Assembly (NCBI GenBank): GCA_938036155.1
Contig: CALHPA010000004.1
Span: 5,376-69,375, forward strand
Direction: 5' to 3'
DNA from: an uncultured bacterium
Lineage (GTDB): Bacteria; Patescibacteriota; Saccharimonadia; Saccharimonadales; Saccharimonadaceae
Length of the DNA stretch: 64,000 nucleotides
Shown here: piece by piece, positions 1-64,000 of the stretch
Layout: every line of letters begins with the position of its first letter
Position numbering within the stretch: position 1 is the stretch's first letter
Notes under the pieces: model-generated
Databases searched by the model: none
Told to the model about the DNA's origin: nothing
Seen by the model: the letters and a program-made list of their open reading frames with translations, nothing else
Program-made: the position numbers and the translations under genes

Positions 1-769
1 CAAAAAAAGGACGAATTAGTAAAAAAGCAATCCATAAGAATGCGGCAATTGAGATGAAGAATCCTGTAATTGTGGCAATACGAAGTGGTGCAACAGTAAA
101 ACTGGTAATTCCTTCAATTGCGAGATTAAAAAGTTTTGCATAATTCCATTTTGTTTCACCGGCTATACGGGCATTACGTTTATAAGTAATTTCTTTTTTT
201 TGAAAACCAACCCAAGAGAACATTCCTTTCGTGTAACGGTTAGATTCGCGGAGAGTTTTTAGAGCCTCAACTGCACGGCGATCGAGAAGTCGAAAGTCAC
301 CAGTGTCGCGTTGGATCTCAATTTGTGAAATTTTATCAAGTATGCTATAGAACCATTTCGAAGTTTGTTTTTTAAGCCAAGTTTCACCATCACGAGATTC
401 ACGTTTAGCATAAACGTCATCAAATCCTTCTTCCCAGAGATTGATCATTGCAGGGATTAACTCTGGTGGATCTTGTAAATCTGCGTCAATAATTACCAAT
501 GCATCTCCTTTTGCATAATCAAAACCTGCCAGCATTGCATTTTCTTTTCCAAAATTTCGGCTTAAATTGATATAGGAAATCCGTGAATCTTTTTGGCTTT
601 CATTCCTAATAATCTCCATCGTTTTGTCTTTTGAGCCATCATTAATGAAAAGAAATTCAAAATCATATTTTGAAGTATTTTTTGCTAAAAGATTAAGTCT
701 TTCGAAGAGTTTTGGCAGAGCTTTTTCTTCATTATAAGCTGGAATCATGATTGTGATGAGTTTCTTCAT
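1..769 (-). CDS. Family-2 glycosyltransferase of the polyprenol-phosphate sugar transferase type (GtrB/ArnC-like). The 3' end runs off the window.
   Basis: My translation of the minus strand from ATG 769-767 gives MKKLITIMIPAYNEEKALPKLFERL..FINDGSKDKT..NFGKENAMLAGFDYAKGDALVIIDADLQDPPELI..DTGDFRLLDRRAV. It has a GT-A DxD motif and a C-terminal TM segment. It is absent from the ORF track because there is no stop in the window. Confidence 0.8.
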   Translation of the reverse strand, partial: MKKLITIMIPAYNEEKALPKLFERLNLLAKNTSKYDFEFLFINDGSKDKTMEIIRNESQKDSRISYINLSRNFGKENAMLAGFDYAKGDALVIIDADLQDPPELIPAMINLWEEGFDDVYAKRESRDGETWLKKQTSKWFYSILDKISQIEIQRDTGDFRLLDRRAVEALKTLRESNRYTKGMFSWVGFQKKEITYKRNARIAGETKWNYAKLFNLAIEGITSFTVAPLRIATITGFFISIAAFLWIAFLLIRPFF

Positions 770-863
770 AGTAATTATATTATAGCACAAAATTACCAAA
801 AAATATAACCAAAATGTTGAAATTTTATTTGGCTTATGTTAAAATTAGTTCAGGAGAAGTAAC

Positions 864-1466
864 ATGAAAATAAACACACAAAATACCAAAAAAACTAAAA
901 CTATTATTTTTGCTATAATTATAATTTTGCTGGTCGCTGGTGCTGGTGGAATTTTCTGGTGGGCAAATTCAAATTCTCAAAAAAATAATGAGAAAAAAGA
1001 AGAAAATATCTCAAAAGTTGAAGAGAAAAAAGAAGATTCAAAAAAATCTGAAGAAACTAAAAAACAAGAAGCTGCAAAGGAAATCATTGATTCGAAAACT
1101 AAAAATACTAATACTGACCGCGCTGAAGGAACCGTTGAATCCTCGGGCTATACAAATTTTCCAACTTATACAACTGTTCAAGTTGAAGATGGTGCGGTTC
1201 GTGTTGCTGGGCAGATTTCAGGGCTTCTTTATGATGATGGAAATGGCAAATGTTCGTATACTCTAACGCATTCTGATGGAACTAAAATTGAACTTTCAAC
1301 CGAAATTTTAGAGAGTCCAAACAATAAATATTGTAAAGCAGTTTCAAAAAAAATTAGTGATAGTGAATTTAAAACTGGAAAATGGACAGCAGTAACAACT
1401 TATAAAAATTCAAAGCAAAAGCAAGAAGGAAGGTCGGATGCTCAAAGTTTTACAATCGAGAAGTAG
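864..1466 (+). CDS. Membrane-anchored hypothetical protein with a Lys/Glu-rich linker and a small 2-Cys beta-rich domain
   Basis: 200-aa ORF with an N-terminal TM (IIFAIIIILLVAGAGGIFWW) and an SD-like AGGAGAAG upstream. No family recognised. Confidence 0.5.
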   Translation: MKINTQNTKKTKTIIFAIIIILLVAGAGGIFWWANSNSQKNNEKKEENISKVEEKKEDSKKSEETKKQEAAKEIIDSKTKNTNTDRAEGTVESSGYTNFPTYTTVQVEDGAVRVAGQISGLLYDDGNGKCSYTLTHSDGTKIELSTEILESPNNKYCKAVSKKISDSEFKTGKWTAVTTYKNSKQKQEGRSDAQSFTIEK

Positions 1467-3714
1467 AGAATTTAAAAAGTCGATTTTAATCGGTGTGCCA
1501 GTTGTGGCAGTTATTGTTTTTAGCGCTCTAGCTATATTTAGAAATCTTTCTAACGCCGTTAAAGCAACTGATTTTAATCCTGGCCGAATTATCGATGATA
1601 GTATCTTTTATAATAAAGATGCAATGAATGTGTGGCAAATCCAAAGCTTTTTAAACAAGCAAATTGGTAGTTGTGATACTTGGGGTGCTGGCCCTTCTGG
1701 ACGAAATGATGGTAGGACTGCCGCTCAATTTGCTGCTGCACAAAATTCAAATTATTGGCATAAACCTCCATATGTATGTATAAATAATTACCATGAAAAC
1801 CCAAACACTGGCGAAACTTCTTTCGAAAAAGGTGGTGAATCTTTTGATGGTGGAGTTTCGGCTGCGCAGATTATTTATGATGCAGCTCAGAAATATGGAA
1901 TTAACCCACAAGTTTTATTAGTTCTACTAAAAAAAGAATCTCTTAATTTACTAGATGATAATTGGCCAGTAAAAACTCAATATAAATATGCGATGGGCTA
2001 TGCTTGCCCAGATTCTGGACCTGGATTTTCTGCTGCTTGTGCGGATTCGAAAGCTGGTTTTTATAAACAAATGACTTTGGCAGCTTGGCAGCTAAAATAT
2101 TATAAAGACCATCATAAAGATGGTGGTTATTCGCTAAAGCTTGGATGGAATAACATTCAATATTCACCAAATCCAGCTTGTGGTACAAAACGTGTTAATA
2201 TTGAGAATGTAGCAACCTTGAGTCTATATATTTATACACCGTATGTTCCAAATAATTCAGCGCTAGCAAATTATCCGGGAACTTCACATTGTGGAGCTTA
2301 TGGAAATCGTAATTTCTTTATGTTCTTTAATCAGTTATTTGGCTCGACTATTGATGATAAGGTTGAAATTGTTAAATCTAATGTGGCTTTGCCTAAAGAT
2401 TCTTATGCAGTTTCGGCTAACTCTTCGTTAAATTTAGATATTGAAAATGGCGCAATCAACTCAAATGGTGCTCGTGTTCAAATCTATACTGCAAATAGTT
2501 CTAAAGCGCAACAATTTTCATTCGAACAGACTGGCGATGGATATTACGTTATTAGAAACTTAGGATCGGGAAAAGTTCTTGATGTGGCCGGAGGAAGGAC
2601 TATTAACGGAGTTTCAGTTCAACTTTATGATTACAATGGAACTTGTGCACAAAAGTGGGCTCTAAGCAGAAAACCTAATGGAAAGATCGAGATTCTTTCT
2701 AAGTGTAATGGAAATAAAGCATTAGATATAGTTGGCGGAAATATAAATTCTTCTGGGATTAAACTTCAACTTTATAGTAGGAATGATACACCATCTCAAG
2801 AGTTTAATATTAAATCTTTATCTCAAGGCTTAAACGGAATATTTAAGATTTCGAATTTTGTATCTAATAAGGTTGTGGGTATTAAAAGTGAAGAAGCTTC
2901 TGCTCATATTACAGATTTTATCTCAAATAGTCCAATTCAACAATTTGAGATAAAAAGATATGATGGGGTGTTTTATAAAATTAAAAGTATATCTAGTGGA
3001 AGTTTTTTGGAAATAACTGAGAATGTAAATTCTAAGCAGCTACGCTTCAATAATGATAGACAAAATTCTTGTGAACAGCTTTGGTCAATTCGTGCAGATG
3101 AAAGAGGTGCTTATAAGATTCAAAATGCTTGTTCTGGAGGTTTTGTTATAGATGTTGTTAATGGTGCTATCAATACTAATGGTTCATATCTTCAAGGTTA
3201 TAGTTCCAATAATACTGATGCACAAAGATGGAAGATTGAGGATGTTAACATTATCAAGGCTTTAGACGAACAGACATCTAATAGCGATAAAATAGAAGGT
3301 AAGTATGTAGTTTCAACCATGACTACACTAGCAATGGATATAGCTAGTGGTAGAATGACCAATGGTGCAAGTCTACAAATATACAATCAAAATAAAACAC
3401 TTGCTCAAAATTTTACTATCGAAAAAACTTCAGATGATCTTTATATCATCCGTAGCGATAATGGTAAAGTAATCGATATATCTGGTGGTAGAATATCAAA
3501 TGGTACCAAGCTTCAACTTTATGATTATAATGGTACTTGTGCTCAAAAATGGAAAATTTTAAAGAGTAATAATGGATTATATGAAATTTTATCTGCTTGT
3601 GATTCTAACAAGACTATAGATGTATCTGGGGGGATGATAGGTGTGTCAGGTACTAAGTTGCAGCTATATTCAAGAAATCAGACTCTTTCTCAACAGTGGA
3701 AATTGAAACAATAG
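1438..3714 (+). CDS. Secreted or anchored protein: a conserved N-terminal wall-hydrolase-like domain plus three ricin-type beta-trefoil lectin (CBM13-like) domains
   Basis: N-terminal TM. The motif AAQIIYDAAQKYGINPQVLLVLLKKESL resembles lytic-transglycosylase/muramidase families. Three trefoil units (about 2410-2823, 2830-3240, 3296-3711) carry QxW-type motifs (AQKWAL, AQRWKIE, AQKWKIL, SQQWKLK). Confidence 0.75.
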   Translation: MLKVLQSRSREFKKSILIGVPVVAVIVFSALAIFRNLSNAVKATDFNPGRIIDDSIFYNKDAMNVWQIQSFLNKQIGSCDTWGAGPSGRNDGRTAAQFAAAQNSNYWHKPPYVCINNYHENPNTGETSFEKGGESFDGGVSAAQIIYDAAQKYGINPQVLLVLLKKESLNLLDDNWPVKTQYKYAMGYACPDSGPGFSAACADSKAGFYKQMTLAAWQLKYYKDHHKDGGYSLKLGWNNIQYSPNPACGTKRVNIENVATLSLYIYTPYVPNNSALANYPGTSHCGAYGNRNFFMFFNQLFGSTIDDKVEIVKSNVALPKDSYAVSANSSLNLDIENGAINSNGARVQIYTANSSKAQQFSFEQTGDGYYVIRNLGSGKVLDVAGGRTINGVSVQLYDYNGTCAQKWALSRKPNGKIEILSKCNGNKALDIVGGNINSSGIKLQLYSRNDTPSQEFNIKSLSQGLNGIFKISNFVSNKVVGIKSEEASAHITDFISNSPIQQFEIKRYDGVFYKIKSISSGSFLEITENVNSKQLRFNNDRQNSCEQLWSIRADERGAYKIQNACSGGFVIDVVNGAINTNGSYLQGYSSNNTDAQRWKIEDVNIIKALDEQTSNSDKIEGKYVVSTMTTLAMDIASGRMTNGASLQIYNQNKTLAQNFTIEKTSDDLYIIRSDNGKVIDISGGRISNGTKLQLYDYNGTCAQKWKILKSNNGLYEILSACDSNKTIDVSGGMIGVSGTKLQLYSRNQTLSQQWKLKQ

Positions 3715-3720
3715 TTTTTT

Positions 3721-3756
3721 AAAAGATCATCCTCTCTCGAGAGTGATCTTTTTTTT
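3721..3756 (+). terminator. Rho-independent terminator after the lectin gene
   Basis: Hairpin GATCA..CTC-TCGA-GAG..TGATC followed by a T8 run. Confidence 0.7.
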
Positions 3757-3787
3757 AATAGATTAATATGGTATAATTGTAAGCATA

Positions 3788-4612
3788 ATGACTAAAATGG
3801 GATTTTTTGATAAGAGAAACCGAGTCTTACTTGCTGAGCTCGTTAAAACAGATTTTAAATTAAGATACCAGGGGTCAGTTTTAGGGATTCTATGGTCAGT
3901 ATTAAAACCACTCATGATTTTTGTGGTGATGTACTTTGTTTTTGTTAAATTTTTACGAATTACTGACCCCTCAATCCCTAACTATGCAATTACGTTGCTT
4001 TTAGGACTTTCACTTTGGGCGTTCTTTACTGAGGCTGTAACACTAGGAATGACATCTATTGTTGCCCGCGGTGATTTGATGCGGAAAATTAATTTTCCAA
4101 AATATATTGTGATTCTTTCCTCGATGGTGAGTGCTTTAATCTCGCTTTCGATAAATCTTTTAGTAGTGCTAGCATTTGCAATATTTGCAGGGGTTAAGTA
4201 TCACCTAACAGTTTTGTGGCTACCTTTTAATATCATTCTGTTATTTGCAGTTGCTTTTGGTCTTGCGTTAATCTTGTCAACTCTATATGTTAAATTCCGT
4301 GATATTTCGCATATTTGGGAAGTTTTTATGCAGATTCTGGTATATTCAATGCCGATTATGTATCCAATTTCAATGGTATCAAAAGTCTCAATTTTTGGCG
4401 TATCAGTTGCGAAATTAATAATGCTTAATCCGATAGCATTAGTAATTCAGGATATTCGCCATAATTTAATCGCACCAGAAACGCCAACTTTCTGGACATT
4501 ATTCCAAAATCATTTGATTGCAATAATTCCAATCTCAATAGCAATATTTTTAGTTTTTTTCGGGCTTTGGTATTTTAACAAAAATTCAAAGAAATTTGCG
4601 GAGATTATGTAA
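3788..4612 (+). CDS. ABC-2 type polysaccharide/teichoic-acid export permease (Wzm/TagG-like)
   Basis: 274 aa with six predicted TM segments. The N-terminus (DFKLRYQGSVLGILWSVLKPL) is typical of ABC-2 permeases. TAATG overlap with the downstream ATPase. Confidence 0.85.
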   Translation: MTKMGFFDKRNRVLLAELVKTDFKLRYQGSVLGILWSVLKPLMIFVVMYFVFVKFLRITDPSIPNYAITLLLGLSLWAFFTEAVTLGMTSIVARGDLMRKINFPKYIVILSSMVSALISLSINLLVVLAFAIFAGVKYHLTVLWLPFNIILLFAVAFGLALILSTLYVKFRDISHIWEVFMQILVYSMPIMYPISMVSKVSIFGVSVAKLIMLNPIALVIQDIRHNLIAPETPTFWTLFQNHLIAIIPISIAIFLVFFGLWYFNKNSKKFAEIM

Positions 4613-5811
4613 TGGGAAAATACGCTTTAGAAGTGAAACATGTTTCGAAAAGTTTTCGTTTGCCGACAGAACAGGCGAGCGGTATTAAACAGGCTTTTGT
4701 AAACTGGACAAAAGGAATTAAAGGTTATAAAGAGCAACAGGTATTAAAAGATATTTCATTTAAAGTTGAAAAGGGCGATTTTTTTGGTATTGTTGGAAGA
4801 AATGGCTCAGGAAAATCAACTCTCTTAAAAATTATTTCACAAATTTATACTCCTGAAAAAGGAACTGTAAAAGTTAATGGGACGCTAATTCCATTTATTG
4901 AACTTGGTGTTGGATTTAATCCAGAACTTACTGGCCGTGAAAATATTTATCTCAATGGTGCACTTTTAGGTTTTTCGAAAGACGAGGTTTCGGCAATGTA
5001 TAATGAAATTGTGGAATTTGCTGAGCTTAAAGAATTCATGGATCAAAAACTAAAGAATTACTCTAGCGGAATGCAAGTCCGTTTGGCTTTTTCGATTGCA
5101 ATTAAAGCTCAGGGTGATATCCTGGTTCTAGATGAAGTCTTGGCGGTTGGTGATGAAGCTTTTCAACGAAAATGTGATGAATTCTTCTCAAAAATTAAAA
5201 AAGATAAGACTAAAACTGTTATTCTTGTGACACACTCTATGTCTTCTGTGCGTAGATATTGTAATAGGGCTATCATGATTAATCAAGGTGAAGTCGCTTC
5301 TCTTGGAAGTATCGATGAAGTTGTTGAAGCTTATACTCAATTAAATCTTGAAAAACTTGGAAAGAAAGAGTCTGAAACTCAAGAGGTCCTTGGCTTGAAT
5401 GATGAACTAACCAAATTAAAGATTAATGCAATTAGTAAAAAAATCGTATCAAATAAAGAGAATTTTGAATTTGAGGTAGAGTATAATTATATAGGTAAGA
5501 AAAAAATCTTTCTTGCAGTAGCTATGTTTGATCAAACTCGTGGTGGAATTGTCTACGATTCGAGCCAAGTTTATGTTGATTGTGGCGACCAAAAGGTAAG
5601 GTTTTCAATTCCAATGGAATTATTTAATAGTAGTGAGTTTAAGCTTACTGCTTCAATTCGAGATACTAATAAAAAATTGAGTGGTAATGAAAACTTAATT
5701 GGCTTTACGAATGATGAAAATTCCTTAATTTTTAAGCTTTCAAACAAAAAAGAAATTTCAGATTATGCATTGCTCAATAGTGAGGTTTTTAGGGTTGAAA
5801 GGATTAAATAA
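4612..5811 (+). CDS. Polysaccharide export ABC ATPase (Wzt/TagH-like) with a C-terminal extension domain
   Basis: Walker A GRNGSGKST, signature YSSGMQVRL and Walker B ILVLDE, plus an extra C-terminal domain of about 150 aa as in Wzt-type ATPases. Confidence 0.9.
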   Translation: MGKYALEVKHVSKSFRLPTEQASGIKQAFVNWTKGIKGYKEQQVLKDISFKVEKGDFFGIVGRNGSGKSTLLKIISQIYTPEKGTVKVNGTLIPFIELGVGFNPELTGRENIYLNGALLGFSKDEVSAMYNEIVEFAELKEFMDQKLKNYSSGMQVRLAFSIAIKAQGDILVLDEVLAVGDEAFQRKCDEFFSKIKKDKTKTVILVTHSMSSVRRYCNRAIMINQGEVASLGSIDEVVEAYTQLNLEKLGKKESETQEVLGLNDELTKLKINAISKKIVSNKENFEFEVEYNYIGKKKIFLAVAMFDQTRGGIVYDSSQVYVDCGDQKVRFSIPMELFNSSEFKLTASIRDTNKKLSGNENLIGFTNDENSLIFKLSNKKEISDYALLNSEVFRVERIK

Positions 5812-5892
5812 GGTTAATCTTTAGAATAGAAGATATCTTTTAGGCTATTAAGTTTAAACAATTGATACATTTATTGAGGAGAAGAATAGTAA

Positions 5893-6897
5893 ATGAAAAA
5901 TCCGTTAGTTTCTGTAGTTTGCACGAGTTTTAATAAGGAAAAATGGATTGCACAAGCGATTGAGAGCTTTTTGATGCAAGAAACCAATTTTGAGTTTGAG
6001 ATTCTAATTATTGATGATGCTTCTACCGATACATCGCCTAAAATTATCCGAAAATTTGCAAATGAAAATTCCGAGAAGATTCGTTTTTTCGAAAATGAAA
6101 AAAATTTAGGGATTGCGAAAACTTGGAAAAAAATATGTGATAAAGCTCGAGGTAAATATATAGCTCGGTGTGACGGTGACGATTATTGGATCAAGAAAGA
6201 TAAGCTACAAAAACAAGTCGATCTTCTTGAGAGTAATAAAGATTCAAAATGGTGTAATACTGAATTTCGAACCGAGAACGAAAAAGGTAAAATTCTTTTT
6301 AAAAAGTCTTTTGCTGAAAAGTTTGTAAAAATGCCTGAAGATTTTACCGAGATACTAATTTCTAAAGGTTTTACAAATGCTTCAACATGGTTAGTTGATG
6401 CTAAATTGATGAAGGAAATAAACAATACGCTTGATACTAAAACTCCTGATGACACATTTGATATACAGCTAGAATTATTTGTTAAGACTAAACTTTCAAC
6501 GATAGAAGAGCCGATGGTTGCTTATAGATTTGCTACAGGATCAGATTCCCACCCAGAAGATCTTTTGAAAATTCAAGAAAGAAATCAACGATTACTTCAA
6601 ACACAGATAAAATTTTTACAAAAATATCAAGAAAAAGTTAATTTTTTACAAGCAATTAAGGAACTCTTAGAAAAACAAACTATACTTGAGAACTATCTTG
6701 TAGAAAAAGAGATTTCAATTTTAGAGCGGAACAATCTATTAAATGATAGACAAAAATTCATAGAGGATCAAGGGGTAATCATCAAGCATTATGAAAATAG
6801 TGTAAAAAATTTAGAGAATAATATTAAAAAACTAAAAAAGCGAAAGTGGTTTGGTCTATATAAGATTATTCATAAATATAGTAGTAAGGAGAAATAA
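5893..6897 (+). CDS. GT2 glycosyltransferase with a C-terminal coiled coil
   Basis: VSVVCTSFNKEKWIAQAIES..LIIDDASTD..CDGDDYW (GT-A fold motifs). SD GAGGAG upstream. Confidence 0.85.
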   Translation: MKNPLVSVVCTSFNKEKWIAQAIESFLMQETNFEFEILIIDDASTDTSPKIIRKFANENSEKIRFFENEKNLGIAKTWKKICDKARGKYIARCDGDDYWIKKDKLQKQVDLLESNKDSKWCNTEFRTENEKGKILFKKSFAEKFVKMPEDFTEILISKGFTNASTWLVDAKLMKEINNTLDTKTPDDTFDIQLELFVKTKLSTIEEPMVAYRFATGSDSHPEDLLKIQERNQRLLQTQIKFLQKYQEKVNFLQAIKELLEKQTILENYLVEKEISILERNNLLNDRQKFIEDQGVIIKHYENSVKNLENNIKKLKKRKWFGLYKIIHKYSSKEK

Positions 6898-9461
6898 TGA
6901 AAAAAATTTTAATCATTTCAAATGGTCCAATTCCAGCGCCAGAAATTAAAACAGTCGAGGGTGGTGGCTTGCGTGCTTGGGGGCTTGCGAACGGCTTGAG
7001 GGAAAATTCGAAAGAACGATATGATGTTGAAGTTGCGTATAATCAAGTTTTTAAGCAAGAAGATTTTACGAGCGAGCTAAATGGAATTAAAATTTCAACC
7101 TGGGAAATTGCAAATTTGGGTGAAAAAATTCAAGATTTCGACTCGGTTTTGGTGAGCTATAATTCTGGTGATATTACTGAAACAGTGGTCGATAATATCC
7201 GCGATGACCAACAACTTATTTTGGATGGATATGTTCCTATTCATATTGAGATGTCTGCACGAAATTCAGATAATCTTGATCGTGAATATGATGCTTTTAA
7301 TTTCGAAAATAAAATCTGGACGAAAGCCTTGAAGCGAGGTGATATTTTACTATGTGCAAATGAAGCTCAAAAGAAATTTTATATAGGCGTGATGGCGCAA
7401 GTTGGCCGAATTAATCCAATTACTTATGGTGATGAAGATCTAATTCAAATTGTTCCATATGGAATTTATCGCGAAAAAGCTACAGCCAAAAAAGACCCAA
7501 TTTCGAAAATGGTGCAAGATAAAAAAGCTTTCAAGTTGCTTTGGTTCGGCGGAATTTACCCTTGGTTTGACCTTACGAATCTGCTTAAAGCGGTTAAAAA
7601 TGCCAGCGAAAAAGTTCCAGTTGAGCTAATTATGGTTGGTGTGAAAAATCCATTTAACCAGCATCCAGATTTCTTGAAAAAATACGAAGAAGTGATGGCA
7701 TATATTTCAAAAAATAAGATGGAAAAGATCGTTCATATTGCCGATTGGGTAAAATTCGAAGAGCGCGCTGAATGGTATTTGGGCAGTGACGCGGTGGTTC
7801 TCATCAATAATATTGGTGTCGAAAATACTTTGGCGTGGCGAACACGCTTGGTTGATTATGTTTGGGCAGATTTACCGATTGTTACTAATGGTGGTGACCC
7901 AATGAGTGATATTTTGGTGGCGAATGATGCAGTTTATATTTTGCCAAATCTTGAAGTTAAAACGATCGAAAACGAGATTATTAAGATTTCGAAAGATAAA
8001 AAATCGCTTGAACGAGTTTCAAAAAATCTTTCGAAGGTTCGCGAGTTGATCTATTGGGATAAAACAACTGAAAATCTTGCGGAACTGATTGTTAGAAATT
8101 ATAAACCTGCCGACGCTGGGCTTTTAAAGGAGGTTGAAATTATGAATTCACCAGTGGTTCAAGATACGGGCGAAGGCAGAATTGTTCGAGCTAAAAATGA
8201 AGTGCAACGAATCGTAAGCAAAGCTCTACGATATTACAAAAATAACGGTTTTGAAGCAGCTTATAAGATTGCATCGGACAAAATTGTACGGAAAATCAAA
8301 AATAAAACTGTGGCAAAAATTGATAAAACACCAAAAATCGTGTTAATTTCACATCAGCTTGACAATACTGGCGCACCCTTTGTAGCGATGGATTTGGCTT
8401 TTGAAATTCAAAGTCGTGCGAAAAAAATCGGCCGAAAATTAAAATTTATCGCTTTCACACCAATTAAAATGGAGAATATTCAAAAACTTAAGAAGGCAGG
8501 AATTGATGTTGAAGTTTATACTAACCGCAATCTTTGGTTGAATTATAATCAAGGTGATATCGTGATTTTAAACAGTTTTGGACTTTCGCGACCAATCACA
8601 CACACGGCAATTCAAGCGGCGAAGAGTGGTAAGCTTGACGCATTTTATTGGTATGGCCACGAGGCGACTCCAGATCGATTCGTTGACGAAGATACAAAGG
8701 AGATGTTCAAAGAATTGCTTGAAAACGACCAAGCTAAGCTTTATGGCGTTTCAAAAGGTAGTGTTGAAGCTTATAAAGAGTTCTTTGAAACTTCGAAAAA
8801 TACAGAGGTGATGACTTTCCGATTTAACTTCCCGAATGACCGATTCTCTGTAAAAGACGAAAAAGATTTCGATAAAATCGACTTCGTGATGACAGGTGCG
8901 GTTTCTGATGGGCGAAAAGGTCAATTGCCAATTCTTTATGCGTTTTTGAATTTTTACAATAATTTCTACAAGAAAAATCCTAAAAAATATCGTGATTTTA
9001 GCTTGAAATTTATTGGTGCCGACGATGTTGGATATATTAAAAAACAGATGGAAATTTCAGCAGAAGGTTTGGATGGAAAATGCGAAATTATTGGGCAAAT
9101 TCCGCACGATGATGTACTCGATTTGGTTGAAAAAGCCAATATGACAATCTGTTATTCATATCATGAATCAATGGGGATTTTCGTTTATGAAGGTATGGCT
9201 TTTGGTCACCCAATTATTCGAAATGACTGCTACGGGATGGAAGAACAAATTATTGATGGTAAAAATGGTTGGAGAGTTACAAATGTGAATTATCAAACTC
9301 TTTGTGATGCGATTGAAGAAAGCTTAAATCTTGAGAAAACTTCGAACAAAAAATTTGCGGAAATGTCGAAAGTTTCAGAAGATATCGCCAAAAAAGCGGC
9401 ACAAAATCAATATTTTATCATTGATGAAATTGAAAGGATTTTGAATGCAAAAGAAAATTAA
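6897..9461 (+). CDS. Large two-module glycosyltransferase (two GT-B/GT4-like halves)
   Basis: 854 aa. Both halves begin with GT-B style N-termini (KILIISNGPIP.., KIVLISHQLDNTGAPFV) and the second ends with an E-x7-E-like region (YHESMGIFVYEGMAFGHPII). Confidence 0.7.
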   Translation: MKKILIISNGPIPAPEIKTVEGGGLRAWGLANGLRENSKERYDVEVAYNQVFKQEDFTSELNGIKISTWEIANLGEKIQDFDSVLVSYNSGDITETVVDNIRDDQQLILDGYVPIHIEMSARNSDNLDREYDAFNFENKIWTKALKRGDILLCANEAQKKFYIGVMAQVGRINPITYGDEDLIQIVPYGIYREKATAKKDPISKMVQDKKAFKLLWFGGIYPWFDLTNLLKAVKNASEKVPVELIMVGVKNPFNQHPDFLKKYEEVMAYISKNKMEKIVHIADWVKFEERAEWYLGSDAVVLINNIGVENTLAWRTRLVDYVWADLPIVTNGGDPMSDILVANDAVYILPNLEVKTIENEIIKISKDKKSLERVSKNLSKVRELIYWDKTTENLAELIVRNYKPADAGLLKEVEIMNSPVVQDTGEGRIVRAKNEVQRIVSKALRYYKNNGFEAAYKIASDKIVRKIKNKTVAKIDKTPKIVLISHQLDNTGAPFVAMDLAFEIQSRAKKIGRKLKFIAFTPIKMENIQKLKKAGIDVEVYTNRNLWLNYNQGDIVILNSFGLSRPITHTAIQAAKSGKLDAFYWYGHEATPDRFVDEDTKEMFKELLENDQAKLYGVSKGSVEAYKEFFETSKNTEVMTFRFNFPNDRFSVKDEKDFDKIDFVMTGAVSDGRKGQLPILYAFLNFYNNFYKKNPKKYRDFSLKFIGADDVGYIKKQMEISAEGLDGKCEIIGQIPHDDVLDLVEKANMTICYSYHESMGIFVYEGMAFGHPIIRNDCYGMEEQIIDGKNGWRVTNVNYQTLCDAIEESLNLEKTSNKKFAEMSKVSEDIAKKAAQNQYFIIDEIERILNAKEN

Positions 9462-11259
9462 TTTTAAGAATTTTTCAAAAAATGTTTTGAAGGAAATTTC
9501 AAAAGCTTTGAAAAAGGGTTGGAAGAATTCTAAGGCATTTTTTTCGAATCCGTTCTTTGTAACTCTTCTAATTATTGATGTTCTCCTGGTTTCATTTATG
9601 TATGTTGGGCCAGGGAACTTGATTAACACGCACGACGGAAATTACCATCTTTACCGATTTGCAACTTCAATTTCAGCGTTTGATGATGGTCAAAAATTCC
9701 TCCAGCTTGATGCTGACCAGCTTCAAGGTTTTGGTCAGGCACCAAATTTGTTTTATGGCCCAATGTTGAGCTGGCTGATGCTGATTGTTTTTAAAATCAC
9801 TTCGAACTTGCAAATTTCATTGATGTTTTTGATGCTGGTTGCAACTATTGCGACAACTTTTGGTGCGTATTACGCTTCGAAAAAGATTTTTAAAAGCGAA
9901 AAAGCTGGATTTTTTACGGCATTAATTTTCACTCTTGAACCATTTCACGTTGGCGAATTACTTACGCGCGGCTCGTTCAGTGAATATTTAGCATTTGCTT
10001 TCATTCCATTTATAATTTTAGCAATTTATCAGATTATTTTTGAAAGTAAAACTGATTTTAAGCGAATTTTTATGCTTGCATTTTCTGCTTTCGGTATTAT
10101 TATGAACCATAATTTAACGGCTGTTCTAATCGCAGTTATGGCACTACTTTTTGTGGTTTTCAATATTCGAAAGGTTTTTTCGAAGCCAAAAATTCTATTT
10201 TCGCTAATCTTGGCTGGAATTTTGACTGTTGGATTTTCTGCAATTTTTATTTTGCCGTTTCTTGAAGTTCGAGAATTAGGAATTTACAATATTTTCAATC
10301 CTGATTTTCAAAAATGGTTTTATGTAAATGGGTCGCAAGTTACTCCAGCTGATGCTTGGTTGTCAACTAATATGTTCCGTCCACCGGCTGGGCATGCTTC
10401 AGTTGTATTTGGTCTGAGTCCAACACTATTAGTTTTAACTATTGGTTTTTTGATTTTTCGAAAAGATATGAAAAATGCAAATTATCGTCGTTTCTCAATG
10501 ATGTCAATTATAATTTCGGCAATTTTTGTACTTTTTTCAACAAGATTTTTTGCATTTATTCCGGCGGTTCAAAATTTTCATAGTATGCTACAATTTAGTC
10601 AGCGTATGTTGATTATTCAGTCTGTTTTGTTGCCGTTTGTAGCGGGTTATTTCATCGGTGAAAAGCTCAAAAATAAGCGCGAAATAATGATTGCAGCGGC
10701 GATTACATCAATTTCATATCTTCACATCACAACTACTGCGATTGAACCGGGTAAATTTGCTTTGCCGATGAATGTTGGAATTGATTACAATTTGATTGAT
10801 ATCAATATTGCGATGGGTGAATATCAGCCCGTGTTCCCGAGAACCAATAACGTGAAGGATATTACTGCGGTGGCGACAACAAGCATTAAGAAAGTGATTG
10901 ATGAAAAGGGAAAAAAGGCAGATGTGATTAGTGGTTTTGCTGAGCTTTCTGGCTTCGAAAAACATGGCTCAAAAATGTGTGTGAAGGTTTTGAAAAATGA
11001 AAACGGCGCTGAAATTGAATTTCCGATGTTTTACTACCCAGGGTTTAAAGCGGTGATTAATGGTAAGCCTGTAAAAGTGAAGTATTCAGAGAAAAATCGA
11101 ATGGTTACGGTTAAACTTGAAGCTGGTCAAAACGGCGTTTTGGAAACTTATTACGGCATAAGTCCGGCGACGAAAATTGGTGCAATTGTGAGCAGTATAA
11201 GCTTTTTGGCGTGCGGTATGTTCGTGATTTTTAAGAGGTCTAAATATGCAAAAAAATAA
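9445..11259 (+). CDS. Polytopic membrane protein, GT-C-fold glycosyltransferase-like (YfhO/PTPS-related membrane family)
   Basis: 604 aa with more than 10 TM segments, an early periplasmic-loop motif (HDGNYHLYRF) and a C-terminal soluble domain. SD GAAAGGA sits 6 nt upstream. Confidence 0.55.
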   Translation: MQKKINFKNFSKNVLKEISKALKKGWKNSKAFFSNPFFVTLLIIDVLLVSFMYVGPGNLINTHDGNYHLYRFATSISAFDDGQKFLQLDADQLQGFGQAPNLFYGPMLSWLMLIVFKITSNLQISLMFLMLVATIATTFGAYYASKKIFKSEKAGFFTALIFTLEPFHVGELLTRGSFSEYLAFAFIPFIILAIYQIIFESKTDFKRIFMLAFSAFGIIMNHNLTAVLIAVMALLFVVFNIRKVFSKPKILFSLILAGILTVGFSAIFILPFLEVRELGIYNIFNPDFQKWFYVNGSQVTPADAWLSTNMFRPPAGHASVVFGLSPTLLVLTIGFLIFRKDMKNANYRRFSMMSIIISAIFVLFSTRFFAFIPAVQNFHSMLQFSQRMLIIQSVLLPFVAGYFIGEKLKNKREIMIAAAITSISYLHITTTAIEPGKFALPMNVGIDYNLIDINIAMGEYQPVFPRTNNVKDITAVATTSIKKVIDEKGKKADVISGFAELSGFEKHGSKMCVKVLKNENGAEIEFPMFYYPGFKAVINGKPVKVKYSEKNRMVTVKLEAGQNGVLETYYGISPATKIGAIVSSISFLACGMFVIFKRSKYAKK

Positions 11260-12250
11260 AACTGCAATCGTAGTTTTGAATTTTAACGGCTGGAAGGATA
11301 CGCAAAAATGCCTAGCCGCGCTTGCAGATCAAACCGTTCAAGACTTTGAGATTTATTTGATTGATAATGGCTCAAAAGACGAATCTGTTAAAGAGCTTTC
11401 GAAAATTAAAATGCCAAATCTTCATTTTCATAAAGAGAAGAAAAATACTGGTTTTACAGGTGGTGTAAATATTGGAATTAAATGGGCAATTAAGAATAAT
11501 TTTGAAAATGTAGTTTTACTTAATAATGATGCAAATGCTAAGCCTGAATGGCTCGAAAATCTATTAAAACCGCTTGAAAAATCTCCTGAAATTGGTGCAG
11601 TAACTAGTTTGATGCTAGATAAAACTGGTAAATTTATTGATGACGCGGGTGATGTTTATTCAACTTGGGGAATCCCAATGCTTCGCAGTGAAGGTGAGCT
11701 AAAGAAAAATGCGCCTAAAAGTGGATTAGTTTTTGGTGGAACCGGTGGGGCAACAATTTATCGAACGAAAGTTTTTAAAACGATTGGTTTTTTCGATGAA
11801 GATTTCTTTGCTTATAATGAGGATGTCGATATTGATTGGCGAATGCAGCTTGCAGGTTTTAAAGTTTGGTATGAGCGAACTGCAGTTGTTTGGCATAAAC
11901 ATTCAGCAACAAGTTCGAAAATTCCGGGTTTTACGATTAATCAAGTATTTAAAAATTTACCACAAGTTTTTTGGAAAAATGTGCCATTTCCAATGATTTT
12001 ACTAATGTTTTTTAAGTTTTATGCAGTTTATTGGGCTTTCGTGATTTATCAAATTCCAAAGGGTGGTTTGAAATTTGCACTAAAAGGAATTTGGCAAGGA
12101 ACTCTTTTGATTCCTAAGTCACTTAAAAAGCGACGAGAAATTCAAGGTAAAAAAGTAGTTTCAAACGAGTATTTAAAATCGATTCTTTATCACGGGCTAC
12201 CATTAAAACAAGTTAATCGAATAAAGAAATTTTTAAAGCTTAAGCATTAA
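11246..12250 (+). CDS. GT2 glycosyltransferase (rhamnosyltransferase-like)
   Basis: AIVVLNFNGWKDTQKCL..YLIDNGSKDES..NNDA..EDVDIDWR motifs. Confidence 0.85.
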   Translation: MQKNKTAIVVLNFNGWKDTQKCLAALADQTVQDFEIYLIDNGSKDESVKELSKIKMPNLHFHKEKKNTGFTGGVNIGIKWAIKNNFENVVLLNNDANAKPEWLENLLKPLEKSPEIGAVTSLMLDKTGKFIDDAGDVYSTWGIPMLRSEGELKKNAPKSGLVFGGTGGATIYRTKVFKTIGFFDEDFFAYNEDVDIDWRMQLAGFKVWYERTAVVWHKHSATSSKIPGFTINQVFKNLPQVFWKNVPFPMILLMFFKFYAVYWAFVIYQIPKGGLKFALKGIWQGTLLIPKSLKKRREIQGKKVVSNEYLKSILYHGLPLKQVNRIKKFLKLKH

Positions 12251-12267
12251 AATATTTTAAAATAAAT

Positions 12268-12296
12268 TTGACTAAAATAAAACAATATTATATAAT
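12268..12296 (+). promoter_or_regulatory. Sigma-70 type promoter for rmlA
   Basis: TTGACT, a 17-nt spacer, then TATAAT. It is followed by an SD-bearing leader (GAAGGAGG) and the ATG at 12371. Confidence 0.6.
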
Positions 12297-12370
12297 TGGA
12301 GTTACGAGTAAATCTCGTAGCTCTTTAAAATTCGAAAGAATTAAAAATCTAGAAGAAGGAGGTTCCTCAT

Positions 12371-13249
12371 ATGAAAGGAATCATACTCGCAGGCGGCTCG
12401 GGTAGTCGTCTCTATCCAATTACTCTCGCAAACTCTAAGCAGCTTCTGCCAGTTTACGACAAGCCAATGATCTATTATCCACTGTCAACTTTAATGCTAG
12501 CGGAAATTCGTGAAATCTTAGTAATTACGACTCCGGAAGATAATTTTCGCTTTAAAGAATTGCTTGGCGACGGTTCAAGATTTAGTATAAGAATTTCCTA
12601 TGCTATTCAAGAAAAGCCGAACGGTTTAGCGGAGGCGTTTATCATTGGTGAAGACTTTATTGATGGTGATGATGTTGCTCTAGTTCTTGGAGATAACGTT
12701 TTTCATGGTCAAGGTTTTACAGATAAGCTCAAGAGTGCTCGTAATAAAATTGAGCGTAAAAAAGCTAATGCTGTAATCTTTGGTTATCAGGTGAAAGACC
12801 CGGAGCGTTTTGGTGTTATTGGTTTTGATGAAGATATGAATGTTAAATCTCTTGAAGAAAAACCAGAATTTCCAGAGTCAGATTATGCTGCAACAGGCCT
12901 GTATTTCTATAATAATTCTGTTGTAGAAATCGCTAAGCAGGTTCAACCTAGCCCACGCGGAGAGCTTGAAATTACAGATGTAAATAAAGCTTTTTTGAAA
13001 GAGGGGCATCTTTCTGTCGAACTTCTTGGACGTGGGTTTGCTTGGCTTGATACGGGAACGCATGATAGCCTTCAGCAGGCTTCGCAGTACATCGAAACTG
13101 TTCAGCGTCTGCAAAATGTCCAAGTTGCTAATCTGGAAGAAATTGCATACCGAAAGGGTTGGATTTCGAAGGAACAAGTTGAAAAGCTCGCACAGCCACT
13201 TCGTAAAAATAATTATGGGAATTATCTCCTTCGAATCATTAATTCTTAG
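12371..13249 (+). CDS. rfbA: Glucose-1-phosphate thymidylyltransferase
   Basis: [41 protein letters not shown] matches the canonical RmlA/RfbA N-terminus. Length 292 aa. Confidence 0.95.
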
Positions 13250-13333
13250 GATTGTATTAATCGCTCGTTGAATGCGGGCGATTTTCTTTTATAAAATGGA
13301 CAAAATCGTTTAAAAATAGTATTATATAACTAT

Positions 13334-14752
13334 ATGAAACGAGACAAACTTACGATTGTTCGCATAATTATGTTAGCCTCTGATACCCTAGCGGTTGTAA
13401 GCTCATTTATGCTAGCATATTTTGCGCGAACTCACCTTGATACGCGAGCATATTATTTTTCGCCAAATATTTGGAATTTTATTTTTTTGGCGGTTTCTCT
13501 TCTTCCACTCTGGCTGGCCATTAACTATTTCTTTGGCCTTTACGACCGTTCGGTATTTTTTTATCGGCCAAAAGAGTACGGTAGAGCTTTAGTTGTTTCA
13601 ATAATTAGTATCATGGCGATGATCTCTTATGAATTTTTCACTGGTGATGAAGTTTTTCCAGTTCGAATAATTGCAGTTTTTTTTGTTCCAATTAATTTCT
13701 TAATGATGATTCTTGGTCGCGAAATAGTGCGTTTTATTCGCCGCGCTTTGATTCGAAGCGGTTTTGGACGCCAAAAAGTTTTAATTATTGGTTCAAACTC
13801 TCGTTCAACAGAATTAGCTCAATTTTTTCACGACAATATTGATTTTGGCTATGATGTGATTGGAATGGTTTCGAAAAGCCAATTTCTGCCAACAAAATCT
13901 GCTGTTCGCCATTTTGCGAGCTTTAAAGATGCAGCTTTAAAAACAAATCCTGATATTTTAATTCAAACCGATACACTTAGGAGTGAAGATATCTATAATT
14001 ATGCGATCGAAAATCACCTTGAATATATGTTTGTGCCACAACAAGATAGGCTTCTTTCGCAGATTAACACAATCGAAGTTATTGGTGGAACTCCAATCAT
14101 TGATGTAAAAATTACAAAATTATTTGGCATGGGTCGAATATGGAAGCGTTTAATGGATCTAATTTTAGCAATCTTTGGTTTAATTTTAGTTTCACCAATA
14201 ATGTTAATTGTGGCGATCATTATGAAGGTTACTAATCCTAAAGATTCAATTTTCTTTAGGCAAGTTCGCCTAACACGCTTCAATCGGGAGTTTTATATCT
14301 ATAAATTTCGCTCACAAAAGGCTGAATTTGATGGCTTAACTCCCGAACAGGCTTTCGAAAAAATGGGAAAACCTGAGCTCGCAAAAGAGTATCGTAAAAA
14401 TGGCGATCAGCTTGATAACGACCCAAGAATTACAAAAATTGGAAAATTTATTCGCGCAACTTCGATTGATGAACTACCGCAGCTTTTTAATGTGGTTCGT
14501 GGCGATATTTCACTTGTTGGTCCTCGGGCTTTAATTCCGCAAGAGATTAACAAATCAAACCGAAAAAATGTTATTTTGGCAGTAAAAGCTGGTGTTACTG
14601 GATTGGCTCAGGTTTCAGGTAGGCGTGACATTTCTTTCGAAGAACGCCGCAGGCTGGATGTTTATTATGTTCAAAACTGGTCAATTATTTTTGATATTCA
14701 AATTTTATTTAAAACTGTTGCAAGTGTAATTTTTCGAAGAGGGGCAAAATAA
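13334..14752 (+). CDS. Polyprenyl-phosphate glycosyl-1-phosphate transferase (WbaP/CpsE-type initiating sugar transferase)
   Basis: N-terminal TM bundle plus a C-terminal bacterial sugar transferase domain (KRLMDLILAI..DELPQLFNVVRGDISLVGPR). Confidence 0.9.
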   Translation: MKRDKLTIVRIIMLASDTLAVVSSFMLAYFARTHLDTRAYYFSPNIWNFIFLAVSLLPLWLAINYFFGLYDRSVFFYRPKEYGRALVVSIISIMAMISYEFFTGDEVFPVRIIAVFFVPINFLMMILGREIVRFIRRALIRSGFGRQKVLIIGSNSRSTELAQFFHDNIDFGYDVIGMVSKSQFLPTKSAVRHFASFKDAALKTNPDILIQTDTLRSEDIYNYAIENHLEYMFVPQQDRLLSQINTIEVIGGTPIIDVKITKLFGMGRIWKRLMDLILAIFGLILVSPIMLIVAIIMKVTNPKDSIFFRQVRLTRFNREFYIYKFRSQKAEFDGLTPEQAFEKMGKPELAKEYRKNGDQLDNDPRITKIGKFIRATSIDELPQLFNVVRGDISLVGPRALIPQEINKSNRKNVILAVKAGVTGLAQVSGRRDISFEERRRLDVYYVQNWSIIFDIQILFKTVASVIFRRGAK

Positions 14753-15891
14753 TGCAAAATCCAAAATGGTTAAATGGCAAGAAAGTTGCGATTGTGACAG
14801 ACTGGCTCACCACTTATGGTGGTGCTGAAAAGGTTGTTGCTACGGTTTCAGAGATTTTCCCTGAAGCGCCAATTTTTACATCGCAATATTCAGAGAAGGA
14901 AGTTGATTGGTTCTCAAAAAATGATGTTCGAGTTGGTTGGTTAAATATTTTCCCGGCAAAATTGCGTAAAATATTACCAGTTGGGCGAATTTTATATTTT
15001 CGAAATTTAGGTAAAAAGCTTAAAGATTTTGATGTCGTTATTTCAATTTGCTGTGCTGAAAGTAAAGGTTTGAACCTTTCGAATAATCAGCTTCATATTA
15101 GTTATTTACAAGGTCCTCCAATTCAATATTATTGGGGAATGTATAATGACTATATTGAAAATCCTGGGTTTGGTAGGTTGAATTTTTTGGTGCGATTTTT
15201 CTTCAAAATGCTTGTAAATCCACTTCGAAAAAACGATTTTAAATTGGCACAAAAGCCGGATTTTCTGTTGGCGAATTCAACCTATTCGAAAGAGGAGATT
15301 TTAAACTATTATCAGCGAGATTCGAAAGTAATTTTTCCACCAGTTGAAACAGGGAATTTTAAATTTTGCGAAAAAAAGCAAGATTATTATATCACGACTT
15401 CTCGCCAAGTTAATTGGAAAAAGCTTGATTTAGCGGTTGAAGCTTTTATTAAAAATGGTAAAAGGTTAATTCTAGTTGGTAGCGGAGCTGAGCATCAAAA
15501 GTTAAAAAGCCTCGCAAAAAACTCACATAATATTGAGTTTATTCAAAGAATCAACAGCTCGAAAGGGCTTTCGAAAATTGTTGGCGAGGCGAAAGGTTTT
15601 ATTTTTCCGAGTTTGGAACCTTTTGGAATTGCGCCGATCGAAGCTCTTGCTACTGGAACGCCAATTTTGGCATTCAATAAGGGTGGCTCACAAGATTACA
15701 TTCAAGATGGTAAAAACGGTATATTTTTTAATGAACAATCAGTTGAATCAATTTTGGCTGCTATTAAGAAATTCGAAAAAATAAATTTTGATGCTAAAAA
15801 AGTTTCAGAAAGTGCCAAAAGTTTTTCGAAAGATAATTTTAAGAAAAGTTTCGAAAGAGAAATTAGGAAAGGATTTAATGAGAAGTTTTAA
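14752..15891 (+). CDS. GT4 glycosyltransferase
   Basis: GT-B fold, with GGAEKVV near the N-terminus and the C-terminal EPFGIAPIEALATGTPILA motif. Confidence 0.8.
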   Translation: MQNPKWLNGKKVAIVTDWLTTYGGAEKVVATVSEIFPEAPIFTSQYSEKEVDWFSKNDVRVGWLNIFPAKLRKILPVGRILYFRNLGKKLKDFDVVISICCAESKGLNLSNNQLHISYLQGPPIQYYWGMYNDYIENPGFGRLNFLVRFFFKMLVNPLRKNDFKLAQKPDFLLANSTYSKEEILNYYQRDSKVIFPPVETGNFKFCEKKQDYYITTSRQVNWKKLDLAVEAFIKNGKRLILVGSGAEHQKLKSLAKNSHNIEFIQRINSSKGLSKIVGEAKGFIFPSLEPFGIAPIEALATGTPILAFNKGGSQDYIQDGKNGIFFNEQSVESILAAIKKFEKINFDAKKVSESAKSFSKDNFKKSFEREIRKGFNEKF

Positions 15892-17344
15892 AAAACTTAG
15901 TTTTGCTGAAAAAATATTATTTTTTGCACCATTTATGGTTTGGTTTTCATATTACCCAAATTTTAATTTTGGTAAAGCAGCTGGAGCAAATTTAGAATTT
16001 TCAATTGCTCTAATTTATTCTGTAATTTTAGCGCTCTTTAGCGTTAAGAATATTTTTAAAAACCGCAAAATTCTTTTTAAAAATAACGCAGTTTTGATTA
16101 CTGGATTTTTTGTTTTTTGGAATTTTTTAACGATTTTAAGTTCGCAAAATCAATTAAGAAGCTTTTTAGTTTCTGGAGTTTGGCTAGTTTTGTGGCTTGA
16201 TTTTTTGGCAATTTTAAGTTTTTCGAAAAATAAAGAGCTGTTTAATAACCTTATAAAAAATTTCATTATCAGTGCTTTTTTAATGTCAATTTTCGCAATA
16301 ATTCAGGTTATTTATGGAACTTGGTCTGATTGGGGTCTTTGTGCTGGATGTACTGCACAAGGTTTTGGTTTTGTGCGACCGAGTGTTTTTGCAATTGAGC
16401 CACAATTTTTTGCAAGCATACTTCTTGCGCCAATTTTAATTTTAATAAGTAGAATTTTAAATAAAAAATCTACAAAAAAAGAAAAAATAGCAGTTTGGGT
16501 TATGCTTTTTGCTTTATATTTAACACTTTCTCGTGGGGCAATTTTTGCACTTTTATTGGCAGTTTTAGTTTTAATTTTCGTAAATCAAAAACTTTCGAAA
16601 AAAGTAATTTTACGAAATTTCTTATTTTCTAGCTGGCTTATTGTTTCAAGTTTTTTGGGTGGAATGATTTTTCATGCAATTTTTACCGAGCTAAACCCGC
16701 GAGTTAGTGATGGTTTTTATGATTCGATTTCAAAAAGTGTAAACCAAATAAGTTTAGGTAAAATTAAATTACCAAAAATTAAAAAAGTGATCAATCAGGA
16801 AATTAAAGAGCCAGAGATAGAGAACAGTAGTTCAAGTTCGAAAGAACCAACAGAAAAATCCGTGGAAAAGCCCAAAAAAGCAATGTTTGATGGTTATGTT
16901 GAAAAATCAACCAATGAACGCACAAAAATGTCGGATTTAGCGATAGAAACTTGGCTTTCGAGTCCTTTTGTTTTATTTTTTGGAGTTGGATCTGGAGCTT
17001 CTGGAACCGCAATTCTAAATTCAACTCACCAGATATCCAACAGTTCAGAAATTGTTCAGAATGAATTTTTATCGATTTTATTAGAATTGGGTATTTTTGG
17101 ATTAATTATTTGGGGGCTAATAATAAGCGGGATTTTTCTAAAATCTAGAGAAAAGAAGTGTATTTGGGCGATTTTAACTGCATTTTTAGCGCAATGGTTT
17201 TTCTTTTCAGGACTGCCAAACGCACTACATATTTATTTGATTTTAGCAGCATCTTTTGCTATAATTGAAAGAGCTTATGAAAAAAAATCAGCAATCAATA
17301 GATGGGTTCACACCAAGGCGGCGAGTCGATTCTTTAAGTCGTGA
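15878..17344 (+). CDS. O-antigen ligase/polymerase-like (Wzy_C/WaaL family) membrane protein
   Basis: Polytopic, with a LTLSRGAIFALLLAVLV segment and a large external loop. I moved the start to ATG 15878 (MRSFKKLSF..), which overlaps the stop of the upstream gene. The ORF-track start at 15788 lies inside that gene. Confidence 0.7.
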   Translation: MRSFKKLSFAEKILFFAPFMVWFSYYPNFNFGKAAGANLEFSIALIYSVILALFSVKNIFKNRKILFKNNAVLITGFFVFWNFLTILSSQNQLRSFLVSGVWLVLWLDFLAILSFSKNKELFNNLIKNFIISAFLMSIFAIIQVIYGTWSDWGLCAGCTAQGFGFVRPSVFAIEPQFFASILLAPILILISRILNKKSTKKEKIAVWVMLFALYLTLSRGAIFALLLAVLVLIFVNQKLSKKVILRNFLFSSWLIVSSFLGGMIFHAIFTELNPRVSDGFYDSISKSVNQISLGKIKLPKIKKVINQEIKEPEIENSSSSSKEPTEKSVEKPKKAMFDGYVEKSTNERTKMSDLAIETWLSSPFVLFFGVGSGASGTAILNSTHQISNSSEIVQNEFLSILLELGIFGLIIWGLIISGIFLKSREKKCIWAILTAFLAQWFFFSGLPNALHIYLILAASFAIIERAYEKKSAINRWVHTKAASRFFKS

Positions 17345-18968
17345 TAAGAGCCATGAGAAATTAGCTAAAAAACCAGTTTCGAATATTCAGAATCAGCCGA
17401 AAATAGCAGAAATTAAGCATTCGAAAAAAGCTAAAAATCGAGAAGAAAATTTAAATGAAGATATTGAATCTGCTTTACAAAATTTAGAAATTGAAGAAGT
17501 TCAAGAAAATCAGCGGAAAGAACGAGTAGCTTCGAAAAAACAACAAAAACTTCTTCGAAAACTTGAAAAAAAGAATTTTAAGCGCGAGAAAAAAGGTAAA
17601 GAAGTTCTTTCTTTGGAGCAATTTAAGCGGCGCCGAATTTTGGGGCGAATTTTTGCTGTCATCTTATTGATTTTAATTATCGTTGGTGGATATTTTGCAT
17701 ATAAAGCGTATAAAGATTTGTATAAATTAACGAACGGTAACGTTATTGGCGCGGTTTTTGGTGATAAAAAGAAATTGAAGGCTGATTCTAATGGTCGTAC
17801 GAATATTTTACTTTTTGGAACCTCGCCGAAAGGTTGGGATGGTGAGAACTTGACTGATTCTGTAATGGTTATATCTGTTAATCAGGAAACCAAGAAAATT
17901 TACACTATCTCTTTACCACGAGACCTTTGGGTTAAACATACTTGCCGAAGTTGGCTTGGAACAACAGCTGGAAAACTTAATGAAACTTATGGCTGTAGCT
18001 ATTATGATGCTAAAAATAGTGGCTCAAGTGAAGAAGAATCAGAGAAGGCTGGCCAAAATGCTTTAGCTAAAAAAGCAGAAGAAATTCTTGGTTTAGATAT
18101 TCAATATGTTGTTCATGGTAATTGGAAGGTTTTAATCGATGCCATTAATTCTGTTGGTGGAATTGATGTGAAAGTTGAAGCTTACGATGGTTCAAGCCGA
18201 GTTTATGATGTAGCTACGAAAATTAACTATAAGAGTGGTGAAACTTATCATATGGATGGCGAAACAGCATTAGCATTTTCACGTGCTCGAGGCTCAGAGG
18301 GTGGAGTTGGCTTGAGCGGAAGTAATTTTGATCGTGAGCGAAATCAGCAAAAAATTTTGAAAGCAGCATTCTCTAAAATAAACGAACAAAAAACTAACCC
18401 AATAACTTTACTTTCGTTAGCTTCATCTTTGGGTGAAAATATCCACCACTCATTTAGCGGAGATGAGCTAAAAACTGCTGCTAGAATTGCTCAAGATTTT
18501 AATAGTGGATCTGTAACTTCTTTGCCACTTGTCAATGAAAATGATCAGTCTGCAAATTATTTTACAACTGGAGTGATTAATTCGGTGAGCGCAGTTTTGC
18601 CAAAAGCTGGAACTTATAATTATAGCCAAATTCAAGCTTATATTTCGAAAAATACAATTGGTGGTGATGCTACTATAGAGAATGCTAAAATTAAAATTTT
18701 AAATGGCACAAATTACTCAGGGCTAGCGGCTCAAGAACAGAAAAAACTTGAGAAAGAAGGCTTTAATATTCAAGATATTGATTCCGCTCCAAAGCGAGAT
18801 TATGCTAAAACTAAAATTTATTATGTGAAAAAAGATTCGAAAACCGCAACAATTAAAAGTCTCGAATCTAAATACTCAATCAAAGCTGAAAAATTACCAT
18901 CAGATTTATCAAAAATAGGTGAAGGTTCAGATATAATTATTTTGTTAGGTGAAGATAATGGCAATTAA
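17265..18968 (+). CDS. LytR-CpsA-Psr (LCP) family wall-polymer ligase with a C-terminal LytR_C-like domain
   Basis: A basic cytoplasmic tail, one TM segment, then the LCP core (LLFGTSPKGW..TDSVMVISVN..ISLPRDLWV..ALAFSRAR). The start is uncertain: TTG 17265 or ATG 17277. Confidence 0.85.
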   Translation: MKELMKKNQQSIDGFTPRRRVDSLSRDKSHEKLAKKPVSNIQNQPKIAEIKHSKKAKNREENLNEDIESALQNLEIEEVQENQRKERVASKKQQKLLRKLEKKNFKREKKGKEVLSLEQFKRRRILGRIFAVILLILIIVGGYFAYKAYKDLYKLTNGNVIGAVFGDKKKLKADSNGRTNILLFGTSPKGWDGENLTDSVMVISVNQETKKIYTISLPRDLWVKHTCRSWLGTTAGKLNETYGCSYYDAKNSGSSEEESEKAGQNALAKKAEEILGLDIQYVVHGNWKVLIDAINSVGGIDVKVEAYDGSSRVYDVATKINYKSGETYHMDGETALAFSRARGSEGGVGLSGSNFDRERNQQKILKAAFSKINEQKTNPITLLSLASSLGENIHHSFSGDELKTAARIAQDFNSGSVTSLPLVNENDQSANYFTTGVINSVSAVLPKAGTYNYSQIQAYISKNTIGGDATIENAKIKILNGTNYSGLAAQEQKKLEKEGFNIQDIDSAPKRDYAKTKIYYVKKDSKTATIKSLESKYSIKAEKLPSDLSKIGEGSDIIILLGEDNGN

Positions 18969-19308
18969 TTTAACTAAAAAACAAGTTGAACTATTGAATT
19001 TTATAGAAGTTTTTATTGAAGAGTCTGGTTATAGCCCAACATACCGCGAAATTGCTCGTGGTATGGGTTATAAATCCGTCGCAACGGTAGCAAAGCATAT
19101 AGATAATTTGGTTTTAATGGGAAAAATAACTAAATCTGATGGTGGTGAAGCTCGTTCGATTTCTATTAAGAAACAGATTTCAGAGCTTTCTGGTGATGAA
19201 AAAAATATTCATGATTTTTTGGTTAAGAAACGAGACTTTTATGCTGAAAATAATCAAATCGAACAAGCAAGAAAAATTGATGACGCAATTCTAACTTTGT
19301 GGTATTAG
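18958..19308 (+). CDS. LexA N-terminal winged-helix DNA-binding domain protein that lacks the S24 autopeptidase domain
   Basis: LTKKQVELLNFIEVFIEESGYSPTYREIARGMGYKSVATVAKHIDNLVLMGKI aligns with the LexA DNA-binding domain. Only about 50 further helical residues follow. ATG 18958 is preceded by AGGTGA. Confidence 0.7.
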   Translation: MAINLTKKQVELLNFIEVFIEESGYSPTYREIARGMGYKSVATVAKHIDNLVLMGKITKSDGGEARSISIKKQISELSGDEKNIHDFLVKKRDFYAENNQIEQARKIDDAILTLWY

Positions 19309-19352
19309 AATATTGAAAAAATAAAGTGTTTATGTTTTAATTATAACTAGTA

Positions 19353-20294
19353 ATGGATATTTTTAAGAGTTTTGAAAAATTTATAACAGGATTTTTAGAT
19401 TACGACTGGTTTAACCCAATTGTCATTATTTTTGCTGCAATTCTTGCAAGCTTTTTATCGCGCAAAATTATTGATTTCGCTTTTAGCGTTCGTAAAAAAA
19501 CTAAAAAAATAAAACGTTCTGAGGAGCGATTAAAGCGGAATGAAACTATTTCAAAAATTGCAAAAACTGCGATTGATATTGTTATTTGGATGACTGCAGC
19601 AATAAACTTTCTTAGCTCAATTGGTGTTAATGTGGCGTCTTTAATGACAGGCGCTGGATTAATTGGTGTTGTAGTCGGTCTTGGTGCTCAAACAACAACA
19701 CGTGATATTTTAGCAGGATTTTTTATTGTGGGTGAAAATCAATATCGAGTTGGAGATACAATTGAGATTATGGTTGCCGGAAGGCTAATTTCGGGAAAAG
19801 TTGAAAATATCTCTTTACGAATTACGCAGGTTCGTGATGGTGATGGAAAAGTTCATACAATTCGAAATGGTGCGAGTGAGGCGGTAACTAACCTTTCGTT
19901 TAAATATGCTAATGTTAATTTATTGTTCGGTGTCTCTTATGATACGGATATCGATGTTTTGGAAAAGGTGATAAATAATGTTGGGCTAAAAATGCTTGAA
20001 GATCCGGAATTAAAAAAGGATATTATTGAGCCAATTGTATTCGTGAGAGTGAATAAATTCTTGGATTCTTCGATGGAAATTAAGTGTCTAGGAAGAGTGA
20101 AGGCTGGTAAGCAATGGAACGTTGCTGGAATTTTTCGTCGGGAAATTAAGAAAGCTTTTGATGAAAACGATATTATTTTGCCTTATCCACAAATGGTCAT
20201 TCATGATGTAAATCGAATTACCGCTAAAATGAAAAATTCAAAAGCTCGCACTCGCCATCAAAAACATTCATCTATAAAACAAGTTAAAAAATAA
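19353..20294 (+). CDS. Small-conductance mechanosensitive channel (MscS family)
   Basis: Three TM segments followed by the MscS beta-domain motif (ILAGFFIVGENQYRVGDTIEI..G.VE.ISLR.T..R..DG). Confidence 0.85.
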   Translation: MDIFKSFEKFITGFLDYDWFNPIVIIFAAILASFLSRKIIDFAFSVRKKTKKIKRSEERLKRNETISKIAKTAIDIVIWMTAAINFLSSIGVNVASLMTGAGLIGVVVGLGAQTTTRDILAGFFIVGENQYRVGDTIEIMVAGRLISGKVENISLRITQVRDGDGKVHTIRNGASEAVTNLSFKYANVNLLFGVSYDTDIDVLEKVINNVGLKMLEDPELKKDIIEPIVFVRVNKFLDSSMEIKCLGRVKAGKQWNVAGIFRREIKKAFDENDIILPYPQMVIHDVNRITAKMKNSKARTRHQKHSSIKQVKK

Positions 20295-20316
20295 AACCCT
20301 TTTCGAAAGGGTTTTT
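20294..20316. terminator. Bidirectional terminator between convergent genes
   Basis: AAAACCCTTTTCGAAAGGGTTTTT is a perfect hairpin with A/T runs on both sides. Its loop is a TTCGAA site. Confidence 0.7.
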
Positions 20317-20638
20317 ATCTATAGCGGTTATTTGGACACTTGCCGTATTGCCCATTTTCACAAAATGAGCAATTTTCTTTTTCACATGCTGATAAATCAT
20401 CTGATCTATGTGCGAAAGATTGACTTTTTACGGTTTTAAAGTTTGAGTCAATTCTCTCAAAAATTATACTTTGGGCTTGAACTTTTTTGCGCGAATAGTT
20501 ACATTTGGCAAAATACATTTTAAAAATTTTATAAATTGCAGAAGAGTAGCCTTTTTCGGCTTTGATAAGTAAATCTTCTGGAATGTCTAATTCGGCTATT
20601 CGTTTTAGAAATTTGTGCGAAACTCTAATTTTTACCAT
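20315..20638 (-). CDS. Small hypothetical protein with a C-terminal Cys cluster (C-x5-C-x2-C-x7-C), transcribed divergently from arcA
   Basis: 107-aa ORF with a strong SD (GGAGGTG) 7 nt upstream of the ATG. No family recognised. Confidence 0.5.
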   Translation of the reverse strand: MVKIRVSHKFLKRIAELDIPEDLLIKAEKGYSSAIYKIFKMYFAKCNYSRKKVQAQSIIFERIDSNFKTVKSQSFAHRSDDLSACEKENCSFCENGQYGKCPNNRYR

Positions 20639-20715
20639 ATTTTCACCTCCAAAAATGTACTAAGATGCTATTATTATATAATTTTTCTAATAAAAAGTCA
20701 ATAAAGTTAAATTGA

Positions 20716-20744
20716 TTGATAAAAAATAATCTTTATGGTAAAAT
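20716..20744 (+). promoter_or_regulatory. Promoter of the arc operon
   Basis: TTGATA, a 17-nt spacer, then TGG-TAAAAT (extended -10). The ORF-track ATG at 20735 lies inside this promoter. Confidence 0.55.
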
Positions 20745-20776
20745 TAAAGCATAAACATAAAATAAAGGGAGGGAAT

Positions 20777-22027
20777 ATGGGTGAAAAACCGATTCAAGTT
20801 AATAGTGAAATCGGAAAACTCAAAACCGTAATTTTACATAGACCAGGAAAAGAACTCGAAGGGTTGACTCCGGATTATTTGGAACAGCTACTCTTTGATG
20901 ATATTCCATATTTGGAGGTTGCACAAGCTGAGCATGATGCTTTTGCGGAAACTCTTCGAAATCATGGAGTTGAAGTTCTTTATCTTGATCAGTTAGCAGC
21001 AGAATCACTTTATAATGATGAAATTAAATGGCGATTTATTTCTGATTTTGTGCGAGCTTCAAAGCAAGGTGAACGACATATAACGCACGCTTTGATGCGT
21101 TATTTAGGAGAATTTGAGCCACTCGAGCTTGTTCGAAAAATTATGGCGGGTGTTAAAAAAGATGAGATTAAAACTGATGAAGATGAAAAATCTCATTTGA
21201 ATTATTATTTCAAGAGTGATTATCCATTTTTGCTCGACCCAATGCCAAATCTTTACTTTACTCGTGACCCAGCAGCTGCAGTTGGAAATGGATTAACAAT
21301 TAATAAAATGCGATATCCAGCTCGCCGACGCGAGAGTTTGTTTATGGAATATATTATGCGCTATCACCCACGATTTGCAGCAAAAACTCCTGGTGGTGAA
21401 GTTCCAATTTGGTTTGATCGCTATAATAAATTCAATATGGAAGGTGGCGATGAGCTCGTTCTTTCAAAGAATGTAATGGCGATTGGCGTTTCACAACGAA
21501 CAACCCCTGAAGCGATCGAGAAAGTTGCTTCAAAATTATTTGAATTTTCAGACTTCAATAAAATTTTGGCAATTCAAATTCCAGTTTCGCACGCTTTTAT
21601 GCATCTTGACACTGTTTTCACAATGATTGATTATGACAAATTTACAGTTCACCCAGAAATTTTAGACAAAGATGGTGAATTAAATATTTACGTTTTGGAA
21701 GATTCTGGAGTTCCAGGTCAGCCAAAAATTACGCATCGAACAAATCTAAAAGAAACTCTAGAGGAAGTTCTTGGTCTCGACCATGCAACTTTAATTCAAT
21801 GTGGTGATGGTGATCCAATTGCAGCTGCGCGCGAACAGTGGAATGATGGATCAAACACCTTAGCAATCGCCCCAGGTGTAGTTGTGACCTATGATCGAAA
21901 CTATGTTACAAACAAAGCTTTGCGTGAAGCTGGGGTTGAAGTGATTGAGATTCAAGGAGCTGAGCTCGGCCGCGGACGAGGAGGTCCACGCTGTATGTCA
22001 ATGCCAATTTGGAGAGAGGAGATTTAA
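20777..22027 (+). CDS. arcA: Arginine deiminase
   Basis: [43 protein letters not shown], with the C-terminal catalytic [10 protein letters not shown] chose ATG 20777, which follows SD AAAGGGAGGG. Confidence 0.95.
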
Positions 22028-22029
22028 TA

Positions 22030-23019
22030 ATGGCGTTAAATTTAAAAAATCGAAATTTTTTAACACTTTTAGATTTTACACCAGAAGAAATTCGCTTAAT
22101 GCTTGATGTTTCGCATGAATACAAACGTTTAAAGCGAGCTGGAATTGCTCACAAAATTCACGAAGGTAAGCAAGTTGCTTTGCTTTTCGAAAAAACTTCA
22201 ACCCGAACTCGAACCGCTTTTACTGTGGCGGCTCGAGATTTGGGAATTCACCCGGAATTTTTAGGCAAAGATGACATTCAAATGGGTAAAAAGGAATCAA
22301 TTAAAGATACAGCAATTGTGCTTGGTCGCTCATTCGATGGAATTGAATTTCGTGGATTCGCTCATTCAACCGTTGAAGAACTTACAAAATATGCTGGAGT
22401 TCCTGTTTGGAATGGTCTAACTGATATGTACCACCCAACTCAAATTTTAGCTGATTTTATGACAATTGAAGAGCACCTCGGACGCTTAAAAGGTGCTAAA
22501 TTAGTGTTTGTTGGTGATGGCCGAAATAATATGGCAAACAGTTTAATGATTGGGTCGGCTAAAATGGGCGTTGATTTTCGAATTGCTGCTCCGAACGATC
22601 TTCATCCAGATCCTATTTTGGTCGAAAAATGTCGCGAAATTGCCCGTGAAACTGGTGCAAAAATTACAATTACGGACGACCTATATGGTGCTGCTCATGG
22701 TGCAGATTTCATTTATACTGATGTTTGGGTTTCGATGGGTGAAGAAGATAAGTTTGAAGAAAGAATCCATAAACTACGCGGTTTTCAGGTAAATACAGCA
22801 CTTCTTCATGCGACTGGGAATTCAAATGTAAAATTTATGCACTGTTTACCAGCCTTCCATGATTTAAATACAAAAATTGGAAAAGAAATTTTCGAAAAAT
22901 ATGGTTTGAAAGAAATGGAAGTTACTGACGAAGTCTTTAACTCAAATGCTTCAATTGTATTTGATGAAGCTGAGAACCGTATGCACACAATTAAAGCGGT
23001 TATGGCTCTAACTTTATAA
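22030..23019 (+). CDS. arcB: Ornithine carbamoyltransferase (catabolic context)
   Basis: Motifs STRTR ([12 protein letters not shown]), HPTQ and HCLPAFH. Start moved to ATG 22030 ([11 protein letters not shown]). Confidence 0.95.
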
Positions 23020-23034
23020 TTTTAGGAGAAAGAA

Positions 23035-24702
23035 ATGACTATGGAAAAAGATGCAGATAAAACTGCTTCAAAAAAGGTTAAAAAGGTTTCGAAAAAGCTA
23101 AAAGTATTTAAATCGCCCTCAGCTTTTAGCGTTTTATTCGTTATTATTGCAGTAATGGCTGGCTTAACTTGGCTTATACCAAGTGGTCGTTATGAACGAT
23201 TAGAAGATGGAAAAATCAAATCTAACAGCTATTCGCAAACCGAAAAACGCTTAAAAGTTGTTAAAGAGGTTAAAGATCCAAAAACTGAAATTTCAATTTC
23301 TGATGCAGAAAGCAAAGGTTATAAAAATGCTGGAAGCGATTTTGAAAAAGCCGAAAACGAGAAGAAAGATTATTACATTAGCCTAAAGCAAGGATTCTGG
23401 GATATTTTCTTGTCTCCAATTTATGGAATGGCTAAGAAGCTTGATGTGATTGTATTCATCTTAATCCTTGGTGGATTCCTAGGTGTTGTAATGAAAACTG
23501 GCGCGCTTGATTCTGCAATTGGTGGTTTGCTTAAAAAGATGAAAGGTAAAGAAAAGTGGATCATTCCAGTTTTAATGACACTTTTTGCGATTGGTGGAAC
23601 TACTTATGGTATGCAAGAAGAAGCGGTAGCGTTTTATGCATTAATCGTGCCAATTATGATTGCTGCTGGTTATAATTCAATGACTGCTGTAATGGTAATC
23701 GTTCTTGGAGCTGGTTCAGGTGTTTTAGCTTCAACGGTTAATCCATTCTCGACTATTATTGCTGCGAATGCTGCTGGCGCGGAATTATCAAAAATACTAT
23801 TGCCTCAGTTTATAATTTTGATTGCATCTTTGGTCGCTTCAATTATCTTCACGATGCAATATGCCGCTAAAGTTAAAGCTGGTGGATATGCTGAAGATTC
23901 TATAGGAAAACCAGCAGTTAAAGCAATTGATGCTTCGAAAGTACCAGAATTCACACTTGAGCGAAAGTTTGTAATGGGAATTTTTGGGCTAACTTTCCTT
24001 GTGATGATTATGTCACTTATCCCTTGGGGGGATTTGCATGTAACATTCTTTAAAGACTGGCACGAATGGCTCGCAACTTTGCCTATTGTTGGTGGAATCT
24101 TCGGATTTGAACATGCTGTTCCGTTCGGCTCTTGGTACTTTAACGAAATTTCAGCACTGTTCTTAATCTCGACAATAATGATTAAAATTCTTTATCATGA
24201 GGAATTTAAAAAAGATGACGTTTCTGTAACAAATACTTTCCTTGCTGGCTCGGCAGACCTATTGAGTGTTGCTTTAATTATTGCGGTTGCTGCAGCAATT
24301 GGTGTTTTGATGCAAGCTGGTGGAATTCAAGATACGATTGTTTATTGGGGTGAAGAACTTCTTCGAAAAGTTCCATCACAGATATTTGGTGTTTTGGCTT
24401 ATATTTTCTATATCCCAATGTCATTTATCATTCCATCATCTTCTGGTTTAGCGGAGGCTACAATGCCAATTATTGCTCCTGTTGCAGATTTAGCTGGTTC
24501 AACTAAAGAAATTGCTGTCGTTGCATTTACAACTGCATCTGGACTTCTTAATATGATTGCCCCTACGATTGCATCATTAATGGCTGGTTTAGCACTTGCA
24601 GGCGTTCCTTATAAAAACTGGGTCAAGAGAACTGCTCCATTGATGGCTATTTTAACTTTAATTAGCCTTGTTGTAATTGTTGTGATGGGATTTTTGAAAT
24701 AA
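23035..24702 (+). CDS. YfcC/DcuC-superfamily membrane carrier, a candidate arginine/ornithine exchanger
   Basis: 555 aa, polytopic, with YfcC-like segments (GGTTYGMQEEAVAFYALIVPIM, SSGLAEATMPIIAP). It sits directly after arcAB. SD AGGAGAA upstream. Confidence 0.75.
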   Translation: MTMEKDADKTASKKVKKVSKKLKVFKSPSAFSVLFVIIAVMAGLTWLIPSGRYERLEDGKIKSNSYSQTEKRLKVVKEVKDPKTEISISDAESKGYKNAGSDFEKAENEKKDYYISLKQGFWDIFLSPIYGMAKKLDVIVFILILGGFLGVVMKTGALDSAIGGLLKKMKGKEKWIIPVLMTLFAIGGTTYGMQEEAVAFYALIVPIMIAAGYNSMTAVMVIVLGAGSGVLASTVNPFSTIIAANAAGAELSKILLPQFIILIASLVASIIFTMQYAAKVKAGGYAEDSIGKPAVKAIDASKVPEFTLERKFVMGIFGLTFLVMIMSLIPWGDLHVTFFKDWHEWLATLPIVGGIFGFEHAVPFGSWYFNEISALFLISTIMIKILYHEEFKKDDVSVTNTFLAGSADLLSVALIIAVAAAIGVLMQAGGIQDTIVYWGEELLRKVPSQIFGVLAYIFYIPMSFIIPSSSGLAEATMPIIAPVADLAGSTKEIAVVAFTTASGLLNMIAPTIASLMAGLALAGVPYKNWVKRTAPLMAILTLISLVVIVVMGFLK

Positions 24703-24703
24703 A

Positions 24704-25132
24704 ATGAAACAGATTTCTGAATATCAAAAGGAATCTTTTCATCGGAAATTAACCTCAGTTTTAGTAATTGTTGTGCTGGTAGTTGTAGTTTTCGCGGTGG
24801 GTTTTGTTGTGAAACTACTTGATTTTACACTACCAGTTGCTCACCGAAATATTTCGAATAATAAAAATCAGAATCAGTCTTCGAAAAGTATAATAGTTTC
24901 AGGAAATGTAGTTTGTCTTTCATTCAAAAAAGGTAAAACTAATAATTCAAGTCTAAATAATTGTAAGACTGGAATTATCGATTCTAAAGGTCAAAAATAT
25001 GCTATTTCTGGTGGAAGTAATTTGAATCTTCACGGAGAAGCCAGCTCAAGTGGAGTCGAGGTTTCTGGTGAGTTTATTCCTGCTAATGAAGATGAAATCT
25101 ATGATATAGTTGGCACAATCAAGCGTTCGTAG
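24704..25132 (+). CDS. Membrane-anchored hypothetical protein
   Basis: 142 aa with one TM segment (VLVIVVLVVVVFAVGFVV) and a small extracytoplasmic domain containing two Cys. Confidence 0.45.
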   Translation: MKQISEYQKESFHRKLTSVLVIVVLVVVVFAVGFVVKLLDFTLPVAHRNISNNKNQNQSSKSIIVSGNVVCLSFKKGKTNNSSLNNCKTGIIDSKGQKYAISGGSNLNLHGEASSSGVEVSGEFIPANEDEIYDIVGTIKRS

Positions 25133-25144
25133 TATAATTTAACT

Positions 25145-25732
25145 ATGAAGTTATTGAGTGATCAGGTTGATGAACGCGAGATTAAAATAATTTTGCGCGA
25201 GTTGGAAAAGACTCGCGCATTTTTTGGAGATGTTGTAGAGTTCGGCTGTTATGTTGGCACAACTAGTGTGTTTTTGGCAAAAACTCTTGAAAAATGGGGA
25301 AGTTCTAAAACGCTTTGGCTGTATGATTCGTTTGAAGGTTTACCAGAAAAGTCTTCAAAAGATATTAATTCTTTGGGTGAAGTTTTTAAAAAAGGTGAGC
25401 TGTATGCTAGTAAAAAGCAATTAATTTCAAATTTGCGTAAATCAAATATTAAAAAAATGCCAAAAATTACAAAAGGTTGGTTTAATACGCTTTCGAAAAT
25501 GCAAATTCCTGAAAAAATTAGCTTTGCTTTTTTGGATGGAGATTATTATAATTCAATTCTAGATCCGCTTAATTTAATCTGGGATAATCTTGAAAGTGGG
25601 GCAATTATTGTTGTGGATGACTATGGAAATCAAGCCCTACCAGGAGCTTCGAAGGCAGTTAATGAATGGTGTGCAAAACACAATATTTCAAAAGAAGTTG
25701 AAGCAACTTTGGCGATTTTTCGAAAACCATAA
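25145..25732 (+). CDS. TylF/macrocin-O-methyltransferase-like class I SAM methyltransferase
   Basis: VVEFGCYVGTTSVFLAK..LYDSFEGLPE..FLDGDYYNSILDPLNLIWDNLESGAIIVVDDYG. A TATAAT box at 25133-25138 lies 6 nt before the ATG. Confidence 0.75.
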   Translation: MKLLSDQVDEREIKIILRELEKTRAFFGDVVEFGCYVGTTSVFLAKTLEKWGSSKTLWLYDSFEGLPEKSSKDINSLGEVFKKGELYASKKQLISNLRKSNIKKMPKITKGWFNTLSKMQIPEKISFAFLDGDYYNSILDPLNLIWDNLESGAIIVVDDYGNQALPGASKAVNEWCAKHNISKEVEATLAIFRKP

Positions 25733-25832
25733 AATAATAAAAAGTATTGCGCTTGTGTATAAAATGATGTATTATATAAGTATAAGCGCTAATATTATTT
25801 TTTGGGAGGAACCATAAAAATAGCGTGTTTTC

Positions 25833-25861
25833 TTGACATTTATTATTTTTTTTGATAGAAT
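25833..25861 (+). promoter_or_regulatory. Near-consensus promoter in a 360-bp intergenic region
   Basis: TTGACA, a 17-nt spacer, then TAGAAT. Confidence 0.55.
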
Positions 25862-25949
25862 AGTTCATAGGCTCGCGCAAAAACGTGTAAAATTTATTAA
25901 ATAAAGGAATCGGTCGAGCGCGTGAGTTGCATGAATAAAAGGAGAACAC

Positions 25950-26042
25950 ATGCCTATCAAAATCAATTTTCCTCCTTCAAGGAAGAAAATAATTGCGGTG
26001 GATGTGGTGCCTGCTGAATGGCAACGCTACATTGAACAATAA
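25950..26042 (+). CDS. Candidate 30-aa small ORF (MPIKINFPPSRKKIIAVDVVPAEWQRYIEQ)
   Basis: AAGGAGA SD 6 nt upstream of the ATG, a promoter about 90 nt upstream and a perfect terminator directly downstream. It is too short for the ORF track and no homology is known to me. Confidence 0.25.
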   Translation: MPIKINFPPSRKKIIAVDVVPAEWQRYIEQ

Positions 26043-26056
26043 AAAGTGACAAAAAG

Positions 26057-26086
26057 AAAATCTCACTCGTTACTGAGTGAGATTTT
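26057..26086. terminator. Bidirectional terminator
   Basis: Perfect 12-bp stem AAAATCTCACTC / GAGTGAGATTTT with a 6-nt loop. Confidence 0.75.
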
Positions 26087-26095
26087 ATTATGTGA

Positions 26096-26827
26096 TTATT
26101 TTTGATTCTTGATCGCTTCATCCAAAGCTGATTTTAATTTTGAATCGTCGCCCCAGATATCAGAAGATAAATCTTTATCATTAAGCTTGAATGAAGGTGT
26201 TCCGTTTACTTTTGCTTTTGAACCAACAGCTTGGTCGAATTTAATTTTTGCCTTCACTTTATCGCTTTCGATATCTTTTTTGAATTGGTCGATATTTAGT
26301 TTTAGTTCCTTAGCGTATTCTGTAAAATAATCCATGCGCTCGCTAGCGGTTGAAGCCGTCCATTCGTCTTGCTTGTCGTAAAGCAAGTCGTGCATTTCCC
26401 AATATTTTCCTTGTAGACCTGCAGCTTCGGCAACGCTTGCTGCGGCAAGTGCATTTGGGTGAATTGTAACTAATGGGAAGTTTCGAAATATTACATTAAC
26501 TTTATCTTTATATTCTTCTGCGATTGATTTGATGCGGCTAGCGGCAGTTTTACATCCTGGGCATTGAAAATCACCATATTCAACCAAAGTTACTTTCGAG
26601 TTGTTTTTATGATAAACATGCTCAGAAATATCGCCTGAATTTTTACTTGAAGAAATCTCTTTCGAAATATCAATATTACTCAAATCAATTTTTTGAAGAT
26701 TTGATAGCCAGATCATTCCACTCAAAAAAAGAACAACTAAAACTGTAAAAATTATTGCAAATTTATTATCGGCTATAAAATCTTTTATTTTTTGAAGATT
26801 TTTTGCCTTATTTTTATTAGTAGACAT
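26096..26827 (-). CDS. Membrane-anchored DsbA-like thiol:disulfide oxidoreductase (thioredoxin fold)
   Basis: N-terminal TM, a CPGC active site (GDFQCPGCKTA) and a DsbA-type C-terminal part (GTPSFKLN). Confidence 0.8.
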   Translation of the reverse strand: MSTNKNKAKNLQKIKDFIADNKFAIIFTVLVVLFLSGMIWLSNLQKIDLSNIDISKEISSSKNSGDISEHVYHKNNSKVTLVEYGDFQCPGCKTAASRIKSIAEEYKDKVNVIFRNFPLVTIHPNALAAASVAEAAGLQGKYWEMHDLLYDKQDEWTASTASERMDYFTEYAKELKLNIDQFKKDIESDKVKAKIKFDQAVGSKAKVNGTPSFKLNDKDLSSDIWGDDSKLKSALDEAIKNQK

Positions 26828-26909
26828 TTTCCTCCTTTTTCACTAACTATTACTATTTTAACATAAAAATAAGCTTTTTCAAAATGCATAAGTGTGATAA
26901 AATAAAAAT

Positions 26910-27809
26910 ATGTTAGTTATAAGTGTAATTTGCTTAATTTTAATGCTTATTGTTTTTTCTTTGAAAGAGAAGGAAATTGAATTTTCTGAATTTGAGCTCC
27001 AGCGCAGAATTGATTCTGGTGACAAACGAGCCGAAAAAATGCTCAATAAAAAGAAATTTGTACCAGTTTATAACTATTTTTTACAATATTTTGGTTGTGC
27101 AATCATGATTTTATCAGTAATTTCACTTTCGAAAGTTTTTGATTTTTGGAAGTCGGTGGTTATTTGTTTTGTTGTTTTTTTAATTTCAAAGGGAATTTTA
27201 AAAAGTGGTATTTTGAATCAAACTTCAAACCAGATTAATCGTAAAATTATCCCAATTGTAAATGGAATTTATTTTGCCCAAAATGTAAAAGTGCAAAATA
27301 GACTTTCGAAAATGGCGAATAAAAAACAACCGTGGTCATTTTATTCAAAAGAAGAACTTTTAAATTTTTTAGCTAATCATAAGCGAATTTTAACCGAAAA
27401 TGAGCAAAAATGGATTGAAAAGATTTTTGAACTTGAAGAAAAAACAATTTTAGAAGTTGGAACGTCGGGTGAAAAAATGGCAATAATTCATGATAATGAT
27501 TTGTTAACACCGTTAGTGATTGACGGACTTTTTAAAACTAAGCAAAAGATTTTTCCAGTTATGAACGGAGAAGAAAATAAAGTTAAGGGCGTAATTTTTC
27601 TGGAAGATATTACTAAAATTGACTCAAGTGATTCGAAAAAAGCTCAAAAAGTAATGCATGAGGAATTTTTGTCAATAAAACCTAATTTAAGTGCCTTGGC
27701 TGCTTTCGAAAAAATACTTTCGAAAGGTGAAAATTATGCAATTCTACTTGAAAGAAATGGTGATTTGGCTGGAATCGTTAATTTGGCAGATTTTATTCGC
27801 AAAAAATAG
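26910..27809 (+). CDS. Membrane protein with a degenerate CBS-pair region (DUF21/CorC-like architecture)
   Basis: Three TM segments followed by a CBS-like stretch (ILEVGTSGEKMAIIHDNDLLTPLVIDGLFKTKQKIFPVMNGEE..GVIFLEDI). Confidence 0.5.
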   Translation: MLVISVICLILMLIVFSLKEKEIEFSEFELQRRIDSGDKRAEKMLNKKKFVPVYNYFLQYFGCAIMILSVISLSKVFDFWKSVVICFVVFLISKGILKSGILNQTSNQINRKIIPIVNGIYFAQNVKVQNRLSKMANKKQPWSFYSKEELLNFLANHKRILTENEQKWIEKIFELEEKTILEVGTSGEKMAIIHDNDLLTPLVIDGLFKTKQKIFPVMNGEENKVKGVIFLEDITKIDSSDSKKAQKVMHEEFLSIKPNLSALAAFEKILSKGENYAILLERNGDLAGIVNLADFIRKK

Positions 27810-27857
27810 GAAAATGTGGTAAAATATAAAGAGTTAAATTCAAAAATTAGGAGAAAT

Positions 27858-29624
27858 ATGCGGATATTAGCGAAAAATTCGATTGACAAAATTGGTGAAA
27901 AAATTACAGTGAAAGGCTGGGTAAATTCTCGACGTGATCACGGCGGTTTAATTTTTATTGATTTACGCGATCATTCTGGATTGCTTCAGCTTGTGATTTC
28001 GCCGGATTTTGCAGAGAGTTTTGAATTAGCTGAAAAATGTCGTGATGAATTTGTGATTTCGGCAACTGGTGTAGTAAAAGAGCGCACTGAAAATTTGAAA
28101 AATCCAAATATTTCAACCGGTAAAGTTGAGCTTATTGTTGAGAATCTTGAAATTTTAAACCGAAGTGAACCTTTGCCAATTGCAGTTTCCGATAATGGTC
28201 AAAAATCGAATGAAGAATTACGATTAAAATATCGTTTTTTAGACTTACGCCGTGAAAAAATGCAAAAAATGTTGCGTCGTCGTGCTGAATTTTATCGTGA
28301 AATTCGAAAATTTATGGAAAATCACGAATTTATTGAAGTTGCTACACCGATTCTTGCGAATTCTAGCCCAGAAGGTGCGCGTGATTTTTTGATCCCGAGC
28401 CGTGTTCACCCTGGAAAATTTTATGCTCTACCGCAAGCTCCGCAACAGTTTAAACAGCTTTTAATGGTTGGTGGAATTGATAAATACTATCAAATCGCTA
28501 CTTGTTTTCGTGATGAAGATCCACGAGCGGATAGGCTTTATGGTGATTTTTATCAGCTTGACCTTGAAAAGGCTTTTGTTGAAAATGGTGAAGAGATTCG
28601 CTCAGAAATGGAAGTTCTTATTAAAGATCTAGTGAAAAATTTTGCTAAAAAAGAGCTTTTGAGCGAAGAAATTCCGCGGATTCCTTATGAAGTTGCGATG
28701 GAAAAATACGGTAGCGATAAGCCTGACTTGCGTTTCGGAATGGAATTGATTGATTTAAAAGGTGTATTGGCCGAAACTGAATTCGGTGTGTTTAAAAATG
28801 CTGAATGTGTGAAAGCAATTTGTGTTAAAAATGGCGCAAGCTTGAGCCGAAAACAGATTGATAATTTCACTGAAATTGCTAAAAGCGAGGGCGCTGGTGG
28901 TTTGGCTTATATTGCATATGCTGAAGGTGAAGTAAAAAGTCCAATTGTGAAGTTTTTGAGTGAAAATGAGCTTTCGAAAATTAAAGAAGAAACTTGCGCA
29001 GAAGATGGTGATGCGATTTTCTTTGGAGCAGATAAACGTGAAGTTGTGAATAAAGTTCTTGGTCGTCTTCGAAATGAATTTGCTGATTTCTTTAATTTGA
29101 AAGATGAAAATAAAGTGGCTCTCGCTTGGGTTGTAGATTTTCCATTTTATGAATTTGATGAGAAAAATAATAAAGTTGATTTTGGCCATAATCCATTTTC
29201 GATGCCAAAAGGTGGTATTGAGGCTCTTCGAAATGCTGAAACTGATGCTGAAAAACTGGCAATTAAAGCCGACCAATACGATATGGTGATGAATGGTTAT
29301 GAAATCTGTTCAGGAGCCGTTCGAAATCATAGCCCAGAAGTGATGTACGAAGCTTTTGGGTTGCTTGGCTATGATAAAAAATATGTTGAAGAAAAATTTG
29401 GTGCGATGTTGAATGCGTTTAAATTTGGTGCGCCTCCGCATGCTGGTTGTGCATTTGGTTTAGATAGAATTTTTATGATTTTAATGAATGAAGACAATAT
29501 CCGTGAAGTGGTGGCATTTCCAAAGAATGGTTCGGGGGTAGATGTAATGATGAGTTCACCGAGCTTTGTAGACGAAGGTCAGTTAAAGGAATTAAAAATT
29601 GAGCTTTCTGAAGATGGGGAATAA
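27858..29624 (+). CDS. aspS: Aspartate--tRNA ligase
   Basis: VKGWVNSRRDHGGLIFIDLRD, FYALPQAPQQFKQLLM, class II motifs (FRDEDPRADR, GLDR). I chose ATG 27858, which follows SD AGGAGAA. Confidence 0.95.
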   Translation: MRILAKNSIDKIGEKITVKGWVNSRRDHGGLIFIDLRDHSGLLQLVISPDFAESFELAEKCRDEFVISATGVVKERTENLKNPNISTGKVELIVENLEILNRSEPLPIAVSDNGQKSNEELRLKYRFLDLRREKMQKMLRRRAEFYREIRKFMENHEFIEVATPILANSSPEGARDFLIPSRVHPGKFYALPQAPQQFKQLLMVGGIDKYYQIATCFRDEDPRADRLYGDFYQLDLEKAFVENGEEIRSEMEVLIKDLVKNFAKKELLSEEIPRIPYEVAMEKYGSDKPDLRFGMELIDLKGVLAETEFGVFKNAECVKAICVKNGASLSRKQIDNFTEIAKSEGAGGLAYIAYAEGEVKSPIVKFLSENELSKIKEETCAEDGDAIFFGADKREVVNKVLGRLRNEFADFFNLKDENKVALAWVVDFPFYEFDEKNNKVDFGHNPFSMPKGGIEALRNAETDAEKLAIKADQYDMVMNGYEICSGAVRNHSPEVMYEAFGLLGYDKKYVEEKFGAMLNAFKFGAPPHAGCAFGLDRIFMILMNEDNIREVVAFPKNGSGVDVMMSSPSFVDEGQLKELKIELSEDGE

Positions 29625-30189
29625 ATTGGTAAATTTTCGAAAAAAATTTGGTTTTTTAGTGGTTATTATAATTGGTGGATTTTTGGTTTTGTTTCAATTT
29701 TCGAAAATTGTTTTTGCTGAAGAAATGGCAAAAGAAAAACCAACTGAAATTCAGATTTCGAAAATTAGTAAAAAATGTGAAGATTTAAAAAATAATTTAA
29801 AAAAACTTCGCTCTGAAGATACTCTAAAAAGAGTTAATCTAGGGAAAAACTATGAGAAGATTTCGAACGGATTGATGTCGAATTTTAACGCAAGGATTGC
29901 TTTAAATAAGAAAAATGGTGCTGAATTGATCCTGGTAGCTTCTGAATTTGAAGAGAATTTTAAGTATTTCAAAGAGAATTTTCAGACTTATGAACGAGAG
30001 CTTTCTGAATTAGTTTCACAGGATTGTGCTAAAAATCCGCGTGAATTTTATTTAAAGCTTGAAAAAACACGTCGTGCTCGCCGAGAAGTAAATTACAACA
30101 CTAAAAAATTGAATGAAATTGCTGAAAAATATGGTGTTCAGGTTCATGATTTTGTTGTAAAAAATACATCAGGAGTTTTGAATGAATAA
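29599..30189 (+). CDS. Hypothetical secreted or anchored helical protein
   Basis: ORF with an N-terminal TM/signal (FGFLVVIIIGGFLVLF). The start may instead be ATG 29614. It overlaps the aspS stop. Confidence 0.45.
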   Translation: MSFLKMGNKLVNFRKKFGFLVVIIIGGFLVLFQFSKIVFAEEMAKEKPTEIQISKISKKCEDLKNNLKKLRSEDTLKRVNLGKNYEKISNGLMSNFNARIALNKKNGAELILVASEFEENFKYFKENFQTYERELSELVSQDCAKNPREFYLKLEKTRRARREVNYNTKKLNEIAEKYGVQVHDFVVKNTSGVLNE

Positions 30190-30592
30190 TTTTTTGAATA
30201 AAATTAAATCAAAAATTAAAAATCGGCCATCGGAATCACAAAAAGAAATTAATGGTTCACGCAATTTGATAATTTTTCTTGCGGGAAGTTTAGGGATTGC
30301 ATTAGTTTTGGTGATTGCAAGCTTAATTCTTTACACTTCGGATGGAACTATTCAGCTTGATTTGAGTAGGCCAGTTTTACAAGAGGCGCGTGAAGCTCAG
30401 AAAAAGGGAAAAAAAGAGGAAGAACGTAAGAAAAACGAAAAAGATGAGGAGTTTTTACCGCAAGGTGGTCTTTCGAATAAAGATATGGCGGATTTCGAAA
30501 GGCTTTATTCGAAAGCAAGAAAGAAAATTCATACAGATGAGTTTAGCGAAAGCTCCTTAAGTGATGAAACTTTAAAGATAACAGACCAATAA
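30182..30592 (+). CDS. Hypothetical single-pass membrane protein
   Basis: 136 aa with one TM segment (LIIFLAGSLGIALVLVIASLILY) and a charged C-terminal tail. It overlaps the upstream gene by 8 nt. Confidence 0.45.
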   Translation: MNNFLNKIKSKIKNRPSESQKEINGSRNLIIFLAGSLGIALVLVIASLILYTSDGTIQLDLSRPVLQEAREAQKKGKKEEERKKNEKDEEFLPQGGLSNKDMADFERLYSKARKKIHTDEFSESSLSDETLKITDQ

Positions 30593-30601
30593 AGGAGAAG
30601 A

Positions 30602-31276
30602 ATGGCTTTTTTAAATCCGAAAGATTTTATTATTACTCGTAAGCGTAAACTTTATAAATTTGCGCTTTTTAATAATTTTGCAATTTGTTTTGAATTTAAT
30701 GAATGGCAAAAAGAAAATGCTGAAGTCAATAATTTAGAAATTGGTGCAGGAACAGGGCTTTTTAGCGAAGCTTTGGCTGCAAAAAATCCAATGAAGAATT
30801 TTGTGGCGGTTGATGTTAAAGCTGATCGGTTAGTTAAAGGTGCTATTCAAGCTGAGCAGGATGGTGTTAAAAATATTCGTTTTTTACGAGCACGAGCCGA
30901 CCAACTTCTTGAAGCTTTTGGTGAAAATTCGGTAAAATATCTTTGGGTGACCTTCCCTGACCCTTACCCACGTGAGCGTAATTCAGGCCGTAGATTAACA
31001 CATCCAAATTTTTTGCGAATTTACGCTAAGCTTTTAGCTGAAGATGGTGCACTCTACTTTAAAACTGATGCTAAGAACCTTTTCGAATGGAGCTTAGAAC
31101 AGCTTGTGGCAGAAGGTTGGAAAATTGAGCGGCTTAGTTTTGATTTGCATGAAAGCGACTTAAACGAAAATTATAAAGTGATGACGACTTATGAAAAACG
31201 TTTTACGGCAGAAGGACTAAAGATTAATTTTGTAAAGGCTACACCACCAAAAAATATTTTTCCTGAAAAGTGTTAA
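30602..31276 (+). CDS. trmB: tRNA (guanine-N7)-methyltransferase
   Basis: LEIGAGTGLF..VAVDVK..FPDPYPRERN..RL is the TrmB signature. SD AAGGAGAAG. Confidence 0.85.
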   Translation: MAFLNPKDFIITRKRKLYKFALFNNFAICFEFNEWQKENAEVNNLEIGAGTGLFSEALAAKNPMKNFVAVDVKADRLVKGAIQAEQDGVKNIRFLRARADQLLEAFGENSVKYLWVTFPDPYPRERNSGRRLTHPNFLRIYAKLLAEDGALYFKTDAKNLFEWSLEQLVAEGWKIERLSFDLHESDLNENYKVMTTYEKRFTAEGLKINFVKATPPKNIFPEKC

Positions 31277-31407
31277 ATTATCTTTTATTTATTCTTATGA
31301 TTAAAATTAAGAAATAATATAGAGTTACACCAAAACTATAGCTTAATTGATATTTTATAAAAAATATGGTAGAATTATATGAATGAATAATTTTCGAGAG
31401 AGGTGAG

Positions 31408-34218
31408 ATGGCGGATTTTTTAGAAATCAAAGGTGCACGTGAACACAATTTGAAAAATATAGATTTAAAAATTCCACGTGATAAATTAGTAGTGATAACA
31501 GGGCTTTCTGGTAGCGGAAAATCAAGTTTAGCATTTGATACGATTTACGCGGAAGGCCAGCGCCGTTATATGGAAAGTTTAAATTCTTATGCCCGCCAAT
31601 TCTTAGGCACGATGGATAAACCAGATGTCGACCAGATTACTGGGCTTAGCCCGGCTATTTCGATTGATCAAAAATCTACCAGTCGCAATCCACGATCGAC
31701 TGTGGCGACCGTAACGGAGATTTATGATTATCTACGTTTACTTTTTGCGCGAATTGGTACGCCACATTGTCCAATTTGCGGTCGAGATGTGGTTCGGCGT
31801 ACGCCGCAAAGTATTGTTGATAGTATTATGAATCTTGAAGAAGGTTCACGGATAATATTACTAGCACCAATCGCAAAAGCCAAAAAAGGTGAATTTGCGC
31901 ATATCCCTGAAGAATTTTCGAAAAAAGGTTTTGCTCGCGCTCGGGTAGATGGAGTGATTTATGCTTTAGACGAATTCCCTGAACTCGAAAAAAATATTAA
32001 ACATAATATTGAAATTGTAGTTGACCGTTTAGTACTTTCAAAAGAAATGAAGACGCGTCTAGCACAAAGTGTTGAGCAAGCACTTGAGATGACTGGTGGA
32101 ATTTTAGAGATTTTAAATGATGAAACTGGTGAGGTGAAGATTTTTTCGCAACGTTATGCTTGTGAACTCCACCCAGATGAACATATTCCCGAGCTTGAAC
32201 CGCGATTATTTTCATTTAATGCGCCACAAGGAGCTTGTGAAACTTGTTCGGGGCTTGGAACACGAATGGAAATTGACCCAGAATTGGTGCTTTCACCAAA
32301 TTTAACAATTTCTGAGGGTGCGATTCGGCCTTATAATCGTGTGATGGAGAAAGGTTATCGAATTAAATTGCTCGAGGAAGTTGCAAAACGCCATGGATTT
32401 TCAACAAAAGTCCCAACTAAAAAACTCTCAAAAGAAGCAATCGAAATTATTTTATACGGCACAAATACAGATGAAAAATATCCGATCGAAATGAACGGCC
32501 GGGTTTATAATATGAATTTTGAAGGTGTAATTCCGAATCTAGAGCGTCGCCATCGAGATACGGATAGTGAATTCCAGCGTAAGGACATCGAAAGATTTAT
32601 GCGCGTTCGAAAATGTCAAACTTGTGGCGGAAAGCGATTGAAACCTGTTGTTCTTGCTGTGACGGTTGCCGGTTTGAACATCGTGGAAATTTGTGATCTT
32701 GCAATTGATGAAGCTGTTGAACTTTTCAAAAATTTAGAGCTAAATGAACAGCAAAAATTTATTTCAACTCAAATTCTAAAAGAGATTTCTTCGAGGTTAG
32801 GCTTTATGAATAATGTTGGTCTGAACTATTTGGAACTTTCACGCGCAGCTAATACTTTGAGCGGTGGTGAGGCACAGCGGATTCGTTTGGCGACGCAGAT
32901 TGGTTCAGGGCTTCAAGGTGTGCTTTATGTTTTAGATGAGCCTTCGATTGGCCTTCATCAGCGAGATAACGACAAACTAATTGCTACACTAAAAAATCTC
33001 CGTGATTTAAATAATACCGTGTTAGTTGTTGAGCATGATGAAGATACGATTCGGGCGGCAGATTGGTTAGTTGATGTTGGTCCTGGCGCTGGTGTAAATG
33101 GTGGAATGATTGTGGCTTCAGGCACACCTGAAGAGGTTTCGAAAAATCCCAAATCTTTAACAGGGCAATTTTTGAGTGGCGAAGATAAAATTCAAACACC
33201 AAAAAAGCGCCGAAAAATTCAGAGAAATGAAAAATTGGTGATTAAAAATGCACGCGAAAATAACCTGAAAAATATTGACGTTGAAATTCCGCTAGGCGTA
33301 ATGACGGTGGTTTCGGGGGTTTCGGGTAGCGGAAAATCAACCTTAGTGAATGAAATTTTAAGCAAAGAATTATTAGCACGTAAGCACCGCGCGCAAGAAG
33401 TTCCAGGTGCGCATGATGAAATTTTAGGTTTGGAAAAACTTGATAAAGCAATCGTGATTGATCAAAGTGCAATTGGCCGTACGCCACGTTCGAATCCTGC
33501 AACTTATACTGGTGTTTTTACTCAGATTCGCGAGCTTTTTGCTGGTACTCCGGAAGCGAATATTCGCGGCTATAAAGCTGGTCGATTTAGTTTCAACGTT
33601 AAAGGTGGCCGCTGCGAAAACTGTCAAGGTGATGGTGTAATTAAAATTGAAATGCATTTTTTACCAGATGTCTATGTAGAATGTGATGTCTGTCATGGTA
33701 AGAGATATAATCGCGAAGCACTGGAGATTCTTTATAAAGGAAAAACAATCTCGGATGTTTTAGAAATGACAATTGATGAAGCAACAGAATTCTTCGAAAA
33801 TATTCCTGCAATTTATCGAAAATTAAAAACGATTCAAGAAGTTGGTTTGGGTTATATTAAACTCGGTCAGCCCGCAACAACTTTTTCGGGTGGAGAGGCG
33901 CAACGAATTAAACTCGCAACCGAGCTTGCGCGTGCTTCAACTGGTAAAACAATGTATATTCTGGATGAGCCGACAACAGGGCTACATAATGCAGATGTAA
34001 AAAGATTGCTTTCGATTTTGAATCGTTTGGTTGACGCTGGAAACTCAATGGTTATAATTGAGCATAATTTAGATGTTGTTAAAAGTGCTGACTGGCTAAT
34101 TGATATGGGTCCAGAAGGCGGAGCAGGTGGTGGAACCGTTGTGGCAACTGGAACTCCAGAACAGGTTTTGAAAGTCGAAAAGAGCTGGACTGGAAAATAC
34201 CTTAAAAATATTCTTTAG
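31408..34218 (+). CDS. uvrA: Excinuclease ABC subunit A
   Basis: 936 aa. [48 protein letters not shown], zinc modules and two ABC ATPase halves. Confidence 0.97.
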
Positions 34219-34302
34219 GATAAATTGTCGTATCTTTTGAAAAGTAGTATAATATGTACTATAAAGTGCTTAATTTTATATCACGAAAGGAAAAGATAAA
34301 AG

Positions 34303-35316
34303 ATGGCGATTTTAGTAACTGGTGGTGCAGGATTTATTGGTGCTCACACTTCAATTGAGCTTCTTGAAAATAATAAAGAAGTTGTAATTATTGATAATTT
34401 TCGAAATTCGAAGCCTAAAGCTTTAGAGCGAATCCGTGAGATTTCGGGTAAAGATTTTAAGTTTTATGAAGCTGATATTTTAGATAAAGATGAGCTTCGA
34501 AAAATTTTTCAAGAAAATAATATTGAGCAAGTGATACATTTTGCGGGCTTAAAAGCTGTTGGCGAAAGTGTTGAAAAACCACTTGAATACTATAAAAATA
34601 ATATCCAAGGAACGATTTCGCTTTTAGAAATTATGCGAGAATTTAACGTTTACGATATCGTTTTTTCTTCGAGTGCAACAGTTTATGGCGATAAAAATCC
34701 AGTGCCTTATCGAGAAGAAATGCCTTGCGAAACAGCAACGAATCCTTATGGATATACTAAAGTTGTGATTGAACATATTTTAAAAGATTTAGCGAAGGCT
34801 GATATGCGCTGGTCGATTACAATTTTGCGATATTTCAACCCAATTGGTGCGCATGAAAGCGGTTTAATCAGTGAAGATCCACAAGAAATTCCAAATAATT
34901 TAATGCCGTATATTTCTCAAGTTGCCATTGGAAAACGAGAAAAGCTTTCAATTTTTGGTGATGATTACGAAACTCCTGATGGTACAGGCGTGCGTGATTA
35001 TATCCATGTTGTGGATTTAGCTAAGGGTCATTTGAAAGCATTAGAAAATAACCGCAAGAATGGTGGCGTTAAAATTTATAATCTTGGTTCGGGCTCGGGA
35101 GTGAGTGTTTTGGAGCTAATTCGTGCTTTCGAAAAAGCCTCAGGTAAAAAGATTCCTTTCGAAATAGCTCCGCGCCGTGCAGGTGATATTGCATTTTATT
35201 ATGCTGATGTTGCTAAGGCCGAAAAGGAGCTTGGTTGGAAAACTGAAAAAACACTCGAAGAGATGTGTCGAGATTCGTGGAATTGGCAAAGCAAAAATCC
35301 GAATGGATTGGTATGA
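34303..35316 (+). CDS. galE: UDP-glucose 4-epimerase
   Basis: ILVTGGAGFIGAHT, SSSATVYG and YGYTK (the YxxxK catalytic motif). 337 aa. Confidence 0.93.
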   Translation: MAILVTGGAGFIGAHTSIELLENNKEVVIIDNFRNSKPKALERIREISGKDFKFYEADILDKDELRKIFQENNIEQVIHFAGLKAVGESVEKPLEYYKNNIQGTISLLEIMREFNVYDIVFSSSATVYGDKNPVPYREEMPCETATNPYGYTKVVIEHILKDLAKADMRWSITILRYFNPIGAHESGLISEDPQEIPNNLMPYISQVAIGKREKLSIFGDDYETPDGTGVRDYIHVVDLAKGHLKALENNRKNGGVKIYNLGSGSGVSVLELIRAFEKASGKKIPFEIAPRRAGDIAFYYADVAKAEKELGWKTEKTLEEMCRDSWNWQSKNPNGLV

Positions 35317-35408
35317 AAATTTTAAAAAAAGTTTGTTTTTAGACAGACTTTTTTATTTTTTCGAAAAAAGTACTTGACTTTTTAAGCTACCTTGTATAAC
35401 ATGGAAGT

Positions 35409-35750
35409 ATGAAAGAACAAGAAAGTATTGAAAAATATGCTTCACAAATTTCAACCCAGATGCGAAAAGGTTTTATGGCGTTTTGTGTGCTAAAAGTTTG
35501 TGCAAAAAAGCCAGTTTATACCAGTGACATCATTCGGGAACTCCGTGAAGCTAAAATGGTTGTGGTCGAAGGCACGATTTATCCGTTGCTATCAAGGCTA
35601 CAAAAAGATGGATTATTAAGCCATGAATGGCAAGAAAGTGAGCAAGGTCCGCCTAGAAAATATTACTCAATAACTGAATTTGGCGCTAGTGTTTGTGAAA
35701 AGGTTAGCGAAGAAATCAGCAAATTAAATAAAACAATCAGCAAACTTTAA
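35409..35750 (+). CDS. PadR-family transcriptional regulator
   Basis: GTIYPLLSRLQKDGLLSHEWQESEQGPPRKYYSITEFG is the canonical PadR winged-helix signature. Confidence 0.9.
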   Translation: MKEQESIEKYASQISTQMRKGFMAFCVLKVCAKKPVYTSDIIRELREAKMVVVEGTIYPLLSRLQKDGLLSHEWQESEQGPPRKYYSITEFGASVCEKVSEEISKLNKTISKL

Positions 35751-35758
35751 GGAGAAAT

Positions 35759-37339
35759 ATGAAAGAAATTACAAGAATTCATTTGGCGAAAATTCCTTAC
35801 GAAATTGAAATTTACGCCAAAAAGAGGCTTGAAAAATATCTAAAAGATTTAAAAATCTACTCTGGTGATGAAGATATTTTTGAAGATGTTGAAATTCGAA
35901 TCACTGAAATTTTGGCGGAACTTGGCGTAAAAGAAGGCGGAGTAATTACTGAAAAGGAAATTTCAAAAATTGAGGCTCAAATTGGCTCACCAGAAGTGTT
36001 TCAAGATTTGAATTTTGATGGTGAAAATGAAGAAATTCGTGTTCCGAAAACTTCAAAAAAGCTATTTCGAGATGAACAAAATGGAATGATTTCAGGTGTG
36101 GCAGCAGGATTAGCGCAATATTTGAAAATTGATACGGTTTGGGTTAGGTTAGTTTTAGCGGTTATGTTTTTTGTGAGTTTTGGTACGATTGTTCCAATTT
36201 ACATTTTGTCGATTCTTATAATTCCAGCGGCAAAAAATGCTAATGATATTCTGCGACTTCGTGGTGAAGCTATCACGGCGGGTGCAATTCGAGAAGTGAA
36301 CGAAGAATATAATTTCGAAAAAAATGCAGCTCGAAATATGAAAATTGCTCGAATTTTTGGGATAATTTTCGGGGTTTTTACAGTTTTTGCTTTTCTTGGT
36401 GGAATCCTAGCGATGTTTTTTGGAAACTGGGCATTAATGCAAATTGGTGAAATGGCCAATTTTGCCAATGCAAAGAGTGCTGCAACTGGTATAGTAATTT
36501 CAGCAAATATAATGGGAATTTCGTATTTGATTTTTACGGCTTTTATTGCAAGAATGCTATTTAAATTGAAAGCTTCGAAAATTGACATCATAGCAATTAT
36601 TGTTTCAGTGGTAGTTGCTTTAGGCGGAATTTTAGGATCGATTTCTTTTACTTCAATTTTACGCGATAAAGCTAATGAGAAAGTTTCGAAAAGTTTAGTT
36701 TCTGAGCAAATTAAATTTAATTCTGAAAAAATGAAAAGTGTTAAGAAGTTAAAAGTTGATTCTTCTGTTGCTGTTTTCTATCATATTTCAGATGAGCAAA
36801 AAATTGAATTTACACATATGAATTTTCGAAAACATAATTTGAAAGCTGATTTTGAAGGAGAAACTTTGAAATTAAACTTAAATAATGTTCCGCAAAATCT
36901 ATATTTTGGTGGATTAGGCTATGAAGAAATTCATATTTATGGCCCAGAACTAAATGAAATTGATGTAACTTCAAATTCGAATGTAAATTATTTTGCGAAA
37001 GATGCTGAAAATATGAAAGTAAAAATGAATGGCGGCTCGGTTCATTTTGAAAATTCAGCTAAAATTACAAATTTAGAGATTTCGAAAGGTGAATATGGCG
37101 TATTTTCAGGAAGACATATTGATGTTTTGAACCTAACATTAAATTCGAATAGCGGAAATGTTGAACTAAAAAATGTTGAAAATGCAAATGTCAAAACTAA
37201 AAATTGTAGCTTCAATAGTCCAAGAATTACTCGTTTGAAAGCTCGTGCAAAAAATGTAAAAGTGAATGATTATGATTTTAACGAGAATACTAAAGGCCAA
37301 TGCTTTTATCTTGAGAATTTAGATAAAGATGAATTTTAA
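35759..37339 (+). CDS. PspC-domain membrane protein with a C-terminal beta-helix (DUF4097/LiaG-like) domain
   Basis: LFRDEQNGMISGVAAGLAQYLKIDTVWVRLVLAVMFF is a PspC domain. Four further TM segments follow, then a repetitive beta-rich tail. Confidence 0.8.
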   Translation: MKEITRIHLAKIPYEIEIYAKKRLEKYLKDLKIYSGDEDIFEDVEIRITEILAELGVKEGGVITEKEISKIEAQIGSPEVFQDLNFDGENEEIRVPKTSKKLFRDEQNGMISGVAAGLAQYLKIDTVWVRLVLAVMFFVSFGTIVPIYILSILIIPAAKNANDILRLRGEAITAGAIREVNEEYNFEKNAARNMKIARIFGIIFGVFTVFAFLGGILAMFFGNWALMQIGEMANFANAKSAATGIVISANIMGISYLIFTAFIARMLFKLKASKIDIIAIIVSVVVALGGILGSISFTSILRDKANEKVSKSLVSEQIKFNSEKMKSVKKLKVDSSVAVFYHISDEQKIEFTHMNFRKHNLKADFEGETLKLNLNNVPQNLYFGGLGYEEIHIYGPELNEIDVTSNSNVNYFAKDAENMKVKMNGGSVHFENSAKITNLEISKGEYGVFSGRHIDVLNLTLNSNSGNVELKNVENANVKTKNCSFNSPRITRLKARAKNVKVNDYDFNENTKGQCFYLENLDKDEF

Positions 37340-37352
37340 TTAAAGGAGGAAT

Positions 37353-38039
37353 ATGATTGAAGTTCGAAATATTTCAAAAATTTATGGCAAAAAGAAGAAT
37401 CGTTTTCAGGCATTAAAAGATGTAAGTTTCAAGATTGAAAATGGTTCAAGCGTGGCGATTATTGGGAAATCGGGAAGTGGAAAATCAACACTAATTCATG
37501 CAATGAGCGGCCTAGATGCTCCAGAAAAAGGTGAAGTTTTAATGGATAGAGTAAATATTCTATCAATGAATCAAAAGAAGATTGATAAATTTCGTTCGAA
37601 AAAAATGGGATTTATTTTTCAAAGCTTTTTCGTTCAAGGAAACGAAACTTGTTTCGAAAATGTGAGTTTGCCACTTGAAATTTCTGAAGAGCCAATTTTT
37701 CGAAGGAAAGAAATTGTAGAAGACGCCCTAAAAGCGGTTGGTTTGAAAGATAAAATTAAAACACCAGCTCGTGACCTTTCGGGTGGGCAAAAACAGCGTC
37801 TTGCGATTGCGCGAGCAATTGTAAACTCGCCAGAAATAATTTTTGCGGATGAACCAACGGGAAATTTGGACTCCGCAACTAGTGAAAAAATTGAAAAATT
37901 ACTTTTTGAATATAATAAAAAGTCTGGTGCAACGCTATTTATTATTACTCATGATGAAGAATTGGCAGAAAAGTGTGATATTCGGATTCGAATAAAAGAT
38001 GGCGAGATAGAGCATATTGAAGGAGTTAAAAATGCGTAG
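37353..38039 (+). CDS. ABC transporter ATP-binding protein (MacB/FtsE-LolD type)
   Basis: [23 protein letters not shown] and IFADEPTGNLD. Confidence 0.9.
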   Translation: MIEVRNISKIYGKKKNRFQALKDVSFKIENGSSVAIIGKSGSGKSTLIHAMSGLDAPEKGEVLMDRVNILSMNQKKIDKFRSKKMGFIFQSFFVQGNETCFENVSLPLEISEEPIFRRKEIVEDALKAVGLKDKIKTPARDLSGGQKQRLAIARAIVNSPEIIFADEPTGNLDSATSEKIEKLLFEYNKKSGATLFIITHDEELAEKCDIRIRIKDGEIEHIEGVKNA

Positions 38040-39336
38040 AGTTGATATTATTAAGCGAGCTGGAAAAAATATTCGTTTAGCGAAAGGGCGAACGATTTTG
38101 ACAAGTTTGGCGATTGCGGTTGGTGCGACAACGGTTGCACTCGCAATTGCGGCTGGAAAAGGCGGTAATGCTTATGTTGAAAGTCTAGCTAATAAATTGG
38201 GTGACCAAAATGCTTTAACTATCTCGCGATTAATTAAGAATAAAAAAGATCCGTATGCACCAAATAAGGTTGAAACTACACTTGAAGATTCACGAAAAAA
38301 TTTGGCTGAAGCTGACATGGAAAAACATTCAATAAAAAATGAAGATTTACAAAAAATCACAAAAATTAAAGGCGTTCGAAACGTTTCGCCAAAAGTTCCT
38401 ATAAATATTGATACTATTCGTGTCGAAAATGGAGTAAAATATGATGGAAGCGTTGCAACAAAAAATGACGAACAAGAGATGGGGCTTTCGGCCGGAAAAC
38501 TCAGCAAAAATAATCAAATTGATAATGGAAAAGTTATAGCGCCAAAAGCTTATGTTGAACCTTTTGGAGGTAAAAATCCTGCTGATATTGTGGGCAAAAA
38601 AGTAGTTTTCGAAATGAAAGACGTGGAAGGCAAAACTTTCGAAAAGACCTTTGAAATTCAAGCAGTTGATGCCGGAAAAACGGATACTAATTTTAACTAT
38701 CAAGGAAATTTCTGGATGAATAATAGTGATGGTTTGGAAATTGCGAAAAAGCAAAATTCTGGTGAAATGCGGTTTTATAGTGCGAGCGTAACAACCGACG
38801 GCACACGAAAAGTTGATGAAATTAAAAAGGAAATTACGGCATTAAATGGCGGTGAATTTTACCAAGTTTCCACTTTCGCAGATGATAAAGCAACTGTTCA
38901 AACAGCAATTAATGTTATGGCGGCGGGTCTTGCTGGATTTGGATTTTTAACACTTCTTGCTTCAGCTTTTGGAATTATTAACACGCAATATATTTCAGTT
39001 TTAGAGCGAACTTCACAAATTGGTTTGATGAAATCGCTCGGAATGCGAAAGAGTGATGTTTCGAAACTTTTTAGATACGAAGCGGCGCTAATTGGTTTAT
39101 TTGGTGGAATCATTGGGGTTGTTGTAGCGTATGGAATTACCTTCTTAAATCCTGTAATCAGTAGTGTTCTAAAATTGCAGAGTACTTCTGGCGTGGATAC
39201 GAATTTACTTCAACCAGATTTATTCGCTTGGATTTTATTGGTAGTTGGTTTGATGTTACTTTCGGTGATTTCTGGATTCTTGCCAGCGCGAAAAGCAGCA
39301 AAGATGAACCCAATTGAGGCTCTTCGAACTGAATAG
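38032..39336 (+). CDS. ABC transporter permease, FtsX/MacB type
   Basis: One N-terminal TM segment, a large extracytoplasmic domain and a C-terminal FtsX domain (IGLMKSLGMRKSDV..PARKAAKMNPIEALR). ATG 38032 is preceded by GAAGGAG. Confidence 0.85.
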   Translation: MRRVDIIKRAGKNIRLAKGRTILTSLAIAVGATTVALAIAAGKGGNAYVESLANKLGDQNALTISRLIKNKKDPYAPNKVETTLEDSRKNLAEADMEKHSIKNEDLQKITKIKGVRNVSPKVPINIDTIRVENGVKYDGSVATKNDEQEMGLSAGKLSKNNQIDNGKVIAPKAYVEPFGGKNPADIVGKKVVFEMKDVEGKTFEKTFEIQAVDAGKTDTNFNYQGNFWMNNSDGLEIAKKQNSGEMRFYSASVTTDGTRKVDEIKKEITALNGGEFYQVSTFADDKATVQTAINVMAAGLAGFGFLTLLASAFGIINTQYISVLERTSQIGLMKSLGMRKSDVSKLFRYEAALIGLFGGIIGVVVAYGITFLNPVISSVLKLQSTSGVDTNLLQPDLFAWILLVVGLMLLSVISGFLPARKAAKMNPIEALRTE

Positions 39337-39439
39337 AGATAATAAAGAATCGGCTCATCAAAAAAGTGGGCCGATTTTTTGAAAAAATATAAAAAAGTCT
39401 TGAAATTATTAAAAAACTCGTGTATAATGAGATTATTAT

Positions 39440-39514
39440 TCCGGCATAGCTCAGTGGTAGAGCGGTTGGCTGTTAACCAATAGGTCGCTGGTTCGAGCCC
39501 AGCTGCCGGAGCCA
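39440..39514 (+). tRNA. tRNA-Asn (GTT), CCA encoded
   Basis: Hand-folded cloverleaf: acceptor TCCGGCA/TGCCGGA, anticodon loop CTGTTAA, T-arm GCTGGTTCGAGCCCAGC. A TTGAAA-17-TATAAT promoter lies upstream. Confidence 0.9.
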
Positions 39515-39519
39515 AGAAA

Positions 39520-39546
39520 ATCTCCCGAAATCTCGGGGGTTTTTCT
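39520..39546 (+). terminator. Terminator after tRNA-Asn
   Basis: CTCCCGA-AATC-TCGGGGG followed by TTTTTCTTT. Confidence 0.7.
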
Positions 39547-39604
39547 TTATTTTAAGACTTTTTTAAGTAAAATATGTTAAAATTAAAATAGAAAAGAGGT
39601 AAAA

Positions 39605-40930
39605 ATGAAATTCGATAAAATTATAATTGGTTTTGGAAAAGCTGGGAAAACTTTGGCAGTTTTTGCGGCAAATAAGGGTGAAAAAGTTGCAATAATCGAG
39701 AAATCGCCAAAAATGTATGGTGGAACCTGCATTAATATTGCTTGTATTCCAACCAAAGTTTTAGCGGTTGCGGCGAGTGAAGATTTAACTTTCGAAGAAG
39801 CTATTGCGCGAAAAATTGATGTTGTACAGCGGCTAAATTCGAAAAATTATCATATGCTTGCGGATAACGATTTGATTACAGTTTTTGACGGCTTTGGTTC
39901 ATTTTTAGATGAAAATACGGTTTTAGTTGAATCAAATGGTGAAAAACTTGAGCTTTCGGCTGATAAGATTATTATTAATACTGGTGCAGAAAGTTTTATT
40001 CCTAAAATTTCAGGAATTGAAGAAGGTTTGAGTTGCTCAAAAATTTTAACCAGTACAGAGCTTCTTGATAATCAGGAAACGATTGATAATCTAGCAATTA
40101 TTGGTGGTGGGTTTATTGGCTTAGAGTTTGCTTCAACTTTTGCGAAGTTGGGTACAAAAGTAACAATTTTTGAACGAGGCGATAAAATTTTAGCTGATGA
40201 AGATGATTCAATGCAAGAAGCAATCTTTGATTTTTTAGTTTCGCAAGGTGTTAATTTTGAGTTTAACGCAAATGTTGAAGCTTTCGAAAATACTGAAAAT
40301 GGAATTTTGGTTCAAAATAATGGTAAGAAATTGGCTTTTGATAAGGTTTTAATTTCAATCGGGCGAAAGCCAGTGACTACAAAATTAAATCTTGAAAGAG
40401 TAGGAATTAAAACGCTTGAAAACGGTGGAATTTGGACTGATGAAAATCTCCAAACTTCGAATTCGAAAGTTTGGGCAGTTGGCGATGCACGTGGAAAGGA
40501 ACAATTTACCTATGCTTCCTTAGATGATTTTCGAATTTTGCGTTCACAATTTTATGGTGATGAAAAGTATTCTTTAAAAAATCGTGTTAATTTGCCAAAT
40601 TCAATTTTCTTACAGGTTCCATTTTCGAAAGTTGGATTAACTGAAAAACAAGCTTTGGAAGAAGGTTTTGAGATTAAAGTGAAGGAGATTCCAGCAGCAG
40701 CAGTACCAAAACTTCAGCTTAAATTTAAAACAACGGGGCTTTTACGGGCAATTATAGATTCAAAAACTAATAAAATTTTAGGCGCGGCTCTGTTTTGTTA
40801 TAATTCGCCAGAAGTGATAAATATCGTAAAAACTGCGATTGATGCTGGACTTGATTATACTGCTCTGCGAGATCAGATTTTTACACACCCAACTGTAGCT
40901 GAGAGCCTGAATGATTTGTTTAATCTTTAA
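39605..40930 (+). CDS. rclA: RclA/YkgC-like class I pyridine nucleotide-disulfide oxidoreductase
   Basis: IIIGFGKAGKTLAV..MYGGTCINIACIPTK (redox CxxxxC) and C-terminal LRDQIFTHPTVAESLNDLF. From memory it tracks E. coli RclA end to end, and both are 441 aa. Confidence 0.8.
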   Translation: MKFDKIIIGFGKAGKTLAVFAANKGEKVAIIEKSPKMYGGTCINIACIPTKVLAVAASEDLTFEEAIARKIDVVQRLNSKNYHMLADNDLITVFDGFGSFLDENTVLVESNGEKLELSADKIIINTGAESFIPKISGIEEGLSCSKILTSTELLDNQETIDNLAIIGGGFIGLEFASTFAKLGTKVTIFERGDKILADEDDSMQEAIFDFLVSQGVNFEFNANVEAFENTENGILVQNNGKKLAFDKVLISIGRKPVTTKLNLERVGIKTLENGGIWTDENLQTSNSKVWAVGDARGKEQFTYASLDDFRILRSQFYGDEKYSLKNRVNLPNSIFLQVPFSKVGLTEKQALEEGFEIKVKEIPAAAVPKLQLKFKTTGLLRAIIDSKTNKILGAALFCYNSPEVINIVKTAIDAGLDYTALRDQIFTHPTVAESLNDLFNL

Positions 40931-40996
40931 GTTTGCTTTATTTTCAAAAATTTGATATAATTTAAACAAAAGCGTAATAATTTTTAAAGGTGGGAA

Positions 40997-42895
40997 ATGA
41001 AACCGACGATTTTATCGATTGGAAATGCGACAAAAGATAACTTTTTAAACATTCAAAATCAAAAAATTTATAAAGATGAGCTTAATAATTTTCATTATGA
41101 TCTAACTTTTGATGATTCAACTTTAAATTATCAAAAACAGGCTGGTGTTTATGGTGGAACAATTTTAAGCGAAAAAATCTTCACAGCGGCGCATTTTAAA
41201 GCATTTTCGAGTGTAAATCCAAATGGGCTTTCGCATTTCGAATATGATGAAATTAACGATAATTTGATTGATCGTTTTGTGATTTCGCACAAGGGTAAAA
41301 GTTTTATTTTAACGAGTAATCCGCGCAACACAAAATGGGTTTCTCCCGCTTTTTCACCAGATTTAATTTATATTGCGGATGCGAATTTTTCACAAAATTA
41401 TTTGGCTGATTTTAAAAAATATCTTCACGAAAATCCAAAAATTGAGCTTGTTTTTAATGTTGCCGATTTGGGTCCTGAGCTTGCACATGAGTTTTTTGTT
41501 CGAGCGAATTTAGTTTTTGTAGATTTTCGAAAGCAAAATTTAAGTGATTTAATTGATTATTCAAGCTATGAAAATACTATAGATTCACTAATTAAAACTG
41601 GTGTGCGAGGTGTTGTTATTTTTGATGGTTCAAAAATAATTGCTGGAAATAAAGAGAAGATTGCTAGTATTGAAACTAATTTCGAATTAAATTCGTTTTA
41701 TCAGAATAATATTTTTCAAGCAGCTTTTGTTGCTGAAAATTTTTCAAGTTCTTCAAAATTAGAAGAAAATTTACAAGTTGCAGTTACGATTGCCAATAAA
41801 TCTGATTTTAATGATATTTTGAAGCCTTTTTATGCGCATCAAATTTTAAATCATAAAAATTGTGAGTTAATTGTTAATGTTTTAAGTGATACGCCAGATA
41901 TTGCAACACGATTGCATAAAACTGCTGCGAAATTAGTTGCGCGACCAAAAGGAATATTTGCTGCAGACGAATCTGGTGGAAATATTCATAAAAAATTTGA
42001 AAGTATCGGGATTAAAGATACTTTTGAAAATCGCCGAGCTTATCGTGAGATGTTTTTCAAAACGCCAGATATCGAGAATTATTTAAGTGGAATTATTCTT
42101 TTCGAAGAGACAACTGAACAAAATACTTCTGAAGATATCAATTTTGTTGAGTATTTGAAAAATCGCGGAATTTCTGTCGGAGTGAAGCTCGACGGTGGTT
42201 TGCAGCCTTTAACTGGATTTGAAGGCGAGACAATTTCATTAGGGCTTGATTCTTTGATTGAAAAACTTCATAAATATTCAAAAATGGGAATTGATTTTGC
42301 AAAATGGCGAGTTGCTTTCGAAATTAATGAGGAAAAAGGAATACCGAGCGAAGCGGCAATTGTTTCGAATCTGCGAGTTTTGGCGCAATACGCTAAAGCT
42401 TGCCAGAATTACGGAATAGTACCAATCGTTGAGCCAGAGGTGGTTTATTCCGGAAAACATAACATTAAACAGTGTCGAGAAGTTACAGAAAAGGTTCTTA
42501 AAAAACTCTTTGAAGAATTAAAGATATTTAAAGTTGATCTTAAGGGAATGATATTAAAAACAAATATGGTTCTTGCAGGTTCTGAAAATGAAATTCAATC
42601 TTCCTCAAGAGAGGTTGCACGAGAAACTATTTCTGTTTTTAAGAAAGTAGTTCCAAAAGAGTTGGCAGGGATTGTGTTCCTTTCTGGTGGGCAAACTGCA
42701 ACTCAAGCAACTGATAATCTTCAAGAAATAACCAATCTTGGGCCTTTTGATTGGGGGTTGACCTATAGTTATGCGCGAGCTTTACAGCTTCCAGCACTTC
42801 AAGCTTGGGCTGGAAAACTAGAAAATGTTCAGCAAGCTCAGTTACTCTTCTTGGAGCGAGTCACAGCAAATTCACACGCTCTGTATAAGAATTAA
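40997..42895 (+). CDS. Fusion protein: an N-terminal degenerate PfkB/ribokinase-like domain joined to a C-terminal class I fructose-bisphosphate aldolase
   Basis: The C-terminal half has class I FBA motifs (GIFAADESGGNI, ILKTNMV Schiff-base Lys, FLSGGQ). The N-terminal ~300 aa has PfkB-like features (ILSIGNATKDNFL, GVYGGT) but no GAGD anion-hole motif. Confidence 0.8.
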   Translation: MKPTILSIGNATKDNFLNIQNQKIYKDELNNFHYDLTFDDSTLNYQKQAGVYGGTILSEKIFTAAHFKAFSSVNPNGLSHFEYDEINDNLIDRFVISHKGKSFILTSNPRNTKWVSPAFSPDLIYIADANFSQNYLADFKKYLHENPKIELVFNVADLGPELAHEFFVRANLVFVDFRKQNLSDLIDYSSYENTIDSLIKTGVRGVVIFDGSKIIAGNKEKIASIETNFELNSFYQNNIFQAAFVAENFSSSSKLEENLQVAVTIANKSDFNDILKPFYAHQILNHKNCELIVNVLSDTPDIATRLHKTAAKLVARPKGIFAADESGGNIHKKFESIGIKDTFENRRAYREMFFKTPDIENYLSGIILFEETTEQNTSEDINFVEYLKNRGISVGVKLDGGLQPLTGFEGETISLGLDSLIEKLHKYSKMGIDFAKWRVAFEINEEKGIPSEAAIVSNLRVLAQYAKACQNYGIVPIVEPEVVYSGKHNIKQCREVTEKVLKKLFEELKIFKVDLKGMILKTNMVLAGSENEIQSSSREVARETISVFKKVVPKELAGIVFLSGGQTATQATDNLQEITNLGPFDWGLTYSYARALQLPALQAWAGKLENVQQAQLLFLERVTANSHALYKN

Positions 42896-42910
42896 CTATC
42901 ATAGAATATA

Positions 42911-42944
42911 AAAAACGCTCAAAATTTAGTTGTTGAGCGTTTTT
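42911..42944. terminator. Bidirectional terminator
   Basis: AAAAACGCTCAA / TTGAGCGTTTTT stem between convergent genes. Confidence 0.75.
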
Positions 42945-42955
42945 ATTTTAATGAT

Positions 42956-43828
42956 TTACTTCTTTTTTACGTAAATAGCATGAATTGCAATTGCAATTCC
43001 ACCGATTGGATAAAATATCTTAGCTGAGTCCCAATTATTTGTAATAAAGCTGTAGGTTAGATAAACTGCTGTAATCGAAAGCATTATTATTGCCGCAAAA
43101 AATCCTATTTTTGAATCTTTTTCTTCATCTTTATTTTCGATTTCATAAAAGTTATTAATTTTCGAAAAAATAGAATTTCCATAAGTTGATGCCGAGATTC
43201 CAATTCCTAATAGAGCCATGAATATAGTATTAGCTAAATTAATACCAAGATCAGAAAAATGATAAATTATTTGATGAGCTGCTATAGCCGTAAAAATTGT
43301 TGATACAAATGCCATGGTGCTGCTATTTTTAATATTTTTGGCTTGTCTGATTTCATTTTTTGAAAAAAAATTGTCGATTTTTATATTACAATCAAGTAGA
43401 TTTTCAGTTTCTGAATTATCAAAATTTTTAGCTAAAATTAGTAGGGGAACTGATATTGCTAAGGATAACATTAAAGTAATCCCTGTTAAAACATTAAAGC
43501 TTGCTGTTGATCCTGAGAAATATGCTGCCACTGCAAGGCCAGCAAAAAGAACAAACATACCAAGTGCACGAATTAATGCAATTTTTTGATATGATTTTTC
43601 GTACTCTTTTTTATTAAAATTGACTTTTTTGGTTGAAATTTCGCCAGTTAGCTCATCTAAACTAATTTCGAAAAGTTCGCTTAGAGCAATAAGTTTTTCA
43701 AGCTCGGGTGAAGATTTTCCACTTTCCCAAGCTGAAATTGATTGTCGCGAAACACCAATTTTATCGGCAAGTTGTTCTTGTGAGATATTTTTCTCGGCTC
43801 GTAATTTTTGTAAATTCTGACTAAACAT
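42956..43828 (-). CDS. Membrane-tethered XRE-family HTH regulator
   Basis: MFSQNLQKLRAEKNISQEQLADKIGVSRQSISAWESGKSSPELEKLIALSELFEISLDEL followed by about 6 TM segments. I chose ATG 43828, which follows AAAGGA. The ORF-track N-terminal extension looks non-coding. Confidence 0.8.
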   Translation of the reverse strand: MFSQNLQKLRAEKNISQEQLADKIGVSRQSISAWESGKSSPELEKLIALSELFEISLDELTGEISTKKVNFNKKEYEKSYQKIALIRALGMFVLFAGLAVAAYFSGSTASFNVLTGITLMLSLAISVPLLILAKNFDNSETENLLDCNIKIDNFFSKNEIRQAKNIKNSSTMAFVSTIFTAIAAHQIIYHFSDLGINLANTIFMALLGIGISASTYGNSIFSKINNFYEIENKDEEKDSKIGFFAAIIMLSITAVYLTYSFITNNWDSAKIFYPIGGIAIAIHAIYVKKK

Positions 43829-44052
43829 TTTTTGTCCTTTCATATTAATTATTATACAATAATTATATAAAAAATGCTCATTTGCGACTACCAAGTTTTC
43901 TTGAAAATCGCTAATTTTGTTGCCAATATTTTTAACAAAACAGATTGATTTTGTGTTAAATTTGCTTGATTTAGTCGATAATATTCTAATATATAATGAA
44001 TTTACTAAATTTATTTTTTGAAAAAATATTAAAGCCACCAAAATTAGGCGGC

Positions 44053-44172
44053 CTAAGTTGTGCGGGTGTTATTCTTTTTTATTTGTTCACAGGGTCTAAA
44101 AACTATATATTGACCAGTTGATAGCTTGACATAGATAGACTCCATATCTTTTCTTTTTTGAGTTTGTTCCAT
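44053..44172 (-). CDS. Candidate 39-aa small ORF (MEQTQKRKDMESIYVKLSTGQYIVFRPCEQIKKNNTRTT)
   Basis: AGAGGTG SD upstream and a hairpin (GGCCGCC..GGTGGCT) over its stop. No homology known to me. Confidence 0.2.
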   Translation of the reverse strand: MEQTQKRKDMESIYVKLSTGQYIVFRPCEQIKKNNTRTT

Positions 44173-44203
44173 ATTATACACCTCTTTCTAAAGTCCAAGG
44201 TTA

Positions 44204-44226
44204 TTCAAGATGGATTTTATCTTGAA
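44204..44226. promoter_or_regulatory. Perfect palindrome TTCAAGAT-N7-ATCTTGAA, a candidate operator
   Basis: Seen in the divergent region between the XRE regulator/small ORF and uvrC. There is no flanking T-run, so it is not a terminator. Confidence 0.3.
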
Positions 44227-44310
44227 TATATCTATATTCTGAGTATAGCACATTATTAATATAATAAAAATAGTTTTTATAAAAAACATAAAATGATATA
44301 ATAATAAAAG

Positions 44311-45870
44311 ATGAATAAACAACTTTCGAAAAAGCTGAAAAAACTGCCAAATTCCGCTGGTGTTTATTTTCATAAAAATTCGAAAGGCGAGATTATTTAT
44401 GTTGGAAAAGCGGCAAATTTAAAGAACCGCGTGCGGCAATATTTTCAAAATTCGCGTGGAAAAGATCCAAAAACTGAAGCTTTGGTAGCAGAAATTACGA
44501 TGACTGATTGGATTGAAGTTGAGACTGAAATTGATGCGCTTTTTTTGGAAAGCGAGATGATTAAGCGCTACAAGCCACAATACAACATACTTTTGCGGGA
44601 TGATAAATCACCAACTTATGTGCGAATTGGCTTTCGTGACAAAATTCCGCATGTCAGTTTTACTAAAAATCCACTCGATGATTTAGCGGAATATTTTGGC
44701 CCATTTTACAATTCTAATGCGGTAAAAAAATCGGTGCGGCTACTTCGAAAAGTATTTCCGTATTATTTGAGCGAAAAAATGCCAGCTAAAAATAGTTTAG
44801 ATTTTCAGATTGGCTTAACTCCTGGGCTAGAAAATTTTGAACCAAATTCTCCCGAATATCAACAAAAAATAACAGAATACAAACGTAATTTACGCCAGCT
44901 TTCGCGATATCTAAAAGGTGAACGAAAAATGCTCCAGCTTGAAATTGAGAAAGAAATGCTTGATTTTGCGAATGAACAGAATTTTGAAATGGCCGCAAAA
45001 AAACGTAACCAACTTCGAGACTTGAGTGAGCTTGGCAAGCAAGTTATTTTTTCGAATGAGGAATTTTTGGATATTTCGAAAGATCACGCGCTTTCGAAAT
45101 TAGCGGAAATTCTCTCACTTGAAAATCCACCTCGGCGAATTGAAGCGTTTGATATTTCACATACTGGTGGAGAAAATAATGTGGCGTCGATGGTGGTGTT
45201 TACGAATGGGCTGAGTGACAAGCGAGAATATCGAAAATTTAAAATGACCACTGGCGGAAATGATGACTTTCTCCATATGAAAGAGGTTTTGATACGAAGA
45301 TTTTCGAAGCGAAATGAAAAATGGGGCCGGCCTGATTTAGTTTTAATTGATGGTGGTAAGGGCCAATTGAGCGCAGCGCGGGAAGTTTTACCGAGCGATA
45401 TTTTGGCAATCGGGATTGCGAAACGTGATGAAGAAATTATTTTTGACACACAAAATCCAAACCTCAAAACTGGCTGGCTGGATAAAAATTTCGAAAAAAT
45501 TGGTAGAGATTTTTTGGTTCAGCGAGAGGGAGATTTTTTGACACTAAATTTGCATCTTTCGCAAAGCCATTCGCACGGCCACGCTCGCAACTTGCTGGGT
45601 GAAAGTAACTCGGAATTTAGCGATTTAACTAAACTTTTTCAGCGGATTCGTGATGAAGCCCACCGATTCGCGATCAATTATCATTCGAATCTAAGGGCTA
45701 AAAAACAAATTCAGAACGCACTAGAAAAAATTGATGGTGTAGGAGCAAAAACGCGGGCAAAGTTGTTGCGGGAATTTGGCTCATTAAAAAAGATTCGCGA
45801 AGCTCCAGTGCAAGAGCTTTCTAAAATTGTTGGCGAAAAATTAGCGCAAAAAATTAAGCAAAATTTGTAA
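44311..45870 (+). CDS. uvrC: Excinuclease ABC subunit C
   Basis: GIY-YIG (GVYFHKNSKGEIIYVGKAANLKNRV), a UVR domain, the endonuclease V-like core (IEAFDISHTGG) and a C-terminal HhH pair. 519 aa, which is compact. Confidence 0.93.
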   Translation: MNKQLSKKLKKLPNSAGVYFHKNSKGEIIYVGKAANLKNRVRQYFQNSRGKDPKTEALVAEITMTDWIEVETEIDALFLESEMIKRYKPQYNILLRDDKSPTYVRIGFRDKIPHVSFTKNPLDDLAEYFGPFYNSNAVKKSVRLLRKVFPYYLSEKMPAKNSLDFQIGLTPGLENFEPNSPEYQQKITEYKRNLRQLSRYLKGERKMLQLEIEKEMLDFANEQNFEMAAKKRNQLRDLSELGKQVIFSNEEFLDISKDHALSKLAEILSLENPPRRIEAFDISHTGGENNVASMVVFTNGLSDKREYRKFKMTTGGNDDFLHMKEVLIRRFSKRNEKWGRPDLVLIDGGKGQLSAAREVLPSDILAIGIAKRDEEIIFDTQNPNLKTGWLDKNFEKIGRDFLVQREGDFLTLNLHLSQSHSHGHARNLLGESNSEFSDLTKLFQRIRDEAHRFAINYHSNLRAKKQIQNALEKIDGVGAKTRAKLLREFGSLKKIREAPVQELSKIVGEKLAQKIKQNL

Positions 45871-45906
45871 TTTTCTTAAAATTTTGTTAAAATATACATA
45901 AGTATT

Positions 45907-46590
45907 ATGGTGGGTAAAGGCAGAATTAAAAAGCGTCTTAAACAGATACAATCGCTTAAAAATTGGCAATTGTTTATTTTACTCATACTTATTATTTTCA
46001 TAGATTTAACAGCTCTACGTTTGAATAATGTAGGAATGGTTCGCAGAAGAGAAGCTGTTGAAACGGCCGATAAGTCTGGCGACATTGAAGCTACTAGAAA
46101 AGCAACGATTGAGCTAGCTAATTATGTTTATGCTCATATGAATAGTGGTGGAATTTTTTATAGCGATGAAACTCACTGGTTTAAGATGAACCAAGAGGTG
46201 AAAGTTGTGTGGGCGAATATTTATGAGAGTGATATGAGAAAAGCTGAACAGATTGCTCGCGAAACTGAGAGTAATAATCCTAATGGAAATATTTTTAAAA
46301 AAGCAGAAGAAGCTTGCCGGCCAAGGTTTCGTGGTGGCTATTCTTTAGCGTATCAGCAGTGTATTCTAGATGAGCAAAATAAATATCCTGCAAGCAGTCA
46401 GGGTCAAGTTAAGGCTAAATATCCAAATATCTCAGAATATACTTATAGCTTTACTGCGCCAATTTGGTCGCCAGATTTAGCCGGGTGGACAACTTTAGTG
46501 GCAATAATTTTAATTTTTATGATTGTAGTAAAAATAATAACAACTACAATTCTTAAGCTTATTTTGAAAAAATATATACCAAAAGTGTAA
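45907..46590 (+). CDS. Hypothetical protein with N- and C-terminal TM anchors
   Basis: 227-aa ORF. No family recognised. Confidence 0.45.
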   Translation: MVGKGRIKKRLKQIQSLKNWQLFILLILIIFIDLTALRLNNVGMVRRREAVETADKSGDIEATRKATIELANYVYAHMNSGGIFYSDETHWFKMNQEVKVVWANIYESDMRKAEQIARETESNNPNGNIFKKAEEACRPRFRGGYSLAYQQCILDEQNKYPASSQGQVKAKYPNISEYTYSFTAPIWSPDLAGWTTLVAIILIFMIVVKIITTTILKLILKKYIPKV

Positions 46591-46659
46591 AAAAGCTTGA
46601 CACCACTTTAAAACTGATATACAATGAAAATATATAACAGTAGTAATGAAAGGATAGAA

Positions 46660-46866
46660 ATGGCTTATAGTCAAACAAATTCAAAAGGAATTACATATTA
46701 TTTGCACAAAAGTGAAGTAACTTTGCGTGGCGGAAAACCACAAACAATTTACTTCTTTGCTAAAAAAGAAAAGAATGATAAGGGTGAGCCTTGCGATCTT
46801 CCAGAAGACCGAATTGTAAAAGAAAATCCACGAAACGGCTTCTTGACAGTTTCACGCAAGAAATAA
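46660..46866 (+). CDS. Small basic hypothetical protein (68 aa)
   Basis: A TTGACA-17-TACAAT promoter at 46597-46625 overlaps the ORF-track ATG (46624). ATG 46660 has a GAAAGGA SD. A terminator follows at about 46880-46912. Confidence 0.5.
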   Translation: MAYSQTNSKGITYYLHKSEVTLRGGKPQTIYFFAKKEKNDKGEPCDLPEDRIVKENPRNGFLTVSRKK

Positions 46867-46952
46867 TTAATTTGCAGAAAACCGCTTCTTATTCAGATGA
46901 GGCGGTTTTTTGTTGAGTTTAAAACAAAAATAAAACGCCAATTAGGCGATTT

Positions 46953-47028
46953 TGGTAGGGGATGCTGGGTTCGAACCAGCGACCAATCGTGTATGAGACG
47001 ACTGCTCTAACCGCTGAGCTAATCCCCC
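46953..47028 (-). tRNA. tRNA with CAT anticodon, probably tRNA-Ile2 (lysidine-modified), CCA encoded
   Basis: Hand fold: GGGGGAT..anticodon loop CTCATAC..variable TGGTC, T-stem GCTGG/CCAGC. The anticodon, variable and T regions resemble E. coli tRNA-Ile2 as I recall it. Distinguishing Met from Ile2 is inference. Confidence 0.8.
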
Positions 47029-47068
47029 GACTATTTAATTATATCAGAAAATGTGATAAAATTAAATA

Positions 47069-47509
47069 GTGAAATTAAACTTAAACGATTTAAAAACTAA
47101 AACTCGCCGTGCGAAATATTATTTTTCGAACGATATTTTGACTTTGAGTAATATTATTATGGCCAGTGTGATTTTTATTTCGATAATTTGGGTTTGGGGA
47201 AATATTGCGGCGATGGAGAAAAATTATTCAATTCAAAAAAAGATCGAACTCAAACAGCGCCAAGCTTTAATTGATGAAATTAGCTATAAAACACTCGAAT
47301 ATGAACAAAAATATCTGAAAAGCTCTGAATACCAAGAGCTTGCCGTGCGCGAAAAACTTGGTCTTGCGATGCCAGGTGAACATGTTTTGATTCTTTCGAA
47401 ATACCCAGAAGAACAAAAGAAAGAGCAAGCTGAAATTTCGAAACCTTCAAACTTTACGCAATGGATTAACTTTATTTTTGGTGGAAATGCCCAAAAATCA
47501 ATAAAATAG
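47069..47509 (+). CDS. FtsB/DivIC-like septum formation initiator
   Basis: One TM segment, a coiled coil and the motif REKLGLAMPGEHV typical of the family. GTG start 6 nt after an extended -10 box (TGATAAAAT, 47054-47062). Confidence 0.6.
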   Translation: MKLNLNDLKTKTRRAKYYFSNDILTLSNIIMASVIFISIIWVWGNIAAMEKNYSIQKKIELKQRQALIDEISYKTLEYEQKYLKSSEYQELAVREKLGLAMPGEHVLILSKYPEEQKKEQAEISKPSNFTQWINFIFGGNAQKSIK

Positions 47510-47519
47510 TTAAAATCCC

Positions 47520-47548
47520 TTGACTTTTAAATATCCGCGTGATAAAAT
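47520..47548 (+). promoter_or_regulatory. Promoter of initiator tRNA
   Basis: TTGACT, a 17-nt spacer, then TAAAAT. It ends 13 nt before the mature tRNA 5' end. Confidence 0.6.
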
Positions 47549-47561
47549 ATAAAACAGATAT

Positions 47562-47639
47562 CGCGGGATGGAGCAGTCTGGTCAGCTCGCTTGGCTCATA
47601 ACCAAGAGGTCGTAGGTTCAAATCCTACTCCCGCAACCA
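47562..47639 (+). tRNA. Initiator tRNA-fMet (CAT), CCA encoded
   Basis: CGCGGGATGGAGCAG.. with the C1xA72 mismatch and a strong resemblance to the E. coli tRNA-fMet acceptor and T arm. The anticodon stem is CTTGG/CCAAG rather than 3 G-C pairs. Confidence 0.85.
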
Positions 47640-47749
47640 AGAAATTATTTCGAAAAATAACTTTTCAAAAAATGAAAGGTTATTTTTATTTATGAAAAAT
47701 AAAATTTAAAAATCGTTACAGAATTTGCAACGATTTTTTATATAATTTC

Positions 47750-47826
47750 TGGTAGTAGCGGCAGGGATTGAACCTGCGACCTTAGGCTTATGAGTCCTAC
47801 GCTCTAACCAACTGAGCTACGCTACC
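47750..47826 (-). tRNA. tRNA with CAT anticodon, probably elongator tRNA-Met, CCA encoded
   Basis: Hand fold: GGTAGCG TA GCTCAGTTGGTTAGAGC..CTCATAA..GCAGGTTCAATCCCTGC CGCTACT A CCA. Confidence 0.8.
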
Positions 47827-47900
47827 ACAATGTTTATATTTTAGCATATTGAAAAACTTTTTTCAAGAGAAAAGCCCGCAAAATTTGCGAGCTTTATTTT

Positions 47901-48014
47901 TTAGACTAAATCATCAAACTCATCAAAGCGTGAAATTCTTGCATCAATAAAGTTTCGAAGTTCTTTTTTAGTTCGGTGTCTATCCCATGAGGCCATTCGT
48001 TCATGTTGTGCCAT
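47901..48014 (-). CDS. Candidate 37-aa small ORF (MAQHERMASWDRHRTKKELRNFIDARISRFDEFDDLV)
   Basis: AAGGAAA SD-like sequence upstream of the ATG and a hairpin at 47872-47895 after the stop. Too short for the ORF track. Confidence 0.3.
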   Translation of the reverse strand: MAQHERMASWDRHRTKKELRNFIDARISRFDEFDDLV

Positions 48015-48147
48015 TTATATTTCCTTTTTATTTTTTAGTTGATATTATGTTACATATAATAACACAAAAAAATATAAAAGTCAATACTTTTTTGAAAAAA
48101 ACTTAAACATTTTCTTGATTTTCATTCATGCTTATATTATAATTTAA

Positions 48148-48885
48148 ATGAAGCTTATGGATATTTGGATGATTTTACTGGTAGTGATTTTGGCAGCAAT
48201 GGTGCATGCTAGTTTTCATTTGAGTATTAGTGTTTTAACACTTTTGAGTGGGCATACTTTAAGCAAGAAGAAGTCGCATTTGCAGTTAACAAAATTGTCT
48301 ATGTCTTTAGTCTTTGGCTCAGTTTTTGCGACTATTTTGATTTTTTCAACTTTTGCATATTTTGCTGGAATATTCTATGATATTGCATTTTCGAAAGTAG
48401 CTTGGGCGGTTTTGGCTGGTATTCTGGTTGCTGCTGGAATTTCAACTTGGATTTTTTATTATCGAAGGGGTAAAAATATACAAAACGGCACAGAGCTTTG
48501 GATTCCTCGTTCGATGGCGAAATTTCTTAATGAACGAGCGAGCAAGACTATTCATTCGGCTGAAGCTTTTTCGCTAGGAATTGTGAGTGTTTTGAGTGAA
48601 ATATTGTTTTATTTTGCATCTTTGGCGATTTCGGCAATTTTAGCTTCACGTGTTTCACCAGCTATTCAGTTTGCTATTTTAGCAATTTATGTTTTAGTTT
48701 CTAATTTACCAATTTTTAGCATTGCTTGCATGATTTCTGGTGGACATCCAATTTCAGAGATTCAAGCTTGGCGGAATAGAAATAAGCGTTTTATGCAATT
48801 TTCAGCGGGTTTAGGGATGATAATTTTAGCGTTTATAACTAGTATTATAGTTTTTACACCAGAATTTTTAGGAGTTTCGTTATGA
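48148..48885 (+). CDS. Polytopic membrane protein (6-7 TM segments), family not recognised
   Basis: 245-aa hydrophobic ORF. Its stop overlaps the start of the next gene (ATGA). Confidence 0.5.
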   Translation: MKLMDIWMILLVVILAAMVHASFHLSISVLTLLSGHTLSKKKSHLQLTKLSMSLVFGSVFATILIFSTFAYFAGIFYDIAFSKVAWAVLAGILVAAGISTWIFYYRRGKNIQNGTELWIPRSMAKFLNERASKTIHSAEAFSLGIVSVLSEILFYFASLAISAILASRVSPAIQFAILAIYVLVSNLPIFSIACMISGGHPISEIQAWRNRNKRFMQFSAGLGMIILAFITSIIVFTPEFLGVSL

Positions 48886-49151
48886 GGATGGTTGTAAAAT
48901 CTGGCGGAAAAGTTGAGAAATTTGATTATAAAAAATTACAAAAATCCTTGAGTGAGACTTTCTTAATTGTTAGATCTCCAGAAGGGCAAAGTGATGAATT
49001 TATTCGAAAAACTCTTCTCGAATTTGCAAATTGGCAAAGAAATAAACCAGAAATTACAAGTGGTGATATTCGAATACAGACCGGATTAATTTTACAGAAA
49101 ATTCATCCAGAGGCAGCATATATTTATAAAAATTTCAAGAGCATAATTTAA
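48882..49151 (+). CDS. Stand-alone ATP-cone domain protein
   Basis: VVKSGGKVEKFDYKKLQKSL...ITSGDIRIQTGLILQKIHPEAAYIYKNFK fits the ATP-cone pattern (V.K..G..E.F...K......A..Y..Y). Only 89 aa. Confidence 0.7.
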   Translation: MRMVVKSGGKVEKFDYKKLQKSLSETFLIVRSPEGQSDEFIRKTLLEFANWQRNKPEITSGDIRIQTGLILQKIHPEAAYIYKNFKSII

Positions 49152-49161
49152 GGAGTGGGAA

Positions 49162-50535
49162 ATGGCTAAAAGAAAATTTGATTTTGATCTAATTGTTCTT
49201 GGAAGTGGAGCAGGTGGCTCGGCGGCGGCAAATATTGCAGCAAAAGCTGGTCTAAATGTTGCAATTGTTGAAAATGATCTTTTTGGTGGTGAATCGCCGA
49301 ACTATAGTGATGTTCCGCGAGCAGCAATTTCGAAGGTTAAAAAAGCTTTTTTTGAGGCAAAAAAGGCTGAAAAAATGGGTTTACGTTCGGCAAATTTAAC
49401 TTATAACTTTCCGATAATTTCCACCTGGAAAAAGATTGCGATCGAACGAACCGGAGCTCACGATAATCAAAAATTTTTCGAAAGTATGGGGATTAAAACT
49501 TTTCGTGGTGAAGCTAGATTTTTAACTCCAAATGAGATTTCAATTAACCAAAAACACTATTCGGCAAAGAATTTCTTGATTGCGACTGGCTCGAGAATAT
49601 CAATTCCAGACATTAAAAATATTGAAAATATGCGATACTATACGCCAAAAACAATTTTTGACATTGCTCGTCCACCTAAAAGTATTTTTATTGTTGGTGG
49701 TGGGGCTGAGGCGGTTGAGATTGCTCAAATTTTAGCTATTTTTGGTACGAAAGTTTATATTAGTGAAGTTTCGGCACGACTTTTACCAAAAGAAGATGAG
49801 GAGGTCGGGATTGCTCTTGAGAATATTTTGGTTGAAGAAAATCAGGTTTATGTCTTACCGCAAACTCGAGTAGTAGCGGTGCAAAAAGATGGCCTAATGA
49901 AGCGAGTGATTTTTCAGCGAGGCGGAACTGAGAAATTCGTGCGCGTTGATGAGATTTTGATTATAGGTGAAAGAATACCGAATACAGATATTGGCTTAGA
50001 AAATGCTCATATTGATTTTTCGAAAGATGGAATTACTGTTAATGAATTTTCGCAGACTTCCATGAAGCATATTTTTGCGGTTGGCGGTGTGGTTAATCCA
50101 CAAGCTCAAACGGCAGAAATTCTACTTGAAAGCCGAACAGTTGCTCACAATATTCTACATTCACGTTCGAAAATTGAGGTAAAATTTCCACTTTCGCCTC
50201 GCACGATTTCAACTTGGCCAGAAATTGCCACGGTTGGTTTAAATGAAGATGATTGTTTAAAAAGGGATTTAAAATATAAAACTGCAATTGCGCCACTTAA
50301 TTTGATTGCAAAAAGCAATGTTGAGAATTTTAGTGGCGGATTTGCTAAAATTATTTGTGATAGGAAGGGAAGGATTATTGGTGGAAGCATTGTTTCGCCA
50401 GATGCAATAAGCTTAATTCCACAAATTTCTTTAGCAATTCGAAATGAAATGACCGCTCATGATCTTGCAGAAATTCCACAACCATTTTTGAGCTGGAGCG
50501 AGATTATTCGTGTGGCGGCTCATAAAATTAAATAA
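49162..50535 (+). CDS. Pyridine nucleotide-disulfide oxidoreductase paralogue that lacks the redox cysteines
   Basis: FAD (LGSGAGGS) and NAD (VGGGAEAVE) folds are intact. However, the GGTCxNxGCxP motif reads GGESPNYSDVP (49285-49320) and the C-terminal HP..E motif reads PQPFLSWSE. Confidence 0.8.
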   Translation: MAKRKFDFDLIVLGSGAGGSAAANIAAKAGLNVAIVENDLFGGESPNYSDVPRAAISKVKKAFFEAKKAEKMGLRSANLTYNFPIISTWKKIAIERTGAHDNQKFFESMGIKTFRGEARFLTPNEISINQKHYSAKNFLIATGSRISIPDIKNIENMRYYTPKTIFDIARPPKSIFIVGGGAEAVEIAQILAIFGTKVYISEVSARLLPKEDEEVGIALENILVEENQVYVLPQTRVVAVQKDGLMKRVIFQRGGTEKFVRVDEILIIGERIPNTDIGLENAHIDFSKDGITVNEFSQTSMKHIFAVGGVVNPQAQTAEILLESRTVAHNILHSRSKIEVKFPLSPRTISTWPEIATVGLNEDDCLKRDLKYKTAIAPLNLIAKSNVENFSGGFAKIICDRKGRIIGGSIVSPDAISLIPQISLAIRNEMTAHDLAEIPQPFLSWSEIIRVAAHKIK

Positions 50536-50645
50536 AACTAAACGCCTAAAAGTTAAAATGGGCGTTTTTATTTTTTAAAATTTGAATTTTTTAGTAAAAA
50601 ATGGTAAAATTAATACAGATTTACAGATAAAAATTAAGGAGAATT

Positions 50646-51353
50646 ATGGCTGGTCATAATAAATGGTCAAAGATTAAACGGCAGAAAGGCGCAAATGACG
50701 CAAAGCGTGGCGCAATTTTTACACGAATTGGTAATCAAATTGCGATTGCAGCTCGTGGTGGCGCTGATCCAGATATGAATCCAAGTTTGGCACTGGCAAT
50801 TGAAAAAGCTCGCGCGGTGAATATGCCGAACGCGAATATTGAACGTGCAATTGCTCGGGCGGCAGATAAAAATGCAGCAGCACTCGAAGAAATTACTTAT
50901 GAAGGTTATGGTCCGAATGGAATTGGTTTGATTATTGAAACCGCAACAGACAATCGTAATCGAACTTTTCCTGAAGTTAAGACTGCTTTAGTGAAAAATG
51001 GTGGCCGGATTGCTGACGCAGGTAGCGTGATGTTTCAGTTTACTCGCAAAGGTGTAATTTTAGTTGAAGCTACCGGTGAAGATGCTCTGCTTGAAATTCT
51101 CGATGCTGGTGCGGAAGATGCGGTTGAAGAAGATGGCGAAATTGTAGTTTATACAGATCAAAAAGATTTAATGAAAGTTCGAAAAGAACTAATTGAAAAA
51201 GGGTTAACCGTAAAAGAAGCTGAACTTCAATATGTGCCAAACATGGAAGTTGAAATTACCGACGACGAAACGCGTGCGAAAGTTGAAAAACTTATGGACG
51301 CGCTTGATGATGTTGATGATGTGGTGAATGTTCACACGAACGCCAAGCTGTAA
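50646..51353 (+). CDS. yebC: YebC/PmpR family DNA-binding regulator
   Basis: MAGHNKWSKIKRQKGANDAKRGAIFTR.. is the canonical N-terminus. 235 aa. Confidence 0.93.
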   Translation: MAGHNKWSKIKRQKGANDAKRGAIFTRIGNQIAIAARGGADPDMNPSLALAIEKARAVNMPNANIERAIARAADKNAAALEEITYEGYGPNGIGLIIETATDNRNRTFPEVKTALVKNGGRIADAGSVMFQFTRKGVILVEATGEDALLEILDAGAEDAVEEDGEIVVYTDQKDLMKVRKELIEKGLTVKEAELQYVPNMEVEITDDETRAKVEKLMDALDDVDDVVNVHTNAKL

Positions 51354-51390
51354 TTTATAAGGGTGATGAGCCCTTATTTTTATAGGAGGA

Positions 51391-52092
51391 ATTATATTTA
51401 ATTTAATTTTTAATAAAAGCTTTTCAGAAGAAACGCAAGAAAAAATAAAGTCAGATTTTATTGAAGCTAAAGAATATTTTTCGAAGTATTATGATTTTTC
51501 GAAAAAAGAAATTGATATTTATTTTTCAGACATATCTAGGATGAAAAAAGAAGATATTTCTGAAATATTAAAAATTGAAAAAGTTTCAGGTCTTTCAATG
51601 TCTGGATATGGAGCTCTAATACTTGAGTTTTTTGATACTGAATATTCAAAAAATATATTTTTAAAATTAATTTTTCATGAGCTCAACCATGAATTTAGAT
51701 GTCAAACTTTACCAACACCTAACAATATCTGGGGTGATACTATTCTTGAAGGTTTAGCTCTGAATTTTGAAAAACAAGCAGCTAATGAATTAGGGTATGA
51801 ATTAAAATTTTTGACCGATTATTACGATAGGCCTGATGAAGACAAGCTAAAATGGGGATTGAAGAGAATTATTGAAATCGCAAAAAATAAGGAGAAGATA
51901 AATCGCTACAATTGGTATTTTAATCACTTTGGAAATGATTCAAGTTTGCCTACGAATTTTGTTTATAGAGTCGGAGAATTTTTAATTTCAAAATATTGTG
52001 AAAAATACAGAATTAGACCAAGCGATGCGCTTAAAATTACAAATGAAGAATTTGAAGATTTTGCGAAAAAGGAGATTTTGTGCGAAAAATAA
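51391..52092 (+). CDS. DUF2268-like putative zinc metalloprotease (HExxH), start codon unclear
   Basis: HELNH motif and a C-terminal region like DUF2268. The reading frame is open from 51370 and homologous to the N-terminus of the downstream paralogue, but the first ATG is at 51541. A TAGGAGGA SD at 51383-51390 is followed only by ATT/ATA codons. Confidence 0.5.
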   Translation: MIFNLIFNKSFSEETQEKIKSDFIEAKEYFSKYYDFSKKEIDIYFSDISRMKKEDISEILKIEKVSGLSMSGYGALILEFFDTEYSKNIFLKLIFHELNHEFRCQTLPTPNNIWGDTILEGLALNFEKQAANELGYELKFLTDYYDRPDEDKLKWGLKRIIEIAKNKEKINRYNWYFNHFGNDSSLPTNFVYRVGEFLISKYCEKYRIRPSDALKITNEEFEDFAKKEILCEK

Positions 52093-52703
52093 TTCTTGGT
52101 AGCCTAAAAAATGATTCAGAGAGAACTAAGCAAATTCGAAAAGCTTATCGAAAAGCACGCGCAAAAATTATTCGGGAGTTTGATTTATCTAATTTTGATT
52201 ATGATGTTGTTTTTGCAAGTTGGCGTGATTCTGGCGAATATGGTTTTTGGTGGTATATTGATTTTGGCTATATCCGTTTAAATATTGGTGTTGACAAGAT
52301 TTTATTTCAAAATGCTCTATATGAGGGGATTTGTGAAGGTTTTTCCCATAATTTTGTAGCAGATTCGACGGATTTTAATAATGGATTCTCGAAAAAAATA
52401 ATTCGGAATGCTTATGCTGCGGATTTTTTAGGTTGGAAATACGAAGAAAAATACTCATTAGATAATCTTTCTGAAGATAACTTACTAAAAATAAAAGACG
52501 CCTTAAATGGTAAAATAGACGAAGATTGGCTATGGAGTAGACATAATGGATGGCATTTTTATGGGTTTTCAAAGAAATATTTTGAAAGCTTGGGGATTTC
52601 ACGGAAAGATATTTTAAAGCTTAAAGAGAATGAATTTAATATGGAGCTAATTTCTAAAATTGAAAAATTACTTGAAGATTATAGAAAATCGAAATTCGAA
52701 TGA
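52080..52703 (+). CDS. Paralogue of the upstream DUF2268-like protein, without HExxH
   Basis: GTG start that overlaps the upstream stop. By eye the N-terminus and core align to the upstream protein. The metal site is replaced (CEGFSH). Confidence 0.5.
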   Translation: MRKIILGSLKNDSERTKQIRKAYRKARAKIIREFDLSNFDYDVVFASWRDSGEYGFWWYIDFGYIRLNIGVDKILFQNALYEGICEGFSHNFVADSTDFNNGFSKKIIRNAYAADFLGWKYEEKYSLDNLSEDNLLKIKDALNGKIDEDWLWSRHNGWHFYGFSKKYFESLGISRKDILKLKENEFNMELISKIEKLLEDYRKSKFE

Positions 52704-52758
52704 AATTTCTGAGTAAGAGATCTTTGACGAAATCCAGAAAATATAGTATAATTTTAAA

Positions 52759-53487
52759 ATGAATAATCTCGAATTTCTTGTAAAAAATTATCAAACACCG
52801 CCTGAAGCTATTACTCTAGTTGAAAATTCTCGCATTTTATTACTTGCGGGAATTTCTGGCGCCGGAAAAGACACAACCAAAAAACATCTTTTAAAAAATG
52901 AAGAATATCGTGATATTGTCAGTCACACAACGCGCCAGCCTCGTAAAAATAATGGTAAAATTGAACAAAATGGCATTGACTACAATTTTATTTCGATTGA
53001 AAAGGCTGAAGAAATGCTTAGAAATCGTGAATTTATTGAAGCAAAATTTGTTCACGGAAAGATTTATGGTACAAGCATTGCAGAGATCGAAAAAGCCAAC
53101 CAAAACGGGCAGATTTCTGTAACAGATATTGATATTCAAGGAATTGCAGAATATAAAAAAATGAGCGATCGGGTAGTGGCAGTCTTTATTTTACCGCCGG
53201 ATTTTGAAACTTGGCGTGCAAGATTTGCGAACCGATATTCAAGTGCGGAGGAATTCGAAAAAGATTTTAAAAAACGTTTGCCTGAGGCAATTTCTTCACT
53301 GGAACAAGCTCTCGAAGTGCCATATTTTCACTTTATTTTAAATGATGATTTTCGAAATACAGCGCGAATTATTGATCAAATTATGCATCAAGATGTTGAG
53401 TTTAATTATAAAGATATCGAGGTGCGTGTGCGAGCAAGAAAACTTTTGGAAGATATTAAAGCTAAATTCTTAGAATTATCGAAATAG
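52759..53487 (+). CDS. gmk: Guanylate kinase family protein
   Basis: P-loop GISGAGKDT, SHTTRQPR..G..G.DY.F, GKIYGT and DIDIQG, with a C-terminal extension. A TATAAT box (52747-52752) lies 6 nt before the ATG. Confidence 0.75.
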   Translation: MNNLEFLVKNYQTPPEAITLVENSRILLLAGISGAGKDTTKKHLLKNEEYRDIVSHTTRQPRKNNGKIEQNGIDYNFISIEKAEEMLRNREFIEAKFVHGKIYGTSIAEIEKANQNGQISVTDIDIQGIAEYKKMSDRVVAVFILPPDFETWRARFANRYSSAEEFEKDFKKRLPEAISSLEQALEVPYFHFILNDDFRNTARIIDQIMHQDVEFNYKDIEVRVRARKLLEDIKAKFLELSK

Positions 53488-53597
53488 ACTAAAAGAAAAA
53501 CCCGCATTTGCGGGTTTAGAAGAGTTATGGTCTGTAGAATATTACTTTATCTGTTTTTTCATTAATATTTATCTTTGGCCCTGCAACCAGTACATTT

Positions 53598-53804
53598 TTA
53601 TAAATACTGGATATGAGGCATGTGGACCGCTGGTAGAATGTTTATCCGTTCAGCATCAATAGTCCATCCTTTTGGTAGGATTAAGTTACGAAAATCTAAA
53701 GCATTAGATAATATTAAATAACCTTCACGGTTAGCGCTTGTCCCAAAAACCATTTTTGTTTTAGGGTTTAATTGCATCATTTCGTTTTTCTTGAGTTTAG
53801 CCAT
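53598..53804 (-). CDS. Hypothetical 68-aa ORF, possibly a gene remnant
   Basis: This is the only ORF in a 550-bp gap. It has a weak SD and no family was recognised. Confidence 0.25.
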   Translation of the reverse strand: MAKLKKNEMMQLNPKTKMVFGTSANREGYLILSNALDFRNLILPKGWTIDAERINILPAVHMPHIQYL

Positions 53805-53859
53805 TTTTTCTCACATTTCATTCGCTCATATTGGCGAAATCCTTTCGTTATTTTGGCGG

Positions 53860-53916
53860 TTTTCATTTTCGCAGGCGAGATTTCATATATTGAAAACCCA
53901 TCTGCGAAAATGAAAA
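53860..53916. repeat. Perfect 15-bp inverted repeat TTTTCATTTTCGCAG / CTGCGAAAATGAAAA with a 27-nt spacer
   Basis: Read directly from the sequence. No T-run follows on either strand. Confidence 0.6.
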
Positions 53917-53999
53917 TCTAGAAAAATGAATGGATAATATTATAGATTATAGATAACTCTTCTTTTTAAAGCTGCAATACAATACGTAAAAATACATAA

Positions 54000-54026
54000 T
54001 TAGCACTCTATTGACCTAAGTGCTAA
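54000..54026 (+). promoter_or_regulatory. CIRCE operator (HrcA site) overlapping the hrcA promoter
   Basis: TTAGCACTC-N9-AAGTGCTAA. The spacer contains the -35 TTGACC (54011-54016) and the -10 TAGACT lies at 54034-54039. Confidence 0.9.
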
Positions 54027-54045
54027 TTTATGCTAGACTAATAGT

Positions 54046-54789
54046 ATGAATATTACACCACGACAAACGCAAATTTTGGTAGCAATCATTGAGCAATACG
54101 CTGAAGTTGCCAGCCCTGTTGGAAGTGTGACTTTAGCAAAGCTTTTTGGTGTTTCAAGTGCAACAATTCGTTCTGAAATGGCAAAACTTGAAGACTTAGG
54201 GCTAATTACGCAACCGCACACTTCTGCTGGGCGAATTCCAACTGATAAAGGTTATCGATTTTATGTGAATCGCTTAACTGCTCAAAGTGAGGGTGAAGAT
54301 GAACAAATTTTGCTAAACGCTAATAATTCGAAAGATAGTTTGCGTGGATTTCGGGCGATTTCATCACGGGTTTCAGCTCAGAATGACCGCGCTGACCATG
54401 CAATTCGTTCAGCAGTAGATTCTTTAGTTGAGCTTACAGGCAATCTTGGTCTTGCTACAATTGGCGATCAGCTCTATATTAATGGAATTTATAATCTTTT
54501 TTCTCAACCTGAATTTGAAAGTGGCGAAGCGGTGCAGTCGGTTGCGCAACTGCTTGATAATCTTGAACCGTGGCTTCGTGAAGTTACTCCAAATGAGCCG
54601 CTTAACGTTTATATCGGTAGTGAAAATCCAATTGGCAAAAGTTCTGGCGCGAGTTTGATAATTTCGAAATTCGAAAGTCCATTTTCAGAAAATTCTTACA
54701 TTGGCGTGCTCGGGCCAACTCGCCAAAATTACGGAAAAGTGGTGCGATTGGTTCAAAAAACCGGTGAATTTTTAGAAGAGATTTTATAA
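54046..54789 (+). CDS. hrcA: Heat-inducible transcription repressor HrcA (short form, 247 aa)
   Basis: RQTQILVAIIEQYAEVASPVGSVTLAKLFGVSSATIRSEMAKLEDLGLITQPHTSAGRIPTDKGYRFYV. The C-terminal GVLGPTRQNYGKV matches HrcA. Confidence 0.9.
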   Translation: MNITPRQTQILVAIIEQYAEVASPVGSVTLAKLFGVSSATIRSEMAKLEDLGLITQPHTSAGRIPTDKGYRFYVNRLTAQSEGEDEQILLNANNSKDSLRGFRAISSRVSAQNDRADHAIRSAVDSLVELTGNLGLATIGDQLYINGIYNLFSQPEFESGEAVQSVAQLLDNLEPWLREVTPNEPLNVYIGSENPIGKSSGASLIISKFESPFSENSYIGVLGPTRQNYGKVVRLVQKTGEFLEEIL

Positions 54790-54804
54790 ATTAAGGAGGA
54801 AAAG

Positions 54805-55332
54805 ATGGAAGAAAATAATGTAGCAAAAAATCAAGATAATACAAAAGAAAAGAAGCAATCAGGATTTTTTAAAAAAGATCCAAAGTGCGAAAAGCTTCAA
54901 GCAGAGAATTCAGAATTAAAAAATGATTTGCAGCGCACGCGTGCTGATTTTGAGAATTATCGTAAAAATGTTGAAAGTCGAATTTCGAATGCGCAAAATC
55001 TAGGCGAAAAGAAAGCTATTTTGGCGTTAATTCCAATGATTGATGATATTGAAAGAGCGATTTCGCATTTGCCGTCGGATCTAGCGGAAAATTCTTGGGC
55101 GCAAAATGTGGTTAAAATGAGCAAAAATTTGGAAAAAAATCTTTCAAAGCTTGGAGTTGAAAAGATCAATTCTTCGAACGGTGCCATTTTTAATCCAGAA
55201 CTTCATGAGGCGATTCAATTCGATGAAGAATCTGACGGTGAAGAAGAAGTTATTGCTGAAGAACTTCGAGCTGGTTATACTTTAAAGGGCGAAGTTTTGC
55301 GAGCAGCAATGGTAAAAGTTGGGCGAAAGTAA
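54805..55332 (+). CDS. grpE: Nucleotide exchange factor GrpE
   Basis: RTRADFENYRKN, the GrpE C-terminal beta domain (FNPELHEA..G..L..GEVLRAAMV) and SD AAGGAGGA. Confidence 0.93.
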   Translation: MEENNVAKNQDNTKEKKQSGFFKKDPKCEKLQAENSELKNDLQRTRADFENYRKNVESRISNAQNLGEKKAILALIPMIDDIERAISHLPSDLAENSWAQNVVKMSKNLEKNLSKLGVEKINSSNGAIFNPELHEAIQFDEESDGEEEVIAEELRAGYTLKGEVLRAAMVKVGRK

Positions 55333-55375
55333 TTTTATCGTTGACATAATGTGATTAATATGATATTATTATGAA

Positions 55376-55513
55376 CGTTAACCCGTTTCACCTTACTATA
55401 GAAGGTTGGGACTCGCGGGTTATCCTAATAATAAATAGAAATTAGAGTCAGTATTTTTCTTTTTCTTGGAGGAGCTTTATTCTCGCTAAGCCGTCTAATA
55501 TTAGGCGGTTTTT
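55376..55513 (+). ncRNA. Candidate small RNA or leader: an orphan promoter-to-terminator unit
   Basis: Promoter TTGACA(55341-46)-17-TATTAT(55364-69). A nested stem follows (TAACCCG 55379-85 / CGGGTTA 55416-22 enclosing ACCTT/AAGGT), then a terminator hairpin CCGTCTA/TAGGCGG plus a T-run (55491-55513). There is no SD+ATG ORF inside. Confidence 0.4.
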
Positions 55514-55561
55514 AATTTTAAAAACTTTAAAATTAAGCATAAATATGATAAAATATAACGT

Positions 55562-57919
55562 ATGAATAGTGGGCAAAATCTTAAAAATATTAAAAAGTTT
55601 ATTCGTGTAGCGAATTATTTGACTGTTTCGCAAATCTTCTTGCAAGATAATTTTCTATTGGAGCGTCCACTAACTTCTGAAGATATTAAACCTCGGCTTC
55701 TTGGCCACTGGGGAAGTTGCCCAGGTGTTAATCATGTTTATGCACATCTTTTAAATATTCAAAAACAGCTGGATTTTGCTAAAAGTGGTTTAAAAACAGC
55801 ATTTATGCTTGGTCCAGGTCATGCTTTTCCGGCGCTCCAGGCGAATCTTTTTCTTGAAGAAACTCTTTCGAATATCGATAAGAATGCGATTCGGAATTCG
55901 CAAGGTATTGCTTATATTTCGAAAAACTTTTCTTGGCCAGGCGGTTTTCCGTCGCACGCGAGTCCTTTCACGCCAGGCGTGATTCTTGAAGGTGGGGAGC
56001 TCGGCTATTCGCTTTCGACTGCTTTCGGGGCGGTTTTAGATAATCCAAATCTTGTAATGACCACTTTAATCGGCGATGGCGAGGCTGAAACTGGCCCAAT
56101 TGCTGCAGCTTGGCATCTGAATAAACTGATAAATCCAGTTAAAAATGGAGTAGTTTTACCTGTTTTACATTTGAATGGTTATAAAATTTCTGGTCCGACA
56201 ATTTTTGGCTCGATGAGTGATTTTGAATTGATTCAATTTTTCCACGGAGCGGGTTGGGAGCCAAAAATCGTTGATGAATATTCTGCTGAAGATTTTGATT
56301 TAGAGCTTTCGAAAGTTTTTTCAGATGCTTTTCGAGATATTTCGCGAATAAAATTTGGCCGAAAAAACGGTTTTGTGCGGCTGCCGATGATTATTATGCG
56401 GAGTAAAAAAGGAAGCTCCGGTGTTACTGAAAATAATGGCGAAAAAATTGAAGGGAACTCGCTCGCTCATCAAGTTCCACTTTTAAACGCTAAAAGTGAT
56501 GGAAAAGAGCTCAAAAAACTCGAAGATTGGTTAAAATCTTATAAATTTGAAGAGCTTTTTGATTTCGAAAAAGGTGAATTCAAACCTTGGCTTAATGATT
56601 TTTTACCAGAAAAATCAAGCAGAATTGGTCAAAATTGTTTCGTAGATGCAAATTTAAATTTTAAAGAATTAAAATTACCAGAAATTCATGAAAGAGTAGG
56701 CGAGAAATCACTTGCAATGAATGCAATTGGTGATTTTTTGAAAGAAGTTTTCGAAAAAAATCCAGAAATTTTCCGCTTCTTTAGTCCTGATGAAACTTAT
56801 TCAAATAAATTAGATGCTATTTTTAAAGTAACTTCACGTTCTTGGCAGCGAGAAATTAAGCCATGGGAAAAAGATTTATCGAAAAACGGCCGTGTTACGG
56901 AAATTTTGAGTGAACATTCTTTACAGGGGCTTTTGCAGGGTTATATTTTAACGGGGCGACATGGAATTTTGACTTCTTACGAAGCTTTTGCGCCGATTAT
57001 TTCTTCAATGATGGATCAATATGCTAAGTTCTTGGCCCAATCTAAAGAAGTAAAATGGCGAGGTGATTTAGCAAGTTTAAACTATGTTTTAACTTCAACT
57101 GGTTGGCGACAAGACCATAATGGATTTTCGCATCAAAATCCGAGTTTTATTGATGAAGTTTTGCGCCGCGAAAATGGAATTGGGCAGATTTTTTTGCCAG
57201 CAGATGATAATTCGGCTGTTGTAGCGATTTCAAAAATGCTAAAATCCCAAAATAATATTAACGTTTTGGTTGCGGGAAAAACGCCTGAGCCAAGGTATTT
57301 TTCTCTTAAGAGCGCACAAAAGCAGATTAAAAATGGCGGAATATTTGTTTTTGACAGTTGGAAAAATCAGGAAATTACAGACTGGGACTCAATTTTAGAA
57401 GATGATGAGCCAGATTTAATTTTGGCGGCAAGTGGTGATTATGTTTTTAAAGAAACAGTTGCAGCACTTCAGGTTTTGCTTCATGACGCACCGCAAATTA
57501 AAATTCGTTTAGTTTATATTCAGGCGCTATGTAGTGAAGGAATTGGAACTTTCGAAAATACACTTTCGAAAAGCGATTTCGCGAAGATTTTTACTAAAGA
57601 TAAGCCAGTTATATTTGCTTTTCATGGTTATGCTAAAACTTTGAAATCAATTTTATTTGATTATGAAAATCCGTCGAGAATTAAAATTAACGGATATGAA
57701 GAAAAAGGTTCAACAACTACGCCGTTTGATATGCTTGCGAGAAATCGAGTTTCGCGATACGATATTGTGGCTCGAGCGGTCGCTTCGAAAAATCCTGAAA
57801 AGGCTGAAGAATATTTGGCGAGAAAAGAAGACTTGCTGAAATTCGCCCGCGAAAACTCCGTCGACGCTCCAGAGATTGAGAATTGGAAATATTTATCTTT
57901 TTATGGTAAAATGGAATAG
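55562..57919 (+). CDS. xfp: Xylulose-5-phosphate/fructose-6-phosphate phosphoketolase
   Basis: 785 aa. LLGHWGSCPG, EGGELGYSL and GDGEAETGP signatures. An extended -10 (TGATAAAAT, 55546-55554) lies 7 nt before the ATG. Confidence 0.95.
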   Translation: MNSGQNLKNIKKFIRVANYLTVSQIFLQDNFLLERPLTSEDIKPRLLGHWGSCPGVNHVYAHLLNIQKQLDFAKSGLKTAFMLGPGHAFPALQANLFLEETLSNIDKNAIRNSQGIAYISKNFSWPGGFPSHASPFTPGVILEGGELGYSLSTAFGAVLDNPNLVMTTLIGDGEAETGPIAAAWHLNKLINPVKNGVVLPVLHLNGYKISGPTIFGSMSDFELIQFFHGAGWEPKIVDEYSAEDFDLELSKVFSDAFRDISRIKFGRKNGFVRLPMIIMRSKKGSSGVTENNGEKIEGNSLAHQVPLLNAKSDGKELKKLEDWLKSYKFEELFDFEKGEFKPWLNDFLPEKSSRIGQNCFVDANLNFKELKLPEIHERVGEKSLAMNAIGDFLKEVFEKNPEIFRFFSPDETYSNKLDAIFKVTSRSWQREIKPWEKDLSKNGRVTEILSEHSLQGLLQGYILTGRHGILTSYEAFAPIISSMMDQYAKFLAQSKEVKWRGDLASLNYVLTSTGWRQDHNGFSHQNPSFIDEVLRRENGIGQIFLPADDNSAVVAISKMLKSQNNINVLVAGKTPEPRYFSLKSAQKQIKNGGIFVFDSWKNQEITDWDSILEDDEPDLILAASGDYVFKETVAALQVLLHDAPQIKIRLVYIQALCSEGIGTFENTLSKSDFAKIFTKDKPVIFAFHGYAKTLKSILFDYENPSRIKINGYEEKGSTTTPFDMLARNRVSRYDIVARAVASKNPEKAEEYLARKEDLLKFARENSVDAPEIENWKYLSFYGKME

Positions 57920-57947
57920 TTATAAACTTTAACAGAAGGAGGACTAT

Positions 57948-58196
57948 ATGGGATTTTTATGGTCACTTATAGTTGGAGGATTTATCGGTGCTATTGCTGG
58001 TTATATCCTTAATAAAGACAAGAAAATGGGAATCGTAGCTAATGTTTTGGCTGGACTCGTCGGATCATTTGTTGGGCAATCTTTATTTGGTAGCTTCGGT
58101 CCAAAATTGGCAGACATGGCAATTATTCCATCATTGATTGGTGCGATTATCGTTATTAGTGTAGTATCATTTGTGCTTAAAAAGGGAGAAAAATAA
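57948..58196 (+). CDS. GlsB/YeaQ/YmgE family stress membrane protein
   Basis: MGFLWSLIVGGFIGAIAGYI...VLAGLVGSFVGQSLFG. SD GAAGGAGG. Confidence 0.85.
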   Translation: MGFLWSLIVGGFIGAIAGYILNKDKKMGIVANVLAGLVGSFVGQSLFGSFGPKLADMAIIPSLIGAIIVISVVSFVLKKGEK

Positions 58197-58197
58197 T

Positions 58198-58407
58198 ATG
58201 TCAGAAAATAAACTCGATGCTGTAGTAGATAAAGTTGTTGGCGCTACAAAAGAAGTCGCTGGAAAGGTTACGGGCAACAAAAAATTACAGGCTGAAGGCA
58301 AAACTCAGAAAGCTGGAGGAAAAGTCAAAGAAGTTGCTGCCGATACTAAAGATATTGTTGACGGAGTGGTCGACGGCGCAAAAGAAGTTCTAGGCAAGAA
58401 AAAATAG
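58198..58407 (+). CDS. CsbD-family general stress protein
   Basis: KVVGATKEVAGKVTGNKKLQAEGKTQKAGGKVKE. I chose ATG 58198, which follows AAGGGAGAA. Confidence 0.85.
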   Translation: MSENKLDAVVDKVVGATKEVAGKVTGNKKLQAEGKTQKAGGKVKEVAADTKDIVDGVVDGAKEVLGKKK

Positions 58408-58484
58408 AACAATATAAAATAATAGCCTCATCGTTGAGACTATTATTTTTAGAAAAAAGAAAACCCCGAGCTTTATACTCGGGG

Positions 58485-58499
58485 AAACCAGATTAGTTT
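58485..58499. repeat. Left arm of the inverted repeat flanking the GC-rich island (AAACCAGATTAGTTT)
   Basis: Its reverse complement matches 59253-59267 (AAACTAATCTGATTT) at 14 of 15 positions. The 11-nt core CAGATTAGTTT is perfect. Confidence 0.55.
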
Positions 58500-58582
58500 T
58501 TTAGGAAGTTAAAGATAAAGTCCTCAACTTCCTGGTGGTCGGGGTATCCGCCCCAAAAGGCGGATTCCCTATGTTTACCAAG

Positions 58583-59125
58583 TCAGGAGCCACCGTTCCA
58601 GCCTTGGAATTTCTCTTGGAGATATGAACAGAGCTCACCATCCCTAAAGAAATTAACTTCTCCTTCGCCAGAGAGTACGATCAATTGATCGTACTCTCTA
58701 AAGAGACGGTCGGTTACTGTAGCCGTCCTGCTGTGCGTAAGACTAACTACAGTGAGGCGACCGTCAACCTTGCGGCTTTCGATCACCTCAACAGCCTAAG
58801 CTTCCTGCTCAGGCTACAACCATCCCCGGGATAAACCCGGAGTCGTTCGCAGCGATCAAAAGCTGCTTACGACTGGGCTCAATCCTCAATAGGGAAAGAA
58901 CCTGGATGATTGAGGCTGGTTCGCCGGAGCGACTACCGTGGTGGTCCACGTCAATCGCGCCGGCAATTTCGCTGGCACCAGCCAGTTCAATAAGAACTGG
59001 CTGGTCGCCTGCAGCTAGAGCAGCATCGATCTCATCTTTATAAGATTCGACCGATGCGCCCCAGCCCAGACCTTCATCTCCGCGTCTGCTCCACCAATAA
59101 AAAATACTTTTTGTGCTTGTGTCAT
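58583..59125 (-). pseudogene. Disrupted gene of foreign (GC-rich) composition, function unknown
   Basis: ATG 59125 has an AGAGGA SD. The sensible reading needs two frame changes, near 59075 and 58815, and contains an in-frame TAG (58797-58799). The pieces are MTQAQKVFFIGGADA / GLGWGASVESYKDEIDAALAAGDQPVLIELAG..IDVDHHGSRSGEP..AANDSGFIPGM / VIESRKVDGRLTVVSLTH..QGWNGGS. Local GC reaches about 65% in 58921-58980, against about 35% in the flanks. Confidence 0.6.
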
Positions 59126-59190
59126 TTTTAGTTCCTCTATTGCCGTCGGTGAGTCGTTGCTCATCTTCCGATTCGGTGAGAACTTCTGGA

Positions 59191-59242
59191 TGTTAGCCAG
59201 AAACCAAACCGTCTCGACCAATGACCTGATTTCTGGCTAACA
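59191..59242. repeat. Perfect 13-bp inverted repeat TGTTAGCCAGAAA / TTTCTGGCTAACA with a 26-nt spacer
   Basis: Read directly from the sequence. It lies upstream of the pseudogene start, inside the island. Confidence 0.55.
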
Positions 59243-59252
59243 ACCGCCACAT

Positions 59253-59267
59253 AAACTAATCTGATTT
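59253..59267. repeat. Right arm of the inverted repeat flanking the GC-rich island
   Basis: AAACTAATCTGATTT. See the left arm at 58485-58499. Confidence 0.55.
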
Positions 59268-59504
59268 GAAATGTTCGATCCGTTTTGGCAAAATCTTGCT
59301 TTTGCTTGACGGATTATTTAAATTATAACCATAATTATAATAATAAGTTAATAATTTTGCTTAAAAAAGTTAAAAATTCTCAAAATTACCACTGTTATTT
59401 TCGAAAAAGATTTTTTATGATTTTCTGGAAAAATTCAATTTTTATATAATATTATGCCGATAATTCAAGAATAAATAAAAACAATCGTTGTAAATAAAAC
59501 ATCA

Positions 59505-59531
59505 TTAGCACTCTTGACTTGTGAGTGCTAA
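59505..59531 (+). promoter_or_regulatory. CIRCE operator overlapping the dnaK promoter
   Basis: Perfect TTAGCACTC-N9-GAGTGCTAA. The spacer holds the -35 TTGACT (59514-19), and the -10 TATAAT lies at 59537-42. A leader of about 150 nt precedes dnaK. Confidence 0.92.
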
Positions 59532-59696
59532 AAGCGTATAATCGAAATATAAGCGTGAAACGAATTGCGAGGCGCGCTTTATAGAATAGTTAATAACTTT
59601 CGGGAAGCTTTCTGAAAAATCCGAATAGGCTAAGAAATTCGAAATTGACTAGGAAAGCTATCGAACAGATAAATTTAATAAAGAAAGAAGGAGAAA

Positions 59697-61595
59697 ATGG
59701 GAAAAATTATTGGAATTGACCTTGGTACAACTAACAGTGCTTTTGCATATATGGTTGCAGGAAAACCTGAGGTTATCACAAACGCAGAAGGAAATCGAAC
59801 TACGCCATCAGTTGTGGCAATCAACAAAAAAGGCGATCGCTTGGTTGGGCAGGTAGCGCAACGTCAACGCGTAACAAATCCGAAAAATACAATTTACGGA
59901 GTAAAGCGTTTGATTGGCCGAAAATATTCTGATGATGAGATTCAAAAAGATCTTGAAATTATGCCTTACGAGATTGTGAAAAAAGGTAGTGGCGTGGCTG
60001 TAAAAATGGGTGACAAAGAATATACGCCAGAAGAAGTTTCAGCAATGATTCTTTCGAAAATTAAAGCTGATGCTGAAGCTTTCTTGGGTGAAAAAGTTAC
60101 CGAAGCTGTGATTACTGTTCCAGCTTACTTTGATGACAGTCAACGCCAAGCAACTAAAGATGCTGGTAAAATTGCTGGTCTTGAAGTAAAACGAATTATC
60201 AACGAGCCAACTGCAGCCGCACTTGCTTATGGCTTAGACGGTAAAAAAGATGAAAAAATTGCTGTTTTCGACCTTGGTGGTGGGACATTCGACGTTTCGA
60301 TTCTCGATATTGCGGATGGAGTTTTCGAAGTTCTTTCAACAAACGGTGATACACATCTTGGTGGTGAAGACTTTGATAACCGCATTGTGAACCACTTCTT
60401 GGATGAATTTAAGAAAGAAGAAGGAATCGATCTTAAAAATGATTCTGCCGCAATGCAACGCTTAAAGGATGAAGCTGAAAAGGCTAAGAAAGAGCTTTCT
60501 TCAACAACATCTTATGAAGTGAACTTGCCATTCTTAACAGCTGATGAAGATGGTCCAAAACACTTTGAATATACTCTAACCCGAGCAAAACTTGAAGAAT
60601 TAGTTGCTGATTTAATTGATCGACTAGCTGATCCTGTTGAAAAGGCTCTAAAAGATGCAGATCTAAAAGCTAGCGATATCGCCGAAGTTGTGATGGTTGG
60701 TGGTATGACCCGAATGCCAGCCGTGGTTGAAAAAGTAGAAAAAATCTTTGGCAAAAAGCCAACTCAAGGTGTTAACCCTGATGAAGTTGTGGCTGTGGGT
60801 GCTGCAATTCAAGGCGGTGTTTTGGCTGGAGACGTTAAAGATGTGCTACTTCTTGACGTTACGCCTTTAACACTTGGAATCGAAACTGCTGGTGGTGTTC
60901 GAACTCCAATGATTGATCGAAACACAACTGTGCCAACTTCGAAATCGCAAGTTTTCTCAACTTATGCCGATAATCAGTCGCAAGTTGAAATTCATGTGCT
61001 TCAAGGTGAGCGCGAAATGGCTGCCGACAACAAATCTCTTGGAATGTTCGTACTTTCAGGAATTGCTCCAGCGCCACGAGGAGTTCCACAGATTGAAGTT
61101 ACCTTCAATATTGATGCAAACGGAATTTTGACAGTTACCGCTAAAGATAAAGGAACTGGTAAAGAGAACAATATCACAATTCAAAACTCAGGAAATATGA
61201 GTAAAGAAGATATTGAAAAGGCTCAAAAAGAGGCTGAACTTCACGCTGATGAAGATAAAAAGAAACGCGAATTAATTGATGCGAAAAATCAGCTCGAAAA
61301 TGCTATTTATCAGGCAGAAAAAATGCCAAGCGAATTCAAAGATAAGATTTCGAAAGAAGATGAAGAAGCAATTTCGAAAGCTGTTGAAGAGGCTAAAAAA
61401 CATCAAAATGCTGAGAGTAAAGATGAGCTTGAGAAAGCTGCTAAAGATCTTCAAGATGCAATTATGCCAATTGGTGCAAAATTGTATCAAGCTCAAAGTG
61501 CAGATAATGCAAGTGAAGCTGGCGATAAAGCTAAAACTTCTCACAAAAAAGATAATGACGAGCCAGTTGAAGGCGAAGTTATTGACAAGAAATAA
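59697..61595 (+). CDS. dnaK: Chaperone DnaK (Hsp70)
   Basis: [23 protein letters not shown] and VGGMTRMP. 632 aa. SD GAAGGAGAA. Confidence 0.98.
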
Positions 61596-61621
61596 TTCGA
61601 AAATCCACCTTTCGAAAAGTA

Positions 61622-61651
61622 AAAATGCTCAGGTTAAACTGGGCATTTTTT
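61622..61651 (+). terminator. dnaK terminator
   Basis: AAAATGCTCAG-GTTAAA-CTGGGCATTTTTT. Confidence 0.7.
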
Positions 61652-61733
61652 GCGTATTGATTTTTTAAATTTTATTTAATATAATTAATTGGCGCTCACC
61701 CGATGCTCGCACTTTTAGAAAGAGGTATTTTCT

Positions 61734-61877
61734 ATGGCAAAAAAGATATTTATGATATTTATTGCTGGAGTGGTTATTTTACTTTTGTTTTTTACTATAC
61801 TACTAAAGCTGATACTCGTGATATTATTTTCCATCTTAATGATAGTTTGGCTGGTAGTACATTTTTTCATTGGTTGA
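61734..61877 (+). CDS. Candidate 47-aa two-TM hydrophobic peptide (MAKKIFMIFIAGVVILLLFFTILLKLILVILFSILMIVWLVVHFFIG)
   Basis: AAGAGG SD 7 nt upstream. It is in a different frame from the ORF-track call 61703-61894, whose product looks non-protein-like. Confidence 0.35.
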   Translation: MAKKIFMIFIAGVVILLLFFTILLKLILVILFSILMIVWLVVHFFIG

Positions 61878-61996
61878 ATCTTTTTTTGATATAGTCCCTT
61901 CTTATAATATCCCTCAGCAATGGAGGGGGTTTCGACAAGGAGACGAAGGGCTAAATAGCTTTTATAAGGGTGAGCTATTTAATTGAGGATATTTAT

Positions 61997-62164
61997 ATGA
62001 AGTTTATTGATAAAAATGACAAAAAACTCATTACTATTATTTTGACAGTAATTATATTTGGATGGTTAGCTTATTTAACTTTTGAAATTAATCGGATTGG
62101 TAATAATTTAAACGGCTATATTGAGAGTGTAATTAAAGAAAATTCGAAGAAAAAATCGGAATAA
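61997..62164 (+). CDS. Small single-TM protein (55 aa)
   Basis: ATG 61997 is preceded by GAGGA. TM segment LITIILTVIIFGWLAYL. The ORF-track GTG start at 61970 lies inside a hairpin. Confidence 0.35.
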   Translation: MKFIDKNDKKLITIILTVIIFGWLAYLTFEINRIGNNLNGYIESVIKENSKKKSE

Positions 62165-62203
62165 TTTTTGATGAAAAACTGGTCGGGTGATATAATATAT
62201 GGT

Positions 62204-62524
62204 ATGGAAAGTTTTAATCAAAATAATCAAAATGAAAACAAAGAAACCGGCTGGGAAATTGCAGCGGAAGACCAACGGGCGGTGATTGAGGCACAAATTC
62301 GAATGCTTGAAGCTCAGAGGTTGGAGCTTGAAAGTCGAATGCGCGAGGAGCTTCAATATATGCGTGATGCTAATAGGGATGAAATGGATAATCAAGATAT
62401 TTATGAATCGATGAGTGGTATTTTTGAAGATAAAATGCGTGCATATGATTCGAAATTTTATGAAATTGACGTTCAGATTGATGGACTGGAATTTAAGCTA
62501 AAAAATATTGAAAATAATAATTAG
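62204..62524 (+). CDS. Acidic coiled-coil hypothetical protein
   Basis: A TATAAT box (62191-62196) lies 7 nt before ATG 62204. The stop TAG is embedded in the dnaJ CIRCE. Confidence 0.45.
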   Translation: MESFNQNNQNENKETGWEIAAEDQRAVIEAQIRMLEAQRLELESRMREELQYMRDANRDEMDNQDIYESMSGIFEDKMRAYDSKFYEIDVQIDGLEFKLKNIENNN

Positions 62525-62547
62525 CACTCTTGCACTTCAAGTGCTAA
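62521..62547 (+). promoter_or_regulatory. CIRCE operator overlapping the dnaJ promoter
   Basis: TTAGCACTC-N9-AAGTGCTAA. The spacer holds the -35 TTGCAC (62530-35), and the -10 TATAAT lies at 62553-58. Confidence 0.9.
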
Positions 62548-62565
62548 TTTGCTATAATATATTAT

Positions 62566-63666
62566 ATGAGCAAAACAGATTATTATGATATTTTAGGTGT
62601 AAAAAAAGACGCCAGTGCTGATGAAATTAAAAAGGCTTTTCGAAAAAAAGCAGTTGAGCTTCATCCAGATAAAGGGGGTGATGAAAAGGCTTTTAAAGAA
62701 GTAAATGAAGCTTATGAAGTTTTAAAAGATAAAGAAAAACGCCAACGATATGACCAATTCGGTCATGCAGGAGTTGGCGGAAATTCTGGTGGGTTTTCTG
62801 GTGGAAATCCTTTTGAAGGATTTAGCGGATTTTCGGGCCAGAATGTTAATTTTGATTTTGGTGGCGGATTTGGCGATATTTTTGACGGAATTTTTGGCGG
62901 TGGATTTTCGAATAGCCGCGGTTCGAAAACTAAAAAAGGTCGCGATGTTGAAGTAGATCTAACCTTGAATTTTAAAGAGGCAGTTTTTGGAACTGAAACT
63001 GAAATTTCATTAAATCTAGATGATGAGTGCGAGCATTGTGATGGTTCTGGTGCGGAGCCTGGCCATGGAATGCAGAAATGTCCAGACTGTAATGGAAGTG
63101 GTCAACAAACTCGTGCCACTCAAACTCTTTTTGGTCCGATTCAGCAAACTGTGACTTGTCCAACTTGTGATGGTCGGGGTGAAATTCCAAAGCAAAATTG
63201 TTCAGTTTGCCGTGGCTCTGGAATCTTGCGTAAAAAGCAAACTGTAAAGCTTAAAATTCCAGCAGGAATTGATGATGGTGCAACAATTCGGCTTTCTGGT
63301 CGTGGTGAAGCAATCAAAGGTGGTGAAAAAGGTGATTTATATGTAAACATTTATGTTAAAGCCGATAAAAAATTTACACGTGAAGGAGATTTAATTCTCA
63401 GTGAAGAGAGAATCTCAATGATCGATGCGGCCCTTGGTGCTGAAATCGAAGTTGAAACAATTGACGGTCCGTTAACGATGAAAATTCCAGCAGGAACGCA
63501 AAGTCATACTGATTTTAAGCTTTCAGGTCACGGTGTGCCTCACCTTCGAACTGAAAGAAGAGGTGCTCAAATTGTGACAATTATTGTCGAAACTCCTACA
63601 AAGCTTTCGAAAAAACAAAAAGAGCTTCTGGCGGAATTTAAGAAATCTAAAAAATCATTATTTTAA
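62566..63666 (+). CDS. dnaJ: Co-chaperone DnaJ
   Basis: J domain ([16 protein letters not shown]), a G/F region, four CxxCxGxG zinc motifs and the C-terminal substrate domains. Confidence 0.97.
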
Positions 63667-63801
63667 ATAGTTGGCCGAGTTATTTAATAGCTCGGCTATT
63701 TTATAGGAATATTAATTTTAATTCTTAATATATTGGTATGGGTGTTTTATTTTCTATAAAAATAATTTGAGCATCCTTAGAGCTTATGCTATAATATTTT
63801 C

Positions 63802-64000
63802 ATGACAACAATTATTTTTATTGTAATTCTTTTTATTTTTCTAACACTCTCTCGGCGTAAAATGGGCTATTTTAATCTTATCGTTCTCTCGGGGATTGTT
63901 TTAAATAGATATTGGAATAAAGATATTACTAATTTTTTAACAACTTCAAATTTAGTAATTCCAGAGTCAACTTTAAGCGGAATCATTGGTTTATTTCTAA
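63802..64000 (+). CDS. Membrane protein, 5' part only (runs off the window)
   Basis: Open frame MTTIIFIVILFIFLTLSRRKMGYFNLIVLSGIVLNRYW.. to the window end. An extended -10 (TGCTATAAT, 63787-63795) lies 6 nt before the ATG. Confidence 0.4.
   Translation, partial: MTTIIFIVILFIFLTLSRRKMGYFNLIVLSGIVLNRYWNKDITNFLTTSNLVIPESTLSGIIGLFL

Follow-up and report, generated by a model that had tools for sequence, protein, structure and literature searches.

The palindromic hexamer TTCGAA was found to be over-represented about 9-fold in a stretch of 64,000 nucleotides (the 64-kb window; GC 34.9%), which is part of a genome of the human oral Saccharibacteria clade G6 (Ca. Nanogingivalaceae-like). An exact count on the plus strand gave 196 copies, equal to 1 per 327 bp, against a zero-order expectation of 21.9. 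The category originally predicted for this word, a DNA-level signal of the HIP-like or uptake-sequence-like kind, is supported as the right one. TTCGAA, slightly favoured in the form TTTCGAAA, is read here as a HIP-like highly iterated palindrome of G6, the likeliest agent being an orphan TTCGAA methyltransferase, or another protein binding this word, that the clade has conserved; the probability of this reading is put at roughly 40%. No literature linking TTCGAA with Saccharibacteria was found and the G6 genome papers make no mention of methylation or restriction; the enrichment in G6 appears to be undescribed until now.

Abundance and placement of TTCGAA

Under all models applied, TTCGAA ranked first among the hexamers of the window for over-representation. 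Markov models of orders 1, 2, 3 and 4 predicted 48.9, 77.9, 103.5 and 165.9 copies, respectively, and the z-score against the maximal-order model, a check proposed together with the original prediction, was 6.7, the top value among all hexamers. The hand scan behind that prediction had given about 190 copies, close to the exact figure, and had placed the single-flank variants several-fold lower; by count these (ATCGAA 37, GTCGAA 14, CTCGAA 17, TTCGAT 25, TTCGAG 18 and TTCGAC 7) were 5-28 times rarer than TTCGAA. The accompanying claim that such enrichment is known in few cases holds in part: in about 70 unrelated loci of 20 kb, enrichment of 3-6.6x was nothing unusual for a palindromic hexamer, but none of those came near the level of TTCGAA.

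The octamer TTTCGAAA accounts for 81 of the 196 sites and is enriched 35x. T was present at position -1 in 64% of cases versus 42% before other TTC, and positions -1 and +1 alone carry extra information, with no broader consensus around the motif. An origin as a dispersed repeat or mobile element was rejected, the flanks past +/-1-2 bases having background composition only. Spacing was random and Poisson-like at short range, with 161 pairs of sites within 300 bp versus 180 expected, and neither regular spacing, clustering nor correlation with gene GC was detected within 64 kb. Over the same 64 kb no spacing regularity pointing to evenly placed marks was seen.

The 196 sites are spread over the whole window (1..64000): they lie in genes of either strand, occupy all three frames and are also present between genes. 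The positions quoted earlier for individual copies (20302, 35360, 47649, 61596 and 61611) and for close pairs (40456/40462, 34400/34407 and 54663/54670) were all correct. The copy at 20302-20307 lies at the centre of the hairpin AAAACCCTTTTCGAAAGGGTTTTT (20294..20318), where it forms the apex (AAACCCTTT-TCGA-AAAGGGTTT); the flanking genes are convergent and, based on the sequence and the gene ends, the hairpin looks like a bidirectional terminator. Intergenic copies include the pair at 61596 and 61611 (61596..61616), immediately 3' of the dnaK stop codon, and a single copy upstream of a padR-like gene (35360..35365). The head-to-tail pair TTCGAATTCGAA (40456..40467) is located within a pyridine nucleotide-disulphide oxidoreductase gene. 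Further pairs are those of 34400/34407 and 54663/54670, and close pairs are about as numerous as a Poisson distribution predicts. One copy falls within a tRNA-Met gene on the minus strand (46970..46975). From its position we take this to be, in all probability, the conserved T-arm sequence, and it would then be an ordinary RNA-constrained occurrence outside the excess.

A GC-rich island on the minus strand (58452..59267) is read as a decayed gene on the basis of its fragmented reading frames (34-68 aa, in differing frames), and a search of it against Rfam returned no family above threshold. It had been described as free of TTCGAA, and indeed no site lies between 57784 and 59400, the second-longest motif-free stretch of the window, in which it sits. 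Only about 0.2 copies would be expected at its length and GC, and its lack of TTCGAA therefore says little.

Codon context and intergenic DNA

Two outcomes had been named that would reduce the signal to a codon artefact: loss of the excess in shuffles preserving protein and codon usage, and no excess in intergenic DNA. Neither was observed. Synonymous-codon shuffling gave 54.6±6.4 expected copies versus 181 observed in genes (z=19.6), and 0/18 one-mismatch neighbours of TTCGAA were enriched by the same measure. All three codon phases are used, as had been claimed, the genes of the plus strand holding 92 copies as xxT-TCG-AAx, 45 as xTT-CGA-Axx and 35 as TTC-GAA. Codon choice depends on completion of the hexamer. 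TCG made up 57% of Ser codons in the T_AA context versus 12-19% in other contexts, CGA 73% of Arg codons where TTCGAA results versus 15-41% otherwise, and TTC 49% of Phe codons preceding GAA versus 17% in other places, while in the window genes TTC-GAG was found 0 times versus 12 for TTT-GAG.

The intergenic count, made after refinement of the annotation, gave 11 copies in 5,444 bp versus 1.8 expected (zero order) or 3.0-3.5 (Markov orders 1-2; P<=9e-4), an enrichment of 3-6x; the presence of the motif both in genes of either strand and in non-coding DNA was thereby borne out. The sites at 357 and 701 are within a minus-strand gene which continues past the window start, and are therefore not non-coding.

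Distribution among Saccharibacteria

Comparison with related genomes, also proposed as a check, revealed the enrichment to be clade-wide in the G6 lineages compared. Nucleotide identity to the window was 92% for L001 and L081-L090, 88.8% for L099/L100, 83.5% for L097/L098 and 82% for L095/L096. In all G6 lineages compared, down to 81% identity, the observed/expected ratio (O/E) of TTCGAA was 9-12 at about 35% GC, and in the flanks of the window itself the enrichment was 8.6-9.1x. In 23 other Saccharibacteria loci (UvrA <=75% identical) it was 0-2.5x, and the other families of Saccharibacteria thus lack the signal. A small mobile element without transfer genes, located at tRNA-Asn in G6 strains and absent from the window, carries TTCGAA at 6.7-7x. 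A metagenome scan for clustered TTCGAA added one fragment of a G6-like contig (L341); no other lineage clearly showed the hexamer-specific signature. Phages were rejected as a probe of mechanism: the Dp-1/MS1 pneumophage family and a 107-kb phage are rich in sites, but their excess belongs to TCGA generally and not to the hexamer, which makes them uninformative on the mechanism in G6.

Conservation and turnover of sites

Of the sites permissive in both genomes of a pair, 45-64% were occupied by TTCGAA, and about 55-60% of the places at which the protein sequence permits the motif have it. The probability of a site in the second genome given a site in the first held steady (0.75-0.82) over divergences of 8% to 19%, and the probability given absence in the first climbed with divergence from 0.09 to 0.36. 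At 82.5% nucleotide identity 64-67% of TTCGAA sites were shared, versus 36% for all hexamers. All six motif positions are maintained at silent sites, based on the window-L097 comparison, in which 4-fold identity was 0.575. The outer T was kept in 38/39 cases versus 77% in controls (p=0.0013); conservation was 77-81% versus 47-50% for the G of TCG, 56-75% versus 28-32% for the C of TTC, 94-100% versus 66% for CGA, and 94-100% versus 84% for GAA.

Turnover of sites proceeded mainly via TTCAAA and TTTGAA (C<->T or G<->A in the central CpG). On two short branches CpG was lost in 6/92 cases in the motif versus 69/499 elsewhere, about half the rate, and gains were 1/68 versus 76/2358, events too few to rank reduced loss against increased gain. 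On the short branches 9 losses of TTCGAA were seen versus 3 gains, a difference which is not significant and shows no active creation. The pressure on TTCGAA is strong enough to change dipeptide usage: FE stood at 1.18-1.33 in G6 proteins versus 0.80 in non-G6, and S[KN] at 1.09-1.25 versus 0.84, with control dipeptides the same in both. The original prediction had attributed the motif to selection at the DNA level. Its DNA-level part stands, on the codon shuffle, the intergenic excess, the clade-wide occurrence and the silent-site conservation; as to selection, the conservation data fit it as well as a repair or recombination bias re-creating lost sites, and cannot separate it from biased repair or drive.

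Nature of the agent

According to the methyltransferase reading, changes completing the hexamer would be retained, and those breaking it lost or reverted, wherever the protein permits and in intergenic DNA. Such retention and reversion would keep about 55-60% of permissive sites filled in each lineage while single sites turn over. Since TTCGAA reads as a perfect palindrome of 6 bp and is among the known type II recognition sequences, the agent would most likely be a clade-conserved protein that acts symmetrically at a specific DNA sequence. The preferred candidate would be an orphan TTCGAA methyltransferase without a partner nuclease, and the enrichment might arise either from a methyl mark that is useful when dense or, along the lines of the model that Elhai put forward for HIPs, from a bias of methyl-directed repair. 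Cognate methyltransferases are found together with HIPs, whose "exceptional" forms have appeared here and there in individual lineages (PMC4390886). A natural TTCGAA with modified adenine (TTCGA*A) is known from a thermophile MAG (bioRxiv 10.64898/2026.06.24.734251).

Within the window GATC had the lowest O/E of any tetramer against the Markov model (0.53), and CCGG, the site of a HpaII-type system carried on the mobile element of one strain, was at 0.70-0.76. GATC is a common restriction-enzyme site and is usually avoided. That GATC and CCGG are avoided while TTCGAA is enriched 9x argues for an orphan, non-cutting agent. Searches with Pfam or NCBIfam on 50 window ORFs, together with precomputed Pfam for the 20 kb flanks, identified no DNA methyltransferase, restriction enzyme or nuclease, Vsr or MutH-like protein in the window and flanks (about 84 kb, or about 13% of a genome of about 660 kb). 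The sole methyltransferases seen belong to the tRNA-Asn element, whose cargo differs from strain to strain and which the window lacks.

The main alternative, possible though on the whole unlikely, is that the competence machine of G6 prefers TTCGAA or TTTCGAAA and that recombination of imported conspecific DNA raises its density. Own-kind DNA would be imported and recombined, and about 55-60% of permissive sites would owe their present form to molecular drive, which would also have altered protein composition. That TTCGAA/TTTCGAAA is in this sense a palindromic signal for uptake or self-recognition, the first in the Patescibacteria (CPR), to which the competence machinery and type IV pili of G6 respond, seems doubtful to us. 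Natural competence has been reported in Saccharibacteria (PMC10633639 and its preprint), although it was demonstrated in a different family and G6 is uncultured, and G6 genomes were reported to have a type IV pilus system (PMC8386444). A ComEC homologue (PF03772) was identified about 8 kb past the window end (L091 17922-19367). The density of the hexamer (1 per 0.33 kb) and of the octamer (1 per 0.79 kb) is of the same order as that of USS and DUS, roughly one per kb. The word is found in all frames, also in intergenic DNA and once within a terminator hairpin, and it is confined to one clade, as DUS dialects are. USS are described as altering protein sequences, and the proteome shift by TTCGAA parallels this. 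The small tRNA-Asn element, without transfer genes, is likewise dense in sites, and the mosaic similarity among G6 lineages, with L099 resembling L082 more than it does the window, suggests recombination. Known uptake sequences, however, are asymmetric words of 9-12 bases, compared with which a 6-bp perfect palindrome has low specificity. Across 8 strains of one lineage variants were nearly all singletons and hence uninformative. In 21 HMT-870-like strains a first pass gave allele frequencies of 0.61 for motif-creating versus 0.25 for motif-destroying changes (p=0.019), with 2/6 creating events mis-polarised; with strict outgroup agreement (n=11 and 2) this difference was gone, and the frequencies speak neither for nor against drive or another fixation bias.

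An abundant architectural or nucleoid-associated protein binding TTCGAA, with selection for many dispersed sites, is improbable. HIP1 sites are conserved above background, which was read as selection with a role in chromosome structure (Xu et al. 2018, PMC5861425), and the conservation of TTCGAA resembles that result. A dimeric binder would fit a palindrome, and the density of sites is uniform over genes with no link to GC. Against such a protein are the lack of periodic or regular spacing within 64 kb, the lack of a candidate, and the density shared by the mobile element, which a chromosome-specific function does not need.

Very-short-patch (VSP) repair alone, in which a C5-methyltransferase and a Vsr-like nuclease turn T:G mismatches of TTTGAA and TTCAAA back to TTCGAA, is very improbable. 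It would fit the gains and losses running chiefly via these two words and the halved loss of the motif CpG, but the donor words are undepleted (TTTGAA 1.04 and TTCAAA 1.26 of shuffle expectation) and outer positions beyond VSP repair are also conserved (38/39 versus 77%; GAA 94-100% versus 84%), and the VSP-only model was rejected on these two grounds. Furthermore, neither Vsr nor C5 methyltransferase was detected in the core region examined (about 84 kb), and the only reported natural modification of TTCGAA found in the literature searched is of adenine. A purely translational origin (codon usage, a bias in the codon pairs TCG-AAA, CGA-A and TTC-GAA, or amino-acid composition) is scarcely credible and was rejected, since the 88% coding content, the fairly common codons TCG and CGA and the unequal phases (92/45/35) are outweighed by z=19.6 against protein- and codon-usage-preserving shuffles, the preference for one and the same word in each of three frames, with a different codon set in each, the 3-6x intergenic excess and the unenriched one-mismatch neighbours.

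Significance

HIP1-like palindromes have been unexplained for decades, the well-known examples being largely cyanobacterial, and TTCGAA in G6 provides a second strong, clean case in an unrelated phylum. With a genome of about 660 kb and about 690 genes, the question becomes much more tractable, as few candidate proteins have to be considered. Hundreds of natural strains have been sequenced, complete G6 genomes exist (CP072208, CP076101 and CP076102), and Nanopore reads of the G6 strains JB001-JB003 are public (e.g. SRX10387815; PMC8354532), from which methylation of the motif is readable. TTCGAA is also a strong signature by which contigs of G6 can be told apart in metagenomes of the mouth. 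BstBI/SfuI would cut G6 DNA to pieces if its sites carry no modification and would spare it if they do, which in the latter case is useful for enrichment. An uptake signal, if true, would bear on DNA acquisition by ultrasmall epibionts and on their genetic tractability.

Comparison with known systems

In E. coli Dcm/Vsr, CCWGG is over- and CTWGG under-represented, the effect being small. Repair there makes the methyltransferase site from the deamination product, and TTCGAA likewise turns over via CpG transition products. In TTCGAA, however, the donor words are undepleted and non-CpG positions are also maintained, a pattern different from VSP repair, in which deamination words are depleted and the methylated C alone is driven.

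Targets of restriction systems are, as a general rule, avoided. TTCGAA is identical to the BstBI/AsuII/SfuI-type restriction-modification target, the SfuI site being given as TTCGAA (PMC4190663), yet it is 9x over-represented where such a target is under-represented. No restriction-modification system was found in the 84 kb.

DUS of Neisseria and USS of Pasteurellaceae resemble TTCGAA in their density (about 1 per 0.3-1 kb), in their presence in all frames, in intergenic DNA and in terminators, in their restriction to one clade and in a measurable effect on proteins; natural competence has been shown in the phylum for other Saccharibacteria, and comEC is nearby. Clade-confined over-representation at about 1 per kb is shared with them, whereas DUS and USS lack symmetry and span 9-12 bases, TTCGAA being a palindromic hexamer.

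HIP1 (GCGATCGC) and the "exceptional" HIPs are short perfect palindromes which are hyper-abundant within and between genes and lineage-specific (PMC4390886; PMC5861425). HIP1 itself is GC-rich, 8 bp long, enriched 15-300x and hosted by a cyanobacterium, whereas TTCGAA is AT-rich, 6 bp long, enriched 9x (octamer 35x) and hosted by an ultrasmall Patescibacteria epibiont with a genome of about 0.66 Mb. HIP1 proper is excluded, the word being TTCGAA and not GCGATCGC and the organism a Saccharibacterium. The distribution of HIP1 is periodic at 10-90 kb (Xu et al. 2018, PMC5861425). A cognate methyltransferase, often an orphan, ties the HIPs together (Elhai 2015, PMC4390886); in the window and flanks (about 84 kb) none was found for TTCGAA. 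The "exceptional" HIPs are, like TTCGAA, restriction-type palindromes appearing in single lineages, and HIP sites are conserved beyond background between related genomes. TTCGAA shares with HIPs that it is an over-represented palindrome, independent of frame in and between genes and conserved between relatives.

Abundance and hexamer specificity

Based on base composition (64,000 bp, 34.9% GC), 21.9 copies of TTCGAA were expected in the window and 196 were observed, a 9.0-fold excess which placed it first among the 4,096 hexamers by observed/expected ratio. The original prediction, from a hand count, had been about 190, and the coordinates quoted with it were all correct on recheck. Lower-order Markov models predicted 48.9, 77.9 and 103.5 copies. 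The maximal-order model, a check suggested earlier and run here on the window, rests on pentamers dominated by TTCGAA itself; it predicted 165.9 copies (z = 6.7), with TTCGAA again the top hexamer.

The six single-flank variants were present in 7-37 copies each and half of the TCGA tetramers in the window were TTCGAA; the signal is therefore, as had been proposed, a property of the hexamer rather than of TCGA or CpG. The frequent extension described earlier was recovered as a weak outward preference: T preceded 64% of TTCGAA compared with 42% of other TTC, and the octamer TTTCGAAA occurred 81 times. Spacing was Poisson-like (CV 0.90 vs. 0.99±0.07 under the null; KS p=0.25), with a variance/mean of 0.94 in 2-kb bins and a longest gap of 1.8 kb. 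Density showed no correlation with gene GC among the genes of the window.

Coding and intergenic DNA

Fifty-four genes were called, covering 87-88% of the window. All three codon phases were occupied in plus-strand genes, in agreement with the earlier reading (xxT-TCG-AAx 92, xTT-CGA-Axx 45, TTC-GAA 35), and synonymous codon choice was tied to completion of the motif. The Ser codon TCG was used in 57% of cases in the T_AA context (12-19% elsewhere), the Arg codon CGA in 73% where it completed TTCGAA (15-41% elsewhere) and the Phe codon TTC in 49% before GAA (17% elsewhere); TTC-GAG was absent while TTT-GAG occurred 12 times. Synonymous-codon shuffling, which leaves all proteins and total codon usage unchanged, gave 54.6±6.4 copies compared with 181 observed (z=19.6), and enrichment was found in 0/18 one-mismatch neighbours. 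After refinement of the annotation with gene calls of matching public contigs, 11 copies were counted in 5,444 bp of intergenic DNA, where 1.8 (zero order) or 3.0-3.5 (Markov orders 1-2) were expected (P<=9e-4). The original prediction of a DNA-level signal, extending outside genes, had named disappearance of the excess in such shuffles and between genes as the mark of a codon artefact; because the excess persisted in both, a translational origin is refuted.

Phylogenetic extent

UvrA placed the window in the Saccharibacteria, and the window is identical to part of a 293-kb human oral metagenomic contig. Judging by the source names of close homologues, the organism is assigned to Candidatus Nanogingivalaceae, clade G6 / HMT-870, whose complete genomes are ~640-690 kb with 36.4% GC (PMC8354532, PMC9600527). 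The UvrA/ABC-transporter region was compared among G6 lineages that match the window at 92%, 88.8%, 83.5% and 82% of nucleotides. Each of the four had ~35% GC and TTCGAA observed/expected ratios of 9-12, and the window's own flanks showed 8.6-9.1x. In 23 loci from other Saccharibacteria families (UvrA <=75% identical, GC 38-52%) the ratio was 0-2.5x. This comparison with related genomes, which had been recommended, thus identifies the enrichment as old, common to the clade and missing in its relatives.

The strongest palindromic hexamer in each of ~70 unrelated bacterial loci (~20 kb each) reached 3-6.6x, part or all of which was accounted for by low-order Markov models; TTCGAA in G6 was the clear extreme (7e-41 vs. 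7e-18 for the next locus). In unrelated bacteria (L048, L062, L073 and others), TCGCGA was at 5.9x in a Clostridia MAG and TTGCAA at 5.7x in Clostridium sp. CAG:138, while several Clostridia/Oscillospiraceae MAGs had AAGCTT at 4-5x. Milder biases resembling highly iterated palindromes (HIPs) may be widespread.

Maintenance of sites

Permissive sites were defined as those where the amino acids of both compared genomes allow TTCGAA. Between 45 and 64% of them were occupied in every G6 lineage. When one genome carried the motif at a site, the second did so with a probability of 0.75-0.82, at 8% and 19% divergence alike, and the probability that an empty site was filled in the other genome climbed from 0.09 to 0.36 with distance. 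The alternative at differing sites was mostly TTCAAA or TTTGAA, a transition at the CpG. On two polarisable short branches few gains were seen, and CpG loss affected 6/92 branch-sites in the motif and 69/499 for CpGs elsewhere; the motif CpG is thus not hypermutable, which fits adenine methylation or none better than unrepaired C5-methylation.

Silent positions were examined between the window and the 83.5% identical lineage (4-fold-site identity 0.575, amino-acid identity 0.885). The outer T was kept in 38/39 cases (77% in matched controls, p=0.0013), the G of TCG in 77-81% (47-50%), the C of TTC in 56-75% (28-32%), the A of GAA in 94-100% (84%) and CGA in 94-100% (66%). Since silent positions exceeded their controls throughout the motif, all six positions are maintained, beyond the CpG alone. 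Taking the context-dependent codon frequencies as equilibrium odds gave odds ratios of ~5-8, from which we infer, under that assumption, a population-scaled bias of ~1.5-2, on a par with strong codon bias.

The pressure extends to protein composition, since the motif-compatible dipeptides FE (1.18-1.33 in G6 vs. 0.80 in other Saccharibacteria) and S[KN] (1.09-1.25 vs. 0.84) were relatively enriched and control or reversed dipeptides showed no shift between the same groups. Conservation evidence of the same kind served Xu et al. for selection on HIP1 (PMC5861425); a bias re-creating lost sites would be expected to give a similar pattern. The outcome of a fixation-bias test on allele frequencies in 21 strains changed with polarisation.

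Mobile elements and other features

Several G6 lineages include strains with an integrative element beside tRNA-Asn (window 39440-39514; element at L083 18058-22811, L096 12120-18499, L429 12120-20687, L432 12120-16648). Besides a serine recombinase, a Phage_CRI-type replication protein, and proteins of the SpoVG-like and HTH kinds, it encodes restriction-modification cargo that varies with the strain. This cargo can be a C5-methylase/Eco57I-type fusion, a C5 methylase with an HpaII-type nuclease, or an MmeI-type enzyme; elsewhere there are only remnants. The element resembles a vehicle for moving defence genes. TTCGAA was enriched 6.7-7x within the element as well (31% GC), so the force acts on any DNA that has been in G6 cells for long. 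A different insertion upstream of uvrA in one HMT-870-like strain (L428 1-3769; RecT, FtsK/PD-(D/E)XK fusion, small ORFs) is probably another mobile element.

The GC-rich (~50%) island at 58452-59267 (minus strand), between csbD-like and dnaK genes, contains disrupted minus-strand reading frames (34-68 aa) that lie in different frames, and is ended by a terminator-like hairpin at ~58459-58485. No Rfam family matched it; it is probably a decayed gene and may be foreign in origin. A perfect CIRCE operator (TTAGCACTC-N9-GAGTGCTAA, 59505-59531) lies upstream of dnaK and, with the repressor gene hrcA (54046-54789) and grpE (54805-55332), forms an ordinary heat-shock regulon layout. Three tRNA-Met(CAT) genes were located within 900 bp (46953-47826), on alternating strands (-, +, -).

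Phages with TTCGAA or TCGA bias

Viral contigs were scanned for clustered TTCGAA. The lytic Streptococcus pneumoniae phages Dp-1 (NC_015274; L300) and MS1 and many human-associated metagenomic relatives (L221-L260) had TTCGAA at 4-11x. TCGA occurred 473 times in 50 kb (~2.6x), all NTCGAN hexamers were at 3.7-5.8x and GATC was almost missing (8 in 50 kb). The excess is general to TCGA rather than particular to the hexamer. A sister group (81-82% terminase identity) had TTCGAA at only 1.3-3.2x. Dp-1 possesses 7-deazaguanine genes and carries dPreQ1 in place of 1.7% of its G (PMC6884629); TCGA is a possible target of this modification. A 107-kb phage with a T4-type baseplate hub and 35% GC (IMGVR_UViG_3300044959_000303; L299/L111) had 69 TTCGAA in 21 kb (9.6x) and TCGA at 4.7x, again TCGA-wide rather than hexamer-specific. 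Distant Dp-1 terminase relatives (L266, L267, L269, L275, L277-L279; 49-54% identity), which have temperate Streptococcus and Bacillus phages among their nearest isolates, had 0 TTCGAA where ~7 were expected per 21 kb, a clear avoidance which suggests TTCGAA-cutting systems in their hosts. These phage biases are phenomena separate from the G6 hexamer.

Candidate agents and comparison with known systems

TTCGAA is a perfect 6-bp palindrome and the BstBI/AsuII recognition sequence; GATC is a common restriction-enzyme target. GATC was the most under-represented tetramer in the window (110 observed; 0.53 of composition, 0.55 of order-2 Markov), GTAC and CATG were also low, and CCGG, target of the HpaII-type system on the tRNA-Asn element of one G6 strain, was at 0.70-0.76. 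Such depletion is what restriction pressure commonly leaves behind, and TTCGAA behaves in the opposite way. From the avoidance of GATC and CCGG in the same window it follows that the reader of TTCGAA is unlikely to cut it. SfuI also recognizes TTCGAA (PMC4190663), and adenine-modified TTCGA*A is on record from a metagenome-assembled genome (bioRxiv 10.64898/2026.06.24.734251). Neither a DNA methyltransferase or restriction enzyme nor a Vsr or MutH-like protein was encoded in the window plus 10 kb on each side (~13% of a G6 genome).

The enrichment in G6 is real, strong and clade-wide. The leading explanation, with a probability of roughly 40%, is that TTCGAA is a HIP-like palindrome, a preferred DNA state that would be kept by a clade-conserved, symmetric DNA-recognising protein, likeliest a putative orphan TTCGAA methyltransferase. 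Sites might be enriched either through the usefulness of a dense mark or, along the lines of Elhai's ratchet (PMC4390886), by a methyl-directed bias in repair.

The main rival, a signal for uptake or self-recognition that transformation would drive, is a less probable but serious reading. Density, clade specificity and the proteome effect fit it, as does the competence background: natural competence is known from another Saccharibacteria family (PMC10633639), G6 genomes are reported to encode a type IV pilus system (PMC8386444), and a 481-aa ComEC-type channel protein (DUF4131 + PF03772) is encoded ~8 kb past the window end (17922-19367 of the flank-covering locus L091). The short palindromic form does not fit. 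An architectural binding site, as Xu et al. propose for HIP1 (PMC5861425), is unlikely. Generation of the excess by very-short-patch repair alone is contradicted, and very improbable, as donor words were not depleted and the outer motif positions were conserved as well.

No pairing of TTCGAA with Saccharibacteria was found among the papers searched, and the three G6 genome papers make no mention of methylation or restriction (PMC8354532, PMC9600527, PMC8386444); the case is directly testable, as Nanopore data and complete genomes exist. The uptake sequences of Neisseria (DUS) and Pasteurellaceae (USS) are like G6 TTCGAA in density, distribution and proteome effects but are asymmetric 9-12-mers, not palindromic hexamers. 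The defining link of HIPs is to a cognate methyltransferase, which in G6 would be the putative orphan enzyme. HIP1 differs in word, phylum and size of enrichment. Closest in behaviour are HIP1 and especially the "exceptional" HIPs, restriction-type palindromes that are hyper-abundant in single lineages (PMC4390886).

Follow-up and report, generated by a model that had tools for sequence, protein, structure and literature searches.

The island of high GC content between csbD and dnaK in the window (the whole 64-kb stretch of DNA analysed here) is the transcription unit of a standalone nrn-like gene, which encodes a DHH phosphodiesterase of the NrN family and has decayed into a pseudogene. The high GC content of the region is due to a conserved RNA structure that takes up the whole message; this base-paired message, and not an origin in a host, accounts for the island. 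Tiling of the message with hairpins characterizes one large branch of the family in CPR bacteria and gut MAGs, where it gives GC islands the size of a single gene. The source organism is a human oral Saccharibacterium near Candidatus Nanogingivalis. Taken jointly, these statements, which cover the NrN-type pseudogene, its decay, the structured message, and the branch-wide trait, are very probably correct.

Composition and Organization of the Island

An initial annotation of this DNA had described a jump in composition, which our measurements bore out. The segment at 58500-59250 contains 50.7% GC, the top value in the window, against a window mean of 34.9% (SD 3.4%, 750-nt windows), and 39 of the 60 bases at 58921-58980 are G or C, exactly as counted before. 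The features of the region are listed in Table 1. Between the PKT (phosphoketolase) gene and dnaK, the variable segment holds Transgly_assoc, csbD, the nrn pseudogene with its leader, and the promoter. The minus-strand terminator proposed earlier was confirmed (58464-58484, followed by a T-run). A motif check also upheld the observation that TTCGAA, an over-represented motif of this genome, does not occur in the island; it is absent from 57785-59399, that is, from the whole variable stretch.

Table 1: Features of the GC-rich island and its surroundings (positions in the window).
Feature	Position	Strand	Basis or remark
Variable segment, PKT gene to dnaK	57920..59430	.	Other genes here in relatives
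Promoter-like site (TTAACT, 18-nt spacer, TATAAT)	59322..59351	-	Consensus match only
Leader hairpin 1, 5' end of transcript	59277..59314	-	Predicted fold
Closing helix, 5' arm, in leader (right repeat of the initial annotation)	59253..59267	-	Identical in all aligned alleles and lineages
Leader hairpin 2 (internal inverted repeat of the initial annotation)	59187..59244	-	Stem of about 21 bp
Leader hairpin 3	59129..59183	-	Pairs Shine-Dalgarno with upstream UUCUC
Pseudogene, standalone NrN-family DHH phosphodiesterase	58493..59125	-	tblastn and DNA alignment to intact allele P0001/L001
49-bp deletion junction	59074/59073	-	ORF positions 53-101; shifts frame; removes most of first ORF hairpin
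Perfect 12-bp stem with 5-nt loop, in ORF	58977..59005	-	Loop inverted in L175 and L177; removed whole by 48-bp deletion (L010-type)
65-bp deletion junction	58814/58813	-	ORF positions 362-426; window-type allele only (window, L173, L180, L181)
Premature stop, CAG to TAG	58796-58798	-	Alignment to intact allele
Perfect 30-bp palindrome in ORF	58670..58699	-	Encodes EYDQLIVLS on both strands; one of the 16 ORF hairpins
Second premature stop, GGA to TGA	58583-58585	-	Alignment to intact allele; absent from the initial annotation
Closing helix, 3' arm (left repeat of the initial annotation)	58485..58499	-	Overlaps natural stop
Intrinsic terminator of the nrn pseudogene	58454..58484	-	Sequence kept in L001, L004, and L007

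Identity of the Gene Product

A profile of 47 family members matched the PDB entries of NrN, 9LQ9-9LQC (chains 9lq9_A, 9lqa_A, and 9lqc_A), with E values of 5e-49 to 1e-47; the match covered profile positions 3-204, and the C-terminal 45 residues lay outside it. The AlphaFold2 model of the intact protein P0001 (pLDDT 95.8) was compared with known structures and matched 9LQB with a TM score of 0.80, 30% identity, and an E value of 3e-21, the next-best matches being other DHH enzymes with TM scores of at most 0.57. E16, H78, H79, and D111 were invariant in the 47 sequences and D77 nearly so, and D14 of the N-terminal GGxDxEM motif was invariant as well. E16, the DHH motif, and D111 align with E21, DHH (D85/H86/H87 in B. 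fragilis), and D119 of NrN, E21 and D119 being the residues mutated in the NrN crystal structures. In the window copy, the catalytic codons survive in a broken frame. NrN is a DHH phosphodiesterase that degrades SAM-AMP, the signal of CorA-type III CRISPR systems (Chi et al., Nature 2023, PMC10600005). As judged from the sequence profile and the structure model, the product of the gene is a standalone homologue of this enzyme, and the substrate of the CPR enzymes is putative.

The likeness to NrN, which belongs to a CorA-associated type III-B CRISPR system of Bacteroides fragilis (9LQ9, 9LQA, 9LQB, and 9LQC), includes family, fold, and the catalytic motifs GGxDxEM, DHH, and AND. The NrN-CorA fusion found on Arcobacter plasmids also matches the family; the plasmid matches consisted of three such Arcobacter records, annotated as CorA, and one hypothetical protein. 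Unlike NrN, the present gene stands alone. Neither cas10 nor corA was found near it in the window or in the CPR loci, ten large ORFs of unclear function in the window gave no Pfam match to CorA or Cas proteins, no neighbour was conserved in the CPR or gut loci, and a Cas10-like neighbour, judged by eye, was seen at only 7 non-CPR loci. Because an association with CRISPR or CorA was lacking, we regard the gene as a standalone homologue and not as a CRISPR accessory gene. The message differs too: in the present subfamily it is GC-rich and hyper-structured, whereas in the CRISPR-linked members it is not.

The frame-corrected protein matched nothing in Pfam or NCBIfam, and literature searches on PDB 9LQ9, on NrN in CPR bacteria or Saccharibacteria, and on structured GC-rich coding regions found no precedent. 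The family comprises 1,234 clusters at 50% identity, described as "hypothetical protein" and carrying no Pfam domain. This widespread protein can now be named as a homologue, outside CRISPR loci, of the enzyme that turns the SAM-AMP signal off.

Lesions and Allele Series

Lesions were defined by aligning the window copy to the intact allele P0001/L001, in which the gene is 747 nt long and encodes 248 aa. The minus-strand ORF starting with the ATG at 59125-59123, which the initial annotation had pointed out, is real. Two frameshifts had been placed near 59075 and 58815; the frame is indeed disrupted at both points, but the events are deletions of 49 bp and 65 bp. Together they remove 114 bp, and the original frame is therefore regained after the second deletion. 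The in-frame TAG likewise exists, one base away from the position first assigned to it (58797-58799). The gene continues past the second premature stop to its natural stop, a TAA at 58493-58495. As the ORF extends this far, the GC-rich 3' hairpins described earlier, which are present, lie in coding sequence.

The 49-bp deletion sits between the direct repeats GATGAAGG and GATGCAGG. It is common to all pseudogene alleles (L010, L172-L175, L177-L181, and a contig of run X2) and is the founding lesion. The alleles form a series: the gene is intact in L001, L170, L171, and L176; the 49-bp deletion occurs by itself in L179, with the loop inversion in L175 and L177, with a 48-bp deletion in L010, L172, L174, L178, and run X2, and with the 65-bp deletion and the two stops in the window, L173, L180, and L181. 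In the window lineage, decay began with the 49-bp deletion, followed by the 65-bp deletion, the two stops, and substitutions that were mostly from GC to AT.

The evidence on alleles comes from assembled contigs of other runs. The window allele was found identical over 856 nt in contigs of at least two other samples (L180 and L181), and about ten further contigs carry the 49-bp deletion. The samples with the same allele are independent human oral metagenomes, and sister strains are intact or differently deleted at the same site. The lesions thus recur in independent contigs and are nested, with four intact alleles at the same locus. The deletions, the stops, and the intact copies at this site bear out the earlier view of a decaying gene. 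It might be argued, as a general possibility only, that the frameshifts and stops are assembly or sequencing errors in a gene that is really intact. However, the lesions are deletions of tens of base pairs and base substitutions, not homopolymer slips, and the identical allele appears in the contigs of other samples, with nested alleles in many more; the probability of such errors is practically nil. The allele series from oral samples represents stepwise gene loss, with deletions that map on the gene's own hairpins.

Structure of the ORF Message

The predicted fold of the intact ORF (747 nt) comprises 16 hairpins with 274 conserved base pairs, and about 73% of the message is paired. Compared with dinucleotide shuffles, the z-score was -19.0 for the intact ORF and -16.1 for the window transcript. 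Synonymous-codon shuffles gave z-scores of -15 to -20, against +0.2 to -3.7 for eight control gene segments. In an alignment of five intact ORFs, 95.9% of cells were paired, versus 33-44% with slid partners. The count of compensatory pairs, which compared only three deep lineages, gave 22, versus 0-4 with slid partners and 9.9 ± 2.2 after shuffling, and none of 500 shuffles reached 22. Among mismatches flanked by Watson-Crick pairs, the ratio of G·U to A·C was 27:7 in the clade and 53:11 in distant structured members, and 14:13 in unstructured members. The sense strand folded better than the antisense strand (-355 kcal/mol) by 46 kcal/mol. The message thus shows the marks of a structured RNA, namely folding energy beyond that of matched controls and covariation that keeps its pairs. 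About 200 pairs were shared within the clade versus 4-50 with distant members; hairpin positions are only partly conserved and drift between lineages. When the whole window was searched with Rfam covariance models, only tRNAs exceeded the gathering score, and chance-level matches alone were obtained in the island at E ≤ 1.

Each deletion coincides with predicted hairpins. The 49-bp deletion removes one hairpin (ORF 43-101), and the 48-bp deletion (ORF 166-213) removes another (166-201), whereas the 65-bp deletion covers the hairpin at 372-409 together with parts of two neighbouring helices. Hairpins formed at the DNA level may promote slippage between short direct repeats, and the loss of the gene through hairpin-removing deletions could be attributed to such slippage. 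The substitutions of the pseudogene alleles break 15 of 27 stem positions, which is no more often than young polymorphisms of the intact alleles break stems, and this comparison gave no sign of relaxed selection on the structure.

Leader Hairpins and Closing Helix

The internal inverted repeat reported in the initial annotation exists, with arms at 59188-59206 and 59227-59245, and forms leader hairpin 2. A G-C pair of this hairpin is replaced by A-U in L007 and by G·U in L010, with a G·U intermediate in run X5. The inner helix of leader hairpin 3 changes between lineages from TGAG/CTCA to ACCG/CGGT to GCG/CGU, and the Shine-Dalgarno sequence that this hairpin pairs is GGAGGAA in intact alleles and AGAGGAA in the window. 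The leader contains 5 further compensatory pairs, and the ribosome-binding-site hairpin covaries.

The 15-nt inverted repeats of the initial annotation are present with one mismatch, but the variable segment extends beyond them. The mismatch becomes a G·U pair in the minus-strand RNA, and the two arms pair in both the MFE fold and the centroid fold of the window transcript and, with pair probabilities of 0.74-1.0, in the intact L001 transcript. This closing helix shows no covariation because its arms never vary, and no 5'-3' closing helix was found in the other structured members outside this clade. The earlier suggestion that the repeats are the ends of a mobile element does not hold, since homology with other genomes passes both of them, reaching about 58447 on one side and at least 59428 on the other, and they pair in RNA. 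A search for further copies in the 64 kb returned the two arms and one match with 2 mismatches at 16741. We also considered a MITE-like element and rejected it: homology with L004 spans 58447 to beyond 59579, so that the repeats are not at the segment ends, and there is a single pair in the window. The region resembles MITEs and integron cassettes in that a pair of 15-nt inverted repeats flanks a short segment at a variable locus. It differs from them in its variable edges, which do not coincide with the repeats, in the pairing of the repeats in RNA, and in having neither other copies within 64 kb nor a visible target-site duplication or attC-like site.

GC Content and Folding across the Family

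The gene exceeded its flanks in GC content at 91% of 149 loci, and at 36 loci of unrelated genomes the rise amounted to 10-24 points and was confined to the ORF. GC excess was correlated with extra folding energy (r = -0.69). Of 99 family ORFs taken from CPR and gut bacteria, about half showed extra folding, and the structured members group together in the tree. The closest outside relatives, L011 and L090, are GC-rich genes in AT-rich flanks.

Third codon positions of nrn have a GC content (GC3) of 0.51-0.55 across lineages, whereas that of flanking genes falls to 0.26-0.28, and these positions have diverged to 60-70% identity across the same lineages. The identities at codon positions 1, 2, and 3 were 0.88, 0.88, and 0.60, respectively, a clear three-base periodicity. 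Sister strains carry an intact gene with an equally high GC content at this site, and so does a more distant lineage, whose synonymous sites are near saturation relative to the window.

Comparison of the csbD-dnaK interval between relatives, as proposed in the initial annotation, revealed a variable segment: relatives with about 91% PKT identity have a GmrSD-type gene or two unknown ORFs in place of nrn, and homology to genomes without nrn resumes at 59428-59488. The replacement genes at this hot spot have a native GC content of 31-33%. The presence of nrn among Nanogingivalis lineages is patchy, and the locus is mosaic, as L007 has a PKT gene like that of L002 (93% nt) and a Transgly_assoc gene 95% identical to that of the window. 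A metagenome scan found no relative above 65% identity. Routine phage carriage was not supported, with no phage match and one IMG/VR match.

Alternative Explanations of the Island

The initial annotation had attributed the island to a high-GC donor, such as an actinobacterial host, and regarded it as a non-autonomous element bounded by the 15-nt repeats and now decaying. The striking composition, the differences in the PKT-dnaK segment between related genomes, the absence of TTCGAA, and the confinement of the repeat pair to this place in the window all agree with such a cassette. The proposed donor does not: none of the best 120 protein matches listed and none of the 160 related loci carried an Actinobacteria label. 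They came from CPR bacteria, which are the nearest relatives, from gut "Alphaproteobacteria" MAGs, and from other bacteria. The repeats fail as boundaries in the ways described above, one of them even overlapping the stop codon, and the equally GC-rich intact orthologues at this site, together with the GC rise confined to the ORF in 36 unrelated genomes, argue against recent acquisition from elsewhere as the reason for the high GC content. This explanation is largely refuted and retains a very slight probability. A related proposal is that a recombination hot spot repeatedly received the gene from CPR donors of higher GC content, the GC excess being no more than a compositional relic and the folding a by-product. 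The patchy distribution, the mosaic locus, and the GC-rich genes of L011 and L090 in AT-rich flanks would fit it. We consider it very unlikely, as shuffles that preserve GC, codon usage, and dinucleotides still gave z-scores of -15 to -19, 22 compensatory pairs were found, and the sense strand alone shows the G·U bias; moreover, GC3 is held well above that of the flanks despite the divergence at third positions, and the alternative genes at the hot spot are not GC-rich.

Two further explanations accept the hairpins and differ on where they act. Hairpins that arise or act in DNA, as cruciforms, in single-stranded DNA, or as quasi-palindromes perfected by template switching, could produce the perfect palindromes of 30 and 12 bp; instability of hairpins in DNA typically leads to events such as the inversion of the 5-nt loop and the hairpin-removing deletions, and the antisense strand has a strong fold as well. 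This is unlikely to replace selection on RNA, given that the sense strand folds better, that G·U exceeds A·C about 4-5:1 within Watson-Crick-defined helices in structured members only, and that every change from G-C to G·U, whether in the leader or in the ORF, is compatible with the minus-strand RNA. The transcript itself might instead be functional, as a decoy, scaffold, or nuclease sponge, with coding secondary, so that the RNA may outlive breakage of the ORF. The broken window transcript keeps its strong fold and an intact closing helix, the deletions take whole hairpins while the other predicted hairpins remain, and in two runs, which are guessed to be RNA, this fragment was the only part of a 6.2-kb region present in assembled contigs. 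The three-base periodicity, the invariant catalytic residues, the drift of hairpin positions, which speaks against one specific fold, and the stem positions broken in the pseudogene point the other way, and we hold this possibility to be unlikely.

Possible Role of the Structured Message

In the predicted fold, the message contains 16 ORF hairpins, a 15-bp helix from the leader to the stop, and three hairpins in the leader, the third of which pairs the ribosome-binding site. Such a structure might protect the message from nucleases and prolong its life, and pairing of the ribosome-binding site might gate its translation; this role is a guess, to which we give somewhat less than an even chance. 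A little more tentatively, we propose that a large branch of standalone NrN-like genes in CPR bacteria and small-genome gut bacteria has a message paired nearly from end to end and kept so by selection on the sense RNA. If this is true, these genes constitute an unrecognised kind of protein-coding RNA, self-protected or stored against single-strand nucleases or RNA-guided targeting; single-gene GC islands in AT-rich genomes can mark selection for RNA structure on an ORF, and the same structure makes the gene prone to hairpin-removing deletions. If the structure controls lifetime or translation, it would also be a natural extreme example of the structure that a translated bacterial mRNA tolerates. 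A heat-shock thermometer, with dnaK as the neighbour, was considered and rejected, as the hairpins are too stable to melt physiologically and relatives lie in unrelated contexts.

When the GC content of an AT-rich genome rises locally, foreign DNA or a noncoding RNA is the usual interpretation; the present island is an ordinary-looking enzyme gene with a paired message. Structured noncoding RNAs stand out in AT-rich genomes in the search of GC-rich intergenic regions by the Breaker laboratory (PMC11109978). The present gene shares with those RNAs a sharp GC island that results from base-paired RNA, but the island is a protein-coding ORF and has no Rfam match. Among messages, that of hok, from the hok/sok type I toxin-antitoxin system, encodes a short toxin and is subject to antisense RNA and 3' processing. 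Its compact fold, long life, 5'-3' closing pairing, and sequestered ribosome-binding site resemble what is predicted for the present gene, in which, by contrast, structure tiles a 747-nt enzyme ORF and which is not known to involve antisense RNA, processing, or toxicity. The genomes of the RNA phages MS2 and Qbeta and the Obelisks are coding RNA replicons with genome-wide secondary structure. They too are mostly paired protein-coding RNAs with extreme folding z-scores; unlike them, the present gene is chromosomal DNA with a terminator and a putative promoter, and its message folds into successive local hairpins and a few closing helices in place of a rod.

Identity of the Gene

The GC content at 58500-59250 was 50.7%, compared with a window mean of 34.9% (SD 3.4%, 750-nt windows), and was the maximum of the window; at 58921-58980, 39 of 60 bases were G or C. 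The minus strand carries an ORF starting from the ATG at 59125, and its protein can be read only with frame changes. This island and its broken ORF had been reported in the initial annotation, together with the inverted repeats, the internal repeat, the terminator, and the lack of TTCGAA within the island, all of which were found again. The in-frame TAG was also present, but one base away from the position first assigned, and a second stop codon had been missed. Hairpins previously placed in a 3' region are coding sequence, because the gene continues to its natural TAA. The observations were confirmed, and the interpretation was supported in part.

Positions of features of the nrn gene in the window
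Feature	Position	Remark
Promoter-like site of nrn	59351-59322	minus strand
15-nt inverted repeats	58485-58499 and 59253-59267	
Internal inverted repeat	59188-59206 and 59227-59245	arms
Terminator	58464-58484	plus T-run
Premature stop TAG	58796-58798	minus-strand ORF
Second stop codon TGA	58583-58585	minus-strand ORF
Natural stop TAA	58493-58495	

The frame-corrected protein had no match in Pfam or NCBIfam. It matched 151 proteins of ~245-300 aa, nearly all unnamed; the named ones came from CPR bacteria and 'Alphaproteobacteria' MAGs. A profile of 47 family members matched the NrN chains in the PDB (9LQ9, 9LQA/B, 9LQC) with an E of 5e-49. The AlphaFold2 model of P0001, the intact protein from contig L001, had a pLDDT of 95.8 and superposed on 9LQB ("NrN E21A in complex with SAH-AMP") at a TM of 0.80, and the NrN catalytic residues were invariant across the family. 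An Arcobacter plasmid NrN-CorA fusion among the matches confirmed the assignment. NrN is a DHH phosphodiesterase that specifically degrades the second messenger SAM-AMP, and its gene adjoins CorA in some type III-B CRISPR loci (PMC10600005). In contrast, the CPR and gut members were standalone. Neighbour analysis of 80 loci revealed no conserved partner gene, a Cas10-like neighbour (judged by eye) occurred at only 7 loci, all non-CPR, and of ten large ORFs in the window whose function is unclear, none matched CorA or Cas. The family comprised 1,234 clusters at 50% identity (E <= 1e-3; 1.84 billion representatives searched) and was almost absent from phage collections. The gene represents a new, standalone variant within the NrN family.

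Intact and Decayed Alleles

Contig L001, from the same species and with flanks ~99% identical, has the gene in intact form (248 aa) at this site. Compared with L001, the window shows deletions of 49 bp (junction between 59074 and 59073) and 65 bp (junction between 58814 and 58813), the codon changes CAG to TAG and GGA to TGA, and roughly a dozen more substitutions (GC to AT in 9 of 12). Ten more human oral metagenome contigs were obtained by lookup of the window's Transgly_assoc protein, and the aligned oral contigs formed a nested allele series. L001, L170, L171, and L176 were intact; L179 had the 49-bp deletion alone; L175 and L177 combined it with a 5-nt loop inversion; L010, L172, L174, L178, and one contig of public run X2 combined it with a 48-bp deletion; and the window, L173, L180, and L181 had the 49-bp and 65-bp deletions and both stops. 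Since L173 is probably the window's own source contig, the window's exact allele was counted in two other samples, which excludes sequencing error as the cause of the lesions. The gene is therefore decaying, as first proposed, alongside intact copies.

The 49-bp (ORF positions 53-101) and 48-bp (166-213) deletions each took out one hairpin between short direct repeats, and the 65-bp deletion took out the hairpin at 372-409 and portions of its neighbours. Hairpins at the DNA level may have given rise to these deletions by slippage. One perfect 12-bp hairpin within the ORF has the 5-nt loop TTATT (equivalent to window 58989-58993); L175 and L177 have the reverse complement, AATAA, in place of this loop, a hairpin-mediated loop inversion.

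Variability of the Locus and Origin of the GC Richness

The island had been attributed to a cassette from a high-GC donor, with an actinobacterial host as candidate, bounded by terminal repeats. However, no Actinobacteria label appeared among the protein matches listed or the related loci, and the 15-nt repeats match neither edge of homology: homology to genomes without nrn resumes at 59428-59488, and that to L004 is continuous from 58447 into dnaK. The variable segment spans 57920 to ~59430. The more distant contigs L002-L004 (genome ~46% GC; phosphoketolase, PKT, 77% aa identity) carry PKT, nrn, and dnaK without csbD and Transgly_assoc, and L007 carries all four genes. The locus is mosaic, the PKT of L007 being 93% identical (nt) to that of L002 and its Transgly_assoc 95% identical to the window's. 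In lineages at 91% PKT identity, one of them named Candidatus Nanogingivalis sp., a GmrSD_N gene or two unknown ORFs, of native GC (31-33%), replace nrn. These edges, the variability of the site, and the mosaicism support the view of nrn as an accessory gene at a hot spot of recombination, but not that of an actinobacterial cassette with terminal inverted repeats.

Among the related Nanogingivalis genomes, L182-L184 have a GmrSD_N gene (605 aa; type IV restriction-like) between PKT and dnaK (7749-9566 in L182), and L185 has two ORFs there (4056-5694), of 324 and 223 aa, neither of which matched Pfam; the gap thus behaves like a small hot spot of accessory genes, some of them of a defence type. 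In L172 (1-1148), RecT and a PDDEXK/FtsK-like protein lie upstream of PKT, replacing hrcA-grpE, which suggests a mobile element or prophage beside the locus. A stretch without TTCGAA (57785-59399; 1,616 nt) matches the variable segment almost exactly; it is among the longest in the window (longest, 1,794 nt). No other palindromic hexamer of the window comes near TTCGAA in over-representation (196 in 64 kb against ~21 expected, 9.2-fold; extended form T-TTCGAA-A). The motif occurs in all three reading frames and intergenically at a median spacing of 256 nt, and may be an uptake-type or methylation-linked signal.

The GC content is linked to folding of the message. The intact gene has 53-55% GC and a GC3 of 0.51-0.55 (neighbour genes, 0.26-0.28 or ~0.50, by lineage), and third positions were just 60-70% identical between lineages with the intact gene. 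Gene GC exceeded flank GC at 91% of 149 family loci, and at 36 non-redundant loci the excess was 10-24 points and ended at the ORF edges. Against synonymous-codon shuffles, which left protein and codon usage unchanged, the L001 ORF had an MFE of -401 kcal/mol versus -265; z was -17 for L001, -20 for L004, and -15 for L007, -2 to -14 for distant members, and +0.2 to -3.7 for eight control gene segments. Relative to dinucleotide shuffles, the intact ORF had a z of -19.0, and the broken transcript of the window one of -16.1. Extra folding energy correlated with GC excess (r = -0.69). On the minus strand of the window, the region was the strongest folding outlier along with a tRNA cluster. This other strong outlier is at 47501-47900; three genes for tRNA-Met, alternating in strand, are found within 900 nt at 46953-47826. 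As far as we searched the literature, message-wide hairpin tiling producing single-gene GC islands has not been described.

Conserved Structure of the Message

RNAalifold predicted 274 pairs in 22 helices (16 hairpins and a few closing helices) from five intact ORFs. Cells were paired in 95.9% of cases, versus 33-44% with partners slid by 1-3 columns, and there were 22 compensatory pairs, versus 0-4 slid and 9.9 ± 2.2 shuffled (0 of 500 shuffles reached 22). The sense strand folded better than the antisense by 46 kcal/mol. When helices were defined from Watson-Crick pairs only, the ratio of G·U to A·C among single mismatches was 27:7 within this gene's clade and 53:11 for structured members that are distant, compared with 14:13 for unstructured members. 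Within the clade, ~200 of 267 pairs were at homologous positions; 4-50 were shared with distant members, versus ~1 in shifted controls, and the best-preserved hairpins were at SGFIPG, SAQGITPEQ, and FQGWNGGSGLG. In the protein tree, structured members grouped in a single large branch, made up of CPR and gut MAGs, and CRISPR-linked and basal members were unstructured. The predicted sense-strand structure is conserved.

The promoter-like site implies a leader of ~190 nt, which was 91-99% identical between lineages whose coding sequences were 73-83% identical. It forms three predicted hairpins with five compensatory pairs; the second changes from G-C to G·U (L010, run X5) to A-U (L007), and in the third the Shine-Dalgarno sequence pairs with UUCUC. 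In the intact 977-nt transcript (MFE -498.7 kcal/mol), the 15-nt repeats pair with one another (probability 0.74-1.0), enclosing the remaining leader and the entire ORF, and their sole mismatch becomes a G·U pair on RNA. Both the MFE fold and the centroid fold of the window transcript contain this helix as well. It was not found outside the clade, and it lacks covariation because its sequence never varies. Through (TTA)n-like slippage, the spacer between -35 and -10 measures 11 nt in L001, 18 nt in the window, and 20 nt in L004, so promoter strength may differ between strains.

We tentatively suggest, with rather less than even confidence, that the hairpin-packed structure would yield a long-lived, nuclease-resistant message gated at its ribosome-binding site. 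The nearest known parallel is presumably hok mRNA. In X1 and X2, public runs guessed to be RNA (library type uncertain; assembled contigs only), the only contigs from the 6.2-kb PKT-to-dnaK stretch at 55500-61700 were nrn pseudogene fragments at 58873-59146 (k-mer depth 27 in X2), a weak hint that would fit unusually abundant or stable nrn RNA.

Other Features of the Neighbourhood

PKT and the variable segment separate dnaK from grpE (54805-55332), which follows hrcA (54046-54789). Upstream of dnaK, a perfect CIRCE operator (TTAGCACTC-N9-GAGTGCTAA; 59505-59531) overlaps a near-consensus promoter (TTGACT, 17-nt spacer, TATAAT; 59514-59542). A long cell-envelope and glycosyltransferase cluster is headed by a 758-aa protein (1438-3714) in which a ricin-type beta-trefoil lectin repeat occurs six times.
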